From assembly GCA_051003195.1 (NCBI GenBank), contig JBPCLP010000008.1, forward strand, positions 28,154 to 92,153: a DNA stretch of 64,000 nucleotides. The letters are read 5' to 3'. This document shows positions 1 through 64,000 of this stretch, piece after piece. Every line of letters starts with the position of its first letter. The stretch's first letter is position 1. The notes beneath the pieces were generated by a model. That model was not told where the DNA came from, ran no database searches, and was given only the letters and a program-made list of their open reading frames with translations. The position numbers and the translations under genes are program-made. This DNA comes from Candidatus Sumerlaeaceae bacterium. Lineage in GTDB: Bacteria; Sumerlaeota; Sumerlaeia; Sumerlaeales; Sumerlaeaceae.

Positions 1-381
1 GCAGATCTGCCGGGCGCATGGAACGATAAGGTGGAGTCTTTTCTTGGGCTGGTGCCGCCCACCGACGCTATGGGATGCCTGCAGGACATCCACTGGAGCA
101 GTGGCGCGATTGGGTATTTTCCGACTTACACGCTTGGCAACCTGATTGCGGCGCAACTCTTCGAGACTGCAAAACGTAATGTCGCAGACCTGGAGGAAGG
201 ATTTGGGAGGGGTGATTTTGTCCCACTTCTGAAGTGGCTGCGAGAGAACGTACACCAGCACGGAAAACGTTACAGCGCCGGGCAACTCGTGCAGCAGGCG
301 ACCGGAGCTTCGTTGAGCGCGGCCCCGCTGCTACGGCACCTGCGCACAAAGGCACACGAGTATTACGGCGTTTCTGCATAA
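1..381 (+). CDS. M32 metallocarboxypeptidase (carboxypeptidase Taq family), C-terminal fragment; 5' end lies outside the window
   Basis: Reading frame is open from nt 1 (ADLPGAWNDKVESFLGL...). C-terminal HWSSGAIGYFPTYTLGNLIAAQ block is typical of M32 carboxypeptidases. Stop at 379-381. Confidence 0.7.
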   Translation, partial: ADLPGAWNDKVESFLGLVPPTDAMGCLQDIHWSSGAIGYFPTYTLGNLIAAQLFETAKRNVADLEEGFGRGDFVPLLKWLRENVHQHGKRYSAGQLVQQATGASLSAAPLLRHLRTKAHEYYGVSA

Positions 382-537
382 GGGGGCTGTGGGGTTTTAG
401 CCGGCGAATCGAGCTCCGCTTTGCGTGTGCCTGGTCAGAAAGAGCAGACACTCCCTGCAAGGGCATAGTTCTGGCGATGTTCGCCGGATTGTTGTAATAA
501 GTGCCCGGCCTGCGCTGACCTAAGAGAGGGGCAAGTT

Positions 538-924
538 ATGGCTATTGCCGCGTGTATTGAAGAATTTTCCGTCGAAACAACGACTGAACAGATTAAGGGT
601 GCTGTGGGGGGGCTGCTTCCAAGGCCCCACTTTAAACCCAGAGTTTCCTATCGAGAGCCTTACTGGTTGGTGACCGTGAGTATATCCCCAAAATTTCGAG
701 GACGCATTCCGTTGCAGGTACAGTTACCTGAACGGGTGGCCGAAGTGCAGGCGAGCCTTGAGAAACTCGGGCTTTTCGTGAGCCCTGAGGATGTGGCCAA
801 TCCCGATCTTGAACACGTACGCTGGCTGATGGCGGCGCCTTCGAGAGTGGAACTGGAAACAGGGCGCACACGGCGCCGCGAGTGGTATGGCAGAGGCTGG
901 CATGGGCTCTCAACTGCCAACTAA
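538..924 (+). CDS. hypothetical protein (128 aa)
   Basis: ORF with an AGAGAGGGG Shine-Dalgarno-like sequence 6 nt upstream of the ATG. No recognisable domain. Its 3' end overlaps the next ORF in another frame. Confidence 0.35.
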   Translation: MAIAACIEEFSVETTTEQIKGAVGGLLPRPHFKPRVSYREPYWLVTVSISPKFRGRIPLQVQLPERVAEVQASLEKLGLFVSPEDVANPDLEHVRWLMAAPSRVELETGRTRRREWYGRGWHGLSTAN

Positions 925-1192
925 TAAAATCGACGAGGTTCTCGCGCCCGTCCTGATGCGACACCCGGGCTTTTCCCTGGAGCAGTCGTCGCTGATAGAC
1001 TCGGTCTGGTCGGGTCGTATTCGCCGTGGGCGCGAACTGCAGAAATTCCGAATGAATGAACTCGAGATTGCATTGCGCGATGCGCTCTACTCAAGCCAGC
1101 TTCAGTTGCGAAGTGCGCGCATCAGCCCCGATTTCATTGAGCTGCAGGTCACCGCGCCAGACGCAAATCCGCCGCAAGGCTTTTGTCTGTAG
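902..1192 (+). CDS. hypothetical protein (about 96 aa; alternative start at 887)
   Basis: ORF in the +2 frame overlapping the end of 538..924. GAGGC precedes the ATG at 902. No recognisable domain. Confidence 0.3.
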   Translation: MGSQLPTNKIDEVLAPVLMRHPGFSLEQSSLIDSVWSGRIRRGRELQKFRMNELEIALRDALYSSQLQLRSARISPDFIELQVTAPDANPPQGFCL

Positions 1193-1210
1193 CAATTAGA
1201 AAGGCCCACT

Positions 1211-1519
1211 ATGAAAGGCATACCTGCGCTTACCGCCATCTCAATAATGGCAGCTTCAGTCTCCTTCGCCCAGACTAGCGGTAGCACCCCAACCGGTACC
1301 GGATCGTCCTCAAAGGCCGCCGGCAGTGCGCCCATTACAAGTACGGGCTCCAGCAGTGCCGATGTGCGAAGCAACAATGCCAGCACCACGGGAACCACAC
1401 GCGGCACTGGCACGGCAGGGCATCCAAGTAATGCCAGCTCGACCGGACAAGCGCATGGTACGGGTACGTTAAAATCCGACACACCGACGTCCGTTTCCGG
1501 GGGCTTATCGACCCGTTAG
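1211..1519 (+). CDS. small secreted low-complexity Ser/Thr/Gly-rich protein
   Basis: N-terminal signal peptide (MKGIPALTAISIMAASVSFAQ) followed by STGT-rich repeats. RBS-like AGAAAGG upstream. Confidence 0.4.
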   Translation: MKGIPALTAISIMAASVSFAQTSGSTPTGTGSSSKAAGSAPITSTGSSSADVRSNNASTTGTTRGTGTAGHPSNASSTGQAHGTGTLKSDTPTSVSGGLSTR

Positions 1520-1671
1520 TCGCGTTGAAGATCCACGCAGCGTGAGGACGGAGTATCGTTGCGGCTGCGCTGCAAGCTTCCTGACGCAGGAGCACGGGCA
1601 AAAAGTACGATGCGGGAATGATTTTCCGTAAAATTTCAATAAGGGAGCCGTCCGGATAGTAGCGCTATCCC

Positions 1672-3321
1672 ATGAGCGAATTGGAGGCAGAAGCGTTGTC
1701 CGGGACGGCCGGACTTCCGAATGCCACACCACTTCGCACTGCTTCGATACATATCCAGGCGTGGGTCCCGCTGCGGCGGTCCCTGTTTCGCGCACTGTGG
1801 CTTGCGTCATTTGTTTCGAATATCGGGTCATTTATGCACGAGGTGGGAGCGGCATGGCTGATGACCGGGCTGAAGCCGATCCCGTGGATGGTTTCGCTGG
1901 TGCAGGCTGCGGCAAACCTGCCGGTTTTTCTGCTCGCATTGCCCGCGGGCGCGATTGCAGACGTGGTGGACCGGCGGCTCCTGATTATCTGGACTCAATT
2001 ATGGATGGGATTCTGCGCCGGTGTCCTCGCAGCTTTTACTTACGCCGATATGACCGGCCCATGGATGCTGCTGACGTTCACCTTTCTTTTGTCGGTCGGC
2101 GGCGCAATGACATGGCCGGCGTGGCAGGCAATTACACCCGAACTGGTGGAGAAACACGAAGTGCCGGCGGCAATCGCGCTGGGTGGAATTGGGTTTAACC
2201 TTTCCCGCATCGTAGGACCGGCGATTGGTGGCTTTATCGTGGGCAGTGCAGGACCCGCAGCCGTGTTCCTTGCGAACGCCCTTTCGTATATTGCGATTGT
2301 CGGCGTGCTGATTGCGTGGCGGCGCAAACCTATCAAGCGCCGCCTGCCGCCGGAGACCATCGTTGGCGCGATGCGTTCGGGTGTGCGTTACCTGCGTTTT
2401 TCTCCGGCACTTCGGGCGATCCTGATCCGCTGCGGCTCGTTCATCCTTTGCTCGGGCTGCTACTGGGCGATCCTGCCGTTGCTGGCACGACAGGACATCG
2501 GGCTGGATTCAACGCACTATGGGCTGCTGCTGGGCTGGTTTGGGGCGGGGGCAGTGGTCGCGGGGCTGGTGCTGCCGAAATTGCGCAAGTATGTGTCCTC
2601 AAACACGCTGGTCACCCTGACGTGTTCGCTTGTGGCGCTGCAAATGGCGGCGCTGGCCTACGTGCGCGAGCGGCACAGCCTGCACCTGATCATGGTGTTT
2701 GGTGGGTTTGTGTGGTCGAGCGCGATGTTGTGCTTCAATATCGCGGTGCTGCACGCGGCACCGGAATGGGTTCGCTCGCGCGCGGCGGCGCTTTTCCTGC
2801 TGGTATTCACGGGCGGCCAGACAGTGAGCAGCATTGTGTGGGGGGCAGTGGCTACGCGCTACTCCATGCCAACGGCGCTGATTGTCGCGGCGGGTGCATT
2901 GCTGGCAGTTGTGGCAATTACCTCTGCATTTTATCGGATGCCGGCGAGCGAGAAGTACAACTTATCGCCTGGCGGTCAGTCGCAGCTTCTCCCGCTGGAC
3001 GATGACCTCGAGCATGATGAAGGGCCGGTGCTCGTCCTGGTTAAATACTTTATACGCGCGCAGGACCTGGATGATTTTCACGCAGCGCTCTGGCCGTTAC
3101 GGCGCATACGCCTGCGTGACGGTGCAAGCCAGTGGGGCCTGTTTCGAGATACCTCGACGCCGGATCTATACGTTGAGACGTTCCTGGTTCCCTCGTGGAT
3201 CGATCATCTGCGGCAACACGAGCGCATGACTGTGGATGACCTGGCTGCCGAAAAGCGGGCGATGGGTTTTCACAGCGGAGATGTCCCACCGGAAGTGGTG
3301 CATTATGTTGCGAGCGGGTAA
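1672..3321 (+). CDS. MFS transporter (EntS/MFS_3-like, 12 TM) with a C-terminal ABM/Dabb-like alpha+beta domain of about 120 aa
   Basis: Twelve hydrophobic segments with MFS-type motifs (GAIADVVDRRLL, GFNLSRIVGPAIGG). The C-terminal region VLVLVKYFIRAQDLDDFHAAL...WGLFRD...DLYVETFLVPSWIDHLRQHER resembles the ferredoxin-like ABM fold. Confidence 0.8.
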   Translation: MSELEAEALSGTAGLPNATPLRTASIHIQAWVPLRRSLFRALWLASFVSNIGSFMHEVGAAWLMTGLKPIPWMVSLVQAAANLPVFLLALPAGAIADVVDRRLLIIWTQLWMGFCAGVLAAFTYADMTGPWMLLTFTFLLSVGGAMTWPAWQAITPELVEKHEVPAAIALGGIGFNLSRIVGPAIGGFIVGSAGPAAVFLANALSYIAIVGVLIAWRRKPIKRRLPPETIVGAMRSGVRYLRFSPALRAILIRCGSFILCSGCYWAILPLLARQDIGLDSTHYGLLLGWFGAGAVVAGLVLPKLRKYVSSNTLVTLTCSLVALQMAALAYVRERHSLHLIMVFGGFVWSSAMLCFNIAVLHAAPEWVRSRAAALFLLVFTGGQTVSSIVWGAVATRYSMPTALIVAAGALLAVVAITSAFYRMPASEKYNLSPGGQSQLLPLDDDLEHDEGPVLVLVKYFIRAQDLDDFHAALWPLRRIRLRDGASQWGLFRDTSTPDLYVETFLVPSWIDHLRQHERMTVDDLAAEKRAMGFHSGDVPPEVVHYVASG

Positions 3322-3408
3322 TGTGGTTCCAAAAGATTCGTTACATATTTTCGGTTTCCGGCGCCCCTTCAGGGCGCGAAAATGGAGTGCTGTAACCCCA
3401 GGGCTGCG

Positions 3409-3432
3409 GATTCCAAAAAGCCGGAATCCTGA
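3409..3432. repeat. 24-nt hairpin-forming direct repeat, copy 1 (GATTCCAAAAAGCCGGAATCCTGA)
   Basis: Read directly from the sequence. Internal palindrome GATTCC...GGAATC. Second copy lies 75 nt downstream. Confidence 0.8.
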
Positions 3433-3483
3433 CCCTGGGCTGTGTTCCGCTGCACCTTCGGTGCAAAAAACCTGAGGGCGGCA

Positions 3484-3507
3484 GAGTCCAAAAAGCCGGA
3501 ATCCTGG
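3484..3507. repeat. 24-nt direct repeat, copy 2 (GAGTCCAAAAAGCCGGAATCCTGG)
   Basis: 22 of 24 positions identical to copy 1. Lies in the intergenic region downstream of the MFS gene. Confidence 0.8.
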
Positions 3508-3542
3508 AATTATGCCGCGAAACTCTGAGACAGCACACCAGG

Positions 3543-3629
3543 GTCTACCGTTACTTCGTAATCTGTTCTGTGTGCCGAATCGAGGGTAAGTTTGCGTTGG
3601 TCTGGTAATGAACTACTGATTCGGCACAA
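3543..3629 (+). repeat. REP/MITE-like intergenic palindromic element, copy 1 (about 87 bp)
   Basis: GTCTACCGTTACTTCGTAATC-TGTTCTGTGTGCCGAATCGAGG...ACTACTGATTCGGCACA. Internal 11-bp inverted repeat TGTGCCGAATC/GATTCGGCACA. Near-identical copies at 5731, 33769 and 39579. Confidence 0.85.
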
Positions 3630-3683
3630 TAGGGGGAAGAGTACCCGCGCGAGTGAACTTTCGCGACGGGGGAAGGATTGTAC

Positions 3684-4199
3684 TTACGCGCGTTTTTTGC
3701 GGGAAGCCTTGCGCCGATCCAAAGTCCTATCCGTAGCGCGGAGATAGTTTTCGAAATCCCGTACGAAGCGTTCCTGGCCGCGTGTCTCGATAGACCCCGG
3801 CCGGGCGGCACGCACCAGGTTGATCGCCTCCTCGGCTGTTTTGCCTGACGCGATGAGGTAACATGCGAGCATCGTTCCCGTGCGACCGTAGCCGCCGCGG
3901 CAGTGCACGGTGATCTGGCGTCCTTCCGCGCGCTGCATTTTCGCGAATTCTACAAACTCCTCGGCCTGCTTGAGTGTCGGCGGGTGGAAGTCGGGAATCG
4001 GCAGGTGCAGATAGTGCAGGCCGTGCTCTGCCACCAGGTGCAGAGGAACTCCGTCTTCATCGAGCGATACCAGCGCTTCTGTCCCGCGATCGCGGAGTTC
4101 GGCCAGCGCCTCGCCGCAATCGCCATAGGAGTCGGGATGGCCACAACCGGCCATCTCCCCTTCCAGCAGGTATCCGAAATTGTTAAGCATCGTGTTCAC
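3684..4199 (-). CDS. dual-specificity / tyrosine protein phosphatase (CX5R family)
   Basis: Active-site signature VHCRGGYGRTG (HCxxGxxR) in a 171-aa protein. Confidence 0.8.
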   Translation of the reverse strand: MNTMLNNFGYLLEGEMAGCGHPDSYGDCGEALAELRDRGTEALVSLDEDGVPLHLVAEHGLHYLHLPIPDFHPPTLKQAEEFVEFAKMQRAEGRQITVHCRGGYGRTGTMLACYLIASGKTAEEAINLVRAARPGSIETRGQERFVRDFENYLRATDRTLDRRKASRKKRA

Positions 4200-4280
4200 G
4201 CTCGCCGACGTGCAGGATTCGCGCGGTAATTCACAACAAAAAAGCGGATCATTGCCCGGCTGCTTCGCGGGCTTTCCACA

Positions 4281-4721
4281 TCAGCAGTAGGTGTTGAAGG
4301 CGTTTACGAGATCTTCGGCGACCTGGTCGGCGCTGCGTCCCTCGATGTTGTGACGCTCGAGCATTGTGACGACTTCGCCGTCTTTCAACAGTGCGATTTG
4401 CGGCGAGGAAGGATTGTAGCCTTTGAAATAGGCGCGCGCCTTTGAAACCGCATCTTTGTCGACACCGGCAAATACCGTCACAATTCGATCGGGCTGCTTT
4501 TCATTCCCCAGGGCCTTGGCGACACCCGGGCGAGCGTTTCCGGCGGCGCAGCCGCACACGCTGTTTACGACAACCAGCACGGTACCCTTATTTTCGCCGA
4601 GGACTTCGTCCACCTGGTCTGGTGTGCGCAGATCTTCGACGCCGAGACGCGTCAGTTCCGCGCGCATGGGTTCGGTCATTTCGGGTGGATACCCGGTTGC
4701 CATCTGGAAGAAATTGGACAT
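4281..4721 (-). CDS. bacilliredoxin-like thiol-disulfide oxidoreductase (YphP/YqiW, DUF1094 family)
   Basis: 146 aa with a CGC redox motif (NSVCGCAAGNARP) and overall BrxA/B-like layout. Confidence 0.65.
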   Translation of the reverse strand: MSNFFQMATGYPPEMTEPMRAELTRLGVEDLRTPDQVDEVLGENKGTVLVVVNSVCGCAAGNARPGVAKALGNEKQPDRIVTVFAGVDKDAVSKARAYFKGYNPSSPQIALLKDGEVVTMLERHNIEGRSADQVAEDLVNAFNTYC

Positions 4722-4795
4722 TTCGTTACTCCTTGGTTTTGCAAATCGTGTGTGTTTCGGTTTCGCCTGCCCAGGCTAAAGCCTGCACATCGAAG

Positions 4796-5692
4796 CTATT
4801 TCGCGGCTGCCTTTTCATACACCATTTCACCGTCGGTCGTCACTATCGTGTGGAAACGTGCGATGAGTTCGCGAGTGACGGGGCCGGGTTTGCCGTCGCC
4901 AATGGGACGCCCATCAATTTTCACGACGGGAATGGCCTCGGCAGCGGTGCCGGTAAGGAAGACTTCGTCGGCATCGTAGACTTCGAAGCGTGTGAAGGGT
5001 TCTTCCTTCACGACCATGCCATCCTTTTCAGCGAGTTCCATGATTGCATCGCGCGTGATACCGCGTAGCGCGCCGAGGTAACAAGGTGGGGTCGTGAGCA
5101 CGCCATCCTTCACGAGGAAAACATTGTCGCCCGTACATTCCACAACGAAGCCGTTGTGGTCGAGCATCAGCGCTTCGCGGACATTGGCAAGCTGGCCTTC
5201 CATCTTGGCCATGATGTTGTTGAGGTAATTGCAGCTCTTTACACGCCCGTTCCATGCGGCCACGTTGAAGCGGTTGCTCGGCACGGTCACGATTTCCAGG
5301 CCGTTATCGTAGTCGGACTGCGGGTAGAGCTTGATGCTGGCCGCGATAATGAAAATGGTCGCCTTGGGGCAGAGCCGAGGGTCGAGTCCAAGGTCGCCGG
5401 TGCCGCGCGTGACAACGAGGCGGATGTAGCCGTCGTTGAGTCCATTGGCGCGAATGGTTTCCACGATCGCGTCGCGCAGCTCTTCGTAGCTCATCGGGAT
5501 TTCGAGCCGTATGTATCTCGCGGACGACCAGAGCCGCTCCAGGTGCTGCTTGAGCCGGAATATACAGCCGTCGTAGATGCGGATACCTTCGAATACGCCG
5601 TCGCCGTACAGTACACAATGATCGAAGACGCTGATTTTAGCGTCCTCTTTGTCATAGAGCTGTCCGTCGATCCACACCTTCATCTGCTGCAT
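4796..5692 (-). CDS. ilvE: branched-chain-amino-acid aminotransferase (PLP fold type IV)
   Basis: 298 aa; class IV aminotransferase blocks (YGDGVFEGIRIY, IRLVVTRG, EVFLTGTAAEA). Confidence 0.9.
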   Translation of the reverse strand: MQQMKVWIDGQLYDKEDAKISVFDHCVLYGDGVFEGIRIYDGCIFRLKQHLERLWSSARYIRLEIPMSYEELRDAIVETIRANGLNDGYIRLVVTRGTGDLGLDPRLCPKATIFIIAASIKLYPQSDYDNGLEIVTVPSNRFNVAAWNGRVKSCNYLNNIMAKMEGQLANVREALMLDHNGFVVECTGDNVFLVKDGVLTTPPCYLGALRGITRDAIMELAEKDGMVVKEEPFTRFEVYDADEVFLTGTAAEAIPVVKIDGRPIGDGKPGPVTRELIARFHTIVTTDGEMVYEKAAAK

Positions 5693-5730
5693 CGGGCGTT
5701 TGCCTCCTGGGTTGGTAAAATCCTAGTGTA

Positions 5731-5819
5731 GTCTACCGTTAGTTCGTAATCAGTTCTGTGTGCCGAATCGAGGTCAAGTCTGGCCTTTAGTCCTCGTAAG
5801 GAACTACTGATTCGGCACA
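5731..5819 (+). repeat. REP/MITE-like intergenic element, copy 2
   Basis: About 90% identical to the copy at 3543 over the core. Sits between the ilvE start and the 3' end of the BNR gene. Confidence 0.85.
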
Positions 5820-5948
5820 TCAGTTAGAGCTTTGGATGCGCTTACATTCGCAGGATTTAGGAACCAATGTGTCGGTGCGGTCCCGACCGGACTCCTGCGC
5901 GCAGACTGGTACCTCCAGCAATGCCAGCGCTGAGCCCGGAGAAATTGC

Positions 5949-8900
5949 CTATTTTAGCATCTGCCAGTCGGACGCGGCGGCAACGCTTTGGATGGAGTAC
6001 TGCTCGGCCTTCAGGCTGTAGTTGTCTATGAACCATCCAGTCGGGCCATTTCGCTTTTCTGTGAAGCCGTTCCAGTTGTAAGTAAATACAACCTGCAGCG
6101 TGTGACCGGCCCATACTGCGGGATCGAGCTCCAGAGTCGTCAGCGTGTAAGGCAGCCCAGGACCGCCGTTCACATACCCGTCCTGGTTGGGATAGGCTGT
6201 ATATGTGCCGTCGAATTTCCCAGTGTAGCCATTTTTAATTTCCAGTACACCGGCAAGTGCACTGGCCATGTCCTGCTGCGAGCCGCCGTCTCTCAGCAGG
6301 AAAACTTTGCCGCCGGCCAGGCCGTAAAGCGATGACGCGTTTGTCTGATCAAACGAGAGGACAATGCGATTCGCGGTGGCAGGAATCAGGCTGACGGGAG
6401 ACTTTAACTGGTCGAGCTGATATTGATAGGGAAACGGCTCTTCGAAATGGGCGCACGTTGCGCCAGTCGCGGGTTTGGAGGTATCTGCCACCCACGCAGA
6501 ATCCACTCCGTTCAAGTTCGTCTGCGTAAATGCTCCGAAGCCACTCTCAAACCCTTCTGAAATATCCAGCAGCGTGGCAGGCACGCCGGAGCGTAACGTG
6601 ACCGGAAGGCTTGCCGCAAAATTGCCTAGATTGCTGGACAGCGTGAGCACCAGGTTGAGCTGGCAGCCGGCCGGAATAGAATCGGGAGTCGTGAACTCGA
6701 ATGCGGTAGAATTGCCCTGGGGGGCGCCACCCTGCGGTAGCGTCGGGTAAACTGACGCGGCCTGTATCACGCCTGCTTCGGTGCTGAAGCTGGCCAGTGC
6801 GGCCACCACACCAGTGGCGTCTTCGGAACCGACATTGCTCAGGTTAATCGTAAGGCGTATTCGTTCATTCCGGTCGATGCTTCCATTGCCATTTCCGCCG
6901 ATGCCGGAGTCGTCGATGGTAACGGAATCGAGCTTGATCTCAGGCCTGCCAACCATCCAGACGCCGCGTCCATGCGTGCCTGCGAGAAGTATCGAACGCG
7001 CATTGTCGATGCAGAGATCATCGACAGCGGAATTGGGTAACCCGGTGGAATAGTTCTGCCAGGAGGTGCCACCTGTCGTGGTACGGTACACGCCGACTTC
7101 TGTACCCAGGTACCACACGGAGGGGTTTGTGGAATCCAACGCAACACAGTTGACCGCGATTGCTGGAAAACCGGCGCTTCGGTTGGTGACGATGGGGCTG
7201 CCGGCTGCATTGGATATCTCATAAACCTGGTTGCTGGTAAAGCGGTAGAACACTGCGATGAAGTGATCAGGGTTTGTTGGATCCACTGCGATATCGGAAC
7301 AGTAGGAGCCATTAGGGTGCGTCGTAACAAGCGTCCATGCCGGGAGAACGGCCGACATGTTGCTGGTGCGAAAGACTTTGCCGCTTTCGAATCCAAGGTA
7401 GCAAATCTCGCCGTTGCCTGGCGCGAACGCGACGGCGGATATTTCATTGCCGGGATCAAGCTTGCCCGTCACATCAGCCCAGGTTGCACCGGTGCGCGCG
7501 GCGGAATTGCGCAGGAGCGAATCTCCGCCGAGCACGAGCATGTTCGGATTTGTGCTGTTCAGTGCGCCCTTTGCATAGAACGGGAAGGAATACGAACTGC
7601 TGGGGAACTGCGTGCTATTCGGCGAGATTTCACTCCAGCCATACCCCTGGATCGAACTGCGATATACGGTGTCGAAGATGTAGCCATTATATACATAACG
7701 GCTGTCGGTTGGGTCCCATAAAGTAAAGCCGCCATCGCCTGCGTTCACCAGGCTCCAAATGCCGGAGCCCAGGTAGCGGCATGTTCCATTATCCTGAGTA
7801 CCTGCGAGGATCTCGAACCTGGTTGGGTGGAGCGCGACCGCGTAGTTGTTGACCTGCAGCAAACCGAGCCCGGTGTTCAGGCTAACCCAGTCCGACACTC
7901 CGGGAGCATCTGTATAAAAAAGGCCGCCGTCGTTGCAGTCATAGAAGCGTGCGCCATCGGGTCGAAACAGTCCAAACTGATGATCGGCATGAAGCGACCT
8001 GTTACTTGCGACGTTTATAAAGTTGGAACTGCCATTCGTGGATCGATAAAGTGGCTGGCTGCCAGAAATATAAATCTCGTTTTCATTAACCGGATTTACC
8101 GCGACATACACGTTGTAGAAGAACTGGCCAGATCCTGAGCTCGCGTTGTAACTGCTGTCGATCTGGTTCCAGATGGCCCCTCCGTTTGTGGACTTGTAGA
8201 TTTTCAATTTGTCGTAATCAGGCGTCTGGGTCGTGAAATCAGTGTCGGCGTTAAAGACGGCGTACATGATGTTCGGGTTGGAAGGAGCCTGTACGAGATC
8301 GGCCAGTCCATCGCGGTGATTTGTGGCAATGCCCGTGTTCTGCTGTACCCAGGTGACACCGTTGTTTGTGGACTTGTAGAGACCTGAAGAGCCGGACGTG
8401 GAACTGGTTCGCGTCGCCCACCAAACCTGATTATTGCTCAAGTCCTGGATCACATTGTTAAAGCGTCCAGCCTGCGCGAGCGTAATGGACTGGAAGGCAT
8501 CGCTGGTGATGTAAATCCCGGCGAACGTCGCGGCAACAATCCTGCGCGTGGGTCCCGTTAAAGTGGTACGGTCGATCGTGATCTGCGCAATTTTTGAGCT
8601 TGCGAGGGTAGCGGACTGCCGGCTCACCCAGTTCGCACCGCTGTCGGTGGAGACGAGAATACCGGCCCCGGATTTCGCATCGCCCGACAACACGGCCTCG
8701 CCGGTGCCAACGTAGATTTCATTCGGAGCACCCTGGTTGACGGTAATACAGCCCGTCGCGAGGCTCGGCTGGTTGTCGGTGAGTGGTGTCCACGTCGCAC
8801 CATGGTTTGTTGTCTTCCACACACCGCCGTCTGCACCGCCGATGTAGAGAGTCTGGTAGGTGGGATCCGACGGATCAAATGCGGCGGACGAAATGCGACC

Positions 8901-9500
8901 GGACACCTTGCACTTGGGGCTGAAGGAGTTGGCCTGGCTTCCGACGACGGGTTGGCCATTGTATACAACGTTTGGACCGAGCTCGACCCAACGTGACCCG
9001 AAGATTTGCCCGGCGGGAAGCAGAGGAGTCTCGGGATCGGCGGGTGGTCCAACAGGCGCTGCCGTCGACTGGTCGCGCGACGGCAATTGTGGCAATGCGC
9101 GCAGCACCGGTTTGTTGCTGCGGATGTTTTCGATGCCGAGCAGCCGTAATCTCGCATGGCTGACCTTATTCTCGTCGGCCGCTAACCGGCGCCTTTTGGA
9201 TTCGTGCTGCAAGCGCCTGAAGACCATCGATTCGTCTTCCTCGCGTTCGACGACTTGCCCGGGAGCGGCGATGTCTCTCTCATCCTGGTCCCCCTTCACC
9301 GTAATTTTGGCAGGAGGGGTGGGCGGCACGGCCAGGGTGTTCAGATCGCTGGACGCGGCTGCAGGGAAAATTTGAGCATGTGCTGCCGAGCTAAGTCCAA
9401 TCGACAAAGCAAGCCAGACTTGCAGCGTGCCGCGGCTGCGGCTCGAAATTGCATCGCTCATGCGTAACGCATACACTTCAGAGTCAAAGGCATGACACAA
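5949..9500 (-). CDS. large secreted BNR/Asp-box repeat beta-propeller protein (sortilin/Vps10- or GH74-like) with C-terminal CARDB/Ig-like domains; signal peptide likely begins at the internal Met at 9461
   Basis: 1183 aa. Multiple S-x-D-x-G-x-T-W Asp-box motifs (TTNHGATW, STDSGANW, STNNGVTW, STNGGAIW, TTTGGTSW). Hydrophobic signal sequence LALSIGLSSAAHAQ. Confidence 0.8.
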   Translation of the reverse strand: MCHAFDSEVYALRMSDAISSRSRGTLQVWLALSIGLSSAAHAQIFPAAASSDLNTLAVPPTPPAKITVKGDQDERDIAAPGQVVEREEDESMVFRRLQHESKRRRLAADENKVSHARLRLLGIENIRSNKPVLRALPQLPSRDQSTAAPVGPPADPETPLLPAGQIFGSRWVELGPNVVYNGQPVVGSQANSFSPKCKVSGRISSAAFDPSDPTYQTLYIGGADGGVWKTTNHGATWTPLTDNQPSLATGCITVNQGAPNEIYVGTGEAVLSGDAKSGAGILVSTDSGANWVSRQSATLASSKIAQITIDRTTLTGPTRRIVAATFAGIYITSDAFQSITLAQAGRFNNVIQDLSNNQVWWATRTSSTSGSSGLYKSTNNGVTWVQQNTGIATNHRDGLADLVQAPSNPNIMYAVFNADTDFTTQTPDYDKLKIYKSTNGGAIWNQIDSSYNASSGSGQFFYNVYVAVNPVNENEIYISGSQPLYRSTNGSSNFINVASNRSLHADHQFGLFRPDGARFYDCNDGGLFYTDAPGVSDWVSLNTGLGLLQVNNYAVALHPTRFEILAGTQDNGTCRYLGSGIWSLVNAGDGGFTLWDPTDSRYVYNGYIFDTVYRSSIQGYGWSEISPNSTQFPSSSYSFPFYAKGALNSTNPNMLVLGGDSLLRNSAARTGATWADVTGKLDPGNEISAVAFAPGNGEICYLGFESGKVFRTSNMSAVLPAWTLVTTHPNGSYCSDIAVDPTNPDHFIAVFYRFTSNQVYEISNAAGSPIVTNRSAGFPAIAVNCVALDSTNPSVWYLGTEVGVYRTTTGGTSWQNYSTGLPNSAVDDLCIDNARSILLAGTHGRGVWMVGRPEIKLDSVTIDDSGIGGNGNGSIDRNERIRLTINLSNVGSEDATGVVAALASFSTEAGVIQAASVYPTLPQGGAPQGNSTAFEFTTPDSIPAGCQLNLVLTLSSNLGNFAASLPVTLRSGVPATLLDISEGFESGFGAFTQTNLNGVDSAWVADTSKPATGATCAHFEEPFPYQYQLDQLKSPVSLIPATANRIVLSFDQTNASSLYGLAGGKVFLLRDGGSQQDMASALAGVLEIKNGYTGKFDGTYTAYPNQDGYVNGGPGLPYTLTTLELDPAVWAGHTLQVVFTYNWNGFTEKRNGPTGWFIDNYSLKAEQYSIQSVAAASDWQMLK

Positions 9501-9622
9501 TCATGTGACAACCCGGCGCGGGCAACCTTAAAGGATTAAGGAACAATGGATGGAAAGCTGCCTGACGCAGAGAATCCAGATTGTTTGAACGCAGAGTGCA
9601 GCATGAGGTATAGTGTGCTTCG

Positions 9623-10579
9623 ATGGCTGACACTCCAGCAGTTGAATTTCGCGAAGTTGGACACAATTACGGTAATCATCCCGCGTTGCAGGGAGTATCG
9701 TTCCAGGTGGGACAGGGCGAAATTTTTGCGCTGCTGGGCCCAAATGGCGGCGGTAAAACCACCCTGTTTCGCATTTTATCCACGCAGATGCAGGCCAGTG
9801 CCGGTACGGCATTCGTACTTGGAGTGGACGTCTCACAAAATCCCGGCGTCGCACGACAGCACATGGGAGTCGTGTTTCAATCGCCAAGCCTCGACAAGAA
9901 ACTGACGGCTGAAGAGAACCTGGTGCACCAGGGACATTTATATGGGCTTCGAGGATCGCACCTGAAGGCGCGCATGGATCGGGCGCTTGAGGCCGTGGAC
10001 CTGTTCCAGCGCAGGCGGGAGCGGGTCGAAAAGTTTTCAGGCGGAATGCAGCGACGTGTTGAGGTGGCAAAGGCGCTGATGCATGATCCCGACCTGCTGC
10101 TGCTTGACGAGCCAAGCACGGGACTGGATCCGCACGCCAGGCTGGAACTCTGGGCGCAACTGGTGCGCCAGCGCGAGGAGAATGGTGTCACAAGCCTGCT
10201 GACTACGCACCTGATGGAAGAGGCCGAGAAGGCGGACCGCGTGGCGATTTTGCATAAGGGCAGGGTGGTTGCACTCGGTTCACCGGAAAAACTGAAGGCG
10301 ACGGTCGGGGGTGAAGTTCTGGAATTGCAGAGCAACGAGCCCAAGCGGTTACAGGCTGGTATTGCCCAGAAGTTTGGTGGCGATCCGGTTGTGATAGCTT
10401 CTGATACCGTCCGGTTGGAAACGAGCCGCGCCGACAGCACTCCGGGTGCGCGGTTGCTGGTGGACATTGTCGAGGCGTTCCCCGGCCTGGTTGAATCGGG
10501 CCGTGTAGGCAAGCCGAGCCTGGAAGATGTCTTCGTTAGATGCACGGGTCATAGATTTGAATCGGGGCCAGAAGTTTAA
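9623..10579 (+). CDS. ABC transporter ATP-binding protein (ABC-2 exporter type)
   Basis: Walker A GPNGGGKTT, ABC signature SGGMQRRV, Walker B LLLDEP. Confidence 0.9.
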   Translation: MADTPAVEFREVGHNYGNHPALQGVSFQVGQGEIFALLGPNGGGKTTLFRILSTQMQASAGTAFVLGVDVSQNPGVARQHMGVVFQSPSLDKKLTAEENLVHQGHLYGLRGSHLKARMDRALEAVDLFQRRRERVEKFSGGMQRRVEVAKALMHDPDLLLLDEPSTGLDPHARLELWAQLVRQREENGVTSLLTTHLMEEAEKADRVAILHKGRVVALGSPEKLKATVGGEVLELQSNEPKRLQAGIAQKFGGDPVVIASDTVRLETSRADSTPGARLLVDIVEAFPGLVESGRVGKPSLEDVFVRCTGHRFESGPEV

Positions 10580-10640
10580 TGCCGAAAACACAACATGTCT
10601 TCACATGCTCTCTTTTTAGTAATCCCGGTTTGCGAAAAGG

Positions 10641-11513
10641 ATGAACCACATCGATTCAACAGGCAGTGCGGCAGGCGTGAACATAATGCCGCAGGACGGC
10701 ATGCGGGAAGTGGAGCCGCTAAGCGGCATCCGCGCATTCGGTTTGGCAGCGGGCACACTGTGGCAGCGCGAACTGGTGCGATTTTTTCGGCAGCCTTCGC
10801 GTGTGATTGGCGCGTTTGCATCGCCACTGGTCTTCTGGCTGCTCATCGGTTCGGGGCTGGGCCGATCTTTTCAGCCACAGAATTCCGCCGGTGCGGCGGG
10901 GGGCGATTACCTGCAGTACTTTTTTGCGGGAACGCTCCTCCTGATTCTGCTGTTTACCGCGATCTTTTCAACGATATCGCTGATCCAGGACCGGCGCGAA
11001 GGATTTTTGCAGGGAGTCATGGTAGCGCCCATTCCGCGAGGTGCGATTGTCATGGGGAAAGTGCTTGGCGGAACCACCCTGGCGATGTTGCAGGGCCTGC
11101 TGTTTCTTTTGCTGGCGCCCCTGGCGGGCATCTCCGTCGGCCCGTCGACAGGTTTCCTCGTAGCCGGTGCGAGTTTCCTGGTGGCATTTGGACTCACGGC
11201 GCTGGGATTTGTGCTGGCCTGGCCGATGGAAAGCATCCAGGGCTTTCATGCGGTGATGAACCTCGTACTGATGCCGATGTGGCTTCTAAGCGGAGCGTTG
11301 TTTCCGGCCTCGGGCGCGAGTGGCTGGGTTCGTGCACTGATGCTGGTCAATCCGCTGACATACGGACACTCGCTGATACGTCGCGCCCTGGCGCCTGACA
11401 TCGTGGTCTCGCCGGGTCTCGGGGTGTCGCTCGGCATTACCGTGGGTTTCGCGATCGCCACATTTGCAGGTGCGTGGATCATGGCATCGCGCAAGAGGAG
11501 AATGCCGCTGTGA
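10641..11513 (+). CDS. ABC-2 family transporter permease (6 TM)
   Basis: Immediately downstream of the ATPase gene. Six hydrophobic segments in ABC-2 architecture. Confidence 0.8.
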   Translation: MNHIDSTGSAAGVNIMPQDGMREVEPLSGIRAFGLAAGTLWQRELVRFFRQPSRVIGAFASPLVFWLLIGSGLGRSFQPQNSAGAAGGDYLQYFFAGTLLLILLFTAIFSTISLIQDRREGFLQGVMVAPIPRGAIVMGKVLGGTTLAMLQGLLFLLLAPLAGISVGPSTGFLVAGASFLVAFGLTALGFVLAWPMESIQGFHAVMNLVLMPMWLLSGALFPASGASGWVRALMLVNPLTYGHSLIRRALAPDIVVSPGLGVSLGITVGFAIATFAGAWIMASRKRRMPL

Positions 11514-11530
11514 GCAGCGAAGGCGGAGAG

Positions 11531-12268
11531 ATGATGACGGAGTCGGCAGATGGTCAAGCAAGCGCGGCCGAAGTTGGGTCGACTCGCCAGCGGTCGTCAT
11601 CGCCGAAAGGCGCGTGGCTGGCGTGGATTGCGTTCACCGTGTTGATTATCGGCGTTGGCGCCGCGGCGATGTTTCAGAAACTACAGGGAGCGCGGCTCGG
11701 CGAGCCGCTCCCGAAGCTCGGGGCTGTTCCGGCATTTGGCTTTACGAACGAGAAAGGGACGTCCGTTACGCTGGCGGACCTGAAGGGGCGGCCCTGGGTG
11801 GTCGATTTTATTTTTACGCGGTGCGGTGGCCAATGCCCCCTGATGACGAGGCACATGATGGGCCTGCAGGGCTGGTTGCGGGACAAAGGGCATACCGAAG
11901 TGCAACTGGTGAGCGTGACGGTAGACCCTGAAACGGACACTCCTGAAAAGCTGGCGGAGTATGGAAAAACTTTCCACGCAGATCCCGGACAATGGACTTT
12001 TCTGACCGCTGCTAAACCTGAGATTTACGATTTGATTACCACCGGTTTTAAGCTGGGCGTAGAGGAAAACCGGGACAAGCCGGTGACGGAGATGTTTGTT
12101 CACAGTAATAAATTTGCGCTGGTGGATGCGGAGGGGCAGATCCGCGGCTATTTCGTGCTGGAGGAAGAACCGGAAATGAAGCGCATGCAGGCAGCAATCC
12201 GGCGCATCGGCATCGAACAGCGGGAGTCGCGGAAAAACAGCACCAGTGCCGACGGAAAGGACTTCTAG
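11531..12268 (+). CDS. SCO1/SenC family copper chaperone / thiol-disulfide oxidoreductase
   Basis: Thioredoxin-like fold with CxxxC (FTRCGGQCP) and a conserved His downstream. N-terminal TM anchor. RBS AAGGCGGAGAG precedes the ATG at 11531. The track's longer ORF from 11474 overlaps the permease. Confidence 0.8.
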   Translation: MMTESADGQASAAEVGSTRQRSSSPKGAWLAWIAFTVLIIGVGAAAMFQKLQGARLGEPLPKLGAVPAFGFTNEKGTSVTLADLKGRPWVVDFIFTRCGGQCPLMTRHMMGLQGWLRDKGHTEVQLVSVTVDPETDTPEKLAEYGKTFHADPGQWTFLTAAKPEIYDLITTGFKLGVEENRDKPVTEMFVHSNKFALVDAEGQIRGYFVLEEEPEMKRMQAAIRRIGIEQRESRKNSTSADGKDF

Positions 12269-12367
12269 TGTGGCGAACCAGAAGTTCATATCCACGTATC
12301 GATGTGATTCTGCGCTCGTTCGGCACACAGAACCAGTGAACGGATTTATGGGACACCGCACCAGAAC

Positions 12368-12808
12368 GTGCTGAATCGTCCTCTCAATGATTTGCCGGGT
12401 TTGAACGCATGCCTCAATGCGACCAGTGCGATGCTCCTGATTCTCGCATGGGTTTTCATTCGCCGCGGAATGGTACGGGCGCACGCGTATTGTATTACTG
12501 CCGCGCTGGCGAGTTCCGCTGCGTTCCTGACCTCCTATCTATACTACCATTTTGTGCTGCACGGACGCACGCCTTTCGGGGGTAGTGGGATCGTTCGGAC
12601 GATTTATTATAGCATCCTGCTTACGCATACCGTGCTGGCGATGGTCATTGTGCCGTTGATCGTGATGGCGCTCGTTCACGCTGCGAGGCGGCACTGGGAC
12701 AAACATCGCCGACTGGCTCGATGGACGATGCCGCTGTGGTTGTATGTTTCTGTGACGGGTGTCCTGGTGTACTGGATGCTTTACCAGATGCCCCCGGTGT
12801 TGCGATGA
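12368..12808 (+). CDS. DUF420 family membrane protein (YozB-like, usually linked to SCO/cytochrome oxidase assembly)
   Basis: 146-aa polytopic membrane protein with conserved His residues, located directly after the SCO gene. Confidence 0.65.
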   Translation: MLNRPLNDLPGLNACLNATSAMLLILAWVFIRRGMVRAHAYCITAALASSAAFLTSYLYYHFVLHGRTPFGGSGIVRTIYYSILLTHTVLAMVIVPLIVMALVHAARRHWDKHRRLARWTMPLWLYVSVTGVLVYWMLYQMPPVLR

Positions 12809-13089
12809 CGAAAGAGCAAATTGCAAAGACCGAAAGATTCAACAGCCATTCGGCGGCGCGCGCGGTTGCGATTGGCGTGTTCATAGTGTTGTGTTTCGGC
12901 GCGTGGAGCTGTCCTATGTGCAAAGATGCGGTAACGAGTGAAAGCGCCAGTGGAACTGCAGGCGCAACCATCGGGACGCGCGCACGTGGGTACTACTACA
13001 GCATTGTTGGAATGGTAAGCATGCCATTCCTGGTAATCGGTGGTGTGACGTGGGCTCTGATGCGGGAACGTCGTACCGGCACAGCATAG
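12805..13089 (+). CDS. small 2-TM membrane protein with a CPMC motif (94 aa)
   Basis: ATG overlaps the DUF420 stop (ATGA). Two hydrophobic helices flank CPMCKD. Same operon as SCO/DUF420. Confidence 0.5.
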   Translation: MTKEQIAKTERFNSHSAARAVAIGVFIVLCFGAWSCPMCKDAVTSESASGTAGATIGTRARGYYYSIVGMVSMPFLVIGGVTWALMRERRTGTA

Positions 13090-13132
13090 ATTAGCCTGTT
13101 GCATTAGTGGTGGATGGCGTCCGCCTGAACGT

Positions 13133-14599
13133 GTGCCTGATAAACCTTTCGAATTAAGCCAGCCTGTGGACGTGGATACCGGAAAGCAACGGCGCCGCGG
13201 TTGTGCCGGCTGTGGGTGCAGCGGTGGTTGCCTCACTGTTGTCGCCGTGTTAAGCCTGCTGCTCGGACTTTTCATCGTCAGTGTTCCAGCGGTTATCCGG
13301 CATTTCATGATGAAATCGATGACCACGGCTGATAACACACGACTGCAAACTCTGCTTAGAACTCCTGTAAACTTCCCCGCGGACTGGCAACAGGCGCCGG
13401 TGTTCTCGCTGGAGCTTAAGGCGGGTGTTGAGCGCACCGCAAAAGCATTCGACGCAACCGCCACTTCTTTCACCACCCAACTGCAGGATACGACCATTAC
13501 GGCCGCGATCATCGCGCTGCAGACCCGAAATCCTATCACCCCGGAAGCATGGACATCTATCGGGTTAATCGTCAGAGCAGCCAATTCGGTTATGCAGGAG
13601 ACTTCGGCAATCGCACATCTGCCGGACTACACGGCGGAATGTATTGCCCGTGCCGACCTTTGGGAGAACTCTGCCACCGGTATAGGGCTCGCCCACACCT
13701 TGCAGTTGGGACCAGCATGGGCACTTGCAGCGCATGAGTCCGCACGTGCGGAGGATTGGCCGCTTGCTTTCCACCAACTGGAAACAGCGTTTCGCCTGGG
13801 CCAGGCGGCGGCAGCCCCCGGCGATCCTGCATCGCGGTTGCGCCAGCATTTAATCCGCCATGCAGCCATTGCGACGGCTGCGATTGTAACGAGCTGCACG
13901 CAGGTTCAGCCAATGCATCACCTTCTGCACAGCCTTCGGGAGATACGTCCGAGACTGGTGCATGCGTCTGAGATGGATCCGCTGGCTCGTGATGCCGTGG
14001 GCAAGCTCCGCCAGTATGCGCGCGACGGCTTCCCTTCGAATCTGCAACCGGGCCAGCCGGGTGCCTTCTATATCCTTCAAGGAATTGAGGCCGAAGTTTA
14101 CAAGTACCCGAAATTCATGGCGGAGAATCTGCCGTTTACGGATCCGCGCAGGCCTGATTTCGAGCAGGCCGTGCGGCAGGCGGAGACCATGGGCGGCGTC
14201 GTGCGACTGAGCACGCTGCTACATCTCGCGGCAAGTTTTGTCCCGGATGTCGTCGTCAGAGTGCTGATGCAGGTTAATCCAAAAAGCGCGGCGGATGAAC
14301 AGCGGACAAATGCGTACGTAGATCTGGCCGCTCTTGCGCTGGCGAGCCGATTGTACGAAGTTGAGAGAAACGTGCCGCCGGGTTCGGCTGGAGATCTTGT
14401 TCCCGCGTTTATTGAAGCGCCGCTGCAGGATCCGTTCAGCGGAAAAGCGTACTTGTGGGACTCAGCCTCAGCGCGGTTTTACAGCGTCGGCCCTGACGGG
14501 AAGAACGATTACCTGAAAACGATTTCGGGCTCGGATGACGATCCAGGGGATATTGTACTGGGCAGCGATGGCTCGGCCTATATTGCCTATTGGCCGTAA
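13133..14599 (+). CDS. hypothetical membrane-anchored protein with an N-terminal Cys cluster (CAGCGCSGGC)
   Basis: 488 aa. Cys-rich motif immediately before a single TM helix, then a large soluble domain with no recognisable family. Confidence 0.6.
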   Translation: MPDKPFELSQPVDVDTGKQRRRGCAGCGCSGGCLTVVAVLSLLLGLFIVSVPAVIRHFMMKSMTTADNTRLQTLLRTPVNFPADWQQAPVFSLELKAGVERTAKAFDATATSFTTQLQDTTITAAIIALQTRNPITPEAWTSIGLIVRAANSVMQETSAIAHLPDYTAECIARADLWENSATGIGLAHTLQLGPAWALAAHESARAEDWPLAFHQLETAFRLGQAAAAPGDPASRLRQHLIRHAAIATAAIVTSCTQVQPMHHLLHSLREIRPRLVHASEMDPLARDAVGKLRQYARDGFPSNLQPGQPGAFYILQGIEAEVYKYPKFMAENLPFTDPRRPDFEQAVRQAETMGGVVRLSTLLHLAASFVPDVVVRVLMQVNPKSAADEQRTNAYVDLAALALASRLYEVERNVPPGSAGDLVPAFIEAPLQDPFSGKAYLWDSASARFYSVGPDGKNDYLKTISGSDDDPGDIVLGSDGSAYIAYWP

Positions 14600-14607
14600 A
14601 TAAGAGT

Positions 14608-14640
14608 CGGCACACCAGAGAACTGGTGTGCCGAATTTGT
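14608..14640. terminator. bidirectional rho-independent-type terminator hairpin between convergent genes
   Basis: CGGCACACCA-gagaac-TGGTGTGCCG followed by AATTTGT. Shares the GTGTGCCGAA core of the REP-like element. Confidence 0.6.
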
Positions 14641-14642
14641 AA

Positions 14643-15023
14643 TCAAGTTGCCGAAAGAGTCTTTTTTGCGGACTCGCTGATCTTCTGGTTCGAGTCTTCC
14701 CGCTCGCGAATTACTTTGGCGGCTTCCTCCTGCAGGTTGACCGGTTCCGGTTTCGATGGCTTTACCCGGATGACAAAGTCGTCGCGTGTCTCGCTGCCCA
14801 GCTTGGCTGTAAAGCCCTCGTTGCGCAACGCCTGGAGTAAATCGCGCTGCACTTGACGCACTTTGTCTGTCTCTGCAAAGGTTCCGTATCCGCGCTTGTA
14901 GCGCCGGACTTCGAGCCGGTAGCCACCCGTCTGTGTCGCTGCAGGGTCGTAATCCAGCATGAAGTCGGGATAGTTTCGCAATACCCGCTCGGCCAAATGA
15001 CGAAGTTTAGTCTCGTCGGCCAA
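14643..15023 (-). CDS. hypothetical protein (126 aa)
   Basis: ORF last in the amylosucrase operon on the minus strand. No recognisable domain. Confidence 0.45.
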   Translation of the reverse strand: MADETKLRHLAERVLRNYPDFMLDYDPAATQTGGYRLEVRRYKRGYGTFAETDKVRQVQRDLLQALRNEGFTAKLGSETRDDFVIRVKPSKPEPVNLQEEAAKVIREREDSNQKISESAKKTLSAT

Positions 15024-15116
15024 TTGCCCCGCCTCCTTTCTGCAGTCTTCTAATTAACAGTTATAACTCAAAATGAGGTAAGTTCGTCAAATGGATTTTG
15101 CGCGAGCTCCGGAGGG

Positions 15117-15473
15117 TTAGCCGTTTTTGAGTTCGCTCAGAATGTTCGATAGTTCTTTCAGGCGGGATCGATTAATCCGCACGGTGGGGCCGGTCCAGTC
15201 CGGATTGGTGGCGAGGTCTCGTTTTGCTTCATCCACCATGTCGGTTATGAGAGAGATAATTGAAGGCAAATCAAGCACCTTGTCGATAGCCACGGCTGCT
15301 TCCTCCGGGGCATAGATATAGCTCGTCCCTTTGATCTGATCCTGGGCGGCCTTGGCGGCCCGAAGCGCTCCGATTGTGAACCTGGTTTCCAAGGGGGAGG
15401 TGACGTCTCCTGCTGTAGAGTGTACATTTACATGCTTTGTTGTTGAGGGATAGTACCTGTCCAACCGGTCCAT
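15117..15473 (-). CDS. hypothetical protein (118 aa)
   Basis: ORF 21 nt downstream of the amylosucrase gene, same strand. Confidence 0.45.
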   Translation of the reverse strand: MDRLDRYYPSTTKHVNVHSTAGDVTSPLETRFTIGALRAAKAAQDQIKGTSYIYAPEEAAVAIDKVLDLPSIISLITDMVDEAKRDLATNPDWTGPTVRINRSRLKELSNILSELKNG

Positions 15474-15494
15474 TCAAGTAACTTTGCGCTGAAT

Positions 15495-17528
15495 TTAGGA
15501 CTCACGCAGCTTACTGGGTGCTGCCGACAGCCACAGAAGCTGGTAAGAAGACAGGTTCAGCGGCTGGTCTGCATCGTACGGGGTACCAGTGATCCGGTCG
15601 GTGCAATGTGAGCCGATGCCTCGCAGAATATCGGGGTGCAGCTGGTGCGACGTCTCGGTCATGTTCGCAATTACCACGATCGGCTCGGCCTGGTGCTCGC
15701 GGCTAAAGGTCAGTACATGTGGATTACCGGTATGGATGGTTCGCAGTGTCGAGCCTGACAGTGCAGGGAGGGCTTTGCGGGTACGGAGGAGCCGCTGGAT
15801 TCCGGTGAAGAATCGTTGGGGCAGATCGGCTGCGCGGCGTTCAGCAGTGCCCCAATGGAAGGCGGGACGATGAACCCATCGGCTGTCCTCGGCTTTTTCT
15901 GGATTCGCTTCGTAGGAGTAATCGTTTAACTGCCCGATCTCGTCGCCAAGGTAGATCAACGGGATCCCGCCGGCGGCAAAGATCAGCCCGTGAAGAAGGA
16001 GGATGCGCGCGAGCGCCAGTTCGGTAAGTGTTTGCTGGTGCTTTCCTGAGTCCTTGAGCGCCTCTTCAAGTCCGGCTAAAGACGCCAAGGTTCCGCTGAC
16101 GCGGGCGTCGCCGGTGACGGGATTCTCCTGGAACGGAACGCCGCGGGCGAACGAGCCGGAAAAACGCCCGGTGTAGAATGCGTTCAGGAACTGACGGTGA
16201 CCATGCGGATCGATGCCGACTCGACGGGCATCGTCATCAGCGAAGGTCCATCCGATGTCATCATGGCAGCGGACATAATTAACCCATGAGGTGCCGGAAG
16301 GAAGTGCGTATCTTGTGGCGAGACTATGCTCGAGCAGGCGTACCTCGCGCGTAGCGAGAGTTTCCCAAAGCAGTGCCATGAGCAGCGGATTATAGGATAG
16401 CTGGCACTCGCCGGGCGAGACATATTTGAGCACTTCGTCGGGATGGACAATGGCCTCACTTTTGAACAGCAGCGCTGGTGCAGCGATGCGCACGATAGCA
16501 TTCATCGCCTGGATGATCATGTGCGCCTCGGGCTGGTTTTCACAGGTCGTGCCGAGTCGCTTCCATATAAACGCGACCGCATCCAGGCGAAGAATTTCGA
16601 CGCCCTGGTTTGCCAGGAAAAGCATCTCCGCAGCCATGGCGCGGAACACCGCTGGATTATCGTAGTTCAGGTCCCACTGGAAGGAATGGAATGTCGTCCA
16701 GACCCATCGGTGCATGGTTTCGTTCCATGTAAAACTGCCACGGCGGGTGGACGGGAAGATTTCGCGAAGCGTTTGCTCGTAAGCGTCGGGTTCGGTTCGA
16801 TCAGGAAAGGTCAGGTAGAATTCGCGGAACTCGACGTTGCCCGATTTTGCGCGCTCAGCCCAGAGGTGTTGGTCCGAAGTGTGGTTGAAAACGAAATCAA
16901 GGCATAGACTAATGCCGGCGTTGCGGAATTCATGACTGAGTGCTGCAAACTCGTCCATCGTGCCGAGACGCGGGTCCACGTCGCGATAACTGCTGACCGC
17001 GTATCCGCCATCGGAATTCCCCTCAGGCGAACGGAAAAGAGGCATCAGATGCAGGTAGGTGATTCCGAGTTCCTTAAGATACGGGAGACGCGCCCGGAGA
17101 CCCGCCAAATCCCCGGCGAAGAGGTCGACGTACGCAATGGCGCCGACCATCTGGTTGGACTGAAACCAGTCGGGAGTTCGTTCTCGCTGAAGGTCGAGTT
17201 CGTGTAGCTCGGCGGGTCGAGCCTGGAACGCCGCGGCCGTTTCCAGCAGCAGCTGCTCGAGCTGATGTTCGAAATCTGAGCGGCTGCCGTAGAGGAACAA
17301 AAGCAGGTCGAACAGGCGTGGCCATTCGCCTTGGAGGCGCTGTTCGAAATGCGCGAAATGATTCGCGGACGTAAAACTCGACTTCAACCGCGGGAGCTGC
17401 CGAGTGAGGACTTCTGAGGCATTCGTCACTGCAGCTTCAGAACTGCTATGGTGAGGCTGTGAATTCGGCATGTTTCGCCTGGCAGCTTGCGATTCCAGTG
17501 CCATCCAGGCAGGTTTACAGTTGAGCAA
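15495..17528 (-). CDS. amylosucrase / GH13 sucrose-utilising alpha-amylase family enzyme
   Basis: GH13 catalytic blocks DFVFNHTSDQHLW, ILRLDAVAFIWKRLGTTCENQPEAH, EVLKY, HDD. Length 677 aa. Confidence 0.8.
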   Translation of the reverse strand: MLNCKPAWMALESQAARRNMPNSQPHHSSSEAAVTNASEVLTRQLPRLKSSFTSANHFAHFEQRLQGEWPRLFDLLLFLYGSRSDFEHQLEQLLLETAAAFQARPAELHELDLQRERTPDWFQSNQMVGAIAYVDLFAGDLAGLRARLPYLKELGITYLHLMPLFRSPEGNSDGGYAVSSYRDVDPRLGTMDEFAALSHEFRNAGISLCLDFVFNHTSDQHLWAERAKSGNVEFREFYLTFPDRTEPDAYEQTLREIFPSTRRGSFTWNETMHRWVWTTFHSFQWDLNYDNPAVFRAMAAEMLFLANQGVEILRLDAVAFIWKRLGTTCENQPEAHMIIQAMNAIVRIAAPALLFKSEAIVHPDEVLKYVSPGECQLSYNPLLMALLWETLATREVRLLEHSLATRYALPSGTSWVNYVRCHDDIGWTFADDDARRVGIDPHGHRQFLNAFYTGRFSGSFARGVPFQENPVTGDARVSGTLASLAGLEEALKDSGKHQQTLTELALARILLLHGLIFAAGGIPLIYLGDEIGQLNDYSYEANPEKAEDSRWVHRPAFHWGTAERRAADLPQRFFTGIQRLLRTRKALPALSGSTLRTIHTGNPHVLTFSREHQAEPIVVIANMTETSHQLHPDILRGIGSHCTDRITGTPYDADQPLNLSSYQLLWLSAAPSKLRES

Positions 17529-17602
17529 AGGCGCCCTGGAAGCACTGCGTGAAGAGCCGCCGCCCAGTGAAGACTGACGTCAGCGCGTCCTCTGACGAAG
17601 AA

Positions 17603-17989
17603 TTACCGCTGCATTCCCACGCAGTAGTCCGTCACGTCTGGCGTCCTCCATTTCAGCGGGAAGCCGATGCACTGAACTGGTTTGGAAGCGTGGACCTGGC
17701 AGCGGTTGTTTTCGAGGAAGATGCAATCCATCTCCGGCCCGGGTTTGTCGAGGAGCCATAAATCGCCGGCCGAAGAGTGGTCCGTAATTTCTGGTGTGCG
17801 GGTATATCGGGATTGAAATTCGGCGACGGAGATTTTGAGCAACGCAGCCATTTGTCCGATGTCTTCCGGGGTGACTCGGACGTAGCCTTCGCCGCGGCAA
17901 CAGTTCCCGCACATCGCGCAGGAGAATTCTGTAATGTTGTAGCTGTCGCTCATACCTAAGATCGCAGTCGATTGCACAACGTACCGCAT
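17603..17989 (-). CDS. YkgJ-family Fe/Zn-chelating domain protein (CxxCxxCC, UPF0153)
   Basis: CAMCGNCC motif plus distal Cys residues. Start may be the internal Met at 17953. Confidence 0.6.
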   Translation of the reverse strand: MRYVVQSTAILGMSDSYNITEFSCAMCGNCCRGEGYVRVTPEDIGQMAALLKISVAEFQSRYTRTPEITDHSSAGDLWLLDKPGPEMDCIFLENNRCQVHASKPVQCIGFPLKWRTPDVTDYCVGMQR

Positions 17990-17999
17990 CTTTCATTCG

Positions 18000-18737
18000 A
18001 TGCGCGATATACAAGTCGGAATGGGACGCAGCCTCGAATCCATACAACGCGAAGTGATCGCGTGCCGCGCATGCGAACGCCTCGTGGAATGGCGCGAGCG
18101 AGTCGCGCGTGAAAAGGTACGTCGTTTTCGCGACCAGGATTACTGGGGCAAGCCCGTGCCGTCGTTTGGCGATCCGACTGCGCGGCTGTTGATTCTTGGT
18201 CTTGCACCGGCCGCGCATGGGGGCAACCGGGTGGGACGCATTTTCACGGGCGATCGTTCGGGCGATTGGCTGTTTCGTGCGCTCCACAGGGCCGGATTTG
18301 CAAACCAGCCGACTTCAGTTTATCGGGAGGATGGACTGGAACTGCGCGATTGTTACATTACGGCAACAGCGAGATGCGCCCCGCCGGATAATAAGCCGCT
18401 GCCGTGCGAGCTGGAAACTTGCCGCGGTTTTCTTGATCGTGAAGTCGATATTTTATGGCCGCAGTTAAAGGTGGTAGTGGTCCTGGGGAAAATTGCGCAT
18501 GATGCGTGGCTTGCGCAATTGCGGCGGAGAGGCATTGAACTCGGCAAACCTGTGCCGTCATTTGGACATCTGGCGGAGCATCGTTTTGCAGGCGCTCCAG
18601 CGCTGCTTTGTTCGTTTCACCCGAGCCAGCAGAACACGCAGACGGGAAAATTGACGGAGCCAATGTTTGATGCGGTGTGGGAGCGCGCCCAGAGCCTGGT
18701 TTGTGGCAGGAATGCCGAACTTGGAATGGAGCTTTAG
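18000..18737 (+). CDS. uracil-DNA glycosylase superfamily protein, family-5 (UdgB)-like
   Basis: GLAPAAHGGNRVGRIFTGDRSGDWLF motif A (GLAPA type) and CxxC-type Fe-S cysteines. Alternative start at 18021. Confidence 0.7.
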   Translation: MRDIQVGMGRSLESIQREVIACRACERLVEWRERVAREKVRRFRDQDYWGKPVPSFGDPTARLLILGLAPAAHGGNRVGRIFTGDRSGDWLFRALHRAGFANQPTSVYREDGLELRDCYITATARCAPPDNKPLPCELETCRGFLDREVDILWPQLKVVVVLGKIAHDAWLAQLRRRGIELGKPVPSFGHLAEHRFAGAPALLCSFHPSQQNTQTGKLTEPMFDAVWERAQSLVCGRNAELGMEL

Positions 18738-18865
18738 GCTGGGTTAGTACCGCAACAACAATACTGCCCAGGCGAAAGCCTGTACATCGGGACGAAATTG
18801 AATGCGCTTCCTGCAGGATGTGAAAACCTTTTGCACATGCGAGCGGCGTCGCAGCGAATCCGATT

Positions 18866-19726
18866 ATGAGTGACGATATTCTTCTCGGTGCGCACATGAG
18901 CACGGCGGGCGGTATGCCGCGTGCGATTGAACGCGGCGAATCCATTGGCTGCACGGCAATCCAGGTTTTTGTTAAAGGCAACACGCGCTGGCAGTGGCCG
19001 CCACTGAAGCCCGAGGACATAAAGCAGTTTCGCGAGGGAATGGAGCGGAAGAGTATACGTTCAGTAATCGCGCACGCTATTTACCTCGTGAATCTCTGTT
19101 CCGACAAGCCCGAGTTTGTACGAAAGTCGATCGACGATATGATCGATGAAGTGAACCGGTGCGACGTGCTTGGCATCCCGGGCGTGGTGATGCATCCTGG
19201 TGCACATTGCGGTGCGGGTTGCGAAGCCGGTATTGAAGCAATTGCCCACGGTCTCAACGAGGTGTTTGCCTCGACACCAAAGGGCACAGCGCGTATCCTG
19301 CTGGAGACAACGGCAGGACAGGGCTCATGTCTTGGGAATCAATTCGAAGAGCTGGCGGCGATTATCGATGGCGTGGAACGCAAAGATCGGCTGGGCGTTT
19401 GCCTGGACACGTGCCACGTATTTGCAGCCGGTTTTGACGTGCGGACGCGCGAAGGCTACGACCTGATGTGGAAGGACTTTGACAGAATCGTCGGTCGCAA
19501 AATGTTGATGGCGATTCACCTGAACGACAGCAAGCAGCCGCTGGGATCACGAAAGGACCGTCACGAGCACATCGGCAAGGGCCAACTGGGGCTGGAGCCG
19601 TTCAGGTTCATTATGAACGACCCGAAACTGAAGAAAATACCCAAGGTCCTCGAAACCGACAAAGATGACAAGATGACGGAAGACCAGGAGAACATGGCGA
19701 CGCTTCGGTCGCTGCTGGCGAAATGA
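18866..19726 (+). CDS. nfo: endonuclease IV (AP endonuclease family 2)
   Basis: 286 aa with Nfo metal-binding blocks (GAHMSTAGG, HAIYLVNL, VVMHPG, LETTAGQG, LDTCH, AIHLNDS). Confidence 0.9.
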   Translation: MSDDILLGAHMSTAGGMPRAIERGESIGCTAIQVFVKGNTRWQWPPLKPEDIKQFREGMERKSIRSVIAHAIYLVNLCSDKPEFVRKSIDDMIDEVNRCDVLGIPGVVMHPGAHCGAGCEAGIEAIAHGLNEVFASTPKGTARILLETTAGQGSCLGNQFEELAAIIDGVERKDRLGVCLDTCHVFAAGFDVRTREGYDLMWKDFDRIVGRKMLMAIHLNDSKQPLGSRKDRHEHIGKGQLGLEPFRFIMNDPKLKKIPKVLETDKDDKMTEDQENMATLRSLLAK

Positions 19727-21708
19727 ACTTTCGCTGGTACGCGGCCCGTTTGCGCGCCATGCCGCTGCCTGAGTATTTTTATCGAGCGAAGCAGTCGGCG
19801 GCGCTTAAGAAGCGCGCTGCAGTGGCGGGCCGCACGCCAGCTCTAAGGTTCTTTAGTACGTTGGCGGAGCTGCCCGAAATTACGGAGCCGCGGCAAGTGC
19901 GATTTTTCGATGTCGTGCTGTTGTATGACGGAACTGAAGAGATCGACTGGCACCGCGATTACAGCACCGGCAAACGCTCACCGCGTCGATTCTATGGACG
20001 TATCGATTATCGCGACAGCGCACGTATAGGCGACGCGAAATATATCTGGGAACTGAATCGCCACCAGTTCATGGTGCCATGGGCGCTTCACTACGCGGCG
20101 ACCGGAGACGAACAGGATGTTGCCGCCATTGTGCATCTGCTTCTCAACTGGATAGCGGCTAATCCGAGGTACGTTGGGATTAACTGGGCGAGTTCGCTGG
20201 AACTCGCGTTGCGGCTCCTATCGTGGGGAATCGTATTCGACCTGTGCCGGCATTCCACTGTGCTTAACAGCATTCGGCCCATGGTGGAACGCTCGGTCAC
20301 GGAGCAGGCCGGTTACATTCACGATACGCTGTCGCTCTATTCCTCCGCGAACAATCACCTGGTGGGGGAGCTGGTTGGGTTGGTAGCGGCAGGCGTTTTC
20401 TTCCCGAACGCGCCCAGTGTACGGCAGTACGCGGAGTTTGCGCGCGCAGAGCTCCTCCGGCAGGCGCATCTTCAAAATCACGCAGACGGCGTAAACCGCG
20501 AACAGGCAGTTTATTACCACTATTACACGCTGGAATATCTTACTACCGCCATGGCGCTTTTCGAGCGGGCGGGGTGGAACTTTCCGGATGAGACAGCGGC
20601 GCTCGTGCGCAAGATGCTGGAGTTCATAGATGCGGTCGTAGACGATGAGGGCGTAGCGCCGGAGATTGGTGATCGCGATGATGGCTCAGTAACGGGATTG
20701 AATCTCGGGACCAACGTTGGATTGTACGAGTCGCTGCTTTGGACAGGATGGCGCTTGTTTGGTGAGCAGTCGTTTGCCGACCACGCAGCAGGCGTCGCAC
20801 GAGGGCGTGGTGATGAACCATCCGTAGATCCGCGCACGGTGTACTGGCATGGATTGCCGGAAAATGACTCCATGGAAAGGTGGGCGGAGAGTGAACCTGC
20901 GGCCACGGCAACTGCGAGGATTTTTCAACAAGGTGGCTATGCCGTATTTGGATTGCCTGCAACAGAATCGGTGGATGCTTTGCGCATTCTTTTTAGAGCG
21001 GGTCCTTTTGGCTATCCGAGGATTGCGGCGCACTCGCATTGCGATCAGCTTTCCCTGTGTGCGAAGCTCGGCGAGATGGAACTGCTGACAGACAGCGGAA
21101 CGTATTGCTATCATTCGAATGAGCGCTGGCGCCGCTATTTCAAAGGCACGACTGCGCACAATACGGTGCGAGTGGATGAAATGGACCAGGCCGAATACGG
21201 AGGTCCATTTCTCTGGGTGACGCATGCAGACGCCGAGTTACAGGAGTTGCAGAAACGTGAGTTTGGTTTTCGAATCGCGGGGGTGCATTCCGGATACCGA
21301 CGGCTTGCGGAACCTGTCGAGCACAGCCGAACCATCGAAGTTTCGAGTGGAGAACGGAAGCTGCTTGTTCGTGACACTCTCGGCAGCGGTGAGGCGCACA
21401 AATACGAACTGATCTGGAACTTTGGTCCGGGGATCGAACCGGAGTGGAGCATCGATGAGGAGCAGATGCCAAATACGGAAATCACGTACCGCAGAGCGGA
21501 GTGGCTGCTGCGAACCGGCCAAAATATGGTTGCGCGATTTTCGGTTAATTCCGAGCATCCGTTCCAGGTGCAGCTTTTTCACGGCGATGAGGTGGAGCCG
21601 GCGGGCTGGTATTCGCGTAAGTTTGGCGAACGCGTTCCTATTTACCAGCTGCGGATTACCGTGACTGCGGGATGGTGGTCGGTGGATAGCGCTTTAACAA
21701 TTCACTGA
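19723..21708 (+). CDS. heparinase II/III-like family protein
   Basis: 661 aa. The NWASSLELALRLLSW and NNHLVGELVGL regions are typical of the heparinase II/III alpha-toroid. ATG overlaps the nfo stop (ATGA). Confidence 0.65.
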   Translation: MNFRWYAARLRAMPLPEYFYRAKQSAALKKRAAVAGRTPALRFFSTLAELPEITEPRQVRFFDVVLLYDGTEEIDWHRDYSTGKRSPRRFYGRIDYRDSARIGDAKYIWELNRHQFMVPWALHYAATGDEQDVAAIVHLLLNWIAANPRYVGINWASSLELALRLLSWGIVFDLCRHSTVLNSIRPMVERSVTEQAGYIHDTLSLYSSANNHLVGELVGLVAAGVFFPNAPSVRQYAEFARAELLRQAHLQNHADGVNREQAVYYHYYTLEYLTTAMALFERAGWNFPDETAALVRKMLEFIDAVVDDEGVAPEIGDRDDGSVTGLNLGTNVGLYESLLWTGWRLFGEQSFADHAAGVARGRGDEPSVDPRTVYWHGLPENDSMERWAESEPAATATARIFQQGGYAVFGLPATESVDALRILFRAGPFGYPRIAAHSHCDQLSLCAKLGEMELLTDSGTYCYHSNERWRRYFKGTTAHNTVRVDEMDQAEYGGPFLWVTHADAELQELQKREFGFRIAGVHSGYRRLAEPVEHSRTIEVSSGERKLLVRDTLGSGEAHKYELIWNFGPGIEPEWSIDEEQMPNTEITYRRAEWLLRTGQNMVARFSVNSEHPFQVQLFHGDEVEPAGWYSRKFGERVPIYQLRITVTAGWWSVDSALTIH

Positions 21709-21769
21709 TAAAGCTGCGATCAAAAGCTATTACCCAGGTCTAAACCACGCTGGGCACAGCGCGTCTGGA

Positions 21770-21967
21770 CTACGGTTCATCTTCCTGCACGCGCTGCATG
21801 AAATAGTGAGGCGTTCCCTGTTCGTCGGCAACGGTCTCGGCTGGAAATTCTCCGCTGATAAAATCTTTGTAGTCGTCCAGCGTGAGGTCTTCCTGTGTGC
21901 CGATGAAGTGCGGACACCAGGATTCTGGTGAGTCGAATTCCGTGTCACAGAAGGGGCAGGTTACCAT
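21770..21967 (-). CDS. small zinc-ribbon-like protein (65 aa)
   Basis: CPFC...13 aa...CPH arrangement. Lies 18 nt downstream of the HEAT-repeat gene on the same strand. Confidence 0.4.
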   Translation of the reverse strand: MVTCPFCDTEFDSPESWCPHFIGTQEDLTLDDYKDFISGEFPAETVADEQGTPHYFMQRVQEDEP

Positions 21968-21985
21968 AGGCTAAGAATGTTCTGA

Positions 21986-24574
21986 TTAACCTGGCGGTTG
22001 CGGTTCGGGCCCACGCTTGCCACCGCGAATCCACTCCTGTCGCACCTGCATGTAGGCGCGTTTTTTGTCCATCTCGGTGATAACCGCCTCGCCCTTTGCG
22101 GCGGCGCCTGCGTGAGGCATGAACTTAGCCGCCGCACCGAGTTTTTCAGGGTCGACTGTAATGGCCGCCGCCGGCGCGACTCCCTGGCCGGTCTGGTATT
22201 CGCCCAGCAACTTGGCAACAATGCTTTTTCCGGCGAGGGTGAGGTCCGGCTTCGCTGCTAATTTCTCGAGACGCTCCTTCAGCGGGCTGCGCTTGGGACC
22301 CAGTTTCGCCAGTACCTCGGCGACCTTCACCTTGATCTGGTTCTCGGCAGTTTCCAGCGCGTTGACGAGATCACGATGCAGATGATCCAGCGAAGCAGGT
22401 GCAATCGCGCCGGCGCCCATATCCTGAAGCGCCGTAAGTGCAGCGCTGGCGATCATGGGGTCGCTGTCCACCAGGTGGGGCAAAATCACACGAATCGCAG
22501 GCGTGATCTTACGCTGCCCAAGTGCATTCATGGCCGTAACTTTTTTCGCGCGTCGTTTCGCGGCCATCAGATAGCTGGCCTCCAGGTCGGCCATGTACGC
22601 GAGATCCTGCTCGGTGACCTGCGCGGGTGCAATTTCCGCAGGGGGGGCCGCCCCGTTGTCTTCCGCGAAACCAGGCGCCATGGTGGCTTTCCCGGCCTGC
22701 TTTGACGCGCGCATGTGCGCACGCATCAGGATTTCGGCGGTTTCGGTGCCGGCGCTGGGCAGCCGGCCCGTCTGGATCTGTTCGAAGATCTCAGCCATGA
22801 GCACGTGCGCTTCATCGTTGTCGATCTTATCAAGTGCGTAGACGAGTGATGCAATTACGCGGTCTTTGCTGAGTTCCTCGCGTGTATCGGTCGCAGTATC
22901 GAGCACGGTTTCTTTGAGGTACTCGCTGCGGCGCGTGTCGTCATGCAGTGCGGTGTTGAGCAGCAACTGGCGAATGACTGGAAGCTGGGAAGGATCCGGG
23001 TTCTTGGAAAAAAGCTCGCCGAGTGCAAGGTAGGCGCCGCTGTAGATCTTCGCATGCTGCATGGAGACCTGGTTTATAACAGGCATCACGTGCGGAGCGA
23101 GCCGGGCGAGAAGATCGATTAAAGGCTGGCGAAATCCGAGTGGTTGTGAACGTCCAGCGCGCGCAAGCTCAGGACGGTCGATGCTCCATAGCGCAGTTGT
23201 TCCAACGTGCGCGGCCCATGTAAGCAGTGCGGGATCCATACCGTCCTGTTTGCCTGCAAAAAAATTGAGGACTGCGCGAACCGGGAATTCGAGATCGTCC
23301 TTGGGAAGAATCTTAATAACCTGTGCGATCAGTTTTCCGCGTGGCTGTAGTTCGGTTGTATTTCGTGCGGCGCGGCCAAGTGACGAGATGATTGCGAACG
23401 CATCGCGACGGGTTTCGCCTTCGGAAAGTTTACCGCGCAGATCCTGCGCCAGAGCCTGGATCAGCGCGTTTTGTGCAGCCGGATTTCCGATCGAGCCGAG
23501 GGCAAAAATCGCCTCGGTACGTGCATCGGCACGGCGCTCGTGCAATGCATCGGTAATAAACGGCACCGACTGCGCGTTCGCAAGCAGCCCCAGCGCTCCA
23601 ACGGCATACCGGCCGATTTTGCGCAGCAGATTATTACGCGCGAACTGCTGATAGGTACTATACGCTGTGAAGTTGCGGCCCAGTTCACCAAAGACGGAAG
23701 AAGCCACCGCGCGCGACGTTCGTCCCAATGTCGCATATAGCCGTTGCTCCACGCCCGCGAGAGCCCCCGCCGCGGAAACTTCCTTGGGAGAAAACTCGAC
23801 CATGAGCATGGTCGCTTCATTGTACTTGTCGTGGTTGGGACTAAGCAGACAGCAGCGGAAAATCGCACGCATCGCCCGGTCGAATCCCTGCAGGTCCTCC
23901 GGCGTTGGTTCGTGTAAGGCATTGCGAGCGGGAAGCGTGCGGCTAAGTTCTACAATGGCATCGGTGATCTGGGTTCGTGCAGAGCCCGTGACCGGCCGCT
24001 CCCGACGCGCGGCGGCCGCATTGGCGCGTGCAAATTCTTCCTGGGCATCGGTGGCGGATATCGGGTCCAACCCGAATTTATGGGGCGATTTGTTGATGCT
24101 TCGAATGAGACTTTGAGCGCGGTCACGCTCATGCACAAGTCCGCCCAGCGCGTTACCAATCTGCCTTGCGCGCTGGGTGCGATGTTCCGGCTCCTCTACG
24201 CTTGTAATTAGGGCAATTGCGTGCGTTTCGGCGGCCGGCATGTCATTATTCTTAACGCGGTCCACAAGGTCGTTGATCAGTCGTTCGCCGGAGATCTCCT
24301 CCAGACGCTGATTCCATGCGAGTGTTGCGTCGATGTCTGGCTGCACCAGCCCGAAAACCTGCTGTGTAATGGCTGCAGGCAGCTCGGCGGTGAGGGCGTC
24401 GTAGAACTGGTGAATGGGCTCAGCCTGCAGGCTTCTGTACAGTCGAGCAACCATCTCGGCCAGAACCTGTACATCGGCAGCGTTCGCCTCGGGCAGCATG
24501 GCAAAGGCAAGCGCGGCCGCAGGGGTGACCTGTCCTGACTCCAGCGCGTGCTCAATGGGATCGGTGATACTCAT
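21986..24574 (-). CDS. large HEAT/PBS-lyase-like repeat protein (862 aa), function unknown
   Basis: Repeated AxxALGxIGxxxAxxALIxAL-type helical repeats (for example EAIFALGSIGNPAAQNALIQALAQDL). No catalytic motif recognised. Confidence 0.6.
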   Translation of the reverse strand: MSITDPIEHALESGQVTPAAALAFAMLPEANAADVQVLAEMVARLYRSLQAEPIHQFYDALTAELPAAITQQVFGLVQPDIDATLAWNQRLEEISGERLINDLVDRVKNNDMPAAETHAIALITSVEEPEHRTQRARQIGNALGGLVHERDRAQSLIRSINKSPHKFGLDPISATDAQEEFARANAAAARRERPVTGSARTQITDAIVELSRTLPARNALHEPTPEDLQGFDRAMRAIFRCCLLSPNHDKYNEATMLMVEFSPKEVSAAGALAGVEQRLYATLGRTSRAVASSVFGELGRNFTAYSTYQQFARNNLLRKIGRYAVGALGLLANAQSVPFITDALHERRADARTEAIFALGSIGNPAAQNALIQALAQDLRGKLSEGETRRDAFAIISSLGRAARNTTELQPRGKLIAQVIKILPKDDLEFPVRAVLNFFAGKQDGMDPALLTWAAHVGTTALWSIDRPELARAGRSQPLGFRQPLIDLLARLAPHVMPVINQVSMQHAKIYSGAYLALGELFSKNPDPSQLPVIRQLLLNTALHDDTRRSEYLKETVLDTATDTREELSKDRVIASLVYALDKIDNDEAHVLMAEIFEQIQTGRLPSAGTETAEILMRAHMRASKQAGKATMAPGFAEDNGAAPPAEIAPAQVTEQDLAYMADLEASYLMAAKRRAKKVTAMNALGQRKITPAIRVILPHLVDSDPMIASAALTALQDMGAGAIAPASLDHLHRDLVNALETAENQIKVKVAEVLAKLGPKRSPLKERLEKLAAKPDLTLAGKSIVAKLLGEYQTGQGVAPAAAITVDPEKLGAAAKFMPHAGAAAKGEAVITEMDKKRAYMQVRQEWIRGGKRGPEPQPPG

Positions 24575-24817
24575 GCCAGTGGGGACAACAGAGGCCGGGA
24601 AACCTGTGGATGCAAACGGGAAATTCAGCCCTTACATAGGTGTGAGAGCGAGACGCGCGGCAAGTTAATGCGGCCCGCCCGCCCGATAAATGAACTTTGT
24701 CGGATTTGAGGTGTCTTAGTGGCAGGATAATTGCATGCTAGGTACAGGATGCACTTCAAATCCAATCAAAAGCCGACCGTAGCCCTGCGCTAACGAGCCG
24801 GTTATAAGGAGTATTTC

Positions 24818-25279
24818 ATGCTTAACAGGCACTTATCGCGTTTCGGACTGATCATAGGCTGCGGGCTTTTTGCCGGTTCCGCTGCTGCCCAACCCGTGGC
24901 CGGAACCCCCGACCTGCAAACGACCAGCATTACATTCAAGACCAAGTGCAAGGAAACGACCTGCACGATCAAGAATGTAACAACGCTGATTGAGAACATT
25001 GGAACGGGCGACGCTGCAAATACATCGCTCGACTATTATCTCTCCGCGGATAATATTTTGACGACCGAAACGGACACCTTTGTCCATCGTGTATCGCTCG
25101 GCAAGGTGAAGGCTGGAAAGACCAAGAAGCGGACACTGGGTGGTGGGTTGCTGAAACAGCACAACGTAGTATCTGGCCAGTATCTATTTGTTGTGATCGA
25201 TGCCGACGGCACCCTGGTTGAACTGGACGACACCAACAATACGTTCAGCTCGCAGATTATTCTCGCTCCTTCAAATTAG
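24818..25279 (+). CDS. secreted hypothetical protein, possibly CARDB-like beta-sandwich
   Basis: Signal peptide (GLIIGCGLFAGSAAAQP), good RBS AAGGAG. Pattern PDL..T....N.G.G.A resembles CARDB. Confidence 0.5.
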   Translation: MLNRHLSRFGLIIGCGLFAGSAAAQPVAGTPDLQTTSITFKTKCKETTCTIKNVTTLIENIGTGDAANTSLDYYLSADNILTTETDTFVHRVSLGKVKAGKTKKRTLGGGLLKQHNVVSGQYLFVVIDADGTLVELDDTNNTFSSQIILAPSN

Positions 25280-26186
25280 AGGTGGAGACCGGTTCCAGGT
25301 TTTCCAGCTTATAGACGACCAGGTCACCGGATGTAATACGGCTCTGGGTCAGCAGGTGGGCAACTTCCTGCAACTGGCCCAGGGCCGTTTCTGGTTTAGA
25401 GGGGTCAATGCCGTTCCTGGACGTGACGGTCGCAAAGTGCGTGTGGCTTTGCACTCCCGAGGTTGCTTTATCATCGGGATTGACGTAGAACACCGCCTGA
25501 GTCGCAGAGGTCTCGTCTGCCGCCGAGCGTAGAACTAAACCGAAGAAAAGCGCATCCACGTCGCGCAATACTGCCTTCGGATGAAAGTAATCTGCACGTT
25601 TCGGGCCGAGAATCGGTTCGCCATAGGCCGGGGCTTTACGTATGGCCGAGGTTTCGAGGGCGGTGAAACGGCCTACGCCGGCCACACCCAGTAGTTTGCC
25701 GTGACGCGCCGCCAGCTCCGTAAAGACCTGTTCCATGGTTTGGGTGCTTTCGGTTAACCGGTAGCGGGCGATGGGCAAAGCCTGAGCATCGACGCCCGCC
25801 ACGAAGGCTCCCCAGCCGCTTGCGCTTTCTACCCCAGTCGCCGTTCGCGTGCAATATCCGCATGCAGCATCGAGAGACTTGATAAAGAGCCTGCCGTTTA
25901 CAATGAGACCTTCACCCTGTCGCGCTGCGTCTGGCTGGAGTGCTCCGCCGCCCAAAGCGTACAGGAAGGCATTTTCGGGGATCTTCTGAAATCGGGGGCC
26001 TGTGCACTCCCCATCCAGTACCGTGGTAACCCGGCCCAGTACGCGCCCGTGCGCGACTCCATTCAGTACCTCGGTTTGCTCAAGCCCGGCAGAAACAGTA
26101 CCTCCGAGCGTAACCATTGCAACTGCAGCTAATATCTTCATCAATCCAACTACTCCGTTCGAATTGCGCGGCATTTTAGTGCGCAA
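25257..26186 (-). CDS. secreted hypothetical protein (possibly phosphodiester glycosidase/DUF2233-like); likely start at the internal Met at 26141
   Basis: Signal peptide MKILAAVAMVTLGGTVSA. About 295 aa mature protein. Confidence 0.5.
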   Translation of the reverse strand: MRTKMPRNSNGVVGLMKILAAVAMVTLGGTVSAGLEQTEVLNGVAHGRVLGRVTTVLDGECTGPRFQKIPENAFLYALGGGALQPDAARQGEGLIVNGRLFIKSLDAACGYCTRTATGVESASGWGAFVAGVDAQALPIARYRLTESTQTMEQVFTELAARHGKLLGVAGVGRFTALETSAIRKAPAYGEPILGPKRADYFHPKAVLRDVDALFFGLVLRSAADETSATQAVFYVNPDDKATSGVQSHTHFATVTSRNGIDPSKPETALGQLQEVAHLLTQSRITSGDLVVYKLENLEPVSTSNLKERE

Positions 26187-26271
26187 GAATTCTTGCGCAG
26201 GGGTTCGTTTTGCGTTCAGATTCAGCGTGGCGTGTGGATAACCACTTTTAGATACGCGGGGCAGTCGCTCA

Positions 26272-28767
26272 TTGATCAGGCTTACAGCTCAATGGAATTC
26301 TTTTAAAGTGCGAGTATTCCGGCGCTGCGCAGTTGCAGTTCTGCTGTTCACGACCAGCTTTACACATGCCGCAGATTCGCAGCAGGCAATCGCCGGCTGG
26401 CTTTCGGAAGACGCAAGGCCGAGCGTACCCGAGTGGCTAAAGTGGCTACTGGTCGGCGGCGCCATTCTGTTCGTTGTACCGACTTCGCTGAACGTTGTCC
26501 TTCGGCGCGAGGTTCGACGCAAAACAGCGGAGCTGTCTGAAAAAAATGAGAGACTGGAAAAAGAGGGTGCGGAGCGCTCGCGGGCTGAGCAGTCGATGCG
26601 AAACAGTGAGCGCCGGCTGCGCCAACAGAACTCGACGCTGGTTGAACTGGCAAGAAATGAGGCAACAAACAGCACCGGTACTGATGCGTTGCCCGGGCTT
26701 CAGCGGATGCTGGAAGCAACTGCCGAAACTTTGGGCGTCGCGCGCACGAGCTTGTGGCTCTTTAATGAATCGCGCACGCAGATCCGGTGTGTGGACCTCT
26801 ACGAGCTGAAGCCGGCCCGCCACCTCGCGGCTATGGAACTGGCCGCGACCGACTTTCCCCGCTATTTCGAAGCCGTGGAGGAAGACCGTATCATGGCCGC
26901 GGATGATGCGATCGCGGACCCCAGAACGTCGGAGTTTGCAGAGTCTTATCTCAGGCCTCACGGCATCACATCCATGCTGGATGTCCCCGTGAGAGCCGCA
27001 GGTCGTGTGATCGGTGTTTTGTGCAATGAGCATTGCGGGGAGATGCGGGTCTGGCAACTGGATGAGCAGAACTTCTGCAAAGCAGTGGCTGATCTTGCGG
27101 CGCTGGCGCTTGAGTCGGCGGAAAAGCAGCGGGCGCAGCAGGAGCTGCAGATCAGTGAGCGTTACTATCGGTCGCTTATAGAAAACACCTCGGACATGAT
27201 CATCATCATCGATGCCGATGGAACGATGCGGTATCTCAGCCCATCCTATCACAGGATTCTTGGATACCAGCCGGGTGAGAAAATCGGTACCAGCTGTTTC
27301 GAACTGATTCACCCCGACGATGTTGCGACGGTGCAGGATATTTTTGGCCGGCTGGTTGTGTACCCGGGCTCGGTGGAGCGGGCACGATATCGTTATCGCC
27401 ACGTCGACGGCAGCTGGTGCCACATGGAAGCCTTCGGCAAGAACCTGCTCAATGACGATGCTGTTTCGGCAATCGTGGCTAACGTTCGGGATGTGACCGA
27501 ACAGGTGAAGGCCGAAGAAGACCTTGAGCGGGACCGGCAAAGCCTCGAGGAAACCGTGAAGACCCGCACGTTCCAGGTTTCAAAAACGGTGCAACGGCTT
27601 CAGGATGCGAACTTACGGCTGGAAGCTGCCAATCGACACAAGAGTCGGTTTCTGTCTTCGATGAGCCATGAGTTGCGCACGCCTTTGAATGCGATTCTTG
27701 GTTTTGCAGATCTTTTGCGCGGGCAGTTTTTTGGGCCGCTGAACGACAAGCAGCTGGCGTATGTGAACCAGCTTGATGCGAGCGGCAAACACCTGCTGGC
27801 ATTGATCAACGACCTGCTGGACATGGCGAAGATCGATGCCGGCGCAATGGACACGACGATGGAGCGTTTCGCGCCACGGGATTGCATCGACGCAACGCTC
27901 AGCATGCTAAGTGCAAACTTCCGCAGGAAACAGATCGAATCCACGAGCGAAATTGATCCCGCGCTTGAGACGCTCACGGGCGATCTTCGGAAATGCAAAC
28001 AGATCATGCTTAATCTGCTTTCCAATGCGGTGAAGTACACACCTGAAGGCGGCAGTGTGGCTGTGCGTGCAGGCTACGATACCGATGGAGCCGTGCGGAT
28101 CAGCGTAAGCGACACCGGCATCGGGATTGATCCAGAGGAATGCGAAAAGATTTTCTCCGAGTTTCACCAGGCAGACCGCACGCGTGATGAGCAACTTGGC
28201 GGCACTGGAATTGGCCTGGCGCTTACACGAAGACTGGTGGAATTGCACGGGGGCCGCATAGGTGTGCAAAGCGAGCCTGGCAAGGGAAGCACGTTCTGGT
28301 TCACTTTGCCTCAGCAGACCGATAGTTATTCCTGCGCGCTGAGTTTTGCGCAGGGTGATGGCGACGTCGCATCGTCAAAATCCGCGCTGGGGGACTACCG
28401 CATCCTCGTGGCAGAAGACAATGAAGTAAACCTTTCGATGCTTCTGGATATGTTAAGCGCCCGCGGGTACAGCGCGATCGTAGCTCGAAATGGTAAGGAG
28501 GCAATCGAGCTGGCACAACAGCACGAACCCCATTTGATCCTGATGGATATTCGCATGCCCATAATGGATGGAATTGAGGCAACCATGAGGTTGCGAGCCC
28601 TGCCAGCCATGGCCGACACTCCCATTGTGGCACTAACAGCAAGTGCAGGTGCGGACTCCGAAGAGCGCTGCCTTGCAGCGGGGTGTACGGCGCATTTACC
28701 AAAACCCATCCAGACGAAGGAACTATTTGGACTTCTCAGACGCTACCTACTGGAAGCCCCGCTTTGA
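26272..28767 (+). CDS. hybrid sensor histidine kinase (TM-GAF-PAS-HisKA-HATPase_c-REC)
   Basis: H-box SMSHELRTPLNAI, G-box GTGIGLAL, C-terminal receiver domain (ILVAEDNEVN...LMDIRMP), PAS block (IIIDADGTMRYLSPS). Confidence 0.9.
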   Translation: MIRLTAQWNSFKVRVFRRCAVAVLLFTTSFTHAADSQQAIAGWLSEDARPSVPEWLKWLLVGGAILFVVPTSLNVVLRREVRRKTAELSEKNERLEKEGAERSRAEQSMRNSERRLRQQNSTLVELARNEATNSTGTDALPGLQRMLEATAETLGVARTSLWLFNESRTQIRCVDLYELKPARHLAAMELAATDFPRYFEAVEEDRIMAADDAIADPRTSEFAESYLRPHGITSMLDVPVRAAGRVIGVLCNEHCGEMRVWQLDEQNFCKAVADLAALALESAEKQRAQQELQISERYYRSLIENTSDMIIIIDADGTMRYLSPSYHRILGYQPGEKIGTSCFELIHPDDVATVQDIFGRLVVYPGSVERARYRYRHVDGSWCHMEAFGKNLLNDDAVSAIVANVRDVTEQVKAEEDLERDRQSLEETVKTRTFQVSKTVQRLQDANLRLEAANRHKSRFLSSMSHELRTPLNAILGFADLLRGQFFGPLNDKQLAYVNQLDASGKHLLALINDLLDMAKIDAGAMDTTMERFAPRDCIDATLSMLSANFRRKQIESTSEIDPALETLTGDLRKCKQIMLNLLSNAVKYTPEGGSVAVRAGYDTDGAVRISVSDTGIGIDPEECEKIFSEFHQADRTRDEQLGGTGIGLALTRRLVELHGGRIGVQSEPGKGSTFWFTLPQQTDSYSCALSFAQGDGDVASSKSALGDYRILVAEDNEVNLSMLLDMLSARGYSAIVARNGKEAIELAQQHEPHLILMDIRMPIMDGIEATMRLRALPAMADTPIVALTASAGADSEERCLAAGCTAHLPKPIQTKELFGLLRRYLLEAPL

Positions 28768-29897
28768 TGCTCCCGCGATTCCGAATTCTTATTGTAGATG
28801 ATGTGGAAGCAAACCGGATGCTGCTTGCCGACAGTATGTTTGCATTGGGGCACGATCCACAGACTGCGGAGAATGGCCGTGTGGCACTGGAGCAGATGCG
28901 TTCCAACCCGCCGGATCTTGTATTGCTGGATATTCTGATGCCGGTGATGGACGGCTACACGACGCTCCAGCATATCCGGGCTGACGAAAAGCTGCGGCAT
29001 TTGCCGGTGGTTGTGATCTCCGCGGTGGACGAACTGGAGACGGTGGTGAGGTGCATCGCGGCAGGCGCAGACGATTACCTCGTGAAACCGTTCAATGCTA
29101 CGCTGCTGAAAGCACGGATCAGCGCCAGCCTGGACCGCAAGCGCCTGCACGATGAAGAAGCCGCCGCGCGGCGCGAACTCGAAGAGGCAAACGCGCTGAA
29201 GGACAAGTTTCTGCAGATCGCAAACCATGATATCCGAAATCCATTAACCGTGCTCAACGCGTGCCTGTACTCTCTACGCAAGGAATCGGCCGGTGATGGC
29301 GATGCGCGACTCATGGAAATGATTGCGACGATGGAACGCGCCGCAAGCCGCATTGGCAACATCGTAAATGACTTCCTCGACTTTCGCGAAATAAGCGAGG
29401 GCCGCTGCAAACTGGAGCTGGGCTCAGTTGATCTGAATGAGCTGGTGGGTGCCATCGTGGAAGAAAGCCAGCAGTACGCCGCACGCAAAAACATCGGGCT
29501 GCAGTTTGACCCGATGGCAGAACTGCCCGAGTGTCACGCCGACTATAATCGCACGGTGCAAATCACGGCAAATTACGTCAGCAACGCCATTAAATTTACG
29601 CCGCATGGAGAAAGCGTGGCCGTGCGGACGCTGCAAAAGGACGGTAAAGTACGAACCGAGGTGCAGGACTCAGGGCCGGGTGTTTCAGTCGAAGAGCGTT
29701 CGAGGCTGTTCCAGGAATTTGCGCGTTTATCGAATCGCCCAACGGGAGATGAGAAGAGTACCGGCCTTGGACTTTCCATCGTAAAGCAACTCGCCGAAAT
29801 GCAGGGTGGAAGCGTCGGTGCAGAGTTCCCGCCCCACGGTGGGTCGATATTCTGGTTTGAATTGCCGACGGCTGGGCCTGCGACGCCCCGCCTGTGA
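28767..29897 (+). CDS. hybrid histidine kinase (REC-HisKA-HATPase_c)
   Basis: Receiver domain (ILIVDDVEANR...LLDILMP), H-box IANHDIRNPLTV, G-box STGLGLSIV. Start overlaps the upstream stop (TGATG). Confidence 0.85.
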   Translation: MLPRFRILIVDDVEANRMLLADSMFALGHDPQTAENGRVALEQMRSNPPDLVLLDILMPVMDGYTTLQHIRADEKLRHLPVVVISAVDELETVVRCIAAGADDYLVKPFNATLLKARISASLDRKRLHDEEAAARRELEEANALKDKFLQIANHDIRNPLTVLNACLYSLRKESAGDGDARLMEMIATMERAASRIGNIVNDFLDFREISEGRCKLELGSVDLNELVGAIVEESQQYAARKNIGLQFDPMAELPECHADYNRTVQITANYVSNAIKFTPHGESVAVRTLQKDGKVRTEVQDSGPGVSVEERSRLFQEFARLSNRPTGDEKSTGLGLSIVKQLAEMQGGSVGAEFPPHGGSIFWFELPTAGPATPRL

Positions 29898-29954
29898 GTA
29901 GCAATCGGCTTCAGCCTCGCCGATCTTCATAGTAATCTGGTTCTCAGTAAAACG

Positions 29955-31412
29955 CTACCGCTTCTTCTGGCGTTCTTTCTTCGCCAGCCGCTGGCGCATC
30001 TTTTTCTCGTAGGCTTTTCGGTTCTGGCGGCGCGCGCGCTCCGCTGCGCTGATGTTCGTCGCTGTCATGCTGCTTTTCATCCCGGTGCCATCGGGCCCGG
30101 CTCCCGCGGCGGTCATTTTGTCCTGCATCTGGAACAGGCCCTTCATCATCTGTCGCGTCGTCTCGAATTGCTGCACCAGGTTGTTTACGTCCTGGGGAGT
30201 GGTGCCGCTGCCCTTGGCAATTCGTGCCTTGCGCGAGCCGTTCAGCACTGACGGCTCCTCGCGTTCGCGAATTGTCATGCTTTGTATAATTGCCTCGATC
30301 TTCTTCATCTCGTCTTCGGGAAGATCGATGTCTTTCAATGCGCTGCCAACACCGGGGAGCATCGCGAGCAGGTTTTTTAGAGGGCCCATTTTTTTGACCT
30401 GTTGCATCTGCGTAAGAAAGTCCTGCAGGGTGAAGCTGGCCTTGCGCATCTTGCGCTGCATATCCTCGGCCTGCTTCTCGTCGAAGTGCTCCTGGGCCTT
30501 TTCGACGAGGGACAACACATCACCCATGCCAAGGATGCGACCGGCCATGCGGTCCGGAAAGAATTCCTGCAAGTCGTCCAGCTTCTCACCCGTTCCGATG
30601 AACTTAACAGGACGTCCTGTAATCGACTTAATCGAGAGCGCGGCGCCACCACGTGCATCGCCGTCCATTTTCGTCAGGCAAACCCCATCAATGCCGACCT
30701 TGTCATTGAAGGTGGAGGCGCTGACTACCGCGTCCTGGCCTGTCATTGCATCGGCTACCAGGAACGTGTACGTTGGCTTTGTCAGTCGCTTGATATCGAG
30801 AAGCTCGTCCATTAACACATCGTTGATGTGCAGGCGACCGGCGGTATCGATGATAACGAGGTCGCGACCGTCTGCCTGCGCCTTCTCGACTCCTCGTTTC
30901 GCGATATCGGGGGCCGGCTTGTCGGTGCCTTCGCTGTATACGGGAACGCCGGCATTTTCTCCGACAACGTGCAACTGGGTGACTGCGGCTGGGCGATAGA
31001 TATCGCACGCGACCAGCATCGGCTTCCAGCCTTCTTTGGCATAGCGCTTCGCGAGTTTGCCGCAGAAAGTCGTTTTCCCACTGCCCTGCAAGCCTAACAT
31101 CAGCACGACATTGGTGCGGCCTTTCTGCAACTGGAAGGGCACCACTTCGCCGCCGAGAAACTCGACAAGTTCATCGTGGACAATTTGAACCATCTGCTGC
31201 GCGGGTGAGACCGAGAGCAATACCTGCTCGCCGACGGCCTTTTCCTGGACTCGCGCAACGAAGTCCTTCACCACCTTAAAGTTAACGTCGGCCTCGAGCA
31301 GCGCCATCTTCACGTCGCGCATTACATCTTTGATGTTGCTCTCGTTGATCTGCCCCTGGCCGCGCAGGTTCTTGAATACACCCTCCAGCCGATCGCTCAG
31401 GTTTTCAAACAT
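29955..31412 (-). CDS. ffh: signal recognition particle protein Ffh
   Basis: N domain, GTPase with GLQGSGKTT, DTAGR and TKMDGD motifs, M domain with a Met-rich C-terminus. Confidence 0.95.
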   Translation of the reverse strand: MFENLSDRLEGVFKNLRGQGQINESNIKDVMRDVKMALLEADVNFKVVKDFVARVQEKAVGEQVLLSVSPAQQMVQIVHDELVEFLGGEVVPFQLQKGRTNVVLMLGLQGSGKTTFCGKLAKRYAKEGWKPMLVACDIYRPAAVTQLHVVGENAGVPVYSEGTDKPAPDIAKRGVEKAQADGRDLVIIDTAGRLHINDVLMDELLDIKRLTKPTYTFLVADAMTGQDAVVSASTFNDKVGIDGVCLTKMDGDARGGAALSIKSITGRPVKFIGTGEKLDDLQEFFPDRMAGRILGMGDVLSLVEKAQEHFDEKQAEDMQRKMRKASFTLQDFLTQMQQVKKMGPLKNLLAMLPGVGSALKDIDLPEDEMKKIEAIIQSMTIREREEPSVLNGSRKARIAKGSGTTPQDVNNLVQQFETTRQMMKGLFQMQDKMTAAGAGPDGTGMKSSMTATNISAAERARRQNRKAYEKKMRQRLAKKERQKKR

Positions 31413-31592
31413 TAGCTCTGTATCGTCTTCCTGTATTGCCTGGTCCCAGGCTCAGTACACTGCCCGTACGTCTACCAATTGGCATCAAGTTCGTATTCGC
31501 TGCGGCGATCAACCCCTCGCCAGCAAATATTGCGCAAGTATGTAAAAATCTCTTTTGACGTGGCCCTGCCGGATTCCGCAACTGGATGCCTC

Positions 31593-32915
31593 ATGAGCAG
31601 CGCTCCCCTTCAATTAACTGGAATTGCGTGCCGGCGTCTGCGCACACCCGGGATGCTGCTGGAGAACGTTTTTATCGAATTCGACGGCCCGCGAGTCTCC
31701 GTGGTCGGCGACTTCAGTTCTTCCTGGTTGCCGCCGGGTGCCTTCAATGCGCGGGATGAAGAGCTGCTCGTGGTGCCGGGATTCGTGGATGTGCATGTGC
31801 ATGGGGGAGGCGGAATCGATTTCCTGACGGCCGACGAAGCGGGCCTTGCCACTGTTTCAGCCACGGCGGCGAGCGGCGGCTGCACAACGATGGTCGCAAC
31901 CACCACCCTCGCCAATGATGACGAGGGGCTCGAGCGTTTCACTGAGTTTGTCAGGATACTTCGCAACACGTCGCCGCCACGATACCGGCAGGGCCGGGTT
32001 GAATCAAGTGCCAGAAAGCCCGCCGCCGGGGCTGCTACAGCGCAGGGCAGTGCTGCAGCAGTGGCTGAGGCGGTTGCGGAAGACGAAGTGTGTTCATTAC
32101 CCGGCACGCGCATCATGGGCATTCACCTTGAAGGGCCGTTCCTGAACCCGGAACGGCGGGGTGCGTTTACGAACCGGTTTTTACGCCCGGTTGATCTCAA
32201 GGTCGCCGAAAAGGTGCTCGAAATCTGTGGTGACCTGCTGCTGAAGGTCACGCTGGCCCCGGAGCTGCCAGGAGGAGCACAGCTGGTGCAGTTGCTGACG
32301 AGTTCCCGAAGCGCGCCTGTGGAGGTGACGCTTGGCCATACCACATGCGACTACGAGCTTGGCATCAGAATGTTTGGGAATTCCCACGTTCGGCAAATTA
32401 CCCACGTCTTCAACGCAATGAGCGGGCTACACCACCGCACGCCAAACCTGATCACGGCCGCACTACTGGACGATCGCGTCTGCCTCGAAATTATTCCTGA
32501 TGGCCTGCATGTCGCCCCACCGGTTGTGAAGCTCCTTCACAAAATTGTCGGCGCAAAGCGGCTGATCGGCACCACCGATGGGGCGAGCGCGGCGGGTACG
32601 CCACCAGGCAGCTCGTTTGAAAGCTTTAGCGGCCATGCGGTGGTTGGATCCGATTGCGGAGTGCGGCGCACAACGGACCATGTACTGGTAGGAAGCGCGG
32701 CTTTAATGAATGACGTGTATGAACGCCTGCAAACGCTCGCTGGCATCCCGGCAGAAGATGCTTTGCTTATGTGCACGCAGAACCCGGCACAGTCCATCAA
32801 CCGCTTTCATCAAATTGGCAGTATCGATAAAGCCAAGCGCGCTGACTTTGCAATTTTACGTGGCACAACCGTCGAGGCGACTGTGCGTGATGGCGTTTTG
32901 GTTTATCAAAAATAA
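31593..32915 (+). CDS. nagA: N-acetylglucosamine-6-phosphate deacetylase with an internal Ala-rich low-complexity insertion
   Basis: VVPGFVDVHVHGGGGIDF and GIHLEGPFLNPERRGA blocks typical of NagA amidohydrolase. Start chosen at the Met at 31593; the ORF track begins at 31479. Confidence 0.8.
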   Translation: MSSAPLQLTGIACRRLRTPGMLLENVFIEFDGPRVSVVGDFSSSWLPPGAFNARDEELLVVPGFVDVHVHGGGGIDFLTADEAGLATVSATAASGGCTTMVATTTLANDDEGLERFTEFVRILRNTSPPRYRQGRVESSARKPAAGAATAQGSAAAVAEAVAEDEVCSLPGTRIMGIHLEGPFLNPERRGAFTNRFLRPVDLKVAEKVLEICGDLLLKVTLAPELPGGAQLVQLLTSSRSAPVEVTLGHTTCDYELGIRMFGNSHVRQITHVFNAMSGLHHRTPNLITAALLDDRVCLEIIPDGLHVAPPVVKLLHKIVGAKRLIGTTDGASAAGTPPGSSFESFSGHAVVGSDCGVRRTTDHVLVGSAALMNDVYERLQTLAGIPAEDALLMCTQNPAQSINRFHQIGSIDKAKRADFAILRGTTVEATVRDGVLVYQK

Positions 32916-33765
32916 CAAGCCGTCGCGTGCTTTAGCCGTTGTTGTTTTATGGTGCCTGGTCGCTGGGTTGTGTGCAGCGACTTACGGTGACTCGTCCACT
33001 ACGAGAGTCGTTTCGCTTGTGCCTGGGCTTACAGAAACATGTTTCGCGATAGGCGCGGGACCCCAGGTGGTCGGTGTGAGCGACTACTGCGCATACCCTG
33101 CCGAAGCCAGGACTCGTCCGCGCGTGGGCGGACTCAGCAATCCTCGGCTCGAGCAACTGCTTTTGCTGCGGCCAACGGTCATTCTGCTCTATCGCTCACA
33201 GGCTGACTTTGCGCATAAATTGCGCATCTTGAAAATAGATTGCCGGCTGTTCGCGTTGGATCGACTTTCGGATATCTACGAGGCTGCTGAGCAACTGGGC
33301 GGCATTACTGGAAAGCGAGCCGAGGCGCATGTGCTGGTGCGATCGATGCGCGAGCAATTTGAAGCGATGCACGCACGTACCAGTGAAACCGCTGCTGTGC
33401 GGGCGGTGGTACTAGTCAGCCGGGATCCTGGAGACCTGCGGAATCTGTTCCAGGCAGGGCCAAAGAACTTTCTTGGTGAACTGATGAACCTTGCGGGCGG
33501 TTCTCACGCAATTGCTACAGATGCTGCGATTACAAAGGAACAACTGATCCTCGGGAATCCACAGGTCATCATTGACCTGTCGGGCGGTGAAAGCGCATCC
33601 ACGGCGGAAGCAAAAGAGGCCGCATTGCGCGTATGGGCGCAATTACCGACAATAGATGCTGTGAAGAACCATCACGTCTACTATCCCGCGGCTGCCCATG
33701 CGTTGGTTCCGGGACCGTACCTGGTTGAAGCAGCAAAAGAATTCGAGCGCATGCTGCACCGCTAG
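32890..33765 (+). CDS. periplasmic substrate-binding protein, TroA/BtuF-like (Fe3+-siderophore/cobalamin type ABC PBP)
   Basis: Signal peptide (ALAVVVLWCLVAGLCAA). VVSLVPGLTETCFAIGAGPQVVGVSDYC block typical of cluster A-2 binding proteins. Start overlaps the nagA 3' end by 26 nt. Confidence 0.7.
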   Translation: MAFWFIKNNKPSRALAVVVLWCLVAGLCAATYGDSSTTRVVSLVPGLTETCFAIGAGPQVVGVSDYCAYPAEARTRPRVGGLSNPRLEQLLLLRPTVILLYRSQADFAHKLRILKIDCRLFALDRLSDIYEAAEQLGGITGKRAEAHVLVRSMREQFEAMHARTSETAAVRAVVLVSRDPGDLRNLFQAGPKNFLGELMNLAGGSHAIATDAAITKEQLILGNPQVIIDLSGGESASTAEAKEAALRVWAQLPTIDAVKNHHVYYPAAAHALVPGPYLVEAAKEFERMLHR

Positions 33766-33768
33766 CGT

Positions 33769-33857
33769 GGTCCACTGTTAGTTCGTAATCAGTTCTGTGT
33801 ACCAAATCGAGGTCAAGTCCGCCCTTTGGTCTGGTAAGCAACTACCGATTCGGCACA
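33769..33857 (+). repeat. REP/MITE-like intergenic element, copy 3
   Basis: GTCCACTGTTAGTTCGTAATCAGTTCTGTGTACCAAATCGAGGTCAAG...ACTACCGATTCGGCACA, between convergent genes. Confidence 0.85.
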
Positions 33858-33879
33858 CTTGTCACCAGGCGTCAAAGTC

Positions 33880-36800
33880 TCATGCCGAGGCTGCTACGGG
33901 CTCCATCTCTTCGATCTCGCGCACAATTTCATGGTGTTCGATTTCATCAAGCTTAATGCTGACCACGCGGCTGACGCCCTGCTCTTCCATCGTTACGCCG
34001 TAGATCGTGTTGGCGAGATTCATCGTCTGCTTGTTATGCGTGATGATAATGAACTGGGTTGTGTCCGCGAACTCGCGCACAAGGTCTTTGAAACGCTCAA
34101 TGTTTTTGTCGTCGAGCGGTGCGTCGATTTCGTCGAGAATGCAGAACGGGCTCGGCTTGCGCATAAAGATCGCAAACAACAGCGCGACTGCGGTGAGTGC
34201 CTTCTCACCGCCGGAAAGCAGGGAAATATGCTGCGGCTTCTTGCCGGGGGGCTGCGCCACGATATCGATCCCACCTTCGAGTACGCCGTTTTCCTCAGTC
34301 AGAAGCAGGTCGGCTCTTCCTCCACCAAACAGGCGCCGGTACACCTGCTCGAAGTTGGCGCGAATTTCAGCAAACGCGGTGGCGAAAAGATCCTTTGTCG
34401 TTTCGTCGATCTTCGCAATGGTTTCCGCGAGCAGGTTCTTGGCATCCAGGAGGTCCTTCTCCTGCGCGGTCAGGAAGTCCAGGCGTGAATTTGCCTCGTT
34501 GAACTCGTCAATTGCCCCCACGTGAACGGGGCCCATTCCATCGATTGTGGCGCGAATCTCCTGGATGCGTGTTGCAATCTCGTCGGGTGTACGAAGACGC
34601 GCGAGCGCTACTTCAACGGCGAGATCTGCATTGTGAGCAATGATTTCTGAGCGGGCCTGCTCATCGCCTGCTGCGGAATCCGATGCTTCATCTGCCAAGG
34701 CAGTAATGTCGTGAATGACCGCGACGTCCGCTGTTGCTGCATCCGGGTTCTCCGGGGTGTTTTCGACAGCGTCCTCTGAAGAGAGGGCAGAGTTCTCGTT
34801 TAACTCAGGCTCTGGGAAGAGGACGCGCTGGATTACATCGTCGAGCACCAGCCCAAATTTTTCCTGCGCCTGCACGTTGATGTTGTCGAGCTGCAGGGTG
34901 TACTCTGTGCGCTTCAATTCCACTTCGTGCAACTCGTTCTGCGCCTCGTTGTAATCGCGCTGAAGCACCTGCGCGTGCTCGCTGAGTTTACGCAGGTCCA
35001 GATGGACGTTTTCCTTGCGCTGGTTCTCCTGCGTAAGCTGCGCCGAAAGGCTTTGCTGGTCTACCTGCAACTTCGCAAGCTGCTCGTGCAACTGCGACAG
35101 CTCGCCTGCGCACTCCGATTGTGTCACATCCATGCGCTCAATTTCGGCGCGCTTGTCAGCCTGCGCCTGCACCAGGCGCTGGCCCTCGCGTTCACCGCTC
35201 GCAATGCGCTCGCGAAGGTTCTTTAAGCGCTCCGTACCGGTCGAGATTGCGATCATCAGCTCGTTAACAAGTCGACCAGCCTCAGCCACTTCATGTTGTT
35301 TTGCTGTCGCAGTTTCCTCAATGCCCTGGAGCTGTTCCTCAAGAGCAGCTGCATTGGCGGCCAATTGCTCCAGCAGACCTGAACCCTCATCCTGCGTGTT
35401 TCGGTGTTGCTCAACCTGCTGCTGCATTCCGGCACGGCGCGTTTCAAGCCGTTCCAGCTGCTGTGCTTTCTCGGAGGCGCGGTGGTCCACCACCTCGAAG
35501 TCCTTACGCAGGCGGGCTGCCTCAATTTCCTGCTGATGAGCTTCGCGCGACAGGCGTTCCGTGCTGTCACGCAATTCGCCAAGGCTTCCCTTAAGGTGCG
35601 AAACGCGTTGCTCGGTCTCCTGCTCGCGGCTGCGCAGGTGCACGAGACGATCCGCCAGTTCTTTCACTTCGCGTGTGCGGTTGAGAAGACCCGTTGCCTT
35701 AACACTTCCGCCCGTCATGGCTCCGTGTGCAGATACCATCTCTCCATCGAGCGTAACAAACTTCGTGCGGATACCCCGCCGCTCCAGAGCGACCGCGACA
35801 TCCAGGTTCTCAACCACAACGACGTTCCCCAGCAGGTACTGGACAACCTTTTGGATGCGAGTATCGTATTTCACGAGATCGGTTGCAAACCCGACAACGC
35901 CCGGCTCGGCAACCACCTGCCGCAGATTATAATTATTTTCGCGGCCTTCGATTAGATCAAGCGGCAGAAAAGTCGCGCGCCCGACACGTGACTCCTTCAG
36001 CCAGCGGATGGCCGCTTTGCCCATGTCGGAATTATCCACAACGATGTCCTGCGCCTGACTTCCCAGGGCGACCTCGATTGCGAGCTCGTGCTCACGCTGC
36101 GCTTCCAGCAGTGTGGATACCACACCCACCAGTCCGTGCAGCTCACCGCGCTTGCCGGCAGACATGACTTCCTTCACACCGCGGTAATAGCCCTCAAAGT
36201 TTGCCTGTAAGTCGGCCAACGCTTCGTGCCGGCTCTGGCACTCATGCGCGGCGCGGCGAGCCTGCTCGAGTTCCATGCTGAGATTGTAGTGCTCAAGGTC
36301 GCGCGTTTTGAATTCATCGCGCGCGGCCGCCGCTGCCTCACGAAGACGTTCCCGCTGGATTTCGGACTGCTCCGCAGCGCCACGCTTGTCGTCGCATTCG
36401 ACTTTGAGCAATTCGATCTGTTCGCGCAACATTCCGAGCTCGCTGTCGCTCTGTTCGATCTCATGGATCAGCTTTTCTTCCATTACATGAGCGACGCGCA
36501 CTTCGTTTTCTTTCTCCAGCCGTGCGCGTGTTGCAGTGCTGATTTCCTGTCGAAGGCGCACCATGTCAGAACTTGCGGCGTCGCTGTCGCCCTTAAGCGT
36601 CTCGTAATCCGATTTGCGCTGCGCGTGTTCGGCCAGCAGCCGCTCAAGTTCGGCTTCTTTTTCCTGGGTTTCGGCAGCGAACTGTGCCGTTGCTTCCTGC
36701 AGCTGTTTTGCGTTTTCATCCAGCTCGCGAATCTGTGAGTCGAGCTGCTCGCGCCGTTCGGCGCTGTTGGCCTGCCGCTGTTCCAAAAGTGCGATGCGTC

Positions 36801-37707
36801 CCTGGACTTCCTGCAGATCGCGGTTAAGCTCGTAATTCAGTGCCTGTGTCTCTTCGACCGCCTGTTGCAGTTCGTCAGCCTGTGTGCGATACGATAACTG
36901 TTCCTCGTCGATCCGCGAAAGCTCATTGCGGAAATTCTGTACGCGCTCAAACAGCTCCTGGTAATGCGCTTCGCTGGATGCGCTGCTCTCGCGAAATGCA
37001 TAGTAACGCCGGACGAGCAGTTCCATCTCAAGTTGCTTAAGTTCCTGGGAGAGCTGCTTGTATCGCTCGGCTTTGTTGGCCTGCCGCTTGAGGCTGTTGC
37101 ACTGGCGCCGTACTTCGTTTATCAAATCCGCCAGGCGCAGTAAGTCGTCATCCGTGCGGTTCAGCTTGTGCAGCGCCTCGTCTTTGCGCGCCTTGTACTT
37201 TGAGATGCCTGCGGCTTCGTCAAAAATGGCGCGCCGCTCTAATGGCTTGGAGTTGATGATCGCGTCGACTTTGCCCTGCTCCAACACCGAATAGCTGTCG
37301 GTGCCGATACCGGTATCCATGAGATTGGTCGTTATATCTTTTAGCCGGCACTGAGTCTTGTTGAGCGAATACTCGCTTTCGCCAGTCCGGAACAGCCGCC
37401 TTGCGATTTCGACATCGTCAAAATCAAGCGGGAGGAATCGGCCCTCGTTGTTTAAGGTAAGGCTGACACGCGACATGCCCATGGCCTTCTGGCCCCCTGA
37501 GCCATTGAAGATTACATCTCCCATGCGACTGCCACGCAAACTCTTTGCACTCTGCTCGCCCAATACCCATCGTATAGCGTCGAAAACATTAGACTTACCA
37601 CATCCGTTAGGGCCAACAATGACCGTCACACCGGGATGAAAATCGATGGTGGTCTTATTGGCAAAGCTCTTAAAGCCGTGGATCTCCATCCGCTTGAAAA
37701 ACTGCAT
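33880..37707 (-). CDS. smc: chromosome segregation protein SMC
   Basis: 1275 aa. N-terminal Walker A (GPNGCGKSN), long coiled coils, hinge, C-terminal signature LSGGEKALTAVALLFAI and Walker B ILDEIDAPLD. Confidence 0.95.
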   Translation of the reverse strand: MQFFKRMEIHGFKSFANKTTIDFHPGVTVIVGPNGCGKSNVFDAIRWVLGEQSAKSLRGSRMGDVIFNGSGGQKAMGMSRVSLTLNNEGRFLPLDFDDVEIARRLFRTGESEYSLNKTQCRLKDITTNLMDTGIGTDSYSVLEQGKVDAIINSKPLERRAIFDEAAGISKYKARKDEALHKLNRTDDDLLRLADLINEVRRQCNSLKRQANKAERYKQLSQELKQLEMELLVRRYYAFRESSASSEAHYQELFERVQNFRNELSRIDEEQLSYRTQADELQQAVEETQALNYELNRDLQEVQGRIALLEQRQANSAERREQLDSQIRELDENAKQLQEATAQFAAETQEKEAELERLLAEHAQRKSDYETLKGDSDAASSDMVRLRQEISTATRARLEKENEVRVAHVMEEKLIHEIEQSDSELGMLREQIELLKVECDDKRGAAEQSEIQRERLREAAAAARDEFKTRDLEHYNLSMELEQARRAAHECQSRHEALADLQANFEGYYRGVKEVMSAGKRGELHGLVGVVSTLLEAQREHELAIEVALGSQAQDIVVDNSDMGKAAIRWLKESRVGRATFLPLDLIEGRENNYNLRQVVAEPGVVGFATDLVKYDTRIQKVVQYLLGNVVVVENLDVAVALERRGIRTKFVTLDGEMVSAHGAMTGGSVKATGLLNRTREVKELADRLVHLRSREQETEQRVSHLKGSLGELRDSTERLSREAHQQEIEAARLRKDFEVVDHRASEKAQQLERLETRRAGMQQQVEQHRNTQDEGSGLLEQLAANAAALEEQLQGIEETATAKQHEVAEAGRLVNELMIAISTGTERLKNLRERIASGEREGQRLVQAQADKRAEIERMDVTQSECAGELSQLHEQLAKLQVDQQSLSAQLTQENQRKENVHLDLRKLSEHAQVLQRDYNEAQNELHEVELKRTEYTLQLDNINVQAQEKFGLVLDDVIQRVLFPEPELNENSALSSEDAVENTPENPDAATADVAVIHDITALADEASDSAAGDEQARSEIIAHNADLAVEVALARLRTPDEIATRIQEIRATIDGMGPVHVGAIDEFNEANSRLDFLTAQEKDLLDAKNLLAETIAKIDETTKDLFATAFAEIRANFEQVYRRLFGGGRADLLLTEENGVLEGGIDIVAQPPGKKPQHISLLSGGEKALTAVALLFAIFMRKPSPFCILDEIDAPLDDKNIERFKDLVREFADTTQFIIITHNKQTMNLANTIYGVTMEEQGVSRVVSIKLDEIEHHEIVREIEEMEPVAASA

Positions 37708-37929
37708 TAATTTTCCTCTTGGGGTATGGTAAGCTGAGAGAAATCAGCAAAAATGAAGGGGCGCGCCTGCGCGCGGCAGCTTGTGGATAACTCCCCTTCA
37801 GATGATACAAACGCGTACTGTTGCGATTCGAAATCCAATTGCAACACTTTTTATGCGACTGAGTACAATATATTGTACTTCACGCAACGCCTGTGGCCAT
37901 ATATGTGTAAGGTATTTGAATTCCGTACT

Positions 37930-38343
37930 CTATGTTGTACCTTGGGTCCGCCGCCTTTTCTCGGCTGCCCTATGCAAAAGCTTCGCATTTTTGAGATTGG
38001 CTTTTGAGGCAATGTCAAAGATGTCGCCGACCAGTGGAATCAAGCCTATGAGCCAGTCGACACCGACGTTCACGCCCATCCGGAACACCAGCGCACGGCC
38101 GAATCCGTGACGTTTGGCGACGTACATGGGGTAAACCGACGGCAATAGCGCCAGTGTGTCGCCGACGACAGGGATAAGGCCGGCAATTGCATCCGCGCCA
38201 AAGCGAATCCCAAACAGTGAGAATTGACTGTCCATCAACTGCGCGAGTGTCTGCACGCGCTTCAAGTCGGCATCCAGGTCCGTTCTTGTGCGCTCGATCG
38301 GCACCGCCTCGAGTACTTCTACTTCAGGTTCAAGTTCAGCCAC
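37930..38343 (-). CDS. DUF4112 domain membrane protein
   Basis: GADAIAGLIPVVGD...IGLIPLVGDIFD twin motif characteristic of DUF4112. Confidence 0.65.
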   Translation of the reverse strand: MAELEPEVEVLEAVPIERTRTDLDADLKRVQTLAQLMDSQFSLFGIRFGADAIAGLIPVVGDTLALLPSVYPMYVAKRHGFGRALVFRMGVNVGVDWLIGLIPLVGDIFDIASKANLKNAKLLHRAAEKRRRTQGTT

Positions 38344-38458
38344 GCAGCGCCTCCGCTCGTTTACATCTGGCAGCGCATTTGATGCGCCGAGCTGAAGCGC
38401 GACAGTGAAGAGTTTGGACTTGCGAGTAAATCACGCACACCAAAGCTTCGCGTTACTT

Positions 38459-39565
38459 ATGAATTTTGGACGCGATTACGATCGTACCGAGCTTCGTCGG
38501 CACTGTGGGTCAACCGGGCAGATCGCCCGGATCACAAGCAGCGAACTGAACGACGGCCGGGAACAGGGGGTACGCTGCCTCGATTTTCGAACCGGCTCCG
38601 GATTCAATTTCACGGTACTGCCCGGCCGTGGAATGGATATCGCCTTTGCGGAATTCCGGGGCCGAAACCTTGCATGGATGTCTCCGACCTCGATTGTCGC
38701 GCCGGAGTACTACGAACCCCAGGGCTGGAACTGGATTCGGGGATTCTTTGGGGGTCTTCTGACCACTTGCGGATTGGTGAATGTCGGAGTGCCCGACACG
38801 CACCGCAACGAGCCTATCGGCGCCCACGGGCGTGTCAGCAACACGCCGGCGTCTAATGTAAGTTATGATACCTTCTGGGTAGAGAACGAGTTGCACCTGG
38901 TTGCCCGTGGAGAGATGCGGGAAGTGCGGCCGCCGCATACCAACCTGCTGCTGCGGCGCACGGTGCATGCGATTGCTGGAGAGCGCCGGCTGGAGATCCG
39001 GGATCGCGTGATCAATGACGGGCCGGAAAAGACGCCGCATCAGATACTCTATCACATCAACGCCGGGTTTCCGGTGGTAAGCGCAATTTCGCATTTTGTT
39101 GCCGGCACGCGGAACGTTACTCCGCGCGACGATGCCGCCGCCGATGCTAAAGAACTCTTTCGACTGTGCCAGGGACCGACACTCGGCTATACAGAAAAAG
39201 TGTATTACCATCAGCTGGTTTGCGGCACGGACGGGCGTTGTTCCGCCGCGGTAATAAATCCGGAGCTCGATGGCGGACTGGGATTATACGTGAAATATGA
39301 TCCTCGCACTCTGCCGACACTCGTTCAGTGGAAAATGATGGGCGAAGGAATGTATGTACTGGGCCTGGAACCGGCGAATACGTACGGTATCGGCAGCGAA
39401 CGCCTTCGCGCACTGGGTTTGCTCAAGACGCTGGAACCGGAAGAGCAGGTTGAGTACACCGTCGAAATCGGCGTGCTCAGCGGCAGCGAAGAAATCGAGG
39501 CGTTTGAAAAGGCTGCGCTCCGCGACGCTCCCACCGAGCCGGAGTACGCATCCATTCTCGTTTAA
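38459..39565 (+). CDS. DUF4432 family protein (aldose-1-epimerase-like fold)
   Basis: N-terminus MNFGRDYDRTELRRHCG...RCLDFRTGSGFNFTVLPGRGMDI matches DUF4432 architecture. The track ORF starts further upstream, at 38405. Confidence 0.65.
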   Translation: MNFGRDYDRTELRRHCGSTGQIARITSSELNDGREQGVRCLDFRTGSGFNFTVLPGRGMDIAFAEFRGRNLAWMSPTSIVAPEYYEPQGWNWIRGFFGGLLTTCGLVNVGVPDTHRNEPIGAHGRVSNTPASNVSYDTFWVENELHLVARGEMREVRPPHTNLLLRRTVHAIAGERRLEIRDRVINDGPEKTPHQILYHINAGFPVVSAISHFVAGTRNVTPRDDAAADAKELFRLCQGPTLGYTEKVYYHQLVCGTDGRCSAAVINPELDGGLGLYVKYDPRTLPTLVQWKMMGEGMYVLGLEPANTYGIGSERLRALGLLKTLEPEEQVEYTVEIGVLSGSEEIEAFEKAALRDAPTEPEYASILV

Positions 39566-39578
39566 GGGCTGACCCAGA

Positions 39579-39634
39579 TATGCCGAATCGACGGGACGTT
39601 TGCCTTTTGGTCTGGTACGAAACTACGGATTCAC
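39579..39634 (+). repeat. REP/MITE-like intergenic element, partial copy 4
   Basis: ATGCCGAATCGACGG...TTTGGTCTGGTACGAAACTACGGATTCA. The right half of the element is conserved; the left half is missing. Confidence 0.7.
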
Positions 39635-39635
39635 C

Positions 39636-40205
39636 CTAGGGTTTCCGCGTGATCTCCTTGAGCAGACGCTGCATGAATTCTTTTTCGCCCGCGGCAAGAT
39701 TGACCAGCCGACCGCCTGCGTCGATGAAGCCAATCGCAATTCTCACCATAATTCCCAGCAGAACGAACATCAACAGCAGTGCTGCGGGACGGGCTCCAAG
39801 CGATCCCATCCGTTTCGCGAAGTCTGCCGCGACTTCGATTTCGCGCGGACTGCGGCTATCCTGCCCCGGTGTGAGGATTTCCGATTCGGAATCCTGCCGG
39901 CTATCTGCGGATGTCGCCGCGCTACGTTTTAACTTTTCGGCTTCACCGCGCTCAATTGGGCGTACGGGTATGTCGTTTGCCCTGCCACGGATCACGAATT
40001 CCCAGCGGTTCACCTGCTCGACAAGCGGCCGCGGATCGAGCAGAACGCGCGCGATCTGGTAGAACATATACCCCGACATCAGCACGCCGACACCGATAAG
40101 AATGAGTCCAATCGAGGCAGCTGTCATACGAAAGCTGGTGCCTGGATCGGGTTCGGGTGCCCGGTGCAGAATCACTTCTTCATGTGGCGAACTGTTCAGC
40201 GGCAT
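39636..40205 (-). CDS. hypothetical membrane protein (2 TM, 189 aa)
   Basis: Two long hydrophobic helices separated by a charged region. No recognisable domain. Confidence 0.5.
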   Translation of the reverse strand: MPLNSSPHEEVILHRAPEPDPGTSFRMTAASIGLILIGVGVLMSGYMFYQIARVLLDPRPLVEQVNRWEFVIRGRANDIPVRPIERGEAEKLKRSAATSADSRQDSESEILTPGQDSRSPREIEVAADFAKRMGSLGARPAALLLMFVLLGIMVRIAIGFIDAGGRLVNLAAGEKEFMQRLLKEITRKP

Positions 40206-40255
40206 GAACCTGCATACAAAGTCGGATGTGAATCGTGCATTTTAACAGCGCATAC

Positions 40256-41530
40256 TCAGGTGTGCCGCAGGGCTTCGATAGGATCCAGCCGCGAAGCTTT
40301 TATGGCGGGAAGCATACCGAAGATCAGCCCGGTACCTGCTGCGAATCCAAAAGCGAGGAAGACCGCCCAGCCCGGGACGGTTGCTTTATCGAGGCGCGCA
40401 CCAGGAATCGATGCGACCAACGCGGCAAGTGCCTGCCCACCGAGCACACCGATGAACCCTCCCAAAAGACAGAGGGTGATCGCCTCCACCAGGAACTGAA
40501 GGAGAATGGCCGATGAGCGCGCTCCTACTGCCTTGCGCAGGCCTATCTCTCGTGTGCGTTCCGAGACGGACACCAGCATGATGTTCATGATGCCAACGCC
40601 GCCGACGATGAGCGAAATACCTACGATGCCGACTGCAACCAGTGTAATCGTCACGGCTGTCTGGTTAAACTGCTCCAGGAATTTCTGGATCGCTTCCAGG
40701 CGGAACGGCTCAGGCTCGCCGGGTTTAATGCGCCTTTCGTTGCGCAGGTAAAAGCGTATCTCCGCGCGCGCTTCCTCAGAGAGCTCGGGCGACCGCGATG
40801 CAGCCACCACGGACATGTTCCAGCTATTTTGGCGCCAGGCCGTGTTGAAGGGAATAAAAATTTCGAGACCCGCCTGGTCTCCTCCGAAAAGCGACATCTG
40901 CTGGGGCGGTTCAACCACGCCGACGACCGTGTATCGCCGATCACCGATGAGAATGGATTCGCCAACGCAATCCTGCGGCAACGCGAGTTTCTGCTGTGCC
41001 TGCGGGTTGATCAGGCACACCGCCCGACCCTGTGTGTTGTCAATAACACTGAAAGGGCGTCCAAGCTTTACCGATCGATTCTCTATCGAATGCCAGGCTG
41101 GTTCGATCCCCTGTATGCCAACTGACTCCTCAGACTTATCCAGATGCCGGACTCTCTGGTTGTTCCACGTCGTTCGCGAGAACGCCCGCACGGAGGGACA
41201 GTGACTCAACATGTTGTCGAAATTGCGCGGCTTGAACTGGAGCTGACGCCAGCTCGCATTTTTATAAGGCCCTGTCTCCGGGCGGTCGGGCCAGATAAAG
41301 ATTTTGTTCGTGCCGACCGTCTCAAAATCCGCGAGCACTTTTTGCTTCAACCCGGTCAGCGCTGCAATCACACCGGTAACGGAGGCAACGCCGATGATGA
41401 TCCCGAGCATGGTGAGTATGCTGCGTAGTTTGTTCGTCCAGATTTGCCCCAGGGCCAGCGCCACGCTCTGGTAAAGCAGCACAACCACGGCGAGCGGACC
41501 TCGCGTAAGCCAGTCCAGCACGTGCGTCAT
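40256..41530 (-). CDS. ABC transporter permease, MacB/FtsX type
   Basis: N-terminal TM, large periplasmic domain, C-terminal FtsX-like 3-TM bundle. Overlaps the ATPase gene by 4 nt. Confidence 0.85.
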
Positions 41531-42252
41531 TTTGCTTCAGCCACTGGGCGCAGCGAAGCAGCGTCCTCGGAAACTGGCAGGTCGCTGCAGATCTTGCCAT
41601 CGCGCATGCGCACGACTCTTCGAGCATGGGCGGCAACTTCCGCTTCGTGCGTCACCACGATGACCGTCTGTCCCTCTGCATGAAGCGTCGCGAAGAGGGC
41701 AAGAATCTCCTCGCTCGTGACCGAATCGAGATTGCCCGTAGGTTCATCAGCCAGAAGGATACTGGGGTGTGCAACCAAGGCACGCGCAATTGCGACGCGC
41801 TGTTTCTGTCCTCCGGAAAGCTGGTTGGGTTTATGGTGCATGCGCGAGGCGAGTCCGACCCGCTCCAGGGCGCCGGTTGCCAGGCGCTGCCTGTTCCACC
41901 AGTTGCCTTTTGAATAGATAAGTGGCAGCTCGACGTTCTTGAGTGCGCTAAGGCGCGGCATGAGCTCGAACGATTGAAAGACAAAGCCAATGCGCTCGTT
42001 GCGAACGCTTGCCAGCGCAGTGCCGGAGAGGTTCGATACAGGTTGCCCGTCGAGTTCATAGATACCCGAGGTCGGCCGATCGAGGCACCCCAGGATGTTC
42101 ATCAACGTGCTTTTGCCTGAGCCCGAAGCACCCATCATCGCGACATACTCGTTTGCCTGCACCTCAAGCGATACGCCTGCAAGTGCATGGATTGTTTCAG
42201 CTCCTACACGATAGGTTTTTGTAATTTCCTGGAGACGGATAACCGAGCTCAT
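41527..42252 (-). CDS. ABC transporter ATP-binding protein, MacB/LolD type
   Basis: GASGSGKST Walker [16 protein letters not shown] signature, [11 protein letters not shown] Walker B. Confidence 0.9.
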
Positions 42253-43655
42253 TTTGCCGCGGACTTCTTCGGATCAGTCGCCTGCTTCGTTCCTGTGGAT
42301 TCCTTTTCGTCTTTAACCTTCTGGTCATGCTTGAGCGATTCCAGGATCTTATAAGGACCAATAATGATCTGGTCGCCTTCGTTGAGGCCGGAGGTAATTA
42401 TGGTATGCGTCACATCACTTGGGCCGACGGCCACCGGTACCATTTGCGCTTTTCCCTTTTCAAACCGGCACACCAGCGTCGCCATGGATTTATCTTTTTG
42501 GGCTTGCGGCAATACTTTGCGCAACTCCGCAGGCAGATCTTCCACCGGGCGTCCCTGCACGGCCTGACTCGGTACTTTCAAAACGCCGGTGTGGCGACTC
42601 GTTTCAATGTCGACATCGCCGGTCAGTCCGCTTGGTATTCGCTCTCCATTGGTTTCGAGAAGAACTTCCGCGATGAAGTTTTTCTCCTTTTCCTTTTCCT
42701 TCGAGGCGAGCGCGACCTTGGTCACCTTACCTTTGAAGACACGATTCGGGAATGCCTGCATATGTACCTCGGCACTTTGGCCGGCACGTACCGATGCAAT
42801 ATCAGCTTCATCGATACGAGCAACCAGCAGCATCTGCGAAAGGTCGGCAACTTCCAGGATGACCGTGCCCGCATTGTTCATGGTCCCCGTGATGGTCATC
42901 TCCCCAACTTTCGCATTAACCCGGGTCACAATTCCGTCGATAGGAGAGACGATGTTCGCATTGCGAAGATCTTCCTGCGCGCGGGTGATTTCCGCGTCGG
43001 CGGCTTCCAGGTTGTGACGGCTGGCAGACAGGCCCGCATCATCTGCTTCGAGGCTGTGTTCCGCTGCTTCAAACTGGCTGTGCAACTCGTCAACTTTGCG
43101 TTTGGCCTGGTCGTAGTTTTGCTGGCTCGTGTTTCGAGAGGCCATCAGGTTGCGTTCCCGTGCAAAGTCCCTTTCGGCATCTACGACGGTAAACCTTTGA
43201 CCGGCAAGCTGGCTGCGTGCAGAGGCAATGCGGGCCTGGCCCACCTTAATCTGGGCCTGCTGAGCAGCGTAACGAGCTTTCGCTGAGCGAACCGCTGCCT
43301 CAAGGTCGGTTGCGTCCAGCCGTACGAGAAGGGACGGGCTCGTGTGTGCGTTTCCTTTCGTGACAGTCGACCCTTCATCGTGGGGCAGTTCGATGAGGCG
43401 CGCCGAGACCTTCGCGCTGATGGAGACGTGGTGACGAGGTTCAATATCACCCGGTGCCTGAACCACTTCGGCGAGATCACCACGAGCTACCTTGCCAAGG
43501 CGGACAGTGATAACATTCTCACCAGCGGCAGGAGTTTTCGATCGTAATAGACGCCAGCCCCACCACCCGCCGCCGGCAAGCAGCACGAGGCAAATAAGAA
43601 CCCATAACACCGTTTTATGGCGGGACACGCGACTCAGAACCTGGGATACTGCCAT
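42249..43655 (-). CDS. efflux transporter periplasmic adaptor subunit (HlyD/MacA family)
   Basis: N-terminal TM anchor, coiled-coil hairpin, beta-barrel and MP domains. Overlaps the ATPase gene by 4 nt. Confidence 0.85.
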
Positions 43656-43691
43656 CCCGCTTTCCGCGATGCAATCCCCCGTTTCAGGCGG

Positions 43692-44585
43692 TTATTCTTC
43701 CTCTGCCGCTTCGATGGTAACGAAAAGAGTTCCGTGAGGCGCCTCGAGGTTTTTGCGCTCGGGCGGCAGTTCGGAAAAGTGGTACGCGACGGACTCCTCA
43801 TAGCCAAGCGACTGGCCGGGGCGAACCACTGGTCCATTCTCAAACATGTAATAAAAGATCGTTTTGAAATGCTCGTCGATATCTTCAATTTCATTGAGGT
43901 CCTCTGCCCGGTAAGCGAGTTCCGGCAAACCGTAAATGGTGTGACCGGCCGAGAGAAACCAAATCTCTCCATCTACTTCCGCCGGCAGAAATCCCACCAG
44001 TAGTTCGCCTGGCATTCCTTCATCGCGCAAACTGTCCCAAAGGGATGTCAGGGTGCCATCATCAGCCTCGGGGGGCTCACCCGCGCTTTCCGTTGGGCGA
44101 ATTGCATCCTCGATGGCCTGGTCCGCGTATGCTTCCATGACTTCGGCGGGAAAGCAGGTATAGTTATTTTCATTCACGACCGCCAGCCCCCCCTGCGCAA
44201 TAAGTCCCATGCTCGTCTTCAGCAGCAGGATAGCGCTCTCAATTGCATGGTACTCGTCGCTTCCAAGGCAGGTGAGCGAAGCGTATACACGATGTTGCCG
44301 CAGCGTATCGCGGTAGTCCTCGGGTAGGGCGGCAATTTCTACGGTGCTGCGGAACGTCTCCTCCGGCAAAGCGTGGCCATGCACCTGCACCGCAACGTTC
44401 AATTTGCCGCAAGTCACAACGCCAGAGGAGACACTGCTGCCATGTTCGGTCGCGCGCATATTAAATTCCGACACTTCGGGAGCAGTACCTTCCGGCTCAA
44501 GGGCAACCAGGTACTCGCGCAGCGCTTCCGCATCCATACGGGGAAACTCATTAAACAGAACAAAGCATTGGAAGGCTTCTATCAT
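43692..44585 (-). CDS. hypothetical acidic cytoplasmic protein (297 aa)
   Basis: Strongly acidic ORF (many D/E) immediately downstream of the MacAB module. No motif recognised. Confidence 0.5.
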   Translation of the reverse strand: MIEAFQCFVLFNEFPRMDAEALREYLVALEPEGTAPEVSEFNMRATEHGSSVSSGVVTCGKLNVAVQVHGHALPEETFRSTVEIAALPEDYRDTLRQHRVYASLTCLGSDEYHAIESAILLLKTSMGLIAQGGLAVVNENNYTCFPAEVMEAYADQAIEDAIRPTESAGEPPEADDGTLTSLWDSLRDEGMPGELLVGFLPAEVDGEIWFLSAGHTIYGLPELAYRAEDLNEIEDIDEHFKTIFYYMFENGPVVRPGQSLGYEESVAYHFSELPPERKNLEAPHGTLFVTIEAAEEE

Positions 44586-44836
44586 GATTCTCTTCTTCTG
44601 AGTTGCGGTCGATGCAACAGGTTCTCCCGCCTGATCCGGAAATCATCCTGCGACTGCAAGCGAAAGTAGCTTTTCAACTTGGGTATTCACGGCCCGTGTC
44701 GGTCGAATTAACCCATTGCATTAACTAAATCTCTGACGGAAGGTAGAGCTCTTATTGCACCACAGCAGGTTCACGCCAGCCTGCCATCAGTCAGATCGAT
44801 TCGCTCGTAGCAACGCACGACCCTGGGAGTACGATT

Positions 44837-47464
44837 GTGGTTTTGAACGACATTGATCTTTCATCGCTGTTTGGTGCGCTGCCGGACGAGATATTTGTTC
44901 TGGATTGGGATGGAATCTACCAGGAGGTCTCGGCGGTATCTGCGGGGCTTTTATCAAGCCGCGGGCACGAACTCGTCGGTCATTCCGTGCAGGAACTTTT
45001 TCCTTCCGAGACAGCGGACCTTTTTCTCGGGTACATACGCAGCGCGCTCAGTTCCAAACAGGGGGTCCATGGAGAATACGTACTCCAGAGTTCCCATGGC
45101 CCGATATGGTATAGCGCTTCCATCACGCCGCTTTCGGACACCACGGTATTGTGGGTAGCCAGAGCTATCACCGAAAGTAAACGCGCCGAGAAAATACGCG
45201 GCGTTTTCGCATGGCTTGGAGCGCAACTGGCATCTGCTGTGGATGCACAGGAGGCCGCTCGTACTGTTCTGCAGGCGGCGGATGAAATCGTCTGCTGGGA
45301 CGCAGGTTTTATCAATTTGTTGGCCGATGAGGAAAGCACCGACTCAGAGCTTTTGACTTATTCGCTCGTCAGCTTCGATAAGGTGCACGGGGAACGGATT
45401 GATGCGCTTAGAGCGGGCCAGACTTTGCCTGCTGGTCCCTATGCAAAGCAGGCTCTTGAGCAGGGCGCCCATCTTGTACAGCGAATAAGCGCGCCACGTG
45501 AGGAAGTGGTACGGTTCGGCAACCTGGAAGCGCTTTCGGCATCTCTTATGTTCGTGCCGATCCGTCACGGAAATCGAGCTACAGGCGTGATGTCCATTCA
45601 AAGCTATACGGATGGGGCTTACGACGAACAGGATCTTCACATACTACAAACGCTCGCGGACTTTTGCAGCGGGGCTCTCCAGCGCACCTACGCCGAACAG
45701 AGAATGCGCGACAGTGAAAAAGCACGAGTGGACAGCGAGAGACGTTTCCAGGCACTCATCGAGAATTCCACGGACGCTGTTCTGCTGATTGATGCCAACG
45801 CGTGTGTCACCTATGTCAGCCCCGCTATTGAGCGTCTGCTGGGCTTCAAGCCTGAAGAATATATGAAGTGTGCGAACTTCAGCATTTTCCACGAGGAGGA
45901 TCAGCCCCGAGCCCAAACCGTTTTCCAGCACTTGCTCGAACATCCGGCGGAGCCAGTCTTTGCCACATGGCGTATGCAGCACCGCGATGGTGAGTATCGA
46001 TGGCTGGAAACGACCGCTCGCAACATGTTGGGGGACACGGCCATCAATGGGATAATATGCAGTATGCGCGACGTGACCGAGCGTCAGGCGGTGGAGCAAA
46101 AGCTGAAGCACGGCGCCTATCACGATGCGCTCACAGATCTTGCCAATCGCGCAGCGTTTATGGAGCATTTACAAAGGGCCATCGCAAAGTCCGAACGCCG
46201 TAGCGACTATGGATTTGCCGTGCTCTTTATGGATGTGGATCGTTTCAAGGTGGTCAACGACAGCCTCGGACACATTGCGGGCGATCGCCTGCTTGTTCAA
46301 ATTGCTGGCAGGTTGATCAAGTGCCTTCGCACGAGCGACATCGCCGCCCGGTTGGGTGGTGATGAATTTGCATTTTTCATCGAGGACGTTTTTCTGCCTG
46401 GCGATGCAACTCGCGTCGCGGAGCGAGTTCACCAATGCCTGGGAGAGCCTTGTACAATCGACGGAGCGGAAATTTTCACAAGCGTGAGCATCGGCATCGC
46501 ATTGAGCAGTGCTGGATACGAACAGCCAGAGGACATACTGCGTGATGCAGATACGGCGATGTATCGCGCCAAAGGGCAGGGCAAGGGCCGGTACGCGATT
46601 TTCGATTCGCAGATGCACGACAAGGTCGTTGGGCAGTTCCAGATGGAGAGCGACTTGCGCCGGGCAATTGGAAGGCAGGAGCTGCTGCTCTATTATCAGC
46701 CGCTGGTGTCGCTACAGAATGGCCATGTAGTCGGGTTCGAGGCGCTGGTTCGGTGGCAGCACCCGGAACGTGGACTCGTGCCGCCATCGGAATTTATTCC
46801 GCTGGCGGAAGAAACCGATTTGATATCGGAGATCGGCTGGTGGGTATTGCGGGAGGCATGCCAGTGGATGCGATCCTGGCAGATCGAGTCGTCAATAGGA
46901 CGACGCCTCTCCATCAACGTTAACCTCTCGGCTCGTCAGTTTACACAGCCCGACCTTGTCGAGCAGATCGAGGCGATTCTGAAAGGAATCGGGCTCGACC
47001 CGCATTGCTTGAAGCTCGAAATTACGGAGACGACGATTGTCGAAAACGGCGAAAGCGCAATTGAGATGCTGTCTCGCCTGAAGGAGCTGAACGTTCAGCT
47101 TCATGTGGACGATTTCGGTACGGGCTATTCTTCGCTGGCATACCTGCACCGGTTTCCAATCGATGCCCTGAAGATCGACAAGACCTTTGTTCAAAGCCTT
47201 GGAAAAAGCGAAGAAGCGCTGGAGATAAGCCGCGCCATCATTGCACTTGCCCGGAACATGCGGATGGATCCGATCGCAGAGGGCATCGAGACCGCCGAAC
47301 AACTGCGCATTCTGCTGGAGCTTGGATGCACGCTGGGGCAGGGCTTTTATTTCAGCAGACCGCTTCCGGCCGCCGAGGCAAAAACCCTGTTCGAGCGGGT
47401 CTTTACCTGCCTGCCTCCAACAAAAGGAAGCCTTTCGTTTGGCGGCCTCATCTTACCCAATTGA
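44837..47464 (+). CDS. PAS-GAF-PAS-GGDEF-EAL signalling protein (diguanylate cyclase/phosphodiesterase)
   Basis: GGDEF (RLGGDEFAFF), EAL (EALVRW, QPLVSL), DDFGTGYSS motif. Upstream PAS and GAF modules. Confidence 0.9.
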   Translation: MVLNDIDLSSLFGALPDEIFVLDWDGIYQEVSAVSAGLLSSRGHELVGHSVQELFPSETADLFLGYIRSALSSKQGVHGEYVLQSSHGPIWYSASITPLSDTTVLWVARAITESKRAEKIRGVFAWLGAQLASAVDAQEAARTVLQAADEIVCWDAGFINLLADEESTDSELLTYSLVSFDKVHGERIDALRAGQTLPAGPYAKQALEQGAHLVQRISAPREEVVRFGNLEALSASLMFVPIRHGNRATGVMSIQSYTDGAYDEQDLHILQTLADFCSGALQRTYAEQRMRDSEKARVDSERRFQALIENSTDAVLLIDANACVTYVSPAIERLLGFKPEEYMKCANFSIFHEEDQPRAQTVFQHLLEHPAEPVFATWRMQHRDGEYRWLETTARNMLGDTAINGIICSMRDVTERQAVEQKLKHGAYHDALTDLANRAAFMEHLQRAIAKSERRSDYGFAVLFMDVDRFKVVNDSLGHIAGDRLLVQIAGRLIKCLRTSDIAARLGGDEFAFFIEDVFLPGDATRVAERVHQCLGEPCTIDGAEIFTSVSIGIALSSAGYEQPEDILRDADTAMYRAKGQGKGRYAIFDSQMHDKVVGQFQMESDLRRAIGRQELLLYYQPLVSLQNGHVVGFEALVRWQHPERGLVPPSEFIPLAEETDLISEIGWWVLREACQWMRSWQIESSIGRRLSINVNLSARQFTQPDLVEQIEAILKGIGLDPHCLKLEITETTIVENGESAIEMLSRLKELNVQLHVDDFGTGYSSLAYLHRFPIDALKIDKTFVQSLGKSEEALEISRAIIALARNMRMDPIAEGIETAEQLRILLELGCTLGQGFYFSRPLPAAEAKTLFERVFTCLPPTKGSLSFGGLILPN

Positions 47465-47466
47465 GA

Positions 47467-48279
47467 TTACCTGACCGGCAATAGTGGACTGTCATCGAAT
47501 TCTGCCGCGATGTTTCTCCATTTCGAAGCGCCGGGGTTGCGCAGATGAAGGGCTTTTGGACGCACACCTGGAGCAATCCAGAACGGTTCCCACGACAGAT
47601 CCAGTTCAAGCGATACCCGATGCATTCCAGCCGCCGTAGTCGTAGTGCTGACATCCCACGCTGTCAGGCGCCGGCGATACGGCGAGACACCCGCTGCCTG
47701 TTCCGTTTCCCAATAAATTTTTGGCGCCTGTTCAGGCACAACATTGGGCGGTGCGTCGGCCGCAATGCGCAACCTGCTTCCAAGCTGATGCGCGGAGGTG
47801 CCTTCTGGGAAAACAATGATCAGGCCGTCTGTTCCTTCGCGCGTGATGGATGGCGGCGGAACGGGCTGTGCGGACAGGTGAGCCCTTCGCCTGGCATCTT
47901 TCCAGTTTTCATCCAGCCATTGTAACGCTCGAGTCCATGCGTCGACGTCGTCCGTGAGCCAAAGCCCCTGCTGGTAATTGTGCATCACGTTTGGAAACGC
48001 TTCGGGCGCTATGTCTTTCAAACGCCAGCGCCCCAATGCAGTTCGTATGGCGAGCAGGGTCATCGGCTCTGCGTTCCCCTTCCGCAGGACATCCCGGATT
48101 TCCTGTTCGCTTAATTTGATCCAGCCGGGATGAAGCAGGCTGTAAAAGTTGCGCCAGGGGTCACCGGCCGATCGAACTCCGTTTTCGACCCCGAAGAAGT
48201 AATAGGCCGAAAGTGCGGTGGATGCTACAAGAGCGGTAATGCCCGCCAACGTGCGGCGACGGGGCGAGTGCAATGTCAT
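47467..48279 (-). CDS. hypothetical protein with N-terminal membrane anchor (270 aa)
   Basis: Start overlaps the upstream membrane-protein gene by 4 nt. Confidence 0.5.
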   Translation of the reverse strand: MTLHSPRRRTLAGITALVASTALSAYYFFGVENGVRSAGDPWRNFYSLLHPGWIKLSEQEIRDVLRKGNAEPMTLLAIRTALGRWRLKDIAPEAFPNVMHNYQQGLWLTDDVDAWTRALQWLDENWKDARRRAHLSAQPVPPPSITREGTDGLIIVFPEGTSAHQLGSRLRIAADAPPNVVPEQAPKIYWETEQAAGVSPYRRRLTAWDVSTTTTAAGMHRVSLELDLSWEPFWIAPGVRPKALHLRNPGASKWRNIAAEFDDSPLLPVR

Positions 48280-50201
48280 GGTACGAACTCGAACAAAGCG
48301 GCTTCGGGTTCAGGCTCGAGCCACAACGAACTCTCGGCGCCGCTGTCGATCCGATGCATGAGCAGCCGGAAATGTTTAGGATCCGCCATCGCTACGCGAA
48401 AGTTTTCCGATTTACGAAGCGCGTAGATATGCGTCGCCCGCGCAGCCGTCAGGTCCGCAAGCCATCGTGCCGAAGGCTCGCCAGCCTTGGAATCCGCAAT
48501 ACGTACGACGCCGGCACCGGTATTAGGAGCGTAGGCGAACCATGGCGCCATCTCGCCCGGAATAGCGAGCGTCGCTTTCTTTTCCGCGACATGCTCGCGC
48601 CAATAATCTAAAGTGGAATACTCGTCAGGAAATGAATCGTCACGCAATGCGCGGCGATCACCACTCAGCAGGTTGTACGCGATGAGTTCCACAGGTCGCG
48701 TGCGATACTGAATGCTGGGAATCGTGGCATATAAATCGTATCCCATGCACGCTGCTGCAAGAGTAACCAGCGCCCGCCTCGGCAGTGTCGTAACGTAAGA
48801 CAGCAGCCAGCAAAAACATAAAGCACCGAGAGCCAGTTCAAAGAGTGCAAACCTGGCGAGAATACGAGTTGGGCAGGATACGAGCATCACGGCAAAAAGT
48901 ATGAGAATCAGAAGACGTTCGCGCCAGGCAACCCCGCGAACACCCAACAGCAGGAACAGTGCAAGCGCTGGTAATCCAAGCGTGACTGAGTGCAGACCCA
49001 TTCCCCCGCTCCACGATGCGAGCAACGACGGACGCCACGTGTCCATCGCCATTCGCCACCATGCGCGAACACCACTGGCCTGTGCATAGCGTTCGGTGTA
49101 TTGCGTGTTAAAGTCCGGCTTGTAAGGCCCGGGGAAAATGACTTTCTGGCCTGCAGCCACTTCGATTGGATACACGGGATTGTTCAACTTCAGAAGGCCG
49201 TGCATATACCAGGGACCTGCAATCAAAGCGCACGCCGCGACAACCAGTATCAGCGCAATGCCCGTCCGACGCAGACGGTGCGAGGGCCCTCCCTGCGTAC
49301 GCATTATCACAACCGTCAGGTAGGCAATACCCAGGGCGACGCTGCCTGTTAGCCCGGTTGGTTTACTCGCTGCGAGTTGAGCAAACGCCAGGCTGGTCAA
49401 CAGCATGGTGCGTAGCGACGGCCCTTCGCTCCAGGTAACCAGGCATGCCCATACAACCATAAGCTGCGCCGTGAAAAACACAATATCCGCATAAGCTTCG
49501 ATACTCTGCAACAGGACCTCCGGCGCCAGCATACAGAACAGAGCCCCCAGCGGAACCGTCCATCGCGGCAGGCCCGCCCTGCGGAAAATACCCAATAACA
49601 GTACGGGTATGGCCGCGAAGAATGGCCATTGCGCCAGTGCGGTGCCATCCAGCTTTCCAGTCCAGTCGAGTATCAGGAATGGCAGCATGGCTTTCAGGTT
49701 CGCGTACACCTCGCCGGCACCAAGGTAAGGATACAGTGTTGGATCGCCAAAAGAATCCAGTTGGAAGCGGTGCGACTGCGCCCATCGCATTGGCGCGAGA
49801 CTATGATAGGAAGCTGCATCCCAGATGCGAATGGGCAGAGTAGCCCCGACAAGCAGAGCAATCACAAGCACCGCGGCGACGCAACCCCACGCAGCAATCT
49901 CGCTCCGGCTCATTTGCCGAAGTGTTGTAACTGTATTTCGAAATGTTACATCGCCCGGCGTGAAGCGTCTGCTGCAGAGAGCTGCCATGCCCACCGCCAA
50001 AGCAGCCGAGCCGACTACCGTCCATGTATTGATGAACGACGTGGTGTAGCCCAGGATGACTGGCAGGCCGTAAAACGTAGTAAACGCAGTAAGCAGCACG
50101 GTCGTCGGGTAATCCGCCCGGCGTGCCGGTTTCCAGAAACGGTCGGTCAGCACGCACGCGGCGCCAAGATGTACGAGTGCGAGTAAAGCGATCCAGAGCA
50201 T
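48276..50201 (-). CDS. large polytopic membrane protein (641 aa, at least 13 TM), possible GT-C-type glycosyltransferase
   Basis: Many hydrophobic helices with interspersed loops. The GT-C assignment rests on the architecture only. Confidence 0.55.
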   Translation of the reverse strand: MLWIALLALVHLGAACVLTDRFWKPARRADYPTTVLLTAFTTFYGLPVILGYTTSFINTWTVVGSAALAVGMAALCSRRFTPGDVTFRNTVTTLRQMSRSEIAAWGCVAAVLVIALLVGATLPIRIWDAASYHSLAPMRWAQSHRFQLDSFGDPTLYPYLGAGEVYANLKAMLPFLILDWTGKLDGTALAQWPFFAAIPVLLLGIFRRAGLPRWTVPLGALFCMLAPEVLLQSIEAYADIVFFTAQLMVVWACLVTWSEGPSLRTMLLTSLAFAQLAASKPTGLTGSVALGIAYLTVVIMRTQGGPSHRLRRTGIALILVVAACALIAGPWYMHGLLKLNNPVYPIEVAAGQKVIFPGPYKPDFNTQYTERYAQASGVRAWWRMAMDTWRPSLLASWSGGMGLHSVTLGLPALALFLLLGVRGVAWRERLLILILFAVMLVSCPTRILARFALFELALGALCFCWLLSYVTTLPRRALVTLAAACMGYDLYATIPSIQYRTRPVELIAYNLLSGDRRALRDDSFPDEYSTLDYWREHVAEKKATLAIPGEMAPWFAYAPNTGAGVVRIADSKAGEPSARWLADLTAARATHIYALRKSENFRVAMADPKHFRLLMHRIDSGAESSLWLEPEPEAALFEFVP

Positions 50202-50384
50202 CAGTATAAGCCCTCGTACGAGGCAGCCAAGCCTGCCAACCCCGAAAGCCGATCGTCATCCCTGTTCACCGCCGGTCACGACCGAATGCTCAGGTCTGAA
50301 GCTCAACATAAAACCTGTATCACGTCTGGCTGGCTGTATTTTCTGCTGGCGAAGGTGTTTCCGAGGGGCGATCAAAAACGCGTT

Positions 50385-51842
50385 ATGACAGCATCTTTAA
50401 CCTACGAACCGGTGATCGGATTCGAAGTCCATGTAGAGCTTTGCACGGCATCCAAGGTCTGGTGCGGTTGTTCTACCGTCTTTGGCGCACCGCCGAACAC
50501 CCAGGTCTGTCCGGTGTGCCTCGGAATGCCCGGTTCGTTGCCCGTGCTCAACCAGCAGGCTATCGAATTCGCGCTGCGCACCGCGATTGCACTGAACTGC
50601 GATATTCCTGAGCGCATGAGTTTCGACCGCAAAAACTACTATTACCCCGATCTACCTAAAAACTACCAGATATCGCAGCAGTATGCGGCGCTCGGAACGA
50701 ACGGCTACATCGACATCGATGTGAATGGCGCCTTCAGGCGCATTCGAATTAATAACGTTCATCTCGAAGAAGACGCAGGCAAGCTTCTGCACCCTGAACA
50801 CTCCATCGGCGGTGATGATCATTCCCTCGTGGACCTCAACCGCGCCGGAACCCCGCTCCTGGAAATTGTATCGGAGCCTGATCTGGAGTCGCAGGATGAG
50901 GCGCTGGCATACATGCATACGCTGAAGAACCTGCTCGAGTACCTTGAAGTCAGCGACTGCAAAATGCAGGAAGGCCGTTTGCGCTTTGAAGTGAACATCA
51001 GTGTTCGCCCGTCCGGAACCAAGACGCTGGGTACCAAGGTGGAAATTAAAAACCTGAATTCCATGCGCGTCGCGTTGAAGTGCATTGAATACGAGACTCG
51101 CCGGCATAACGAGGTGCTTGGGGCAGGCGGGCGCGTTCTACAGGAGACGCGGCTTTGGGACGAACCCACAAGCATAACGCGCACCATGCGTTCAAAGGAA
51201 GTGGCAAACGACTATCGCTATTTCCCCGATCCAGATCTTGTGGAAGTGCAGGTAACGCCGGAGTGGCGTGAACAGATCCGGGCGAATCTCCCGGAATTAC
51301 AGGACGAAAAACGCAGGAGATTTATCGAGGAATATGGCCTGCCGGAATATGATGCCCGCATTTTGACCTCAACCAAGCCGATCGCGAGCTACTACGAGCG
51401 CGCGGTGATGGCGCACAAGAATGCCAAGTCGTTGAGTAACTGGATGATGACGGAAGTATTGCGCGAACTGAAGGAGCGCGGTCCGGATTCTGAGCCGGCC
51501 GATCTGCCACTCAATCCAGAAGACCTCGCTTCGTTGATACGGATGATTGACGAAGGCAAAGTCACAGGGAAAATTGCAAAAGACGTCTTCGCGAGGAGTA
51601 TGGCCGCGCAAGGTCGTCCGGCAGACATAGTCGAGCGCGAAGGCCTCGCGGCGGTCAGCGACCAGGGCGAGATTGAGTTACTCGTCGATGAAGTCATTGC
51701 CGAGAATGCGGATGTGGTAGCGAAAATTCGAGGCGGACAGGCCAAGGCTTTACAGGCGCTGGTTGGCCAGGTGATGAAAAAAAGCCGGGGGAAAGCAAGT
51801 CCGGCGGTTGTGAACGAGCTGTTGGCAAAAAAACTGGGGTAG
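50385..51842 (+). CDS. gatB: aspartyl/glutamyl-tRNA amidotransferase subunit B
   Basis: VIGFEVHVELCT...CPVCLGMPGSLPVLN, Zn-binding cysteines, C-terminal YqeY-like tail. Confidence 0.93.
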   Translation: MTASLTYEPVIGFEVHVELCTASKVWCGCSTVFGAPPNTQVCPVCLGMPGSLPVLNQQAIEFALRTAIALNCDIPERMSFDRKNYYYPDLPKNYQISQQYAALGTNGYIDIDVNGAFRRIRINNVHLEEDAGKLLHPEHSIGGDDHSLVDLNRAGTPLLEIVSEPDLESQDEALAYMHTLKNLLEYLEVSDCKMQEGRLRFEVNISVRPSGTKTLGTKVEIKNLNSMRVALKCIEYETRRHNEVLGAGGRVLQETRLWDEPTSITRTMRSKEVANDYRYFPDPDLVEVQVTPEWREQIRANLPELQDEKRRRFIEEYGLPEYDARILTSTKPIASYYERAVMAHKNAKSLSNWMMTEVLRELKERGPDSEPADLPLNPEDLASLIRMIDEGKVTGKIAKDVFARSMAAQGRPADIVEREGLAAVSDQGEIELLVDEVIAENADVVAKIRGGQAKALQALVGQVMKKSRGKASPAVVNELLAKKLG

Positions 51843-51859
51843 TGCGGTGGCCCAGGCTT

Positions 51860-52975
51860 TCAGTTCTGCCTGGCGGCTTCCTGCTTTCGACTCTCGATTT
51901 CCACCATCGTCGCGCCCGCCTGCTCCAGCAGCTTCACATGGCGCGCGCGAAATTCCTTTTCCCCATTCCGGGTATCGAAGTATAATACACCACGGCAGTC
52001 GTCTCCCTTGAGAAGGGGTACCGCGATATACCCGTTTACGCGAAGCGCGACCATGCTGGCGCTGGGGCCGACGTCTTCCACGCGATCGTCGTCCGCCATT
52101 GCGTTACTAATGGCACGCTTGCGCTTAAATGCAATCGTGGCGGCGGTCAGCGGTACAGGGTGCGCGCGCTCGTAGCCCGACCACGAAAAAGCATCACCGA
52201 CCTGGTTACGAATGACCCAGCGACCGGTCTTTGAATTTTGAATCATCAGGAATCCGTAGTCGGCATCGACTGCCGCGCGGAGGCGCATAAGCATGCGTTG
52301 AAAAACAAACTCAAGTGAGGCTGGTTTCAAAAGTACCTCTTCGAGAAGCGAAGCCATCTGGCGCGAGACCCAGACAAGATCATCCGCATCTTCCGGCGGA
52401 GCCGCGTCTTCGCTTTGCGTTTTCTGCAAGGCCGGAAGCATCTTTGGCCTCGTGGGCAGTGCGGCTGGTGTTACCGGTTCCCTGTTCGGCTGCTCTGTAG
52501 CCTGGCCATTATCCTTCTTTGCGACGGCTGCGTTCGCTTTATCGCCACCGAGGGAGTCGCGTACACGGATGGACTCGGAACGAACGATCTCGGACGCCCG
52601 CTTCCACTCCTCTTTCTCCACCGCCTCTTCTTCGAGGCAGAACAGCAACTGGCTGTTACCGATACGGATATCGTCTCCATTGGCCAGAGGTCTCTCCTGG
52701 ACAATTTTGCCATTCACACGCAGGCCGCCTTCACCGCCAACGTCGCGCACGTACCAGTTGCCGCGGCTAAAGTAAAATTCTGCGTGGCGATCGCTCGTGC
52801 CCAACTCCGGCACCTCGATCGCATTGTGTTTCCCACGGCCCGCACTTTGGACCTTCTCTTGATCCAGCGGATAAGTGCATGCCCAGTTAATTGCAGGAAT
52901 GTCGACGATCAGTTTCGCGTTCAAAAAACCAACTCCCGAAAACGGATCATTAAAATCTGCGACGCCGAGAACCAT
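51860..52975 (-). CDS. FHA domain plus GAF domain protein
   Basis: N-terminal FHA (GRGKHNAIEVP...SDRHAEF...NGKIV). C-terminal GAF-like region. Confidence 0.7.
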   Translation of the reverse strand: MVLGVADFNDPFSGVGFLNAKLIVDIPAINWACTYPLDQEKVQSAGRGKHNAIEVPELGTSDRHAEFYFSRGNWYVRDVGGEGGLRVNGKIVQERPLANGDDIRIGNSQLLFCLEEEAVEKEEWKRASEIVRSESIRVRDSLGGDKANAAVAKKDNGQATEQPNREPVTPAALPTRPKMLPALQKTQSEDAAPPEDADDLVWVSRQMASLLEEVLLKPASLEFVFQRMLMRLRAAVDADYGFLMIQNSKTGRWVIRNQVGDAFSWSGYERAHPVPLTAATIAFKRKRAISNAMADDDRVEDVGPSASMVALRVNGYIAVPLLKGDDCRGVLYFDTRNGEKEFRARHVKLLEQAGATMVEIESRKQEAARQN

Positions 52976-53020
52976 ACGTCAAAGCCAAACATCACCCCAC
53001 TGTCAGCGTTGCGAGGGTGG

Positions 53021-54250
53021 TCATATATCCTCAGCAGGTTCGGGCGGCTCCGGCAGGATCAATGTCATTGTTGAATTGGCATCGCTGGACGCTGGCATAA
53101 ATGCGTGAAAGTAGATCCATGGATCTCCCGAGGGAGTAGTCAGGTGAAGTTTACCTGACCTTGGAGCAGGCACTCGTGGCATCACGATGTTTTCGTCGGT
53201 CAGCAGATTGTACCACGTGGCAATGAACTCAGGCCTGTCTTCCGCGTTGGCCGGCAGTTGCATATCGCCGTTGAAGTTGCGCAGTGGGAAGACGGCAAAC
53301 ATAAACCCATCGGCGATGATTGCACCAAACATGCCCCGCTGCGCTAACTCGGGTGCCAGCCGAAACTTACCGCCGAATCGACGGGGTATACTGGACAGGC
53401 TGCGTATGTTGCGCCACGCCGCCCGGTGGTCCTTCGAACCTGTGGTTGAAAGGGCATTACCGTACTGAATGCCGGCTGCCCCCGACCCTAACCAGAACAG
53501 TTCCCGGAAAATTTGCGGGCGGTCTGTTTCGAGCAGGATCGGCATTTGCCCCAGTTTCGCGCGAAGATACGACAAGGTTGCCTGCCCGGCATACTGTGGG
53601 GGTATTGCCGCGTCATTTACCACCGCAAAATCACCGCGCCGCGCCGGCTCGAAATCGGATTCACGGCGGCAGACGTAACCAACCAGCGCTCTGGGCAGGG
53701 CCGCGTCAAAAGCTTTGAGAACAGACGCGGCTTCTGTGTTCGACGGAAGCTCCAAACTAAACATTGGCGGCGCAGCATCATTACCGAGTTTCGCCGCGAA
53801 TACCTGGGCGAACATTGGCCACGAGATATCATGATTGCGTAGCTCAGTTGCCAGTGCGCTCGTCACTCTGCAGTCCGTCATTACACCATATCGCCCGGCC
53901 TCGAAAATGGAGGCGGTTAGTCGCAGCCAATACCCAGCCGGTCGCGTCGATTCCGCATCCGCGCCGGCAGGCGAAAACTCGTAGTTCGATTCGTACAGGT
54001 GTATGACCTGCCCGTCGGTCTGACGTTCTTCACCGTAAGCGAAATTGGCAGCCTGGCGCGTAACGGTCGTGTGAAACGATGCCCGGCCGCTGTTGCCCGG
54101 GGAAAATATGGCAGCTTGTGGATCGTGTGCAAACCTAAGGCGTGTCGGATCTCCCGCCGAAAGCTGCTGCGCAGAAACATGCAGCGGAAGGAACAGGCAA
54201 AGCAGCAGCAGGAGTTTCCCGCCGGGACGACGACACACGGGCCGTTTCAC
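53021..54250 (-). CDS. secreted hypothetical protein (409 aa)
   Basis: Signal peptide (LLLLLCLFLPLHVSAQQ). Start overlaps the methyltransferase stop (ATGA). Confidence 0.55.
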   Translation of the reverse strand: MKRPVCRRPGGKLLLLLCLFLPLHVSAQQLSAGDPTRLRFAHDPQAAIFSPGNSGRASFHTTVTRQAANFAYGEERQTDGQVIHLYESNYEFSPAGADAESTRPAGYWLRLTASIFEAGRYGVMTDCRVTSALATELRNHDISWPMFAQVFAAKLGNDAAPPMFSLELPSNTEAASVLKAFDAALPRALVGYVCRRESDFEPARRGDFAVVNDAAIPPQYAGQATLSYLRAKLGQMPILLETDRPQIFRELFWLGSGAAGIQYGNALSTTGSKDHRAAWRNIRSLSSIPRRFGGKFRLAPELAQRGMFGAIIADGFMFAVFPLRNFNGDMQLPANAEDRPEFIATWYNLLTDENIVMPRVPAPRSGKLHLTTPSGDPWIYFHAFMPASSDANSTMTLILPEPPEPAEDI

Positions 54251-55011
54251 CGTTTCTTACCTATCAGTATGAGACGGGGCGATTTAATGGTCCATTTTCC
54301 GCCACTGTAATTCCCGAGCACAGACTGCACGGGTACACCTGCCGTGTTCATCATCAACTCCAATTCGTCTGGCGTAAACAGCCGCACACTTTCATGGAAT
54401 TGCTTTCTTTCTCCCGCGGAAGAAACTGCAATGGTCTCCTTGTTTACGCGTAGCGGGTTGCTGGAGATCCAGCGCCTTTCCTGGACCGTGCAACCTTTTG
54501 TAGATTGGCGGATGGACTCCGGCTTAAGTTCCATGCGCACGCGAGCTGCGTTCATGAAATCAATCACAACAAATCCTTTGCTGCGACACACGCGCGCGAG
54601 TTCGTGCAGCACGGCGGCGTTCTGCGCATCGGTGTCCAGGTAGCCGAAGCTGGAAAACAGATTGGCCACCAGCTCGAAGCTGTCGTTCTTCAGGGGCAGG
54701 TCCCGAAGATCTGCGCGCAGGTAGCACGGCGACGGGGCACCTGGCAGATTTGACGTGGCAGCCACATCGAGCAGGTCACGGCTTAGGTCGATCCCGATGG
54801 CACGCATTTCCGCCAAGGCAAATGCACGGGCATGCCGCCCCGAGCCACAAGGAGCATCCAGAACGCGCGAGTTTTTTTGGAGCAACGCAACCCTGATGAG
54901 CAGTTCAACTGCCAGTTTCGCCTCTGCCTCATCGCGATGTTCGTAGAGCGATAAGTATTCGGCACCAAATGCCGAGCGGAACCACTCACTCATTCGTCGC
55001 GGCCATTTCAA
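54247..55011 (-). CDS. class I SAM-dependent methyltransferase
   Basis: Motif I VLDAPCGSGRH, motif post-I GIDLS, motif II. Confidence 0.8.
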   Translation of the reverse strand: MKWPRRMSEWFRSAFGAEYLSLYEHRDEAEAKLAVELLIRVALLQKNSRVLDAPCGSGRHARAFALAEMRAIGIDLSRDLLDVAATSNLPGAPSPCYLRADLRDLPLKNDSFELVANLFSSFGYLDTDAQNAAVLHELARVCRSKGFVVIDFMNAARVRMELKPESIRQSTKGCTVQERRWISSNPLRVNKETIAVSSAGERKQFHESVRLFTPDELELMMNTAGVPVQSVLGNYSGGKWTIKSPRLILIGKKR

Positions 55012-55885
55012 AGAACGATGTCACCCGAGATGACGAACCAGCGGCGGGACTTTGTCGAGCCACCCGCAGCATTTCCGCAATGAACTCTTCGGTTGGTTCT
55101 ATTGGTGCTTCAACAGCTCCACCGGCCTTCAGGAGTTGATGCGCGCGGAAGTGCTTCTCCTGCTCATGCAGTTTGGTCACCCACATCGGGCGATTTAATG
55201 CCCGTAGCTTTCGCACAGTATCAACCGTGCCACCGCGAGTTCCGGTTTCTGCGATGAACGAGCCGCGGCAGAACGCAGCCACGAGTGAATTCCGACGTAG
55301 AAAGCACCAGGGCTGCACTTTGGATCCAGGCGGAAACGGCGACGCGATCAGCACCCGCCCACCAGGCGGAACATTAAACGAAGGAACAAACTGTTCAATG
55401 GGTGTGGGTGGAAAAACAACTGTAGCTCCTTCGGCTTTCAGCGCTGCATCGTGTGCGCCGGCATCAACACCCGGAGCATTGCCGCTCACGACAGCAATAT
55501 CACGTTTCGCAAAAGCGCTCGCATAATTACGCGCGGCGTTTCGTCCGGTGGCGGACGGTCGACGTGTCCCGATGATCGCCATCGCTTCTGTGTTAAAAAG
55601 CTCCAGTTGCCCTATTGCATACAACACCGGTGGAGTATTGTCTCCCAGTGCATCCAACAGTCGCTTTGGATAGGCAGAACAGCCCAGCGGTATGACGTGA
55701 ACATCGTTATCGAGTATCCATTTGGCGAGCTGCCTGCTCTGTGCGCTGGGGGTGCTGCCCGGGTGCTGATTTGGCAACGATCCCTCCGAACCCGGTCGTT
55801 CCAGCCTGAGAAAGTCCGCAAGCCTGGTCTCCCCCAGTTGGCGATGCTGCTCGATCCAGGCAGCAAGCTGTTGTGCAGCACTCAT
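54986..55885 (-). CDS. dprA: DNA-processing protein DprA (Smf family)
   Basis: Block PVLYAIGQLELFNTEAMAIIGTRRPS...AVVSGNAPGVDAGAHDAALKAEGATV matches the DprA Rossmann core. Confidence 0.75.
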   Translation of the reverse strand: MSAAQQLAAWIEQHRQLGETRLADFLRLERPGSEGSLPNQHPGSTPSAQSRQLAKWILDNDVHVIPLGCSAYPKRLLDALGDNTPPVLYAIGQLELFNTEAMAIIGTRRPSATGRNAARNYASAFAKRDIAVVSGNAPGVDAGAHDAALKAEGATVVFPPTPIEQFVPSFNVPPGGRVLIASPFPPGSKVQPWCFLRRNSLVAAFCRGSFIAETGTRGGTVDTVRKLRALNRPMWVTKLHEQEKHFRAHQLLKAGGAVEAPIEPTEEFIAEMLRVARQSPAAGSSSRVTSFFEMAATNE

Positions 55886-55980
55886 GCCATGCGTTAAACC
55901 GCCACTGTCGCAGCCAAAGCGAGCGAAAACGCGAAAAGTTTAGCATTGCCTGCGCGTGCGCCGTTGGCCGAACTAGCAGG

Positions 55981-56766
55981 GTGTCGAGAGAGAATAACCG
56001 CGTATGGCAGCTCGATGCATATACCGTCGCCCTGGGCGAGAGCGCGCCCGACGGCCGAATCCTTGCCCGACAAATTGCCGGAATCGGCGCCCGTTTACTC
56101 GCCGGAACGATTGATTGCATTGTGCAGTCTATTTTTGCGACGCTGGCGGTAGCGGCTGTTTACTGGTCCCACCCCGAGTTCGTGCGTCCGCAGGAGCGAA
56201 TGTGGCTTTTTATCGCCGCCGTGGTCGAGTGGCACGTCCTGTACTTTATGCTCTTCGAAGCGTTCACGTCGGGCAGAACCCCGGGTAAAAGCATTGTGGG
56301 CCTCCAAGTCGTGGATGCGCGCACCGGCGGCCGGGCCAGCTCGCTCCAGTTGCTGGGGCGCAATCTGTTCCGAGCCATCGATCTGTTGCCTGTCCATTAC
56401 CTCGCCGCAGCACTTAGCATGGCAATGGGACCGGCACGACAACGCCTCGGCGATCGCATCGGTTCCACGTGTGTGATTTATGTGCGAAGTCTGGTCGAGC
56501 AACTCCACGCCGCCAATGTCCCCGCGAGCAATTTTTCCACCTCAGACGACGGCTACCTGCTGCAGGCCTTTGTTCAGCGATTGCCCGGCATCCACGAAAA
56601 CATGCGCCCGTTCCTGGCCCGCGAGACGGCGCGCTATTTCCAGAAAAAATATCCTGCGGCCGAACCCGGCCTCGTAAGGCTTTACGAGGAAGAGCAATAC
56701 GACCAGTATTTGCAACGCCTCTGCCGCGAAGAGACCGCCGCCGCCGCGCTCCACTTGGACGAATGA
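55981..56766 (+). CDS. RDD family membrane protein (GTG start inferred; the track ORF begins at 55873)
   Basis: RDD-domain layout: TM with the R/D/D triad (GRTPGKSIVGLQVVDARTGG...FRAIDLL). Divergent from dprA. Confidence 0.6.
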   Translation: MSRENNRVWQLDAYTVALGESAPDGRILARQIAGIGARLLAGTIDCIVQSIFATLAVAAVYWSHPEFVRPQERMWLFIAAVVEWHVLYFMLFEAFTSGRTPGKSIVGLQVVDARTGGRASSLQLLGRNLFRAIDLLPVHYLAAALSMAMGPARQRLGDRIGSTCVIYVRSLVEQLHAANVPASNFSTSDDGYLLQAFVQRLPGIHENMRPFLARETARYFQKKYPAAEPGLVRLYEEEQYDQYLQRLCREETAAAALHLDE

Positions 56767-56833
56767 GAATGACCCGGCACTCCAGAAATGAATACGGAAC
56801 GTTTACGGCGCTAAGGTAACGCGCTCAACCGGA

Positions 56834-56911
56834 TCGGGGCGTAGCGTAGCCCGGTTATCGCGCCTGCCTTGGGAGCAGGAGGTCGCAGGTTCGAATCCTG
56901 CCGCCCCGACC
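56834..56911 (+). tRNA. tRNA-Pro (anticodon TGG)
   Basis: Cloverleaf read by hand: acceptor CGGGGCG/CGCCCCG, anticodon stem CCTGC/GCAGG with loop CTTGGGA (U33-UGG-G37), T-loop GGTTCGAATCC, encoded CCA. Confidence 0.85.
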
Positions 56912-57039
56912 AGTAACAACTCCTTCCGAAATGCCAAAAAAGGCACAAAACGCACGAAATAGAACCACGCGAATACCTCTTTCGATAGTAAGGAGCTGAT
57001 GTCCATCCGATCTCGCCCGAGCTGCTGCAACCGGAGGTT

Positions 57040-58452
57040 TTAATCCTTCGTGTGCAGGTAATGCATTCCCCAGCCGAGTTCCTCATTTCGGGTGCTACCG
57101 GTGCTGAAAATGCTGTCACCTCCGCCTAATGCATAGATTCTTTCGTTCACAACACAGGCTGCGAAGCTATGGCGAACCGTTGCAAGTGCCGCACCCTGGG
57201 TCCAGGTGTCGCTCGCTGGATCATAGACGTAGGTGTCCTGGGATATTTCGCCACCCGAACTGCCACCAAACGCATAGACTTTTCCACCCATGCCCACGAC
57301 ACCTAAGTTGTGCCTGGCAATCGGCATGGGGGACTTCGACGTCCACGTGTTGCTGCCGGGATCGTATTCCTCATTGGCTCCGGTATAAGTGGGCGACGCT
57401 CCAATCAACCCGCCGATGACGTAGATTTTTCCATTCACGGTGGCCGCGCCTGCTCCCTGCCGCACCGCCAGCATCGGTGCCAGCGGCGTCCAACTGTTGG
57501 ACACAGGGCTATAGGCTTCCGTGCTGCCCAGCGAGTTAAGAGCGCTGTCACTACCGCCAAATACGTAGATCTTGCCGTCGGAAACAGCCGCTGCGGCGAA
57601 GCTCCTGCCGACCGACATTGCCTGGGCGGGCGCCCATGCGTTTGTGCCGGGGTTGTACACCTGGTTCGTAGCGACAGCGACACCGGCAGATCGCCCGCCA
57701 ATGGCATATATCAGCCCATCCACCTGGGCACAACACAACCCCACACGGTTGTCTGGTGTGGCCAGCGAGCCCCAGCTGCTGGCAGCCGGGTTGAAGACGA
57801 GGTTATAGGGCGTGCTGCCGACGGCGCCAATGGCATACACTTTTCCAGCGGCCGATGCTGCCGCAAGTTGGGACATCGCAACCGGCATGGGAGGCCGCGT
57901 TTGCCAGCTGCCGAAAATGGCGCCGGTACGCGAAAAGCCGGCTGGCGCCGTCGCGGTGTTTCCCACGATCGCATAGCCGGCGGGAGTGCCATTCAGCGCG
58001 CTGTCTGCCACGTCGGAGTTGAGCGCCCGCACCGCAAACGGTACCGACTCCAGGCGTGTGGGCGGCAGTACGACATTTTGGGGAAGGTTGGCGTCAACGG
58101 CGACCTGCAGAAACATGGGCTCGTTGGTTACAAAGGCGGCGTCAGTCAACGGGCCCCCGAACAGAACGGTGCCCGTGCCCACGGTATGGTTCACCACGCC
58201 ATTACTCACGTTTAAAGCGGCTTGCTCGCCAAACACCTGGGTACCGGGCGATGGACCCACGCCCGCCGCACCGCGCCAGATGGAAAAGAAAAGCGTATGG
58301 GTGCTCTCCAGCGCACTGCCACCAGCACCCGTCAGCTTTGCCTGGTAATTGATACGCACCGGCTGCGTTGCTGAAGCGCTGACGCAAAACATTATGAAAC
58401 ACGCTGCGAGACATTGTACCGACGCTCGGCCGCCATTTCCGTGAATTCCCAT
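57040..58452 (-). CDS. secreted Kelch-repeat beta-propeller protein
   Basis: Signal peptide. Repeated Kelch motifs (GKVYAIGA, GLIYAIGGRS, GKIYVFGG, GKIYVIGG, GKVYAFGG, ERIYALGG) with W/Y spacing. Confidence 0.8.
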   Translation of the reverse strand: MGIHGNGGRASVQCLAACFIMFCVSASATQPVRINYQAKLTGAGGSALESTHTLFFSIWRGAAGVGPSPGTQVFGEQAALNVSNGVVNHTVGTGTVLFGGPLTDAAFVTNEPMFLQVAVDANLPQNVVLPPTRLESVPFAVRALNSDVADSALNGTPAGYAIVGNTATAPAGFSRTGAIFGSWQTRPPMPVAMSQLAAASAAGKVYAIGAVGSTPYNLVFNPAASSWGSLATPDNRVGLCCAQVDGLIYAIGGRSAGVAVATNQVYNPGTNAWAPAQAMSVGRSFAAAAVSDGKIYVFGGSDSALNSLGSTEAYSPVSNSWTPLAPMLAVRQGAGAATVNGKIYVIGGLIGASPTYTGANEEYDPGSNTWTSKSPMPIARHNLGVVGMGGKVYAFGGSSGGEISQDTYVYDPASDTWTQGAALATVRHSFAACVVNERIYALGGGDSIFSTGSTRNEELGWGMHYLHTKD

Positions 58453-58663
58453 GAATCGCCCCCGGCTCTGATTTTAAAAATTATAAAATCGGCGGCATTC
58501 CAGTGTCAATCACGCAGAGGCGCGATCATGGGGCAGCGTCGAGCTAGGTTAAGATCGGGCGACAAATACCTGCTGGCATCAGGATCCTGGACTGGATTCT
58601 TCTCCATGTAGATCCCCTCGAAGTCCGGGGGGTAGAGGTGTCAGGGAAAAAGCTGGCATGCTG

Positions 58664-58802
58664 AAAGCGGTACTAAAGTACGCGCATTCGCCCACAGCCG
58701 ATGTTCAGGCCAAATCTCCGCACCAGCTGTAAGCCCTCCCCGGATTGTAAACAAACCATAGCGCGCAGCGCTTTGGAGTGCGCGTACTTCAGTACCGCTT
58801 TC
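58664..58802. repeat. 24-25 bp imperfect inverted repeat pair flanking an 88-bp spacer
   Basis: Left arm GAAAGCGGTACTAAAGTACGCGCAT, right arm TGCGCGTACTTCAGTACCGCTTTC. 23 of 24 positions complementary. Confidence 0.75.
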
Positions 58803-59496
58803 CACTAATCTTCAGATAAACGTCCATGCCGTCGCTGCAGACGGAGAGCATATACCGCATCCCCGGAAACAAACCCGGTGCCCTGATTGTCGCGGTGAAG
58901 AACATGGTGCGGACAACCGGCGATGACCACCCTTGCTCGACGTTCCATGGTATGGGACTTCATTTTCGTTGTCATGGACTAATGAAGTTCTGGGCACGAC
59001 CCATGACACGTCGTTATAGACCGGGACCAGGCCCATACGGTGCAGCGCATGAGCGAGCATGGCAGTAGCCTTCGAGGACGGCGAGGGGAGCTTCGCGCTC
59101 GGCGCCGTAGAAGAAGGTTCGGGCGCGGCTTACCGCCGGGACTGATGAGTTGCCAAATCCTTGCAGATACTCATGCCCTGCCTGCTCACCAGCTATTTTA
59201 TACAGAGCGTCGAGCATCTGGTGATAGCGTCTGTGGCCGACAAACTGAAATGGGTAGCGAAGTTGCTGTGTCGGGCCAGGATTAGGTTTTGAGGTGACAG
59301 GTTATGCATTGATTCCAGCTGCATGCATCCTGTAGCTAATTTGGTGTGGCTGGATAGGCAAGAGTTGTTGTTCCGGGTTACCCGTACATCGTCCTCTGAT
59401 CGTGCCCACTTATTCTGACCGCCGAATCGCTCCGCTTTAGGCAAAGCCAAAGCAAGCTTTCGCACCAAAGCGGCTACGCCGCCGGGGTTGTTCGGA

Positions 59497-59610
59497 CGGG
59501 GTGCAGGGTTCACGTCCCGGGTTCAGGGTTCGCGGTTCACAGTTAGGATTGAGGGTGCAGGATGTGGGGTCGGGGTTCAGGACTCGGGTTCGAACCAGGG
59601 CTCACGGTGA
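59497..59610. repeat. degenerate GGGTTCA-type heptamer tandem array (G-run rich)
   Basis: GGGTGCAGGGTTCACGTCCCGGGTTCAGGGTTCGCGGTTCACAG...GGGGTCGGGGTTCAGGACTCGGGTTCGAACCAGGG, about 35-45 bp upstream of the ATG at 59644. Confidence 0.7.
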
Positions 59611-59643
59611 CCATAATCTAATCGACAATGGGATCATTCCGAT

Positions 59644-61431
59644 TTGAATCATCGCATGTTCTTACAGCAAAGACTCCCGTACCTCGTCATTGGCATGGTC
59701 GCCCTATGCGCGATCGCGCAGGCGGAGTGGCGCAATGCACTTGTGTCGCTGGCCGAGCCGTCAGACCCGGTCACCCTGGTCAGCCGCGCAAAACCTGCCG
59801 GGCATATTCAGTTGCCGCCCCGGCCCACGCCGCAGGAACGAAAAGCCGCTGCCGATCTCCAGCATTGGATCGCGCAGATTACCAGTGCTACGCTGCCCAT
59901 TAAGAAATCCGCTCGCGGTGCGGTTGTCAGCATCCGCACCGATGACGCATGTAACGACGAAGAATACCGGATCCAGGTGGATGGCCGTCGCATCCTGTTA
60001 TACGGCGGACGCACGCGCGGTGTTGTAAACGCGGTGTACGCGTTGCTGGAAGAAGACATGGGGTGCCGCTTCTACACGAATGAGTCCATCCGTTTGCCTA
60101 CCACCAGTACCCTGGTTGCCAGGCCGGTTCCGCGGCGGTATGGTCCGCGCCTTAAATTGCGCGATCCGTTTTACTATTGTGCGTTCGATCCTGTGTGGTC
60201 GCTGCGCAACCGCACCAACGCACCCGATGCGAAGGTACCGGAGGCGCACGGCGGGCACGTGGACTATGACAACATGTTCGTCCACACAATGGACAAGCTC
60301 GTCTCGGCAACGGTCTATTTCAAGAAGCACCCCGAATACTTTGCGCTTCAGCCGGACGGATCGCGCAATCCCATTGCCCTGTGCGCCACCGAGCCGAAAG
60401 TTGCGAAGATCGCGATCAAAGCGGTGCGCGACATTCTTCGCCGCAACCCCAATACCGAAATCATCAGCGTCTCGAAGAACGACACCACGGTCGTCTGCCA
60501 TTGCGAGCGCTGCAAAAAGCTACGCGATGCCGAAGGTTCGGACATCGCTAATCAACTGGTGCTGGTGAACAAAATCGCGGACGCCATCGCCGCCGATTAT
60601 CCGCGGGTTACCATCGACACGCTTGCGTACCTTGAAACCATCCAGGTCCCGAAAACGGTGCGCCCGCGAAAGAATGTGGCCATCCGCCTGTGTAACGATG
60701 CGGTCGGTGCCTGGACTTACCCTTTCCGACCCGCCGAGCAGTGCGACATCGCGAAGCTCGCATCTGCCTGGGCAGCGGTGCACCATCGCATCTACATCTG
60801 GGACTATAACGTTAACTTCAGTCATTACCTTGCGCCGATGCCCAACCTCGATATCATGGCGGCAAACATACGCTTCTGGATCCGCAACAACGCCGAAGGC
60901 GTGATGTTGCAGGGAGGCTACCAGGGCGCTGCCGAGCAGGATCACATGAAGTGCTGGGTGACTGCCAAACTCATGTGGGACGCTTCATGGGATGAGAAGG
61001 AACTTGTGCACGATTTCATCTGGGGACACTACGCCAGCGCTGCACCGGCAATGCAGGAATACGATGACCTGCTGCAGCAGATGCGCGTGGAACATAAGCC
61101 GACGATGGACAAGCCCGCGCAGGGAATCCGGTATCCGATGGACGCGCCGTTCATCACGCGCGATTTCATCACCAGCGCATCGGCGTTGTTCTCACGGGCC
61201 AGGGAACTGGCTGGCGGTGACACGGCGTTGCTGCAACGTATCGAGCGCGCCGAACTTCCGATTCTCTACGTCCAGTGTGAGCGTGGAGCGGAGTTTACAG
61301 GACCGGAATACGCGGCTGTGGTCGATCGGTTCGCACTCGTGGCCCGGCGCGAAAAAGTAAACACGACCCGCGAAGGACCTACAGACCTTGATGCGAAGAT
61401 CGCCGGATACCACGCCAAAGTCAGGAAGTAG
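59644..61431 (+). CDS. secreted DUF4838-like protein (GH20-like N-terminal region, CxCxxC motif)
   Basis: Signal peptide (LVIGMVALCAIAQA). VVCHCERCKK motif and overall size and layout as in DUF4838 proteins. Confidence 0.6.
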   Translation: MNHRMFLQQRLPYLVIGMVALCAIAQAEWRNALVSLAEPSDPVTLVSRAKPAGHIQLPPRPTPQERKAAADLQHWIAQITSATLPIKKSARGAVVSIRTDDACNDEEYRIQVDGRRILLYGGRTRGVVNAVYALLEEDMGCRFYTNESIRLPTTSTLVARPVPRRYGPRLKLRDPFYYCAFDPVWSLRNRTNAPDAKVPEAHGGHVDYDNMFVHTMDKLVSATVYFKKHPEYFALQPDGSRNPIALCATEPKVAKIAIKAVRDILRRNPNTEIISVSKNDTTVVCHCERCKKLRDAEGSDIANQLVLVNKIADAIAADYPRVTIDTLAYLETIQVPKTVRPRKNVAIRLCNDAVGAWTYPFRPAEQCDIAKLASAWAAVHHRIYIWDYNVNFSHYLAPMPNLDIMAANIRFWIRNNAEGVMLQGGYQGAAEQDHMKCWVTAKLMWDASWDEKELVHDFIWGHYASAAPAMQEYDDLLQQMRVEHKPTMDKPAQGIRYPMDAPFITRDFITSASALFSRARELAGGDTALLQRIERAELPILYVQCERGAEFTGPEYAAVVDRFALVARREKVNTTREGPTDLDAKIAGYHAKVRK

Positions 61432-61445
61432 ATGAGCGTGCCTCC

Positions 61446-61475
61446 TTAATCAAAACTAATCAAAACTAATCAAAC
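61446..61475. repeat. 9-bp tandem repeat (TAATCAAAAC) x3.3
   Basis: CTTAATCAAAACTAATCAAAACTAATCAAACA directly after the stop of the DUF4838-like gene. AATCAAACAGG recurs at 61508. Confidence 0.8.
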
Positions 61476-62547
61476 ATTGGCGTCGCTCGTTGGCATTTCA
61501 CGCTTTAAATCAAACAGGCCGATGGGGTAATTTCGCCCTTTGATTTCCGTAATGTTCAGATCATGTCGCCTCCAGTTCTTCTTTTGTTTTTTCGTCGGAG
61601 GCGTGTGAGGCGAGTGCGGATTGCGGAGTACAAGCCGGACTCGGAATCGTCGGCGGTAAGGCACGGCGGGTTGCGTTGTCAGCGTCATCATAATGTCTCC
61701 TTGGTGCTTTCAAGTTCAAGTTGGTAATTTCGCCACTTGAATAGCGGTAATCTTTCTGTAAGGTTTGCTCGTGCCGGCCCAACTCCGCCGCTTCAGTTTC
61801 ATCAGCAAACCAACAGCCTCCGCGAAACCTTCATGGCTGTTGCCTTCGGTTATTTGCTGGAACCCGTCAACCGCAGGCGAGACGCCTGCGCCACGAGGGT
61901 CGGCGGGGTCGGGGAATTGCGTTTGTTTTATCATTATGAGGACCTGTGTAGCACAGGCTTTTGGCTAATACAATTCCCGCACGACCCCTTAGAGACCCTT
62001 CGGGCACCTAAAAGTGCACAGGTTTCGGCTACAGTCGCCCGGCAGCCGCGGCCATGAAAAGAATCTGATCGGGAGCTGACCCAAAATCTTCCGCTGTTTC
62101 CCGGCTGTGTATTAACAAATTAACACATGGCCTGTCCCCTTGTTTCTACCTCGCCGCGGCAGTCATGAACCTCAAGCGCCTGGCGGCGCTGATCACCGCG
62201 CCTGGGGTGCCCAAAAAGCTGCACCAAGCCGCGTTTCCGCTCCTTCAGCGCCTGTTAAGCATATCATTGGAGCCCGATGTGAGTTCTTCGAAACGAAGCC
62301 ACTTCGGCCTTTGCTTCAGATGAACAAGGAACCGGGCCGTATGGGAAAGGGGTTCTTCAACAGCCCCACCGTCCCCGAATTAGCTCAATTAAACATGCCA
62401 TTGGCCGGGAAGTTGCACTATATAATATATATATTCTAGAGTCTACCGGTCCTTATTGATTAGTCATTGGACACCCGGAGGCGACTGGTAAACTAAACCC
62501 ACCGACCAGGTAAGGCGTACCGCGACGGGGTAATTGAGGAACGAATT

Positions 62548-64000
62548 ATGAGACGCTATTTTGCACAGGCCTTTAAAATGGCTCCAATAAACCCCCGAAT
62601 GATGGCGCTTCGGGCATTGGAGCGCATGCTGCTCAGCGTGCTTGTGGTACTTTGCACCAACCTTGCCATGGCTGCTTCATCGGGCTCGGTAGGGTATCTT
62701 GCCGACCAGCAGGTTGATGGCGTCGATGAGCTGTGGAGGGTAGACGCAAAGACTGGACTCCTGAGCAAGGTGAACGCGCCCCTGGTCGCTGGGGGGGATG
62801 TTCTTACCGGTTTGATCAGCCGTAAGGGTTCGGCCATCCTCTATCGTGCGGACCAGGATGTGAACGACATTTACGAGCTCTACTACAAAGACCTGAAGAC
62901 GGGCACTGTAAGCAAACTAAACCCGACGCTGGTGCCCGATGGAGATGTGGATTCTGGTTTCCAGATGGACTCAAAGGCTGCGAGCGTAGTCTACCGGGCA
63001 GACCAGGACGAGACCAGCGTCAGCGAGCTTTACCGGGTGGACCTGAAGACGCGTGTCGTCACTCAATTGAATCCCCCCCTGGCAGTAGGCAGGGATGTCT
63101 CTGATGGTTTTCAGGTTGATCCAAAGGGCACAAGCGTGGCGTACCGGGCCGATCAGGACACGGACGATGTGAAGGAACTCTATCGCGTCGTCTTGAAAAC
63201 TGGCGTGGTGACCAAGCTCAATCCACCTCTTGTATCAGGTGGTAACGTGCGAAATCTGCTGTTCGACTCAAAGGGTGCGAGCATAGTGTACAGGGCCGAC
63301 CAGGATGTGGACGGTGTCTCGGAACTTTACCGAGTAGACCTGAAGACACTTATCGTCAGGAAACTGAATTCGCCGCTGGTCGCCGGTGGAAACGTCTCGG
63401 CTGATTTCCAGATTGATCCAAAAGGTGCAAGCGTGGTGTACAGGGCCGACCAGGATGTAGACGAAGTCTTTGAACTTTATCGGTCCGACCTGAAGACCGG
63501 TGTCATCACAAAAGTGAACCCGCCGCTAATTTCAGGTGGTGACGTCCGGAGTTTCGCCATCGATCCCAAGGGGACAAGTGTCGTGTACAGGGCCGACCAA
63601 AGGTTCGCTGGCGTCATCGAAGTCTTCCGGTTGGACCTGAAGACCGGTCTTGTTGTCAGATTGAGCGAACCAATGCCTCCCGGCGGCGACGTGGTGAGCT
63701 TTCAGATCGACTCGAAGGGTGCGAGTGTAGTTTACGTAGCCGACCAGGACTCGGATGACAGGAATGAACTTTACCGCGCTGACCTGAAAACTGGTCTGGT
63801 AACCGAGCTGAATGCACAGTTGGTAACAGGCGGAAATGTCGTGGATTTCCAGATAGATCCAGGTGGAGCGAGCATCGTGTACAGGGCCGACCAGGACGTG
63901 AACGAAGTTTTCGAACTTTACCGCGTGGACATAAAAACGCGACTGGTGATGAAGCTGAATCAGCCCCTTGTGTTGAACGGTGATGTGCTGGCTTTCGGGG
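62548..64000 (+). CDS. secreted tandem-repeat beta-propeller protein (at least nine 48-aa PD40/TolB-like repeats); 3' end outside the window
   Basis: My own translation. RBS GAGGA sits 7 nt before the ATG. N-terminal signal/anchor (MMALRALERMLLSVLVVLCTNLAMAAS). Then ELYRVDLKTGvVTKLNPPLVsGGDVxxFQIDPKGASVVYRADQDVDEV repeated with a 144-nt period to the window end. Absent from the supplied ORF track, which lists only ORFs with an in-window stop. Confidence 0.85.
   Translation, partial: MRRYFAQAFKMAPINPRMMALRALERMLLSVLVVLCTNLAMAASSGSVGYLADQQVDGVDELWRVDAKTGLLSKVNAPLVAGGDVLTGLISRKGSAILYRADQDVNDIYELYYKDLKTGTVSKLNPTLVPDGDVDSGFQMDSKAASVVYRADQDETSVSELYRVDLKTRVVTQLNPPLAVGRDVSDGFQVDPKGTSVAYRADQDTDDVKELYRVVLKTGVVTKLNPPLVSGGNVRNLLFDSKGASIVYRADQDVDGVSELYRVDLKTLIVRKLNSPLVAGGNVSADFQIDPKGASVVYRADQDVDEVFELYRSDLKTGVITKVNPPLISGGDVRSFAIDPKGTSVVYRADQRFAGVIEVFRLDLKTGLVVRLSEPMPPGGDVVSFQIDSKGASVVYVADQDSDDRNELYRADLKTGLVTELNAQLVTGGNVVDFQIDPGGASIVYRADQDVNEVFELYRVDIKTRLVMKLNQPLVLNGDVLAFG

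Follow-up and report, generated by a model that had tools for sequence, protein, structure and literature searches.

What are the sequences of about 90 nt that recur between genes in this part of a Candidatus Sumerlaeaceae genome, and why do several of them lie directly behind stop codons? The DNA analyzed (the window) is a 64,000-nt stretch within a 233-kb contig of one MAG from the uncultivated phylum Sumerlaeota, and a first-pass annotation had described in it a REP/MITE-like family of repeats. We found that this ~90-bp family is real, with four copies in the plus orientation of the annotated consensus, near where they had been placed, and nhmmer E values of 2e-18 to 3e-30. These repeats are probably a small family of miniature, noncoding, nonautonomous DNA transposons (MITE-like) that insert at CTAG. 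We prefer a MITE-like transposon to a REP or RNA motif because there is an empty orthologous site, the copies have CTAG-like flanks, and their imperfect termini read TGTG...CACA; together with the restriction to one lineage, these features also support the annotation's suggestion of a small nonautonomous mobile element. The element type and the underlying biology are ordinary. The family itself is new, appears confined to its lineage within the sequence searched, and is the first small mobile-element family described for Sumerlaeota; a literature search returned no paper on repeats in this phylum.

The set consists of five copies (c1 to c5) of 58 to 93 nt in this one 64-kb window, all of them intergenic, as had been claimed, and adjoining unrelated housekeeping genes. 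Each copy is assigned here to the strand that reads the hairpin first and the tail second, which is complementary to the annotated consensus. Three long-form copies lie on the minus strand and are 84 to 90% identical in pairwise comparisons. The first, c1 (3542 to 3628, 87 nt; nhmmer E = 2e-28; covariance model score of 104.8 bits), has lost about 3 nt by deletion near the tail end and lies between the convergent genes for MFS_3 (1672 to 3321, plus strand) and a dual-specificity phosphatase (3684 to 4199, minus strand), with CCAG (3538 to 3541) and ATAG (3629 to 3632) as its plus-strand flanks. The second, c2 (5727 to 5819, 93 nt; E = 1e-29; 104.2 bits), sits between two minus-strand genes, 129 nt past the stop codon of a Sortilin/BNR-like gene (5949 to 9500) and 34 nt ahead of the ATG of a class IV aminotransferase gene (4796 to 5692), and is flanked on the plus strand by CTAG (5723 to 5726) and TCAG (5820 to 5823). 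The third, c3 (33766 to 33857, 92 nt; E = 3e-30; 101.4 bits), separates a convergent pair, a periplasmic-binding-protein gene (32710 to 33765, plus strand) and SMC (33880 to 37707, minus strand); its plus-strand flanks are CTAG (33762 to 33765), in which TAG is the binding-protein stop codon, and CTTG (33858 to 33861).

The remaining two copies had been annotated as incomplete. What was called a partial copy at 39579 to 39634 is indeed a copy, c4, which we refine to a 58-nt short form (39578 to 39635, minus strand; E = 2e-18; 54 bits) with CTAG-like flanks of its own, CCAG (39574 to 39577) and CTAG (39636 to 39639) on the plus strand. It consists of the hairpin core alone, with the tail absent and the stem degraded, and lies between the convergent DUF4432 gene (38405 to 39565, plus strand) and a 189-aa ORF (39636 to 40205, minus strand), whose stop codon is the reverse-strand TAG of the second flank. 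The annotated core fragment at 12316 to 12335 is inverted, as described, and is part of a full-length, degenerate long-form copy of 92 nt, c5 (12269 to 12360, plus strand), rather than a fragment. Its nhmmer E value of 0.016 was obtained before it entered any model, and its covariance score of 77.8 bits is circular because c5 is in that model; it is 70 to 72% identical to c1, c2, and c3 in alignments that run end to end. c5 lies between the codirectional genes for SCO1/SenC (11474 to 12268, plus strand) and DUF420 (12368 to 12808, plus strand) and is flanked by CTAG (12265 to 12268), in which TAG is the SCO1 stop codon, and CCAG (12361 to 12364). The single orientation proposed for the family thus holds for four of the five copies and fails for c5, so it is not a rule. 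Allowing up to 3 mismatches, the 18-mer AACTACTGATTCGGCACA has 4 matches in the window, compared to 0.02 expected. We could not uphold the proposed relatedness of a hairpin at 14608 to 14640, which shares an 11-mer with the family; its local alignment score is merely in the top 1.5% of windows, and it gave no HMM or covariance hit.

The element exists in two forms, a long one of ~92 nt and a short one of ~58 nt, and its termini are 5'-TGTG...CACA-3'. The first 11 nt, TGTGCCGAATC, recur at positions 52 to 62 as a perfect inverted repeat, GATTCGGCACA, as the annotation had noted, and this pair forms what we call the hairpin. The repeat at positions 52 to 62 doubles as the outer end of the short form. 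The short form and the core have this perfect 11-bp inverted repeat at their ends or close to them. In the long form, the terminus recurs once more, inverted and less well matched, at the close of the 30-nt tail. This long-form terminal inverted repeat is weak, 50 to 60% matched, with 11 of 20 positions matching in c2 (P = 0.006), 10 of 20 in c3 (P = 0.017), and 12 of 20 in c5 (P = 0.001); the mean for random comparisons is 5.1 matches, and c1, with its terminal deletion, carries no information here. The copy limits were chosen after inspecting the data. The sole strong palindrome has 11-bp arms separated by a conserved, unpaired loop of 40 nt and followed by the asymmetric tail. Folding, which had been proposed as a check, gave a stable hairpin in the intact copies (z = -3.6 to -5.2 as DNA and -2.9 to -3.7 as RNA). 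The copies are noncoding and below the 300-bp limit for MITE-like elements; the reading frames that we inspected by eye, on both strands, contain stop codons, and no ORF is conserved across copies.

The strongest regularity lies just outside the copies. CTAG occurs 11 times in the 64 kb, compared to 240 times expected from composition and 43 times expected from a second-order Markov model, and its observed/expected ratio is the lowest of all 256 tetranucleotides in the window. Four of these 11 CTAGs abut element ends, two per element end (P ~ 2e-13, or 4e-10 when 3 nt of slack is allowed). When all ten flanks are compared with CTAG, 33 of 40 bases match, while random sites give 10 ± 2.6 matches and a maximum of 22 in 100,000 trials. 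All five copies retain the outermost base on each side, C in the 5' flank and G in the 3' flank, and the inner bases have decayed. The annotation had asked about target-site duplications: every copy has CTAG-like flanks, but none has an identical pair, and the two flanks of a copy agree at 13 of 20 positions overall. We infer from these CTAG-like flanks that the copies carry a target-site duplication. Alternatively, the element itself may end in the flanking CTAG; a TAG is, however, found at the aligned c2 flank in relatives, which favors a target over element sequence.

Sites in relatives bear on the same point. The relatives L013 and L014 keep the gene order ABC_tran-ABC2-SCO1-DUF420, and the SCO1 stop codon is 2 nt from the DUF420 ATG; the corresponding gap in the window is 99 nt and contains c5. 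Proteins of these comparison-site relatives diverge by 26 to 29%, and the empty junction could conceivably reflect a deletion in their lineage. In L015 and L016, whose ilvE is 92% identical to that of the window at the protein level, no element is present upstream of ilvE (the c2 site) or after the phosphatase gene, and at the c2 site their similarity to the window restarts exactly at a conserved TAG beneath the window's flanking CTAG. L005, the closest SMC relative, has no element after SMC (the c3 site). In this comparison, the SCO1-DUF420 junction and the ilvE upstream regions are polymorphic for the presence of the element.

The target preference also offers a simple mechanistic reason for finding repeats behind stop codons, as CTAG is almost purged from the genome except where its TAG is a stop codon. 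Because CTAG is rare and the surviving sites are often a C followed by a TAG stop, copies would land directly after genes. In three of the flanking CTAGs, the TAG is a stop codon, and three of the four genes in the window with a C before a TAG stop carry a copy. The annotation had placed all copies just after stop codons; this is true of c3, c4, and c5 (0 to 22 nt) but not of c1 and c2, for which the nearest upstream stop is 54 and 129 nt away. The after-stop placement is better explained by a CTAG target preference than by a transcript-end function.

In the mechanism we propose, a DDE-type transposase from another locus in the genome would move the element into the palindromic CTAG, leaving CTAG-like sequence on each side. 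The duplication would comprise either the full 4 bp, as for IS5/IS701-type elements and MITEPsy1, or the central TA, as for IS630. Any effect of the hairpin on transcripts containing the copies would be a further, conjectural step. Among the ~55 ORFs of the window we found no transposase, integrase, or Y1 gene. Repeat copies were also absent from ~148 kb of relatives' sequence and from the viral contigs, plasmids, and phages scanned, and fixed-pattern scans of 185,579 species genomes and JGI metagenomes gave matches at chance level only; these collection scans demanded exact identity at 17 to 21 fixed positions and would miss diverged family members.

A close known counterpart is MITEPsy1, an IS5-family-derived MITE of Pseudomonas syringae that is 100 nt long and whose insertion at CTAG or YTAA creates a 4-nt duplication (PMC3189936). 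The two are alike in being ~100 nt long and noncoding, with few copies per genome, a narrow host distribution, and CTAG-like sequence on both sides. In contrast, the MITEPsy1 terminal repeat, GGAAGGTCTGAAAAAGCC, has no sequence similarity to TGTGCCGAATC, and for MITEPsy1 alone have exact 4-nt duplications, clean terminal repeats of 18 nt, a parent IS (ISPsy2), and actual transposition been demonstrated. CTAG is also the target of IS630, which produces a TA duplication (PMC2577343, Table 1, citing Tenzen and Ohtsubo 1991). MITEs of the IS630/Tc1-mariner type share the palindromic CTAG target, and the Sumerlaeaceae flanks are compatible with C-TA-(element)-TA-G, although they fit a TA or a 4-bp duplication alike; the 64-kb window yielded neither an IS630-family transposase nor a matching terminal repeat.

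It is unlikely that the repeats are instead a functional 3'-UTR or intercistronic RNA element, of mobile origin or not, that is read from the strand complementary to the annotated consensus and acts as a transcript-stabilizing hairpin, a terminator without a U-tract, or a hairpin beside the stop codon that modulates translation. The two copies between codirectional genes, c2 and c5, do present the hairpin first and the tail second on the transcribed strand, but orientation is informative in these two copies only, with a chance probability of about 1/4. The hairpin begins 0 to 22 nt past a stop codon in three of the five copies, c3 and c5 fold better on this strand, and all three one-sided stem changes give G.U on it and an A.C mismatch on the other. 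One compensatory pair each is seen in c4 and c5 (GC to AU and UA to CG), yet the stem also has uncompensated breaks (G.G in c4 and c5 and G.A in c4), and the covariation term is near zero (+0.32 kcal/mol). Orthologous SMC, phosphatase, and SCO1 3' ends in relatives are without the element, so it is not a conserved feature of those genes. At gathering thresholds, Rfam identified tRNA-Pro alone in the whole window and matched the repeat to no family, and a permissive search over c1 and c2 gave nothing credible (top hit mir-3931, 16.3 bits, E = 1.3). We rejected an intrinsic (Rho-independent) terminator, for which a G+C-rich, short-looped hairpin with a U-tract behind it would be expected, as the loop is ~40 nt, no T-run follows the hairpin on either strand, and terminator and promoter scans call none of the copies. 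The two informative orientations and the few wobble and compensatory changes are weak hints of a possible transcript-end role. A combined scheme, in which C-TAG homing places the 11-bp hairpin 0 to 22 nt behind terminating ribosomes and selection has favored the orientation that puts the hairpin on the mRNA strand, would make the family a lineage-specific regulator in Sumerlaeota that transposition delivers to 3' UTRs or intercistronic gaps and that acts on mRNA decay, termination, or translation termination; we consider this quite unlikely. Correia/NEMIS, ERIC, and RUP are small inverted-repeat elements that are cotranscribed with neighboring genes, and, depending on orientation, their hairpins can change how the mRNA is processed. 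The TA duplicated by Correia and RUP is not set in a CTAG context, and the hosts and sequences of all three differ from those of the Sumerlaeaceae family.

The annotation had also likened the repeats to REPs, and a REP/REPIN-type origin is decidedly unlikely. On this account, a RAYT (Y1) transposase related to IS200/IS605 would act on the copies as single-strand hairpins, and they would have spread without target duplication and been kept as domesticated extragenic palindromes. Like those of REP/REPIN-RAYT systems, the copies are extragenic, ~90 nt long, hairpin forming, lineage specific, and often between convergent genes (PMC3116915, PMC3337134, PMC3686654), the P. fluorescens GI REPIN is likewise 89 bp (PMC3337134), GTAG motifs occur within the element, the intact copies form a stable hairpin, and no copy has a perfect target duplication. 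However, a REP is a 5' GT(A/G)G with a short palindrome of ~8 to 14 nt immediately behind it, and a REPIN is two inverted REPs forming a near-perfect long hairpin (PMC3686654, PMC3337134). The Sumerlaeaceae element is not such a doublet: GTAG is present in its loop and in its tail but never heads a palindrome, and the layout is one of 11-bp arms, a 40-nt loop, and an asymmetric tail. In addition, CTAG-like sequence is found on both flanks, where IS200/IS605-type insertion would mark one side only, and the cognate Y1_Tnp or RAYT gene that the annotation had proposed to look for, which in REP systems occurs as a single copy with repeats on its flanks, is not present in the 64-kb window.

It is highly improbable that the copies are sites for a host DNA-binding protein (nucleoid associated or a site-specific recombinase) whose similarity is maintained through selection or gene conversion instead of transposition; c1 to c4 do share conserved loop and tail sequence, and a mini-palindrome near the tail end, GTAGACTAC in c2 and GTGGACCAC in c3, changes on both sides together, but no copies were found at relatives' loci or in the exact-pattern public scans (which diverged copies would escape), c4 and c5 decay differently, and the flanking CTAG signature is left unexplained. 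The decay of these two copies, with the loop kept in one and the stem in the other, looks like neutral erosion. For practical purposes, it is advisable to mask copies of this family when searching for structured RNAs and to take care with them in MAG assembly and binning, and they may serve as strain markers.

The four repeat sites described in the first-pass annotation, at 3542-3628 (c1), 5727-5819 (c2), 33766-33857 (c3) and 39578-39635 (c4, a short form), all on the minus strand when read hairpin first, form a real family. They are closely similar on direct reading, align across approximately 90 columns with MAFFT, and were grouped independently by a repeat finder (families D5 to D7). The 18-mer AACTACTGATTCGGCACA, allowing up to 3 mismatches, occurs four times in the window versus 0.02 expected from shuffles, and an HMM built from the four copies recovers them with E values of 2e-18 to 3e-30. 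Because this HMM also matches 12265-12352 on the opposite strand (E = 0.016), the segment at 12316-12335, previously taken for an inverted core fragment, is inverted but belongs to a full-length, eroded copy (c5, 12269-12360, plus strand). A covariance model of all five copies, run over the whole window with filters off, found no further copy, and our description of the family rests on these five copies from one window.

Two other sites were considered as extra copies and set aside as unproven. The hairpin at 14607-14634, a terminator-like site with a weak T-run, has a perfect 12-bp stem and a 4-nt loop (TCGGCACACCAG AGAA CTGGTGTGCCGA) and lies 8 nt after the stop of the ORF at 13133..14599, between convergent ORFs. 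It has the 11-mer GTGTGCCGAAT in common with the element stem and had been listed (as 14608-14640) as containing a core fragment; however, its local alignment score is only in the top 1.5% of windows, it is undetected by both the HMM and the covariance model, and it was left uncounted because approximately two chance 11-mer matches are expected for a 90-nt query against 128 kb. At 62436-62510, a CTAG that is the stop of a doubtful 99-aa ORF, preceded by the AT-rich run TATAATATATATATT, is followed by AGTCTACCG (the end 9-mer of the element) and later by CTGGTAA, with CCAG approximately 70 nt on. From its sequence the site may be an ancient relic copy, but its alignment scores are only in the top 4 to 5% of windows.

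Read hairpin first, the long form consists of TGTGCCGAATC, about 40 nt, GATTCGGCACA and CAGAACTGATTACGAACTAACGGTAGACYACR, with lengths of 87 nt in c1, 93 nt in c2, and 92 nt in both c3 and c5; c4 (58 nt) corresponds to the first 62-nt core only. Identity is 84 to 90% among c1 to c3 and 70 to 72% between these and c5. The ends of the long form make an imperfect inverted repeat, TGTGCCGAATCAGTAGTTC versus the reverse complement of the other end, TGTAGTCTACCGTTAGTTC, with a majority reading of TGTG...CACA at the two termini. With boundaries and terminal repeat set after looking at the data, the arms match at 11/20 positions in c2 (P = 0.006), 10/20 in c3 (P = 0.017) and 12/20 in c5 (P = 0.001), compared to a random mean of 5.1. 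The short form has CCAG/CTAG flanks of its own, which suggests that the 62-nt core with its perfect 11-bp ends is the basic unit, from which the long form derives by gaining another end. Compared to shuffles, folding is more stable for intact copies (z = -2.9 to -5.2) but not, on the plus strand, for c3 and c4, which are mutated. Consensus folding supports only the 11-bp stem, the inner helices not being conserved.

The flanks of the copies resemble a very rare tetranucleotide. CTAG occurs 11 times in the 64 kb, whereas base composition predicts 240 occurrences and a second-order Markov model 43, giving the lowest observed/expected ratio of all 256 tetranucleotides in the window; it is likewise rare (0 to 1.6 per kb) in contigs from related Sumerlaeota (L005 to L016). 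Four of these 11 CTAGs (5723, 12265, 33762 and 39636) lie immediately next to an element end, which is the hairpin end in c4 and c5 and the tail end in c2 and c3, and the chance of at least four exact abutments is approximately 2e-13, or 4e-10 with 3 nt of slack. From c1 to c5, the flanks are CTAT, CTGA, CAAG, CTAG and CTAG on the hairpin side and CTGG, CTAG, CTAG, CTGG and CCAG on the other side, the six that are not CTAG being one or two substitutions from it. Altogether, 33 of 40 flank positions match CTAG, compared to 10 +/- 2.6 at random sites (maximum of 22 in 100,000 trials). The first-pass annotation proposed looking for target-site duplications; CTAG-like sequence lies on both sides of the copies, but the two flanks are identical in 0 of 5 copies. 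In all five, the hairpin-side flank retains its outer C and the opposite flank its outer G, while decay affects the inner bases.

CCAG or CTGG makes up half of the non-CTAG flanks, and both are mildly over-represented in the window (1.11 and 1.18 times expectation, respectively). Loss of CTAG by T-to-C changes on either strand has been proposed for very-short-patch repair in E. coli. By analogy, we infer that CCAG and CTGG flanks would be the expected decay products if such changes remove CTAG here.

The preference for CTAG also bears on where the copies lie. In three of the four CTAGs that border copies, the TAG is a stop codon (of SCO1, a periplasmic binding protein and a 189-aa ORF), and among the 15 window genes that end in TAG, four have a preceding C, three of which carry a copy. 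A position just after stop codons, noted previously for all copies, therefore follows from target choice, C+TAG stops being among the few sites left in a CTAG-purged genome. It holds for c3 to c5, which abut such stops, but not for c1 and c2, whose nearest upstream stops are 54 and 129 nt away and which occupy intergenic CTAG-like sites. Homologues of the binding protein beside c3 can be aligned as far as its residues 349 to 351 (of 351) and extend 0 to 10 residues beyond; its domain is not truncated, which fits a target CTAG and an element-supplied CTAG alike. The single orientation once ascribed to the family is not one of its properties, because c5 is inverted. A replication-strand bias was rejected as well: GC skew is positive over 1-28 kb, yet c1 and c2 oppose c5 within that interval, so orientation does not track the skew.

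The copies neighbor ordinary housekeeping genes, encoding an MFS transporter, a dual-specificity phosphatase, a class IV aminotransferase, a Sortilin/BNR-like protein, the periplasmic binding protein, SMC, DUF4432, SCO1/SenC and DUF420. We compared several of these loci to those of relatives, all fairly distant. In one relative (contigs L013 and L014; SCO1 74% and DUF420 69 to 71% identical), the order ABC_tran-ABC2_membrane-SCO1-DUF420 is kept with 2 nt between the SCO1 stop and the DUF420 ATG, while the window has a 99-nt gap, 92 nt of which is c5. Judged by this comparison, the junction in the relative is the c5 site without the element, and the DUF420 N terminus, MLNRPLNDLP, places the right-hand junction no more than 3 nt from the start codon. 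The NCBI protein for this gene (P0121) begins 11 codons downstream of the GTG at 12368, and this earlier start is supported by the N terminus MLxRPLNDLP conserved in relatives. Contigs L015 and L016 are closer (ilvE protein 92% identical), and L015 keeps the ilvE-disulfide isomerase-phosphatase order; in neither is the element present ahead of ilvE or past the phosphatase gene. Their ilvE upstream regions resemble the window up to a conserved TAG underlying the c2-flanking CTAG, and similarity ends beyond it, further upstream, where the window has its element. The SMC protein encoded beside c3 is 100% identical to an NCBI entry from a Candidatus Sumerlaeaceae bacterium, and its next relatives are at most 75% identical.

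The best reading of these data is a MITE-like element that inserts at CTAG and would depend for its movement on a DDE-type transposase, encoded elsewhere and acting in trans. Insertion would duplicate either 4 bp (CTAG/YTAR) or the central TA of CTAG. Elements of the IS5 and IS701 types generally make the 4-bp CTAG/YTAR duplication. This duplication has been shown for the 100-nt MITEPsy1 (PMC3189936), while IS630 duplicates the central TA of CTAG (PMC2577343, Table 1). The behaviors of MITEPsy1 and IS630 would each yield the flank pattern seen here, and the flank data, with kept outer C and G and inner decay, fit either. Among the approximately 55 ORFs of the window, we found no transposase, integrase or Y1 protein, the last having been suggested as a possible cognate enzyme.

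A less likely reading takes the repeats for a functional RNA, although a secondary effect of the hairpin on transcripts containing it is plausible. The two copies flanked by co-directional genes, c2 and c5, read hairpin first on the mRNA strand, where all three one-sided stem changes also give G.U; one compensatory pair is present in each of c4 and c5. This combination has a chance probability of roughly 1 in 30. However, some breaks in the stem are uncompensated, the covariation term is nil, the hairpin is not followed by a U-tract, promoter and terminator scans call nothing at any copy, and the orthologous genes of relatives are without the element. The REP half of the earlier REP/MITE-like label is not supported, leaving a mobile, MITE-like element, since the REP/REPIN layout, a GTRG head directly followed by a short palindrome, with doublets giving a near-perfect hairpin (PMC3686654, PMC3337134), is absent from the copies, and IS200/IS605-type insertion would not mark two flanks.

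The covariance model found 0 copies in 148 kb from relatives. The pattern AATCGANGN{12,35}GTANNNAACTACNGATTC, which fits c1 to c4, was searched for in 185,579 species (one genome each) and in JGI metagenome contigs; the only four matches were due to chance and showed no resemblance beyond the pattern itself, in scans that demand exact matches at 17 to 21 fixed positions and that diverged copies would escape. TGTGCCGAATCNGTAGTT had no match in viral contigs, blastn against plasmids and phages also gave none, the element matches no Rfam family, and a literature search returned nothing on repeats in Sumerlaeota. Because these searches gave none, the repeats constitute a new family within a well-known class of elements.

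The window holds other repeats and structures. In the intergenic region that contains c1, 3397-3465 (plus strand) is a sub-threshold match to Rfam RF01687, Acido-Lenti-1 (28.7 bits versus a gathering score of 37; E = 9e-5 on a 362-nt region), whose first stem has a 26-nt insertion holding the hairpin GGATTCC...GGAATCC. A second repeat of 38 nt (3469-3506; 87% identical) follows 75 nt downstream. Beyond a Kelch-repeat gene, the 359-nt gap on its downstream side contains a 27-nt inverted repeat (58663-58689 and 58776-58802; 93% complementary, arms 86 nt apart) that matches nothing in Rfam and may represent a further hairpin element or some regulatory structure. At 62848-64000, at least eight tandem repeats of 147 to 150 nt (60 to 80% identical; families D1 to D4) run off the window end; their length is a multiple of three, and they probably encode a repeat-domain protein.

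Follow-up and report, generated by a model that had tools for sequence, protein, structure and literature searches.

CtaM, the DUF420 protein, is required for aa3/caa3 oxidase activity in Staphylococcus aureus and Bacillus subtilis (PMC9145763, PMC4958251). It acts at a late step of gaining oxidase activity, and its genes co-localise with ctaB or cta operons (PMC9145763). ABC transporters have a described part in the maturation of another class of haem protein: the CcmAB(CD) complex of cytochrome c maturation System I is described as performing ATP-driven periplasmic handover of haem and not solute pumping (PMC9616876). Sumerlaeota, the group considered here, have been reported with an aa3-type oxidase and alternative complex III (PMC8092238).

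We analysed a 64-kb window, the whole stretch of DNA considered below, from a Candidatus Sumerlaeaceae MAG. Six open reading frames, all on the plus strand, make up the locus (Table 1). The genes, motifs, start/stop overlap and repeat core described in the initial annotation were all found in the sequence, and its gene order was confirmed (ABC ATPase, ABC-2 permease, Sco with CGGQC, DUF420, 94-aa CPMC protein, 488-aa protein), with NCBI annotation agreeing on lengths of 94 aa and 488 aa for the last two. The intergenic distances are 61 or 109 nt (ATPase to permease), 17 nt or a 40-nt overlap if the GTG start is used (permease to Sco), 99 nt (Sco to DUF420) and 43 nt (94-aa to 488-aa frame), and the ATG of the 94-aa frame lies over the TGA of DUF420 in a 4-nt overlap (ATGA). 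Positions 9623-13089 are probably the accessory half of an A-family (aa3/caa3) haem-copper oxidase biogenesis cassette that is conserved in many phyla.

Table 1 Features of the locus, with positions counted from the first nucleotide of the window.
Feature	Position	Strand	Remarks
Sigma-70-like promoter match	9585-9614	+	TTGAAC, 18 nt, TATAGT; upstream of ABC ATPase gene
ABC transporter ATP-binding subunit	9623-10579	+	318 aa; DrrA-like, C-terminal extension
ABC-2 permease	10641 or 10689 to 11513	+	274-290 aa by start codon; ~6 TM helices
Sco/SenC copper chaperone or thiol-disulfide oxidoreductase	11474-12268	+	Start GTG 11474 or ATG 11531
REP-like element, core copy	12319-12333	+	In the 99-nt Sco-DUF420 gap
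DUF420 / CtaM-family membrane protein	12368-12808	+	146 aa; PF04238
Small CxxC membrane protein	12805-13089	+	94 aa; carries WSCPMCKD
488-aa N-terminally anchored helical-repeat protein	13133-14599	+	Adjacent gene, outside conserved cassette
Perfect hairpin, 12-bp stem	14607-14634	.	TCGGCACACCAG ... CTGGTGTGCCGA; just after 488-aa stop

Four family assignments are established by Pfam. The ATPase matches PF00005 (ABC_tran, 117 bits, 1e-33), the permease PF01061 (ABC2_membrane, 96.5 bits, 2e-27), Sco PF02630 (SCO1-SenC, 99.1 bits against a cutoff of 22.8, 3e-28) and the DUF420 protein PF04238 (140.4 bits against a cutoff of 30.5, 5e-41, covering profile positions 1-130 of 130), which assigns the last, by sequence, to the CtaM family. 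Sco carries its CxxxC as CGGQC within FTRCGGQCPLM and a distal His in FVHSNKF, 89 residues past the second Cys, and these are its predicted copper ligands; one hydrophobic segment near the N terminus is a predicted TM anchor. For the ABC pair, the best NCBIfam matches were TIGR01188 drrA (ATPase, 281 bits over residues 15-309, curated cutoff of 312 not reached) and TIGR01247 drrB (permease, 154 bits, curated cutoff of 223 not reached). The pair is DrrAB-like, yet not a member by the curated NCBIfam threshold. ATPase identity is 78-81% in three close relatives (L004, L096 and L097). The permease had E<=1e-10 in 7,996 of the 8,000 scored candidates, with 56-79% identity among the 120 matches listed, 51-79% over its thousands of relatives and 51-63% across phyla; GFLQGVxVAP and QGFHAxMN are its conserved motifs.

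The ABC pair had originally been called NosFY-like, a description that the permease does not bear out: it scores only 19.3 bits on the NosY-type model PF12679 (cutoff 27.2), with no single stretch above the cutoff alone, against 96.5 bits on PF01061. Neither NosD, NosL nor NosZ was found among the scanned window neighbours or the annotated related loci. These results, together with DrrA and DrrB being the best NCBIfam matches, weigh against the proposal that the locus is a copper/thiol trafficking module in which a NosFY-like ABC-2 pair, driven by ATP hydrolysis, supplies Sco and the Cys-motif proteins with periplasmic copper (or sulfur/thiol) in a haem-independent manner. We consider this proposal unlikely, even though PF12679 does appear in the precomputed Pfam lists of some relatives, the permease-Sco gap is 17 nt or less or an overlap in the window and in many loci, and a metal or thiol site in the CxxC protein is plausible.

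Gene order in other genomes bears on the same question. A synteny sample of 80 species-representative loci, covering about 12 phyla, most often shows ctaA-ctaB-ABC-permease-(Sco)-DUF420. For the cassette as a whole we take (cox genes)-ctaA-ctaB-ABC ATPase-ABC-2 permease-Sco-DUF420(CtaM)-(small CxxC protein) as typical. For the 56 loci with enough flank, the commonest arrangement was CtaA-CtaB-ABC-permease-SCO-DUF420 (11), followed by the version without SCO (8). Sco or DUF420 lies directly 3' of the permease in 47/70 loci (44/55 outside Verrucomicrobiota), genes in these loci often overlap, and COX1, COX2, COX3 and multihaem cytochrome c genes recur further upstream. The combination of ctaB upstream with Sco/DUF420 downstream occurs in Acidobacteriota, Planctomycetota, Bacteroidota, Elusimicrobiota, Latescibacterota, NC10, Sumerlaeota and one alphaproteobacterium. 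Finding the same order in dozens of species from many phyla is far beyond chance, and since the order recurs with ctaA-ctaB and cox genes upstream, the module is part of a conserved haem A/copper oxidase biogenesis cassette. The neighbourhood of ABC-2 exporter, Sco, DUF420 and CPMC mini-protein is thereby borne out and tied to oxidase assembly.

No homologues of CtaA, CtaB, COX1, COX2 or COX3 were found across the entire 64-kb window, and the oxidase link therefore rests on orthologous loci. These include L005 and L011 (the latter from Sumerlaeales), both with ctaA-ctaB-ABC-permease-Sco-DUF420, and L009, with ctaB-ABC-permease-DUF420; co-localisation of DUF420 with haem A synthesis/oxidase genes, absent in the window, is seen in orthologous loci such as L005, L011 and L013. 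The earlier remark that the module has no adjacent oxidase target thus holds for the window only; in other phyla the orthologous cassette comes immediately after ctaA/ctaB and cox genes. A Phycisphaerae unit of permease, Sco, DUF420 and CxxC protein likewise has no ctaA or ctaB beside it, as a haem-independent copper/thiol module would have it. Against that module, the Acidobacteriota ABC pair keeps ctaB and DUF420 (the latter in 17/20 loci) but has Sco in only 4/20, so that the association of the ABC-2 genes with ctaB and DUF420 is no looser than that with Sco. For Sco and the CxxC protein, trafficking of copper or thiols is plausible.

The DrrAB likeness raises a further alternative, that the ABC pair is an ordinary DrrAB-type drug/lipid efflux pump that merely sits beside Sco and CtaM, outside oxidase biogenesis. 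Daunorubicin-type DrrA and DrrB are the closest family matches, and the mycobacterial Rv1456c-58c operon has been described as a drug efflux system (PMC7761784). For the Corynebacterineae ABC-2 operon the published links are to drug efflux or to the transport of glycolipids (PMC7761784, PMC2440535), which counts against an oxidase-assembly reading. In addition, 12/15 Verrucomicrobiota loci have a 54-59% identical permease without the ATPase, Sco or DUF420 nearby, an unrelated context for this subgroup, so that the permease family is not confined to oxidase loci; in Planctomycetota the adjacent ATPase is present in 6/19 loci. However, both scores fall under the curated DrrA and DrrB cutoffs, the flanking by ctaB upstream and Sco/DUF420 downstream persists over many phyla with frequently overlapping genes, and a cross-phylum permease identity of 51-63% is unusually high for a drug pump. 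We therefore regard an efflux pump as very unlikely and favour the oxidase biogenesis cassette.

The initial annotation had made conservation next to SCO/DUF420 in relatives a refuting test for the 94-aa and 488-aa frames, and the 94-aa protein passes it: a homologue lies directly after DUF420 in 4/4 close relatives (L004, L096, L097, L098) and in 7 Planctomycetota loci. An independent metagenome search with the small protein alone returned DUF420 immediately upstream in 5/5 contigs (L091-L095), establishing the linkage. Two of these, L091 and L093, have the small protein with Sco and DUF420 and lack the ABC pair, which again speaks against a copper/thiol module built around that pair. On this conservation, the CPMC protein is a real partner. 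It had no match in Pfam or NCBIfam models. Its layout is a signal-peptide-like helix, A-x-[AS], C-P-x-C-K-D, a linker, G-Y-Y-Y-S-I-V, a C-terminal TM helix and a basic tail. Within the family, the residue at -3 to the Cys is A/V/G/L/I (mostly A) and that at -1 is A or S, with anything at -2, where many members have W, E, R, D, N, Q or H. The pattern thus points to an A-x-A-type signal peptidase I site, with cleavage immediately in front of the Cys. The protein was also considered as a bacterial lipoprotein, a reading rejected as the residues at -2/-3 do not fit the lipobox [LVI][ASTVI][GAS]C.

The 488-aa protein fares differently. Its Cys cluster is present as described, RRRGCAGCGCSGGC lying directly before a hydrophobic helix, but the protein did not hold up as a partner: no member of its family occurs in any of the four close relatives or of the 90 other module loci. 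This family is large (4,774 representatives) and carries no annotation; within it the Cys cluster is found solely as an insertion in the window protein, with only one Cys conserved. Two homologues were found by word indexing; P0003 adjoins DUF456 and unrelated genes, with neither Sco nor DUF420 nearby, and the second sits on a 1.8-kb contig, too short for judging its neighbourhood. Synteny with the closest relative stops exactly after the small gene. These observations largely refute the notion that all six genes, including the 488-aa Cys-cluster gene, form one functional machine. We hold it to be extremely unlikely, although the 488-aa gene shares the strand of the cassette and starts 43 nt past the small gene, the one strong terminator-like hairpin comes after it, and the same arrangement occurs in L003, a second sample of the same species. 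The 488-aa protein is an unrelated neighbour present only in this lineage, probably a lineage-specific insertion downstream of the cassette, and its gene may be co-transcribed with the cassette. A DPF...FYSxGPD...GDI motif in its C terminus may resemble GspG, a type II secretion pseudopilin. The C terminus has no Pfam match of any kind, T2SSG (PF08334) included, even at E<=10, and the family profile gave weak matches to GspG 5wda (E=0.71) and PilA (E=0.49).

The sigma-70-like site upstream of the ATPase gene is the sole plus-strand promoter-like site in 9300-15100 and, matching 9/12 consensus positions, a weak consensus match, is a candidate promoter. The repeat core reported between SCO and DUF420 is there as an exact 15-mer, TTCGGCACACAGAAC, at 12319 (+), with further exact copies at 3565 (-) and 5753 (-); the REP-like copies at 3550-3585 and 5745-5780 have ~34 nt in common. 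In L004 the Sco-DUF420 gap is 3 nt, and the REP-like element is therefore a local insertion. The 99-nt gap with this element is a possible break in the transcription unit. The hairpin at 14607-14634 sits between convergent genes, is terminator-like both ways and is related to the REP-like 15-mer.

We propose the following mechanism for the cassette. The segment that begins with the ABC ATPase would, in this Sumerlaeaceae lineage, have become detached from ctaA, ctaB and cox, and these three must then sit elsewhere in the genome. Sco, anchored at the periplasmic face, would load or reduce the CuA site of subunit II. Cleavage by signal peptidase I would leave the small protein as a tail-anchored periplasmic peptide starting Cys-Pro-x-Cys, and in this form it may assist Sco with copper(I) or thiols, as PCuAC or CtaK does in other systems. 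CtaM would work late in the maturation of subunit I, and the DrrAB-type ABC-2 exporter would cooperate with CtaM and CtaB. The typical cargo of ABC-2 exporters is lipid-like and embedded in the membrane. The substrate here is one that we infer entirely: together with CtaM, the exporter would handle, most likely by moving or releasing it, a farnesylated haem, O or A, or else some other hydrophobic intermediate of a cofactor, either between membrane leaflets or between assembly proteins.

Comparison with known systems places the cassette close to the oxidase assembly factors of B. subtilis and S. aureus. Their Sco (YpmQ) and CtaM (YozB/DUF420) are of the same families as the window Sco and DUF420 proteins, which are above the Pfam cutoffs, and with respect to CtaA/CtaB the orthologous loci likewise place the cassette after ctaA and ctaB, although the window has no ctaA, ctaB or cox next to the module. 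An ABC transporter of this kind is absent from both the oxidase-assembly review (PMC9145763) and the CtaM paper, and a small CxxC protein is likewise not among the Bacillus factors that the review describes. CtaM, in its account, is not widely distributed, whereas here it occurs together with Sco across many Gram-negative phyla. NosDFY-NosL resembles the locus in having an ABC ATPase and an ABC-2-clan permease beside a periplasmic copper chaperone, for copper-enzyme maturation; it differs in that the window permease is under the NosY-type Pfam cutoff, NosD, NosL and NosZ are lacking, and the cassette neighbours are haem A synthesis and cytochrome oxidase genes. CcmAB(CD) may serve by analogy as a conceptual precedent for the exporter's proposed role. 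Unlike that system, the cassette has no match to the CcmB Pfam or CcmA NCBIfam models among the hits listed (for the ATPase, the best 25 of 190 NCBIfam families) and lacks CcmC, CcmD and CcmE partners.

The small CxxC protein shares with PCuAC/CtaK/Cox17-type chaperones a proposed role as membrane-tethered or periplasmic Cu(I) donor to Sco and the CuA site and is encoded next to Sco, but it has no sequence relationship to them. Its putative metal site is an N-terminal Cys-Pro-x-Cys in place of their His/Met site, and its predicted mature form of about 55-60 aa is, unlike theirs, tail-anchored. With DrrAB (daunorubicin/PDIM) and mycobacterial Rv1458c-Rv1457c-Rv1456c the locus shares an ATPase with a C-terminal domain and a 6-TM ABC-2 permease, though it scores under the curated DrrA and DrrB cutoffs. 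We take the Corynebacterineae ABC-2 operon to adjoin a COX15-like gene, and Rv1456c to be COX15/CtaA-like with ctaB nearby in mycobacteria. If so, the mycobacterial operon would be a relative of the cassette.

The initial annotation had described six co-directional ORFs at 9623-14599 on the + strand, and all six lie where it had placed them, as do the ATGA overlap between the DUF420 stop and the 94-aa ORF start, the CPMC motif of that ORF and the RRRGCAGCGCSGGC string of the 488-aa protein. Both the 488-aa protein (P0001) and the 94-aa protein (P0004) match NCBI entries exactly, and the source of these entries is a MAG called Candidatus Sumerlaeaceae bacterium. Pfam assigned the 318-aa protein to ABC_tran, the permease to ABC2_membrane (PF01061, 96.5 bits), the third protein to SCO1-SenC and the fourth to DUF420 (the CtaM family, profile covered over its full length), bearing out by HMM the SCO and DUF420 calls of that annotation; the 94-aa and 488-aa proteins had zero matches in Pfam or NCBIfam. 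The Sco protein has CGGQC, a His 89 residues past the second Cys and a single N-terminal hydrophobic anchor; a His distal to CxxxC is the usual third copper ligand of Sco. The exporter had been called NosFY-like. However, the NosY-type profile proposed for it (PF12679) scored 19 bits on the window permease against a cutoff of 27.2, and the best NCBIfam matches for the pair were DrrA and DrrB, each under its curated cutoff, so the pair was considered DrrAB-like; on these Pfam and NCBIfam scores, together with the neighbor genes, a NosFY-like identity was rejected. Compared with solved structures, the permease gave one match (8tsh, 'transport permease', E=0.009).

To place the cassette, we used the permease as the query. 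Nearly all scored candidates (7,996 of 8,000) fell at E<=1e-10, with identities to it of 56-79% for the 120 listed. Annotated neighborhoods were examined for five relatives, including the close relative L004 (permease 76% identity), where the Sortilin-like gene lies upstream as in the window, followed by ABC, permease, Sco and DUF420, whose stop is overlapped by an ORF of 73 aa. The order in L005 is COX15-CtaA, UbiA (CtaB), ABC, permease, Sco, DUF420, and in L009 (Acidobacteriota) it is CtaB, ABC, permease, DUF420. A scan with the permease alignment, taking one genome per species, gave 80 loci spanning Acidobacteriota, Planctomycetota, Verrucomicrobiota, Bacteroidota, Elusimicrobiota, Poribacteria, Latescibacterota, NC10, Binatia, 'delta' and alpha proteobacteria, and Sumerlaeales, and gene orders were called by BLAST with the window proteins and the L005 CtaA and CtaB. 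Where flanks sufficed (56 loci), two orders were commonest: CtaA-CtaB-ABC-permease-Sco-DUF420 (11) and the same minus Sco (8). Sco or DUF420 lies directly 3' of the permease in 47/70 loci (44/55 without Verrucomicrobiota), and COX1, COX2, COX3 and a multihaem cytochrome c recur farther upstream, as identified by ORF clustering of the loci with Pfam on representatives. Considering this order and the upstream cox genes, the window genes are the tail of a conserved cytochrome oxidase/haem A cassette. A ~255-aa ORF with a weak CarboxypepD_reg-like C terminus, found just 5' of ctaA/ctaB in 27 loci (L058 and 26 others), may be another uncharacterised cassette member.

No homologues of CtaA, CtaB, COX1, COX2 or COX3 were found within the 64-kb window. 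As L011, a Sumerlaeales genome, still has ctaA-ctaB joined to the cassette, their separation in the window is attributed to a local rearrangement; an aa3-type oxidase and alternative complex III have been reported for Sumerlaeota (PMC8092238). The cassette is flanked in the window by unrelated genes (Sortilin-like protein, aminotransferase, amylosucrase-like enzyme, UDG-family protein). The Sortilin/BNR-like gene keeps its position in L004 (62% identity) and in L096, another close relative, so its junction with the ABC ATPase gene is stable in the Sumerlaeaceae-like lineage. The window also encodes, 5 kb from the cassette on its upstream side, a protein of the PF06491 'Disulphide isomerase' family and, 3 kb downstream, a PF03692 CxxCxxCC protein; neither is syntenic in L004.

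Coordinates of the cassette, its surroundings and selected features of related loci (window positions unless a locus is named)
Feature	Position	Strand	Remarks
PF06491 family protein	4281-4721	-	
Sortilin/BNR-like gene	5949-9500	-	1183 aa; divergent from ABC ATPase gene
ABC ATPase	9623-10579	+	
ABC-2 permease	to 11513	+	
Sco	to 12268	+	
DUF420 (CtaM family)	12368-12808	+	
94-aa ORF (small CxxC protein)	12805-13089	+	
488-aa protein	13133-14599	+	
488-aa (+), 126-aa (-) and 118-aa (-) genes	13133-15473		between small CxxC and amylosucrase-like genes
PF03692 CxxCxxCC protein	17603-17989	-	
Dispersed REP-like element, core TTCGGCACAC	3550-3585, 5745-5780, 12319-12333, 14607-14634		three exact 15-mers; one copy a perfect 12-bp hairpin
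~255-aa ORF	L058 1122-1889; L009 2446-3240		
Permease-Sco-DUF420-small CxxC unit	L022 7781-12091		
Putative orphan-permease loci	mostly at ~10000		L007, L008, L014, L015, L020, L023, L027, L029, L040, L048, L050, L051, L063, L080

The 94-aa protein is a conserved partner in this cassette. Its single word-indexed homologue (P0005) and the L004 ORF have CPMCKDA and G[YF][YF]YSIV in common. A metagenome scan queried solely with peptide patterns of the small protein returned five contigs, with DUF420 immediately 5' of the small gene in 5/5 and Sco also present in 3/5. Using an HMM of 14 members, the small protein was found directly 3' of DUF420 in seven Planctomycetota loci (L022, L028, L034, L049, L060, L069, L078), and in Poribacteria, Elusimicrobia and one Verrucomicrobium the oxidase cluster itself contains weaker relatives. 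It also follows DUF420 in L096, L097 and L098, whose permeases are 67-74% identical to that of the window, so, of the SCO/DUF420 neighborhood whose conservation the initial annotation had raised, DUF420 adjoins it in L004, these three relatives, all five contigs and the seven Planctomycetota loci. In the shared layout, a signal-peptide-like helix leads into C-P-x-C-K-[DE]; a linker of 15-30 residues separates this motif from G-[FY]-x-x-S-I, after which come a single TM helix and a basic tail. Ahead of the Cys, position -3 is A/V/G/L/I, position -2 can be any residue, charged ones included, and position -1 is A or S; this pattern fits a site for signal peptidase I rather than a lipobox, and a lipoprotein was rejected. 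From the signal peptidase I-like residues we infer a tail-anchored periplasmic peptide that would begin with Cys-Pro-x-Cys when mature. Six diverse members gave only noise against Pfam and NCBIfam at E<=5.

The 488-aa protein, which had been proposed as a Cys-motif partner, is not part of the cassette. A word-index search found two homologues (23-25% identity), one adjoining DUF456 and unrelated genes and the other on a 1.8-kb contig with a divergent gene upstream, which is too short for judging context. An exhaustive profile search yielded 4,774 representatives at E<=1e-3 (155 at E<=1e-30), and the family HMM found zero members in the 90-plus module loci; with one word-index homologue in an unrelated context and the other unjudgeable, module membership was rejected. 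The Cys cluster is an insertion found in the window protein alone, and it was therefore discarded as a conserved metal site; what is conserved is one Cys where the TM helix begins. Synteny with L004 extends from the Sortilin-like gene as far as the small ORF and stops there, since the L004 amylase is only 25% identical to the amylosucrase-like protein of the window. The 488-, 126- and 118-aa genes beyond that point have no Pfam match and no L004 counterpart, and by this comparison are confined to the window lineage. Members of the 488-aa family, for which there is no Pfam domain, are ~430-470 aa long and combine helical repeats with a TM helix at the N terminus and a near-invariant C-terminal DPF...FYSxGPD...GDI. 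This C terminus may resemble GspG; PDB profile matches were weak (E=0.5-0.7) and Pfam gave none. An AlphaFold2 model of low confidence (mean pLDDT 58) is a helical repeat, and Foldseek hits in the PDB were limited to designed or armadillo-type repeats (E>=0.014, uninformative), with no close solved structure.

The REP core that the initial annotation had placed between Sco and DUF420 is present: the 99-nt spacer contains the 15-mer TTCGGCACACAGAAC, with further exact copies at 3565 and 5753 on the opposite strand, and the two upstream copies have ~34 nt in common. The corresponding spacer of L004 is only 3 nt, so the element was considered a local insertion. The hairpin copy, with its GGCACAC core as in the repeat, lies 3' of the 488-aa stop between convergent genes. 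There is one weak promoter-like site 5' of the ATPase gene, and an Rfam scan of 9300-15100 gave no match. Co-transcription of the locus genes is plausible.

Sco assembles or reduces the CuA site (PMC9145763), and aa3/caa3 activity depends on CtaM at a late step, once haem a and a3 are in place (PMC9145763; PMC4958251). A role in oxidase biogenesis is probable for the whole unit. Within it, the small Cys-Pro-x-Cys peptide would be a copper(I) or thiol partner acting together with Sco on the periplasmic side of the membrane, and the ABC-2 exporter, with CtaB and CtaM, may act on a membrane-embedded cofactor, most likely farnesylated haem. Haem handling by the exporter is a tentative assignment, and is favored over copper because the ABC genes lie immediately 3' of ctaB in most full cassettes, because Acidobacteriota loci keep DUF420 (17/20), usually without Sco (4/20), and because ABC-2 exporters usually handle lipid-like substrates. 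However, Phycisphaerae (L022 and other Phycisphaerales/Tepidisphaerales loci) have permease-Sco-DUF420-small CxxC protein next to an unrelated FAD oxidoreductase and a GntR regulator upstream, without ctaA, ctaB or an adjacent ABC ATPase, which must be encoded elsewhere or shared. A second caution comes from Verrucomicrobiae and Chthoniobacterales, where a 54-59% identical permease stands alone: its vicinity lacks ATPase, Sco and DUF420 genes, and its neighbors in L007 and L008 are an AraC-type gene 7 nt 5' of it and purH, which overlaps it 3'. It would seem to be an orphan member of this permease family in another context. An exporter acting on copper or along NosFY-like lines is improbable. 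Returning to haem, the broadest proposal is that the exporter flips or releases farnesylated haem O or A and, with CtaM and with the mini-protein as a novel type of periplasmic copper chaperone serving Sco, would make up a hitherto unrecognised machine that delivers cofactors to A-family haem-copper oxidases of Acidobacteriota, Planctomycetota, Sumerlaeota, Bacteroidota and other phyla; we consider this rather unlikely as a whole.

Overall, the window holds an ordinary example of a cassette that is widespread and visible in databases; here it is split from the oxidase genes and has an unrelated gene inserted downstream, and the result is modest for this genome itself. Two conserved components of the cassette, its ABC-2 exporter and its small CxxC protein, are uncharacterised. 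The route of haem A and copper into subunit I of bacterial cytochrome oxidase is still poorly understood, and a 2022 review expects further assembly proteins yet to be identified and leaves the role of CtaM unassigned (PMC9145763). The window offers two candidates that recur over many phyla, an exporter genetically locked to ctaB, Sco and CtaM, and a small protein 3' of CtaM without a Pfam or NCBIfam model, and both are testable by knockouts in cultivable Planctomycetes, Acidobacteria or Bacteroidetes.

Both Sco and CtaM have been recognised as assembly factors. Neither the review on oxidase assembly nor the study of CtaM mentions an ABC transporter (PMC9145763, PMC4958251). A survey of 109 Cox/Cox15/CtaB cassettes places sco1 at the 3' end, and the available portion of its text is without the ABC pair (PMC5317091). 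Literature combining DUF420, SenC, ctaA, ctaB or heme A synthase with ABC-2 did not describe a transporter in the cassette; likewise, none was found linking Rv1456c with ctaA, and nothing relevant on cg1767-69. The mycobacterial Rv1458c-57c-56c operon has been described as drug efflux or glycolipid transport. We presume that Rv1456c is COX15-like with ctaB nearby, and if this holds the operon would be a relative of the cassette. Were the cofactor-delivery proposal true, it would suggest that the Rv1456c-58c 'drug efflux' operon is an oxidase assembly system.

Follow-up and report, generated by a model that had tools for sequence, protein, structure and literature searches.

We analysed a 64,000-nucleotide stretch of DNA from Candidatus Sumerlaeaceae (the window), in which a tRNA-Pro(TGG) gene on the plus strand (56835–56912; ARAGORN, with an Rfam score of 69 bits) lies between a conserved five-gene block and three genes for putative exported proteins. 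The block (51860–56766, assigned with Pfam) encodes an FHA/GAF protein, a 409-aa hypothetical protein, a methyltransferase, DprA and an RDD-family membrane protein. The RDD protein has a 100% match (P0001), which, like that of the Kelch protein below, assigns the DNA to a Sumerlaeaceae MAG. Past the tRNA, searches with ARAGORN, Rfam, Pfam and repeat finders bore out the layout given in the initial annotation, namely a Kelch gene, a gap of 1.2 kb, a DUF4838 gene, a gap of 1.1 kb and a tandem-repeat propeller gene. Read by eye, the N-termini of the three proteins are hydrophobic and resemble signal peptides.

The gene next to the tRNA (57040–58452, minus strand) encodes a Kelch-repeat β-propeller protein with five stretches matching Pfam Kelch_1 (E = 2e-56). 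Residues ~205–447 correspond to PDB structures of six-bladed Kelch propellers, the N-terminal region of ~180 aa is without a Pfam match, and the NCBI start is at residue 21 (base 58392). After a 100% self match (P0025, named Candidatus Sumerlaeaceae), the full-length homologues had 40–46% identity and included another Sumerlaeaceae MAG, the closest named one. Homologues in other Sumerlaeaceae and in similar genomes were found in unrelated contexts, sometimes two per contig; judged by these comparisons, the Kelch family is native and multi-copy in the Sumerlaeaceae lineage. Consensus scans located a putative terminator, a hairpin with a T-rich tail, 3′ of the stop codon (56951–56971, minus strand) and, 28 nt 5′ of the ORF, a perfect sigma-70 consensus (TTGACA, 18 nt, TATAAT; 12/12; 58480–58509, minus strand), which is probably the Kelch promoter.

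The second gene (59656–61431, ORF 59644/59656, plus strand) encodes a DUF4838 (PF16126) protein with a signal-peptide-like N-terminus that resembles glycosidases of the GH163/GH185 type. The Pfam profile was covered end to end (E = 4e-85), and the exact 591-aa product was also called on contig L002 of the Logan assembly. Enzymes of GH163 and GH185 have DUF4838 as their catalytic domain, and, as in BT1035 (GH163) and Sp_0475 (GH185), the full-length PF16126 domain follows a weak GH20b-like N-terminal domain (PMC10570127). The putative signal peptide is a likeness to the surface-located BT1035, and the homologues in other phyla lie, as for these families, among GH38-like, GHL10 and sulfatase genes. 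Unlike them, the window protein has no detected C-terminal F5/F8 module, and its gene lies outside any glycan-utilisation cluster. Repeat and motif scans revealed four GGGTKCAGG motifs in two pairs (59499–59581, plus strand; 20-nt spacing, 54-nt period), 75–155 nt 5′ of the start. The motif has 13 matches across the window, and the four that fall within these 83 nt constitute a candidate regulator-binding array. Directly 3′ of the stop codon, TRF identified a perfect 10-nt tandem repeat, TAATCAAAAC, of 2.8 copies (61447–61474, plus strand), within which contig L002 stops, at 61469.

The closest relatives of the DUF4838 protein were found in Verrucomicrobiota (58–67% identity), followed by Tepidisphaerales (56–58%) and Armatimonadota (52%). 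No Sumerlaeota homologue came up in the scans, whose seeding with exact 8-residue peptides overlooks more remote homologues. The window copy branched by itself, basal to the Verrucomicrobiota clade and outside the crown group, and nucleotide similarity to the DUF4838 loci was restricted to 59815–61410, within the coding sequence. In genomes of the other phyla, including Verrucomicrobiota, the gene is part of tight glycoside-hydrolase/sulfatase clusters with ~30 bp spacers, and the window copy is isolated. These results suggest that the gene was gained by a cross-phylum transfer, the direction and old age of which we infer. With a GC3 of 0.71, the gene lies at the upper limit of host values and tilts toward the values of its relatives (0.62–0.96; 0.82–0.85 for the three closest).

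A quite unlikely alternative is that everything past the tRNA is native and vertically inherited, with the affinity of the DUF4838 gene resulting from poor sampling of Sumerlaeota and with the gaps being functional regulatory or RNA-coding DNA. Sumerlaeota are indeed sparsely sampled (a search with the RDD protein returned only 24 matches), and the tetranucleotide correlation of the DUF4838 gene to the host, 0.857, was the highest among the homologues tested (0.68–0.84 for the others); the region's host-like GC, GC3 and codon scores point the same way. However, the 58–67% identity with another phylum greatly exceeds the 23–36% of the other window proteins that have homologues in DUF4838-bearing loci of other phyla, and metagenome and genome collections yielded no closer homologue.

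The third gene (62548–64000, plus strand) runs off the window and was recognised from its repeats and with Pfam. It encodes a tandem-repeat β-propeller protein of the PD40/TolB/DPPIV-N kind (DPPIV_N, 1e-9) with a signal-peptide-like N-terminus, built of 147–150 nt tandem units that correspond to repeats of 49–50 aa. Homologues are ~580 aa long; the best one is from a Planctomycetota MAG (46% identity), and none among the matches was named Sumerlaeota. An AT-rich palindrome, ACTATATAATATATATATTCTAGAGT, detected by repeat search and in the sequence itself (62417–62442), lies ~105 nt 5′ of the gene and is a candidate promoter region.

The three genes are separated by two spacers without a detectable gene, a divergent intergenic spacer 1 of 1.2 kb (58453–59655) and a spacer 2 of 1.1 kb with two AT-richer dips (61432–62547). 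Coding signal was absent from both in all six frames, Pfam searches of their small ORFs and six-frame translations gave no match, and no gene was called in spacer 1 on Logan contigs L001/L002, which cover 56883–61469 and all of that spacer. The longest runs lacking coding signal in the 64 kb, 1395 and 1440 nt, correspond to the two spacers, and those elsewhere reach at most 855 nt, in agreement with the greedy gene map; gaps of 1.1–1.2 kb are thus otherwise absent from the window, as originally stated. Among ~85 listed intergenic intervals in related loci, one exceeded 1 kb. The AT-richness ascribed to the second spacer is real and modest: GC dips to 0.48–0.50 at its ends (61300–61750 and 62200–62650), and the GC of the two spacers combined is 0.54, with 1 kb windows at 0.54–0.61. 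Neither spacer has a second copy within the window, and spacer 1 showed no homology to the compared loci.

A repeat search found a long hairpin in spacer 1 (58663–58802), with 27-nt inverted arms that are 93% complementary and an 86-nt loop, for which the RNA fold gave −66.6 kcal/mol (z = −6.5); the junction of contigs L001/L002 (58772–58801) falls within it. This 140-nt unit with its 27-nt terminal inverted repeats and very stable hairpin is similar to MITEs and REP-like hairpins, but, unlike them, it is single-copy in the DNA searched (the window, 68 loci and viral contigs), with no visible target-site duplication and no cognate transposase. Spacer 2 contains a structured segment of imperfect long-range inverted repeats (61856–62030; fold z = −3.8 on both strands, sliding-window z to −4.7), inside which a terminator scan found a terminator-like hairpin (61943–61957). 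Strong structures and promoter-like or motif arrays in the spacers would fit the all-native alternative, but Rfam gave no family match to either spacer.

In tblastx comparisons with Sumerlaeaceae relatives that share the five-gene block (RDD identity 38–69%), homology of the window was confined to 51855–56921. The order from the FHA/GAF gene through the RDD gene to tRNA-Pro is kept in loci L004/L005 and L006 and partly in L007, and the CCA end of tRNA-Pro is the last homologous base against all four. In the alignment with L004/L005, the tRNA does not differ at any position, and conservation is gone directly past the CCA. The genes beyond it are unlike those of the window in every one of the four relatives and also unlike one another: L004/L005 have two proteins without a Pfam match, and L006 and L007 have housekeeping genes including PBP1A, ferritin, Map and RsmE. 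Accordingly, the same gene order beside tRNA-Pro in all relatives, which the initial annotation had set against its own reading, was not what we found, and that reading is not refuted. None of the Kelch, DUF4838 and propeller genes (0/3) had a syntenic orthologue at the tRNA-Pro locus of the relatives, which is a further point against purely vertical descent. On the basis of these alignments, the tRNA-Pro 3′ end is a genuine synteny boundary. As a control, we looked at the left, tRNA-less end of the block (51855–56921), and it was found to be equally variable. Synteny is therefore lost at both ends, and blocks of ~5 kb are the norm at this divergence, which weakens the argument from the boundary. 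The break at exactly the CCA end in four relatives counts against a flexible segment of ordinary kind, and tRNA-targeted integration predicts the same.

Pfam searches of six-frame translations of 56913–64000 detected neither intact nor decayed genes for an integrase, a transposase or another mobility function, the window contained no second, directly repeated copy of the tRNA-Pro 3′ end, and the 7.1 kb past the tRNA matched no phage, plasmid or viral contig. The GC and GC3 of this region are within the host range and its codon scores match those of the left side, although such compositional tests have low power against donors of similar GC. The shift in GC and codon usage between 57–64 kb and the rest that had been proposed as a check did not materialise, and the tetranucleotide deviation was mild. 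The right side correlated with the remainder of the window at 0.886, the lowest of the 7 kb chunks (0.921–0.963 for the others), largely because of the non-coding DNA and the repeat gene; this lowest value also counts against the flexible-segment interpretation. Therefore, with no integrase, no tRNA-end repeat and no clear compositional shift, a classical tRNA-integrated island is not shown.

The region may instead be the tRNA-proximal portion of an island that has decayed or is larger, inserted at tRNA-Pro by a site-specific recombinase, with the integrase and distal att eroded or lying past 64000 and with the spacers being decayed genes, which we consider unlikely. Such an origin would resemble tRNA-associated islands (P4-like, ICE-like or of the pathogenicity-island type) in that lineage-specific DNA starts, and homology to all relatives halts, exactly at the tRNA 3′ end, the cargo varies among relatives, at least one gene (DUF4838) is apparently horizontal and the propeller has its best matches outside the phylum, gene density is under that of the core, with two long gene-free spacers found only in this part of the window, and the tetranucleotide signature is mildly deviant. 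Integrases of tRNA-inserted islands usually adjoin the tRNA, but here a Kelch gene of a family native to the lineage adjoins it, and six-frame Pfam searches found no recombinase remnant. Furthermore, the visible 7.1 kb differs from such islands in lacking a tRNA-end repeat, genes for mobility or phage functions and a clear shift in composition, the relatives (L004–L007) have no integrase at tRNA-Pro and, in L006/L007, have housekeeping neighbours at the same junction, and the conserved block varies just as much at its end without a tRNA. Of the island-like character first proposed, the synteny break at the tRNA end and the cross-phylum DUF4838 gene stand, and the mobility gene, repeat and phage similarity do not.

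The tRNA also bears on a technical explanation, that the conserved tRNA-Pro sequence led a metagenome assembler to fuse a Sumerlaeaceae left flank with sequence from a second organism. In the independent Logan assembly of SRR33880242 (k = 31), the contig on the left extends to 56863 and the one on the right begins at 56883; because these ends are inside tRNA-Pro, the tRNA is a branching hub common to at least two genomes in that data set. In addition, its whole sequence recurs unchanged in a different species (L004/L005), and the right-side tetranucleotide correlation (0.886–0.894) is lower than that of any left-side chunk and falls among the values of some Verrucomicrobiota loci. However, normal reads, and the largest k-mers used by common assemblers, are longer than the shared 78 nt, so such a stretch is usually resolved. 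Moreover, the two sides of the tRNA agree in GC, GC3 and codon scores, the Kelch protein has its closest named full-length homologue in a Sumerlaeaceae MAG, and the DUF4838 gene has at most 67% identity to sampled Verrucomicrobiota genes and lies outside their crown group. We consider a chimera very unlikely.

Taken together, the 7 kb past tRNA-Pro is a fairly ordinary variable region. Like ordinary synteny breakpoints and flexible regions, the locus has a ~5 kb block with non-homologous genes on both sides in every relative, host-like composition, and exported and accessory proteins; unlike them, it has two spacers of >1.1 kb with hairpins, unusual for a compact genome, and one gene (DUF4838) with unusually high cross-phylum identity. 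On balance, we favour the explanation that this DNA is a lineage-specific flexible segment of the Candidatus Sumerlaeaceae chromosome, and not a recognisable integrative island, that arose through old rearrangement and gene gain. The segment would have been built beside the conserved five-gene block that ends in tRNA-Pro, and the DUF4838 glycosidase gene would most probably have been gained long ago from a donor of Verrucomicrobiota/PVC type. The spacers would be non-coding DNA made up of the promoters and terminators of the genes and of hairpin-forming sequence, most likely remnants of rearrangement or insertion events that have eroded past recognition. The chromosome would thus carry, in this flexible segment, three genes for exported proteins (Kelch, DUF4838 and PD40-like propeller), each of which may be independently transcribed.

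The tRNA-Pro(TGG) gene at 56835-56912 on the forward strand, called by ARAGORN and by Rfam, is the sole tRNA gene of the window, and its 3′ end sequence is GGTTCGAATCCTGCCGCCCCGACCA. The initial annotation had placed a Kelch gene, a spacer, a DUF4838 gene, a second spacer, and a repeat propeller gene to the right of it, and this layout was confirmed by gene calls and Pfam. The Kelch protein (57040-58452, reverse strand) matched Pfam Kelch_1 in five stretches (E = 2e-56), and its residues ~205-447 matched six-bladed Kelch domains in the PDB at up to E = 9e-80; with five to six repeats, it is predicted to fold as a Kelch β-propeller. The DUF4838 protein (59656-61431, forward strand) matched PF16126 over profile positions 1-325 of 325 (E = 4e-85) and contains the complete catalytic domain, together with a weak GH20b-like N-terminal domain in Pfam; no solved structure was matched by sequence search. 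The propeller gene begins at 62548 on the forward strand, continues past the window end at 64000, and contains at least eight repeat units of 147-150 nt. Its product scored 38 bits against Pfam DPPIV_N (cut-off 22) among weak matches of the DPPIV_N/PD40 type, its homologues bear PF07676, PF26549, and PF00930, and it belongs to the PD40/TolB-like or DPPIV-N-like class with blades of ~45-50 aa. Hydrophobic, signal-peptide-like N termini were read from the sequences of all three proteins.

The two spacers, 58453-59655 between the Kelch and DUF4838 genes and 61432-62547 between the DUF4838 and propeller genes, were evaluated with a codon log-odds model, for which 29 long window genes were the training set, and no coding signal was found in either spacer in any frame. 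The runs without coding signal were 1395 and 1440 nt, the longest in the 64 kb, and no run elsewhere exceeded 855 nt, which bears out the claim, in agreement with the gene map, that such long gene-free stretches are unmatched in the rest of the window. Pfam searches of small ORFs and of full six-frame translations of both spacers returned nothing, even at E up to 10, an Rfam search of the window at E up to 1 returned the tRNA only and no known RNA in the spacers, and no further copy of the spacer sequences was present within the window. Therefore, because coding signal, Pfam or Rfam matches, and second copies were all absent from the spacers, the initial description of them was correct. Decayed neighbor genes were also considered as their source and rejected, as tblastx and blastn comparisons with 68 loci, including the Verrucomicrobiota DUF4838 neighborhoods, gave chance-level matches only.

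Look-ups of homologues of the RDD-family protein encoded beside the tRNA provided five related loci for synteny comparisons. Three of these, L004 and L005 (69% RDD identity) and L006 (61%), have the same order of FHA/GAF, hypothetical, methyltransferase, DprA, RDD, and tRNA-Pro genes as the window, and L007 (38%) retains part of this order only. The tblastx homology spans 51855-56921 of the window, with none past the CCA end of the tRNA: homology to L004, L005, L006, and L007 stops there, at 56912-56921. The tRNA-Pro itself is identical to that of L004 and L005, and alignment conservation is lost right after it. To the right of the tRNA are two unknown proteins in L004, ferritin, PBP1A, and a 1794-aa protein in L006, and NUDIX, methionine aminopeptidase, kinase, and RsmE proteins in L007; these right flanks have nothing in common with one another or with the window. 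None of the Kelch, DUF4838, and propeller genes is located beside tRNA-Pro in L004-L007, which are distant relatives (38-69% RDD identity), no empty site with a matching far-side flank was seen among the relatives, and no integrase was found at tRNA-Pro in any of them.

The synteny check suggested in the initial annotation thus gave a divided answer: the gene order beside tRNA-Pro does differ in relatives, but the end of the conserved block that lacks a tRNA breaks likewise. This left end is equally variable: the window has GatB there, L004 a DsbD-like protein, and L006 a periplasmic binding protein, and synteny blocks of ~5 kb are the norm at this divergence. Therefore, the break at the tRNA alone is no evidence of integration, because the tRNA-less end of the block is just as variable and blocks of ~5 kb are usual. 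The five-gene block with tRNA-Pro (51855-56921) is kept across the L004, L005, and L006 lineages with both flanks differing in each lineage; within the shuffled remainder of the genome, it forms a small, stable island of synteny.

A break at the tRNA was also present in an independent assembly. In the k = 31 Logan assembly of sample SRR33880242, the RDD contig terminates at 56863 and the Kelch contig begins at 56883, and because the Logan contigs break at these positions, the tRNA-Pro is a hub common to at least two genomes of the sample. An identical tRNA-Pro shared in this way is a potential join point, and there is a minor but real chance that the assembly of the metagenome-assembled genome (MAG) contains a chimeric join at the tRNA, which we flag as a possible point of misassembly.

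In tRNA-integrated islands, the integrase gene usually adjoins the tRNA. The ~7.1 kb right side (56913-64000) is like such an island in being lineage-specific from the tRNA 3′ end on and in having genes absent from the same site in relatives (L004-L007, which are distant). In contrast to such an island, it has no site-specific recombinase, and it has no phage, plasmid, or conjugative similarity in the collections searched. Specifically, Pfam searches of all ORFs and of the six-frame spacer translations found no recombinase, transposase, or phage gene in 56913-64000, and the tRNA 3′ end was not repeated within the window, either as a 25-mer (up to 3 mismatches) or as the last 16-mer (up to 2), although the distal boundary may be located past the window end. 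Neither of the two marks of integration proposed at the outset, an integrase and a repeat of the tRNA-Pro 3′ end, was therefore found within the window by Pfam and the mismatch-tolerant scan. Blastn of the 7.1 kb against 50,697 phage and 72,556 plasmid records gave no match, and scans of viral contigs with an inverted-repeat arm, the Kelch protein, and the propeller yielded only a 27% match to Kelch repeats. A prophage was rejected for this lack of phage, plasmid, and viral-contig similarity. A decayed or larger tRNA-integrated island is an unlikely explanation of the right side: the synteny break at the tRNA is equaled at the other end of the conserved block, which has no tRNA, and recombinase, tRNA-end repeat, and phage or plasmid similarity are all missing within the window.

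For the compositional shift anticipated in the initial annotation, one measure deviated, and only mildly. The GC content of 1 kb intervals was 0.54-0.61 throughout, without a step at the tRNA, and the GC3 values of the Kelch, DUF4838, and propeller genes (0.67, 0.71, and 0.63) were inside the host range, but the tetranucleotide correlation between 56913-64000 and the remaining window (r = 0.886) was the lowest of the 7 kb chunks (others 0.921-0.963). By part, r was 0.64 for the spacers, 0.44 for the propeller gene, and 0.853 for the DUF4838 gene, the last being typical of host genes; much of the deficit is owed to the non-coding DNA and to the internal repeats of the propeller gene. When compared with the left 56.7 kb, close Sumerlaeaceae loci had values of 0.92-0.94, loci of other phyla 0.74-0.90, and the right side 0.886-0.894. 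The deviation is thus mild and ambiguous. The codon scores of the three genes were host-like, and Verrucomicrobiota homologues, used as a control, scored equally under the same model; the codon test is therefore uninformative, and codon-usage log-odds were discarded as a test of foreignness for lack of power against donors of similar GC. We regard it as improbable that the right side is purely native DNA with functional spacers.

The metagenome scan for DUF4838 homologues (56-65% identical) yielded 26 loci, none with a tRNA, Kelch, propeller, or other window gene nearby. In these loci, the homologues belong to dense gene clusters that also contain GHL10, GH38-like, GH43-like, and sulfatase genes. 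Among species-representative genomes, matches were found in Verrucomicrobiota (Limisphaerales and others, 58-67%), Tepidisphaerales (56-58%), and Armatimonadota (~52%), and none in Sumerlaeota with exact 8-residue peptide seeds, which distant paralogues would escape. A scan of this collection with the RDD protein gave no match, which places the source genome outside the set of species representatives. In a neighbor-joining tree, the window DUF4838 copy forms a lone basal branch of the Verrucomicrobiota clade. For the other window proteins that had homologues in the DUF4838 loci, identity reached 23-36% only, and nucleotide similarity is limited to coding sequence (59815-61410). Taken together, the Verrucomicrobiota identities, the tree position, the low identities elsewhere, and the restriction of similarity to the coding sequence point to an old cross-phylum transfer of this single gene.

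The catalytic domain of two glycoside hydrolase families is DUF4838: GH163, with BT1035, an enzyme that cleaves complex N-glycans, and GH185, with the 6-sulfo-GlcNAcase Sp_0475 (PMC10570127). In two Verrucomicrobiota-type loci (L010, 9214-13264; L019, 4466-16659), the homologue is part of a glycan-degradation cluster with GHL10, GH38-like, GH43-like, and sulfatase genes, and L010 additionally encodes a hybrid sensor kinase of the Reg_prop/Y_Y_Y kind and a response regulator of the LuxR type; these settings are consistent with a role in the breakdown of sulfated or complex glycans. Several species-representative MAGs labeled Bifidobacteriaceae or Akkermansia muciniphila (L045, L048, L054, and L047) have DUF4838 proteins that cluster with environmental Verrucomicrobiota; these labels look doubtful and may reflect mis-binning or mis-annotation.

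Full-length Kelch homologues are 40-46% identical, include one from another Sumerlaeaceae MAG, and are found in unrelated contexts, sometimes two per contig; by these matches, the Kelch gene is assigned to a native multi-copy family. The best propeller match, at 46% identity, came from a Planctomycetota MAG, the other named matches were mostly from Gammaproteobacteria, and none of the matches was named Sumerlaeota. The propeller's own full-length product was missing among its matches, whereas the searches with the Kelch and RDD proteins did recover their own copies from that contig; the source record may lack an annotation of the propeller gene or list it as a pseudogene.

Several elements were located in the spacers. 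The first contains a 140-nt hairpin element (58663-58802) with 27-nt inverted arms that are 93% complementary and a predicted fold of -66.6 kcal/mol (z = -6.5). It shares terminal inverted repeats with MITEs, but has neither the multiple dispersed copies nor the target-site duplications of MITEs: no second copy was found in the window, the 68 loci, or viral contigs, and no duplication flanks it. A MITE was ruled out by the single copy in everything searched. The junction of Logan contigs L001 and L002, at 58772-58801, is in the right arm of this hairpin. Adjoining the inverted repeat, a reverse-strand ORF (58805-58975) contains "AGCPHHVLHRDNQG", which we took to resemble the N terminus of COG1943/RAYT Y1 transposases; Pfam was blank for the ORF and for all six frames at E up to 10, and a transposase remnant is unsupported. 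In the second spacer, a ~175-nt segment (61856-62030, both strands; fold z about -3.8) has long-range inverted repeats and a terminator-like hairpin (61943-61957), with no Rfam match.

Putative regulatory sequences were also present. On the reverse strand, 58480-58509 agrees with the sigma-70 consensus (TTGACA, 18 nt, TATAAT) at 12 of 12 positions, 28 nt upstream of the Kelch ORF; so complete a match is unusual for a phylum whose own promoters are uncharacterized. A motif scan found four copies of GGGTKCAGG in two pairs (59499-59581; spacing 20 nt, period 54 nt), 75-155 nt upstream of the DUF4838 gene, which may be a candidate array of regulator binding sites. An AT-rich palindrome is located ~105 nt upstream of the propeller gene, and a perfect 10-nt tandem repeat, TAATCAAAAC, in 2.8 copies (61447-61474) is directly 3′ of the DUF4838 stop codon; Logan contig L002 terminates within it. 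If conserved, the hairpin-bearing spacers might mark a new non-coding element.

The island-like character first ascribed to this region therefore stands in part: it is lineage-specific and oddly sparse and probably has at least one transferred gene, but integrase, att repeat, and mobile-element similarity were absent from the window, and the right side lacks every island-diagnostic feature that could be tested there. We lean toward a flexible chromosomal segment, which old rearrangement and gene gain would have shaped to the right of tRNA-Pro. In a highly speculative extension, to which we give very little credence, the tRNA-Pro 3′ side would be a recurrent, integrase-independent recombination hotspot of Sumerlaeaceae with lineage-specific cargo, here including a GH163-like single-gene cassette from a Verrucomicrobiota-type donor, and the hairpins at 58663-58802 and 61856-62030 in its long flanks would belong to a so far undescribed mechanism of insertion, as working components or as scars.

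In a poorly sampled phylum, lower gene density beside a tRNA is insufficient for calling an island, and outside annotation the finding matters little. The likely cross-phylum gain of a GH163/GH185-type glycosidase bears on the exoenzyme repertoire of this chitin- and glycan-degrading Sumerlaeaceae lineage.

Follow-up and report, generated by a model that had tools for sequence, protein, structure and literature searches.

The 1116-nt spacer at positions 61432–62547 is probably, at a moderate level of confidence, non-coding DNA that is specific to the lineage and occupies a variable chromosomal segment, with a gene of the same orientation on either side; it is read here as three parts, not as a discrete new element. 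It separates a DUF4838 gene (59656–61431, plus strand; Pfam E 4e-85) from a PD40/TolB-like beta-propeller gene (from 62548, plus strand; Pfam) within the 64-kb window, i.e., the whole stretch of DNA that was analyzed. Non-coding DNA ahead of a repeat-protein gene, as the original prediction had it, agrees with the evidence. The left part (61432 to ~61890) would be untranslated DNA following the DUF4838 gene, starting with a tandem repeat, and the two small open reading frames annotated there (ORF-A and ORF-B) would most likely be chance ORFs. In the center, a GC-rich hairpin (61890–62005) would stop read-through from the DUF4838 gene and insulate the next transcription unit. The right part (~62100–62547) would control expression of the beta-propeller gene, with AT-rich palindromic tracts as a possible upstream element or operator, a putative sigma-70-like promoter at 62468–62494, a ~47-nt leader and GAGGAA as ribosome-binding site. 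Past loss or gain of genes may have left the extra length behind. Coding signal and known RNA and protein families are absent; the structures, repeats and unusual length of the spacer are real. Overall, the spacer is an ordinary, unconserved and unusually long intergenic region, without any feature that would assign it to a new class. A long gap of this kind in a poorly sampled phylum (Sumerlaeota) may look feature-rich and yet resist interpretation without relatives or transcripts.

In related loci totaling ~515 kb, gaps between genes had a median of 113 nt, making the spacer about ten times as long, and two of 348 gaps were at least 1 kb. All remaining gaps in the window were at most 480 nt, except for a second long gap of 1.2 kb (58453–59655) on the opposite side of the DUF4838 gene; both >1-kb gaps of the window thus flank one gene. 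This second gap contained a large hairpin (z −6.1) and the TTGACA-18-TATAAT promoter of a divergent Kelch gene. The GC content of the spacer was 52.2% vs. 56.9% for the whole window, so its earlier description as AT-richer holds, although the value is normal for intergenic DNA here (mean 53.1%).

Codon log-odds were about zero in all six frames over the spacer, vs. 0.2–0.47 in the flanking genes. Per-codon scores of all spacer ORFs ranged from −0.25 to 0.10, and those of accepted genes, small ones included, from 0.19 to 0.33. Six ORFs of at least 67 aa, in assorted frames, occurred within the 1.1 kb; the length of ORF-A and ORF-B is therefore no evidence for either. Pseudogene traces were absent in Pfam searches (ORFs and six-frame translations), in tblastn against plasmids and in tblastn against 57 related loci; the suggestion of a degraded gene accordingly found no remnant in any frame.

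The right part contained two AT-rich palindromic sites. A quasi-palindrome at 62106–62129 (TGTGT-ATTAAC-AA-ATTAAC-ACA), judged from its sequence, may be an operator-like site. An imperfect palindrome, ACTATATAATATATATATTCTAGAGT, was found at 62417–62442 by AT content and a promoter-pattern scan, bearing out the TATA-rich tract previously reported at 62418–62442. This tract was among the two most AT-rich 20-mers of the window (19/20). On its plus strand the sigma-70 match was just 8/12, and its minus strand carried a promoter-like TAGACT-17-TATAGT (9/12). The best plus-strand candidate for a sigma-70-like promoter was TGGACA-15-TGgTAAACT at 62468–62494, which matched 9/12 positions and had an extended −10 TG; its spacer of 15 nt is short against the usual criterion of 16–18 nt. 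The candidate lies ~55 nt ahead of the beta-propeller ATG, and the AT palindrome ~60–85 nt upstream of the predicted transcription start. Because the best promoter-like site is this close to the ATG, a leader of ~47 nt is likelier than a very long one, which speaks against the long 5′ UTR proposed earlier. The region ends (62529–62550, plus strand) with GGTAAT(T), a GAGGAA Shine-Dalgarno sequence (62536–62541) and the ATG of the beta-propeller gene (62548).

The window's other most AT-rich tract held the TTGACA-18-TATAAT before the Kelch gene, a perfect match, indicating that canonical sigma-70 signals, set within AT-rich tracts, are in use in this organism. Hairpin terminators were found after other genes. 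The spacer shares with ordinary intergenic control regions a GC-rich hairpin and T-run downstream of a gene, and AT-rich tracts, −35/−10-like hexamers and GAGGAA before the next gene. It differs from them in its length relative to the median gap, in the distance of its hairpin from the stop codon (460 nt) and in an imperfect promoter match.

The hairpin in the center is an imperfect palindrome of 115 nt (61890–62005), with a small hairpin inside ~26 outer base pairs, each of them Watson-Crick. Folded as RNA it reached −51.9 kcal/mol (z −4.09; 0/200 shuffles as good) and as DNA a z of −2.9. A z of −4 or below occurred in one of 176 control windows, and comparable structure at 1–2% of control positions. 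Since both strands fold about equally and with Watson-Crick pairs only, the hairpin could be a DNA-level palindrome. The enclosed apical hairpin, CCTGTG-TAG-CACAGG followed by CTTTTGG (61943–61967, plus strand), is terminator-like, with a stem of 6 bp (four GC) at 61943–61957, 510 nt past the DUF4838 stop. The small hairpin noted earlier at 61941–61964 is thus present and forms the apex of the 115-nt structure. Its large distance from the DUF4838 stop is far for a terminator and counts against a terminator role for the hairpin. Terminator-like sites in the spacer numbered five vs. 2.2 ± 1.5 in shuffles, which is no clear enrichment.

MITE/REP-like elements also share a ~115-nt intergenic hairpin with long, nearly perfect, strand-symmetric arms, and the neighboring gap has a further hairpin, 140 nt long and with arms of 27 nt. 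Unlike such elements, each hairpin is single-copy in the 64 kb, the two are mutually unrelated and target-site duplication is not visible. Within the window, a MITE/REP-type repeat was therefore rejected: the inverted arms are there, but the element is single-copy and the sequence shows no flanking duplication.

In the left part, two minus-strand hypothetical proteins are annotated by NCBI: ORF-A (61470–61691; MGI8905279.1, 73 aa) and ORF-B (61716–61934; MGI8905280.1, 72 aa). Both calls are backed by ab initio prediction only. The original prediction had called the region gene-free, which stands as regards any convincing coding signal but overlooks these two annotations; its statement that no ORF here has a plausible protein agrees with the near-zero codon scores and with the searches below. 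Read as genes, ORF-B followed by ORF-A would make up an operon on the minus strand for two orphan small proteins, transcribed from the promoter-like site at 62445–62417; it would converge with the DUF4838 gene and diverge from the beta-propeller gene, and the true spacers would be 38, 24 and 613 nt. We consider this operon unlikely. The two ORFs are in tandem on the same strand, 24 nt apart, which is ordinary gene spacing, and AAGGAG precedes the ATG of ORF-A by 5 nt. A Shine-Dalgarno sequence with a start and an ORF of at least 50 aa, however, turns up spuriously about eight times in the rest of the window. ORF-B lacks a Shine-Dalgarno sequence, and the apical region of the −52 kcal/mol hairpin encloses the start codon of this ORF. 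The minus-strand hexamers in the AT palindrome would supply a promoter, but one that implies a 5′ UTR of ~475 nt.

Codon usage was compatible with either origin. The ORF frame was the best or near-best of six in most windows of 61420–61800, with low values. Scores of 0.03 (ORF-A) and 0.06 (ORF-B) are still within what real genes show, falling at the 3rd–4th percentile of real 72-codon windows; they are also in the top 14–18% of shadow ORFs, and the real:shadow density ratio was 0.5–0.8. Database searches spoke against the operon. ORF-A had no homolog beyond itself in 1.84 billion representative proteins, and each ORF formed a singleton cluster. Neither matched any entry in Pfam, PHROG, NCBIfam, PADLOC or PDB, and viral-contig scans with both returned nothing. 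Three ORFs within the spacer were also looked up in public assemblies and had zero records. The ORF-A product is rich in Arg, Pro, Thr and Lys (pI 11.5). AlphaFold2 modeled it as nearly all coil (pLDDT 55) and ORF-B at low confidence (pLDDT 63, pTM 0.25); being single-sequence models, these are weak evidence.

Perfect palindromes, one after another, take up most of the coding length of ORF-B; four lie in or overlap it (arms 61762/61804, 61811/61835, 61873/61883, and 61905/61971). The 12-mer GGTAATTTCGCC, common to both ORFs, is read in a different frame in each and is therefore not conserved at the protein level. A type I toxin-antitoxin system was rejected on its peptide, as such a locus pairs an antisense RNA with a small hydrophobic membrane peptide and both ORFs are hydrophilic (GRAVY −1.04 for ORF-A and −0.43 for ORF-B). 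The two resemble orphan ab initio ORFs in long MAG gaps in their size, lack of homologs and domains, and atypical codon usage, and differ from them in the strong Shine-Dalgarno sequence of ORF-A. We doubt that ORF-A and ORF-B are genes, and translation of either one is improbable. Pipeline-called orphan ORFs in such gaps merit skepticism.

The DUF4838 protein was identical to MGI8905278.1, encoded on a 233-kb contig of a Candidatus Sumerlaeaceae bacterium MAG, ORF-A and ORF-B being the next two accessions. The nearest homologs of the flanking proteins were 66% (DUF4838) and 46% (beta-propeller) identical. DUF4838 homologs occurred chiefly in Verrucomicrobiota and Planctomycetota MAGs, and in 56 related loci no neighbors of DUF4838 were shared, with no synteny and no alignable DNA. 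Because the homologs do not exceed 66% identity and the neighbors are never shared, the segment after the tRNA-Pro, which lies 4.5 kb upstream, looks variable and possibly acquired.

These observations also bear on a reading to which we give a poor chance, namely that the spacer is a functionless scar where a gene or mobile element has been lost and eroded within an island by the tRNA-Pro, or is partly an assembly artifact in which the tandem repeat was the site of a wrong join. In its favor are the missing synteny, the nearby tRNA, a large hairpin in each gap, and two >1-kb gaps flanking a gene whose nearest homologs belong to another phylum (Verrucomicrobiota) though the MAG is labeled Sumerlaeaceae. 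Against a scar, similarity to protein families and to plasmid-borne genes was absent in every frame, the two gaps showed no sequence similarity to each other, and the hairpin arm had no further copy in the window. Blastn against phages and plasmids gave no similarity to the spacer. The 3′ end of the tRNA-Pro was not repeated downstream, even at three mismatches, and no integrase or transposase was found among the genes upstream of the spacer. A tRNA-linked integration or att site was rejected on these grounds, and the integration scar suggested at the outset gained no positive evidence. Integron attC sites were likewise rejected, their core sites missing in the sequence. A replication origin was rejected as well: TTWTNCACA boxes numbered zero in the spacer and five in the window vs. 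2.9 expected, there was no GC-skew switch at window scale, and dnaA and dnaN were not found.

As to an artifact, independent Logan contigs from the same strain were 100% identical to the window and broke in the tRNA-Pro, at the arm of the inverted repeat in the 1.2-kb gap, and at 61469 inside the tandem repeat. The latter two breaks could point to a wrong join. However, a 30-nt overlap of Logan contigs supports the continuity of the MAG at the 1.2-kb gap, and, from a reading of the sequence, a simple copy-number variant would be expected to cause a break at a place other than 61469.

Two copies of a bipartite repeat were found by local alignment and pattern count, both on the plus strand and 197 nt apart: GGTAATTTCGCC-N10-CGTAAT at 61526–61553 and GGTAATTTCGCC-N11-GGTAAT at 61723–61751. 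The duplicated sequence reported before at 61524 and 61724 is this 12-mer, with its positions 1–2 nt off. The 12-mer forms the core of a ~32-nt repeat whose local alignment score was 27 vs. 17.7 ± 2.2 in shuffles (0/300 shuffles as high). Tandem duplication of a whole ~200-nt unit was rejected, as its global alignment was matched by 239/500 shuffles and the 32-nt core alone was significant. The pattern GGTAAT-N16/17-GTAAT occurred at just these two places in the window vs. 0.02 expected, the pattern having been defined after the repeat was seen. GGTAAT itself occurred four times on the plus strand of the spacer vs. 0.38 expected and zero times on the minus strand, and the GGTAAT(T) at 62529, 13 nt before the beta-propeller ATG, makes a fifth site.

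Judged by its pattern, the GGTAAT repeat could be a protein-binding site. The boxes presumably resemble ECF −35/−10 elements, a resemblance that serves as a lead only. ECF-sigma promoters and direct-repeat response-regulator sites are likewise bipartite, as is the spacer pattern with its two occurrences on one strand; the spacer differs in having no cognate regulator gene nearby and no further copies in the window. The bipartite, strand-specific repeat is not accounted for by the preferred reading as non-coding DNA. It is very improbable that the GGTAAT sites are promoters or binding sites of an unknown regulator, whose targets would be either a small RNA specific to the lineage or the two orphan proteins, together with the beta-propeller gene, or more broadly that the DUF4838 gene and two kilobase-long, hairpin-bearing non-coding arms form a recently acquired cassette of an undescribed kind.

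There is a slim chance that the spacer encodes at least one lineage-specific non-coding RNA, for example a transcript running from the GGTAAT-N16-(C)GTAAT boxes, as ECF-sigma-type promoters, to the hairpin at 61943–61957, or a structured 115-nt hairpin RNA. The two same-strand boxes with a terminator-like tip downstream of both, the z of the hairpin alone, and the structured interval 61740–62010 (z −2.8 for the plus and −3.6 for the minus strand) would fit such an RNA. The promoter-to-terminator interval itself (61756–61968) had a z of −0.5, i.e., no unusual structure, and was rejected as a small RNA candidate; control positions, moreover, were as structured 1–2% of the time, and no ECF sigma gene (Sigma70_r2/r4) was present among the genes of the window. 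Every stem consists of Watson-Crick pairs only and is symmetric between strands, which gives no reason to favor RNA over DNA. Rfam returned the tRNA-Pro alone for the whole window at gathering level, one chance match outside the spacer for 58300–62700 at E ≤ 5, and zero matches for 61400–62600 at E ≤ 10. The spacer contained no tRNA and no homologous sequence was found. The regulatory RNA proposed earlier thus gained no support from Rfam. If the small ORFs or a small RNA were real, they would be lineage-specific genes beside secreted repeat proteins, which would be modest news.

The tandem repeat at the left end (61447–61474, plus strand) consisted of 2.8 copies of TAATCAAAAC (TRF: 100% matches, score 56), the third copy being TAATCAAAC. 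The earlier report of a 9-bp repeat in three copies was right about its presence but not about its period, which is 10 bp, or its copy number. The repeat sits in the 38 nt that separate the DUF4838 stop from the ORF-A stop, its A4 tracts are phased at 10 bp, and it probably arose via replication slippage. A further copy of the repeat sequence had been reported at 61508, and AATCAAACAGG was indeed found at 61508–61518. AATCAAA occurred four times directly and once inverted within 61448–61545, and six times on the plus strand and twice on the minus strand in the whole 64 kb. In pattern scans of viral contigs the match counts were judged compatible with chance; one unrelated AT-rich viral contig bears the same simple 10-mer repeat.

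The closest homologs of the DUF4838 gene (59656-61431), which belongs to a MAG labelled Sumerlaeaceae, were no more than 66% identical. Most of the MAGs encoding these homologs carried a Verrucomicrobiota label, and some were labelled Planctomycetota or Armatimonadota. Neighboring genes common to the DUF4838 gene and its homologs were found in none of the 56 related loci compared. Together, these distant cross-phylum homologs and the lack of common neighbors across the 56 loci suggest that the DUF4838 gene was acquired horizontally or, alternatively, that the contig was mis-binned.

Independently assembled Logan contigs from sample SRR33880242 (loci L001 and L068) were 100% identical to the window. 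Ends of these contigs fell at three places: position 56883, within tRNA-Pro; positions 58772-58801, in the right arm of an inverted repeat of the 58453-59655 gap, where contigs shared an exact 30-nt overlap; and position 61469, within the repeat of TAATCAAAAC. Such ends resemble branch points of an assembly graph; if so, the sequence at each of them would be repeated or variable within the SRR33880242 sample.

On the side opposite the 61432-62547 spacer, the DUF4838 gene was flanked by another non-coding gap of 1.2 kb (58453-59655). This gap held no CDS in the NCBI annotation, as the accessions of the Kelch and DUF4838 proteins are consecutive. Three features occurred within it: a minus-strand TTGACA-18-TATAAT without mismatches (58509-58480), preceding the Kelch ATG; a hairpin of 140 nt whose arms are 27 nt long (58663-58802; z = -6.1); and an array of degenerate (GGGTTCA)n heptads at 59499-59561.

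At the start of the 61432-62547 spacer, the DUF4838 stop formed part of a TAGATG, placing a start codon directly after the stop (61429-61449). This start opened a mini-ORF of five codons (MSVPP) followed by a stop. The plus strand across the same positions, GCCTCCTTAA, resembled an anti-Shine-Dalgarno sequence. Both this resemblance and the mini-ORF are probably due to chance. Six-frame segments of the spacer, joined by runs of X into a query of 1850 aa, had no match in the homologous-protein search. Two of these segments were exact members of the searched protein collection and were missed; concatenated queries therefore gave false negatives in that collection.

The beta-propeller gene downstream (62548-64000) contained internal tandem repeats of 150 nt with 76% matches. 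Among the 120 matches listed for its protein, the top homolog was only 46% identical and none was an identical record, although neighbors from the same MAG were in the database. In the NCBI record, this gene may be missing, incomplete or flagged as a pseudogene; alternatively, short identical fragments could rank below the 120 matches listed.

Elsewhere in the window, a control scan using 121-nt windows found strong structure at 25281-25401 (z = -5.2), where two convergent genes overlap at their ends, at 33531-33651 (z = -3.8), and at 19671-19791 (z = -3.4). Between two convergent genes, a perfect 12-bp hairpin (14607-14634) fitted the pattern of a terminator on either strand and is likely a bidirectional terminator.
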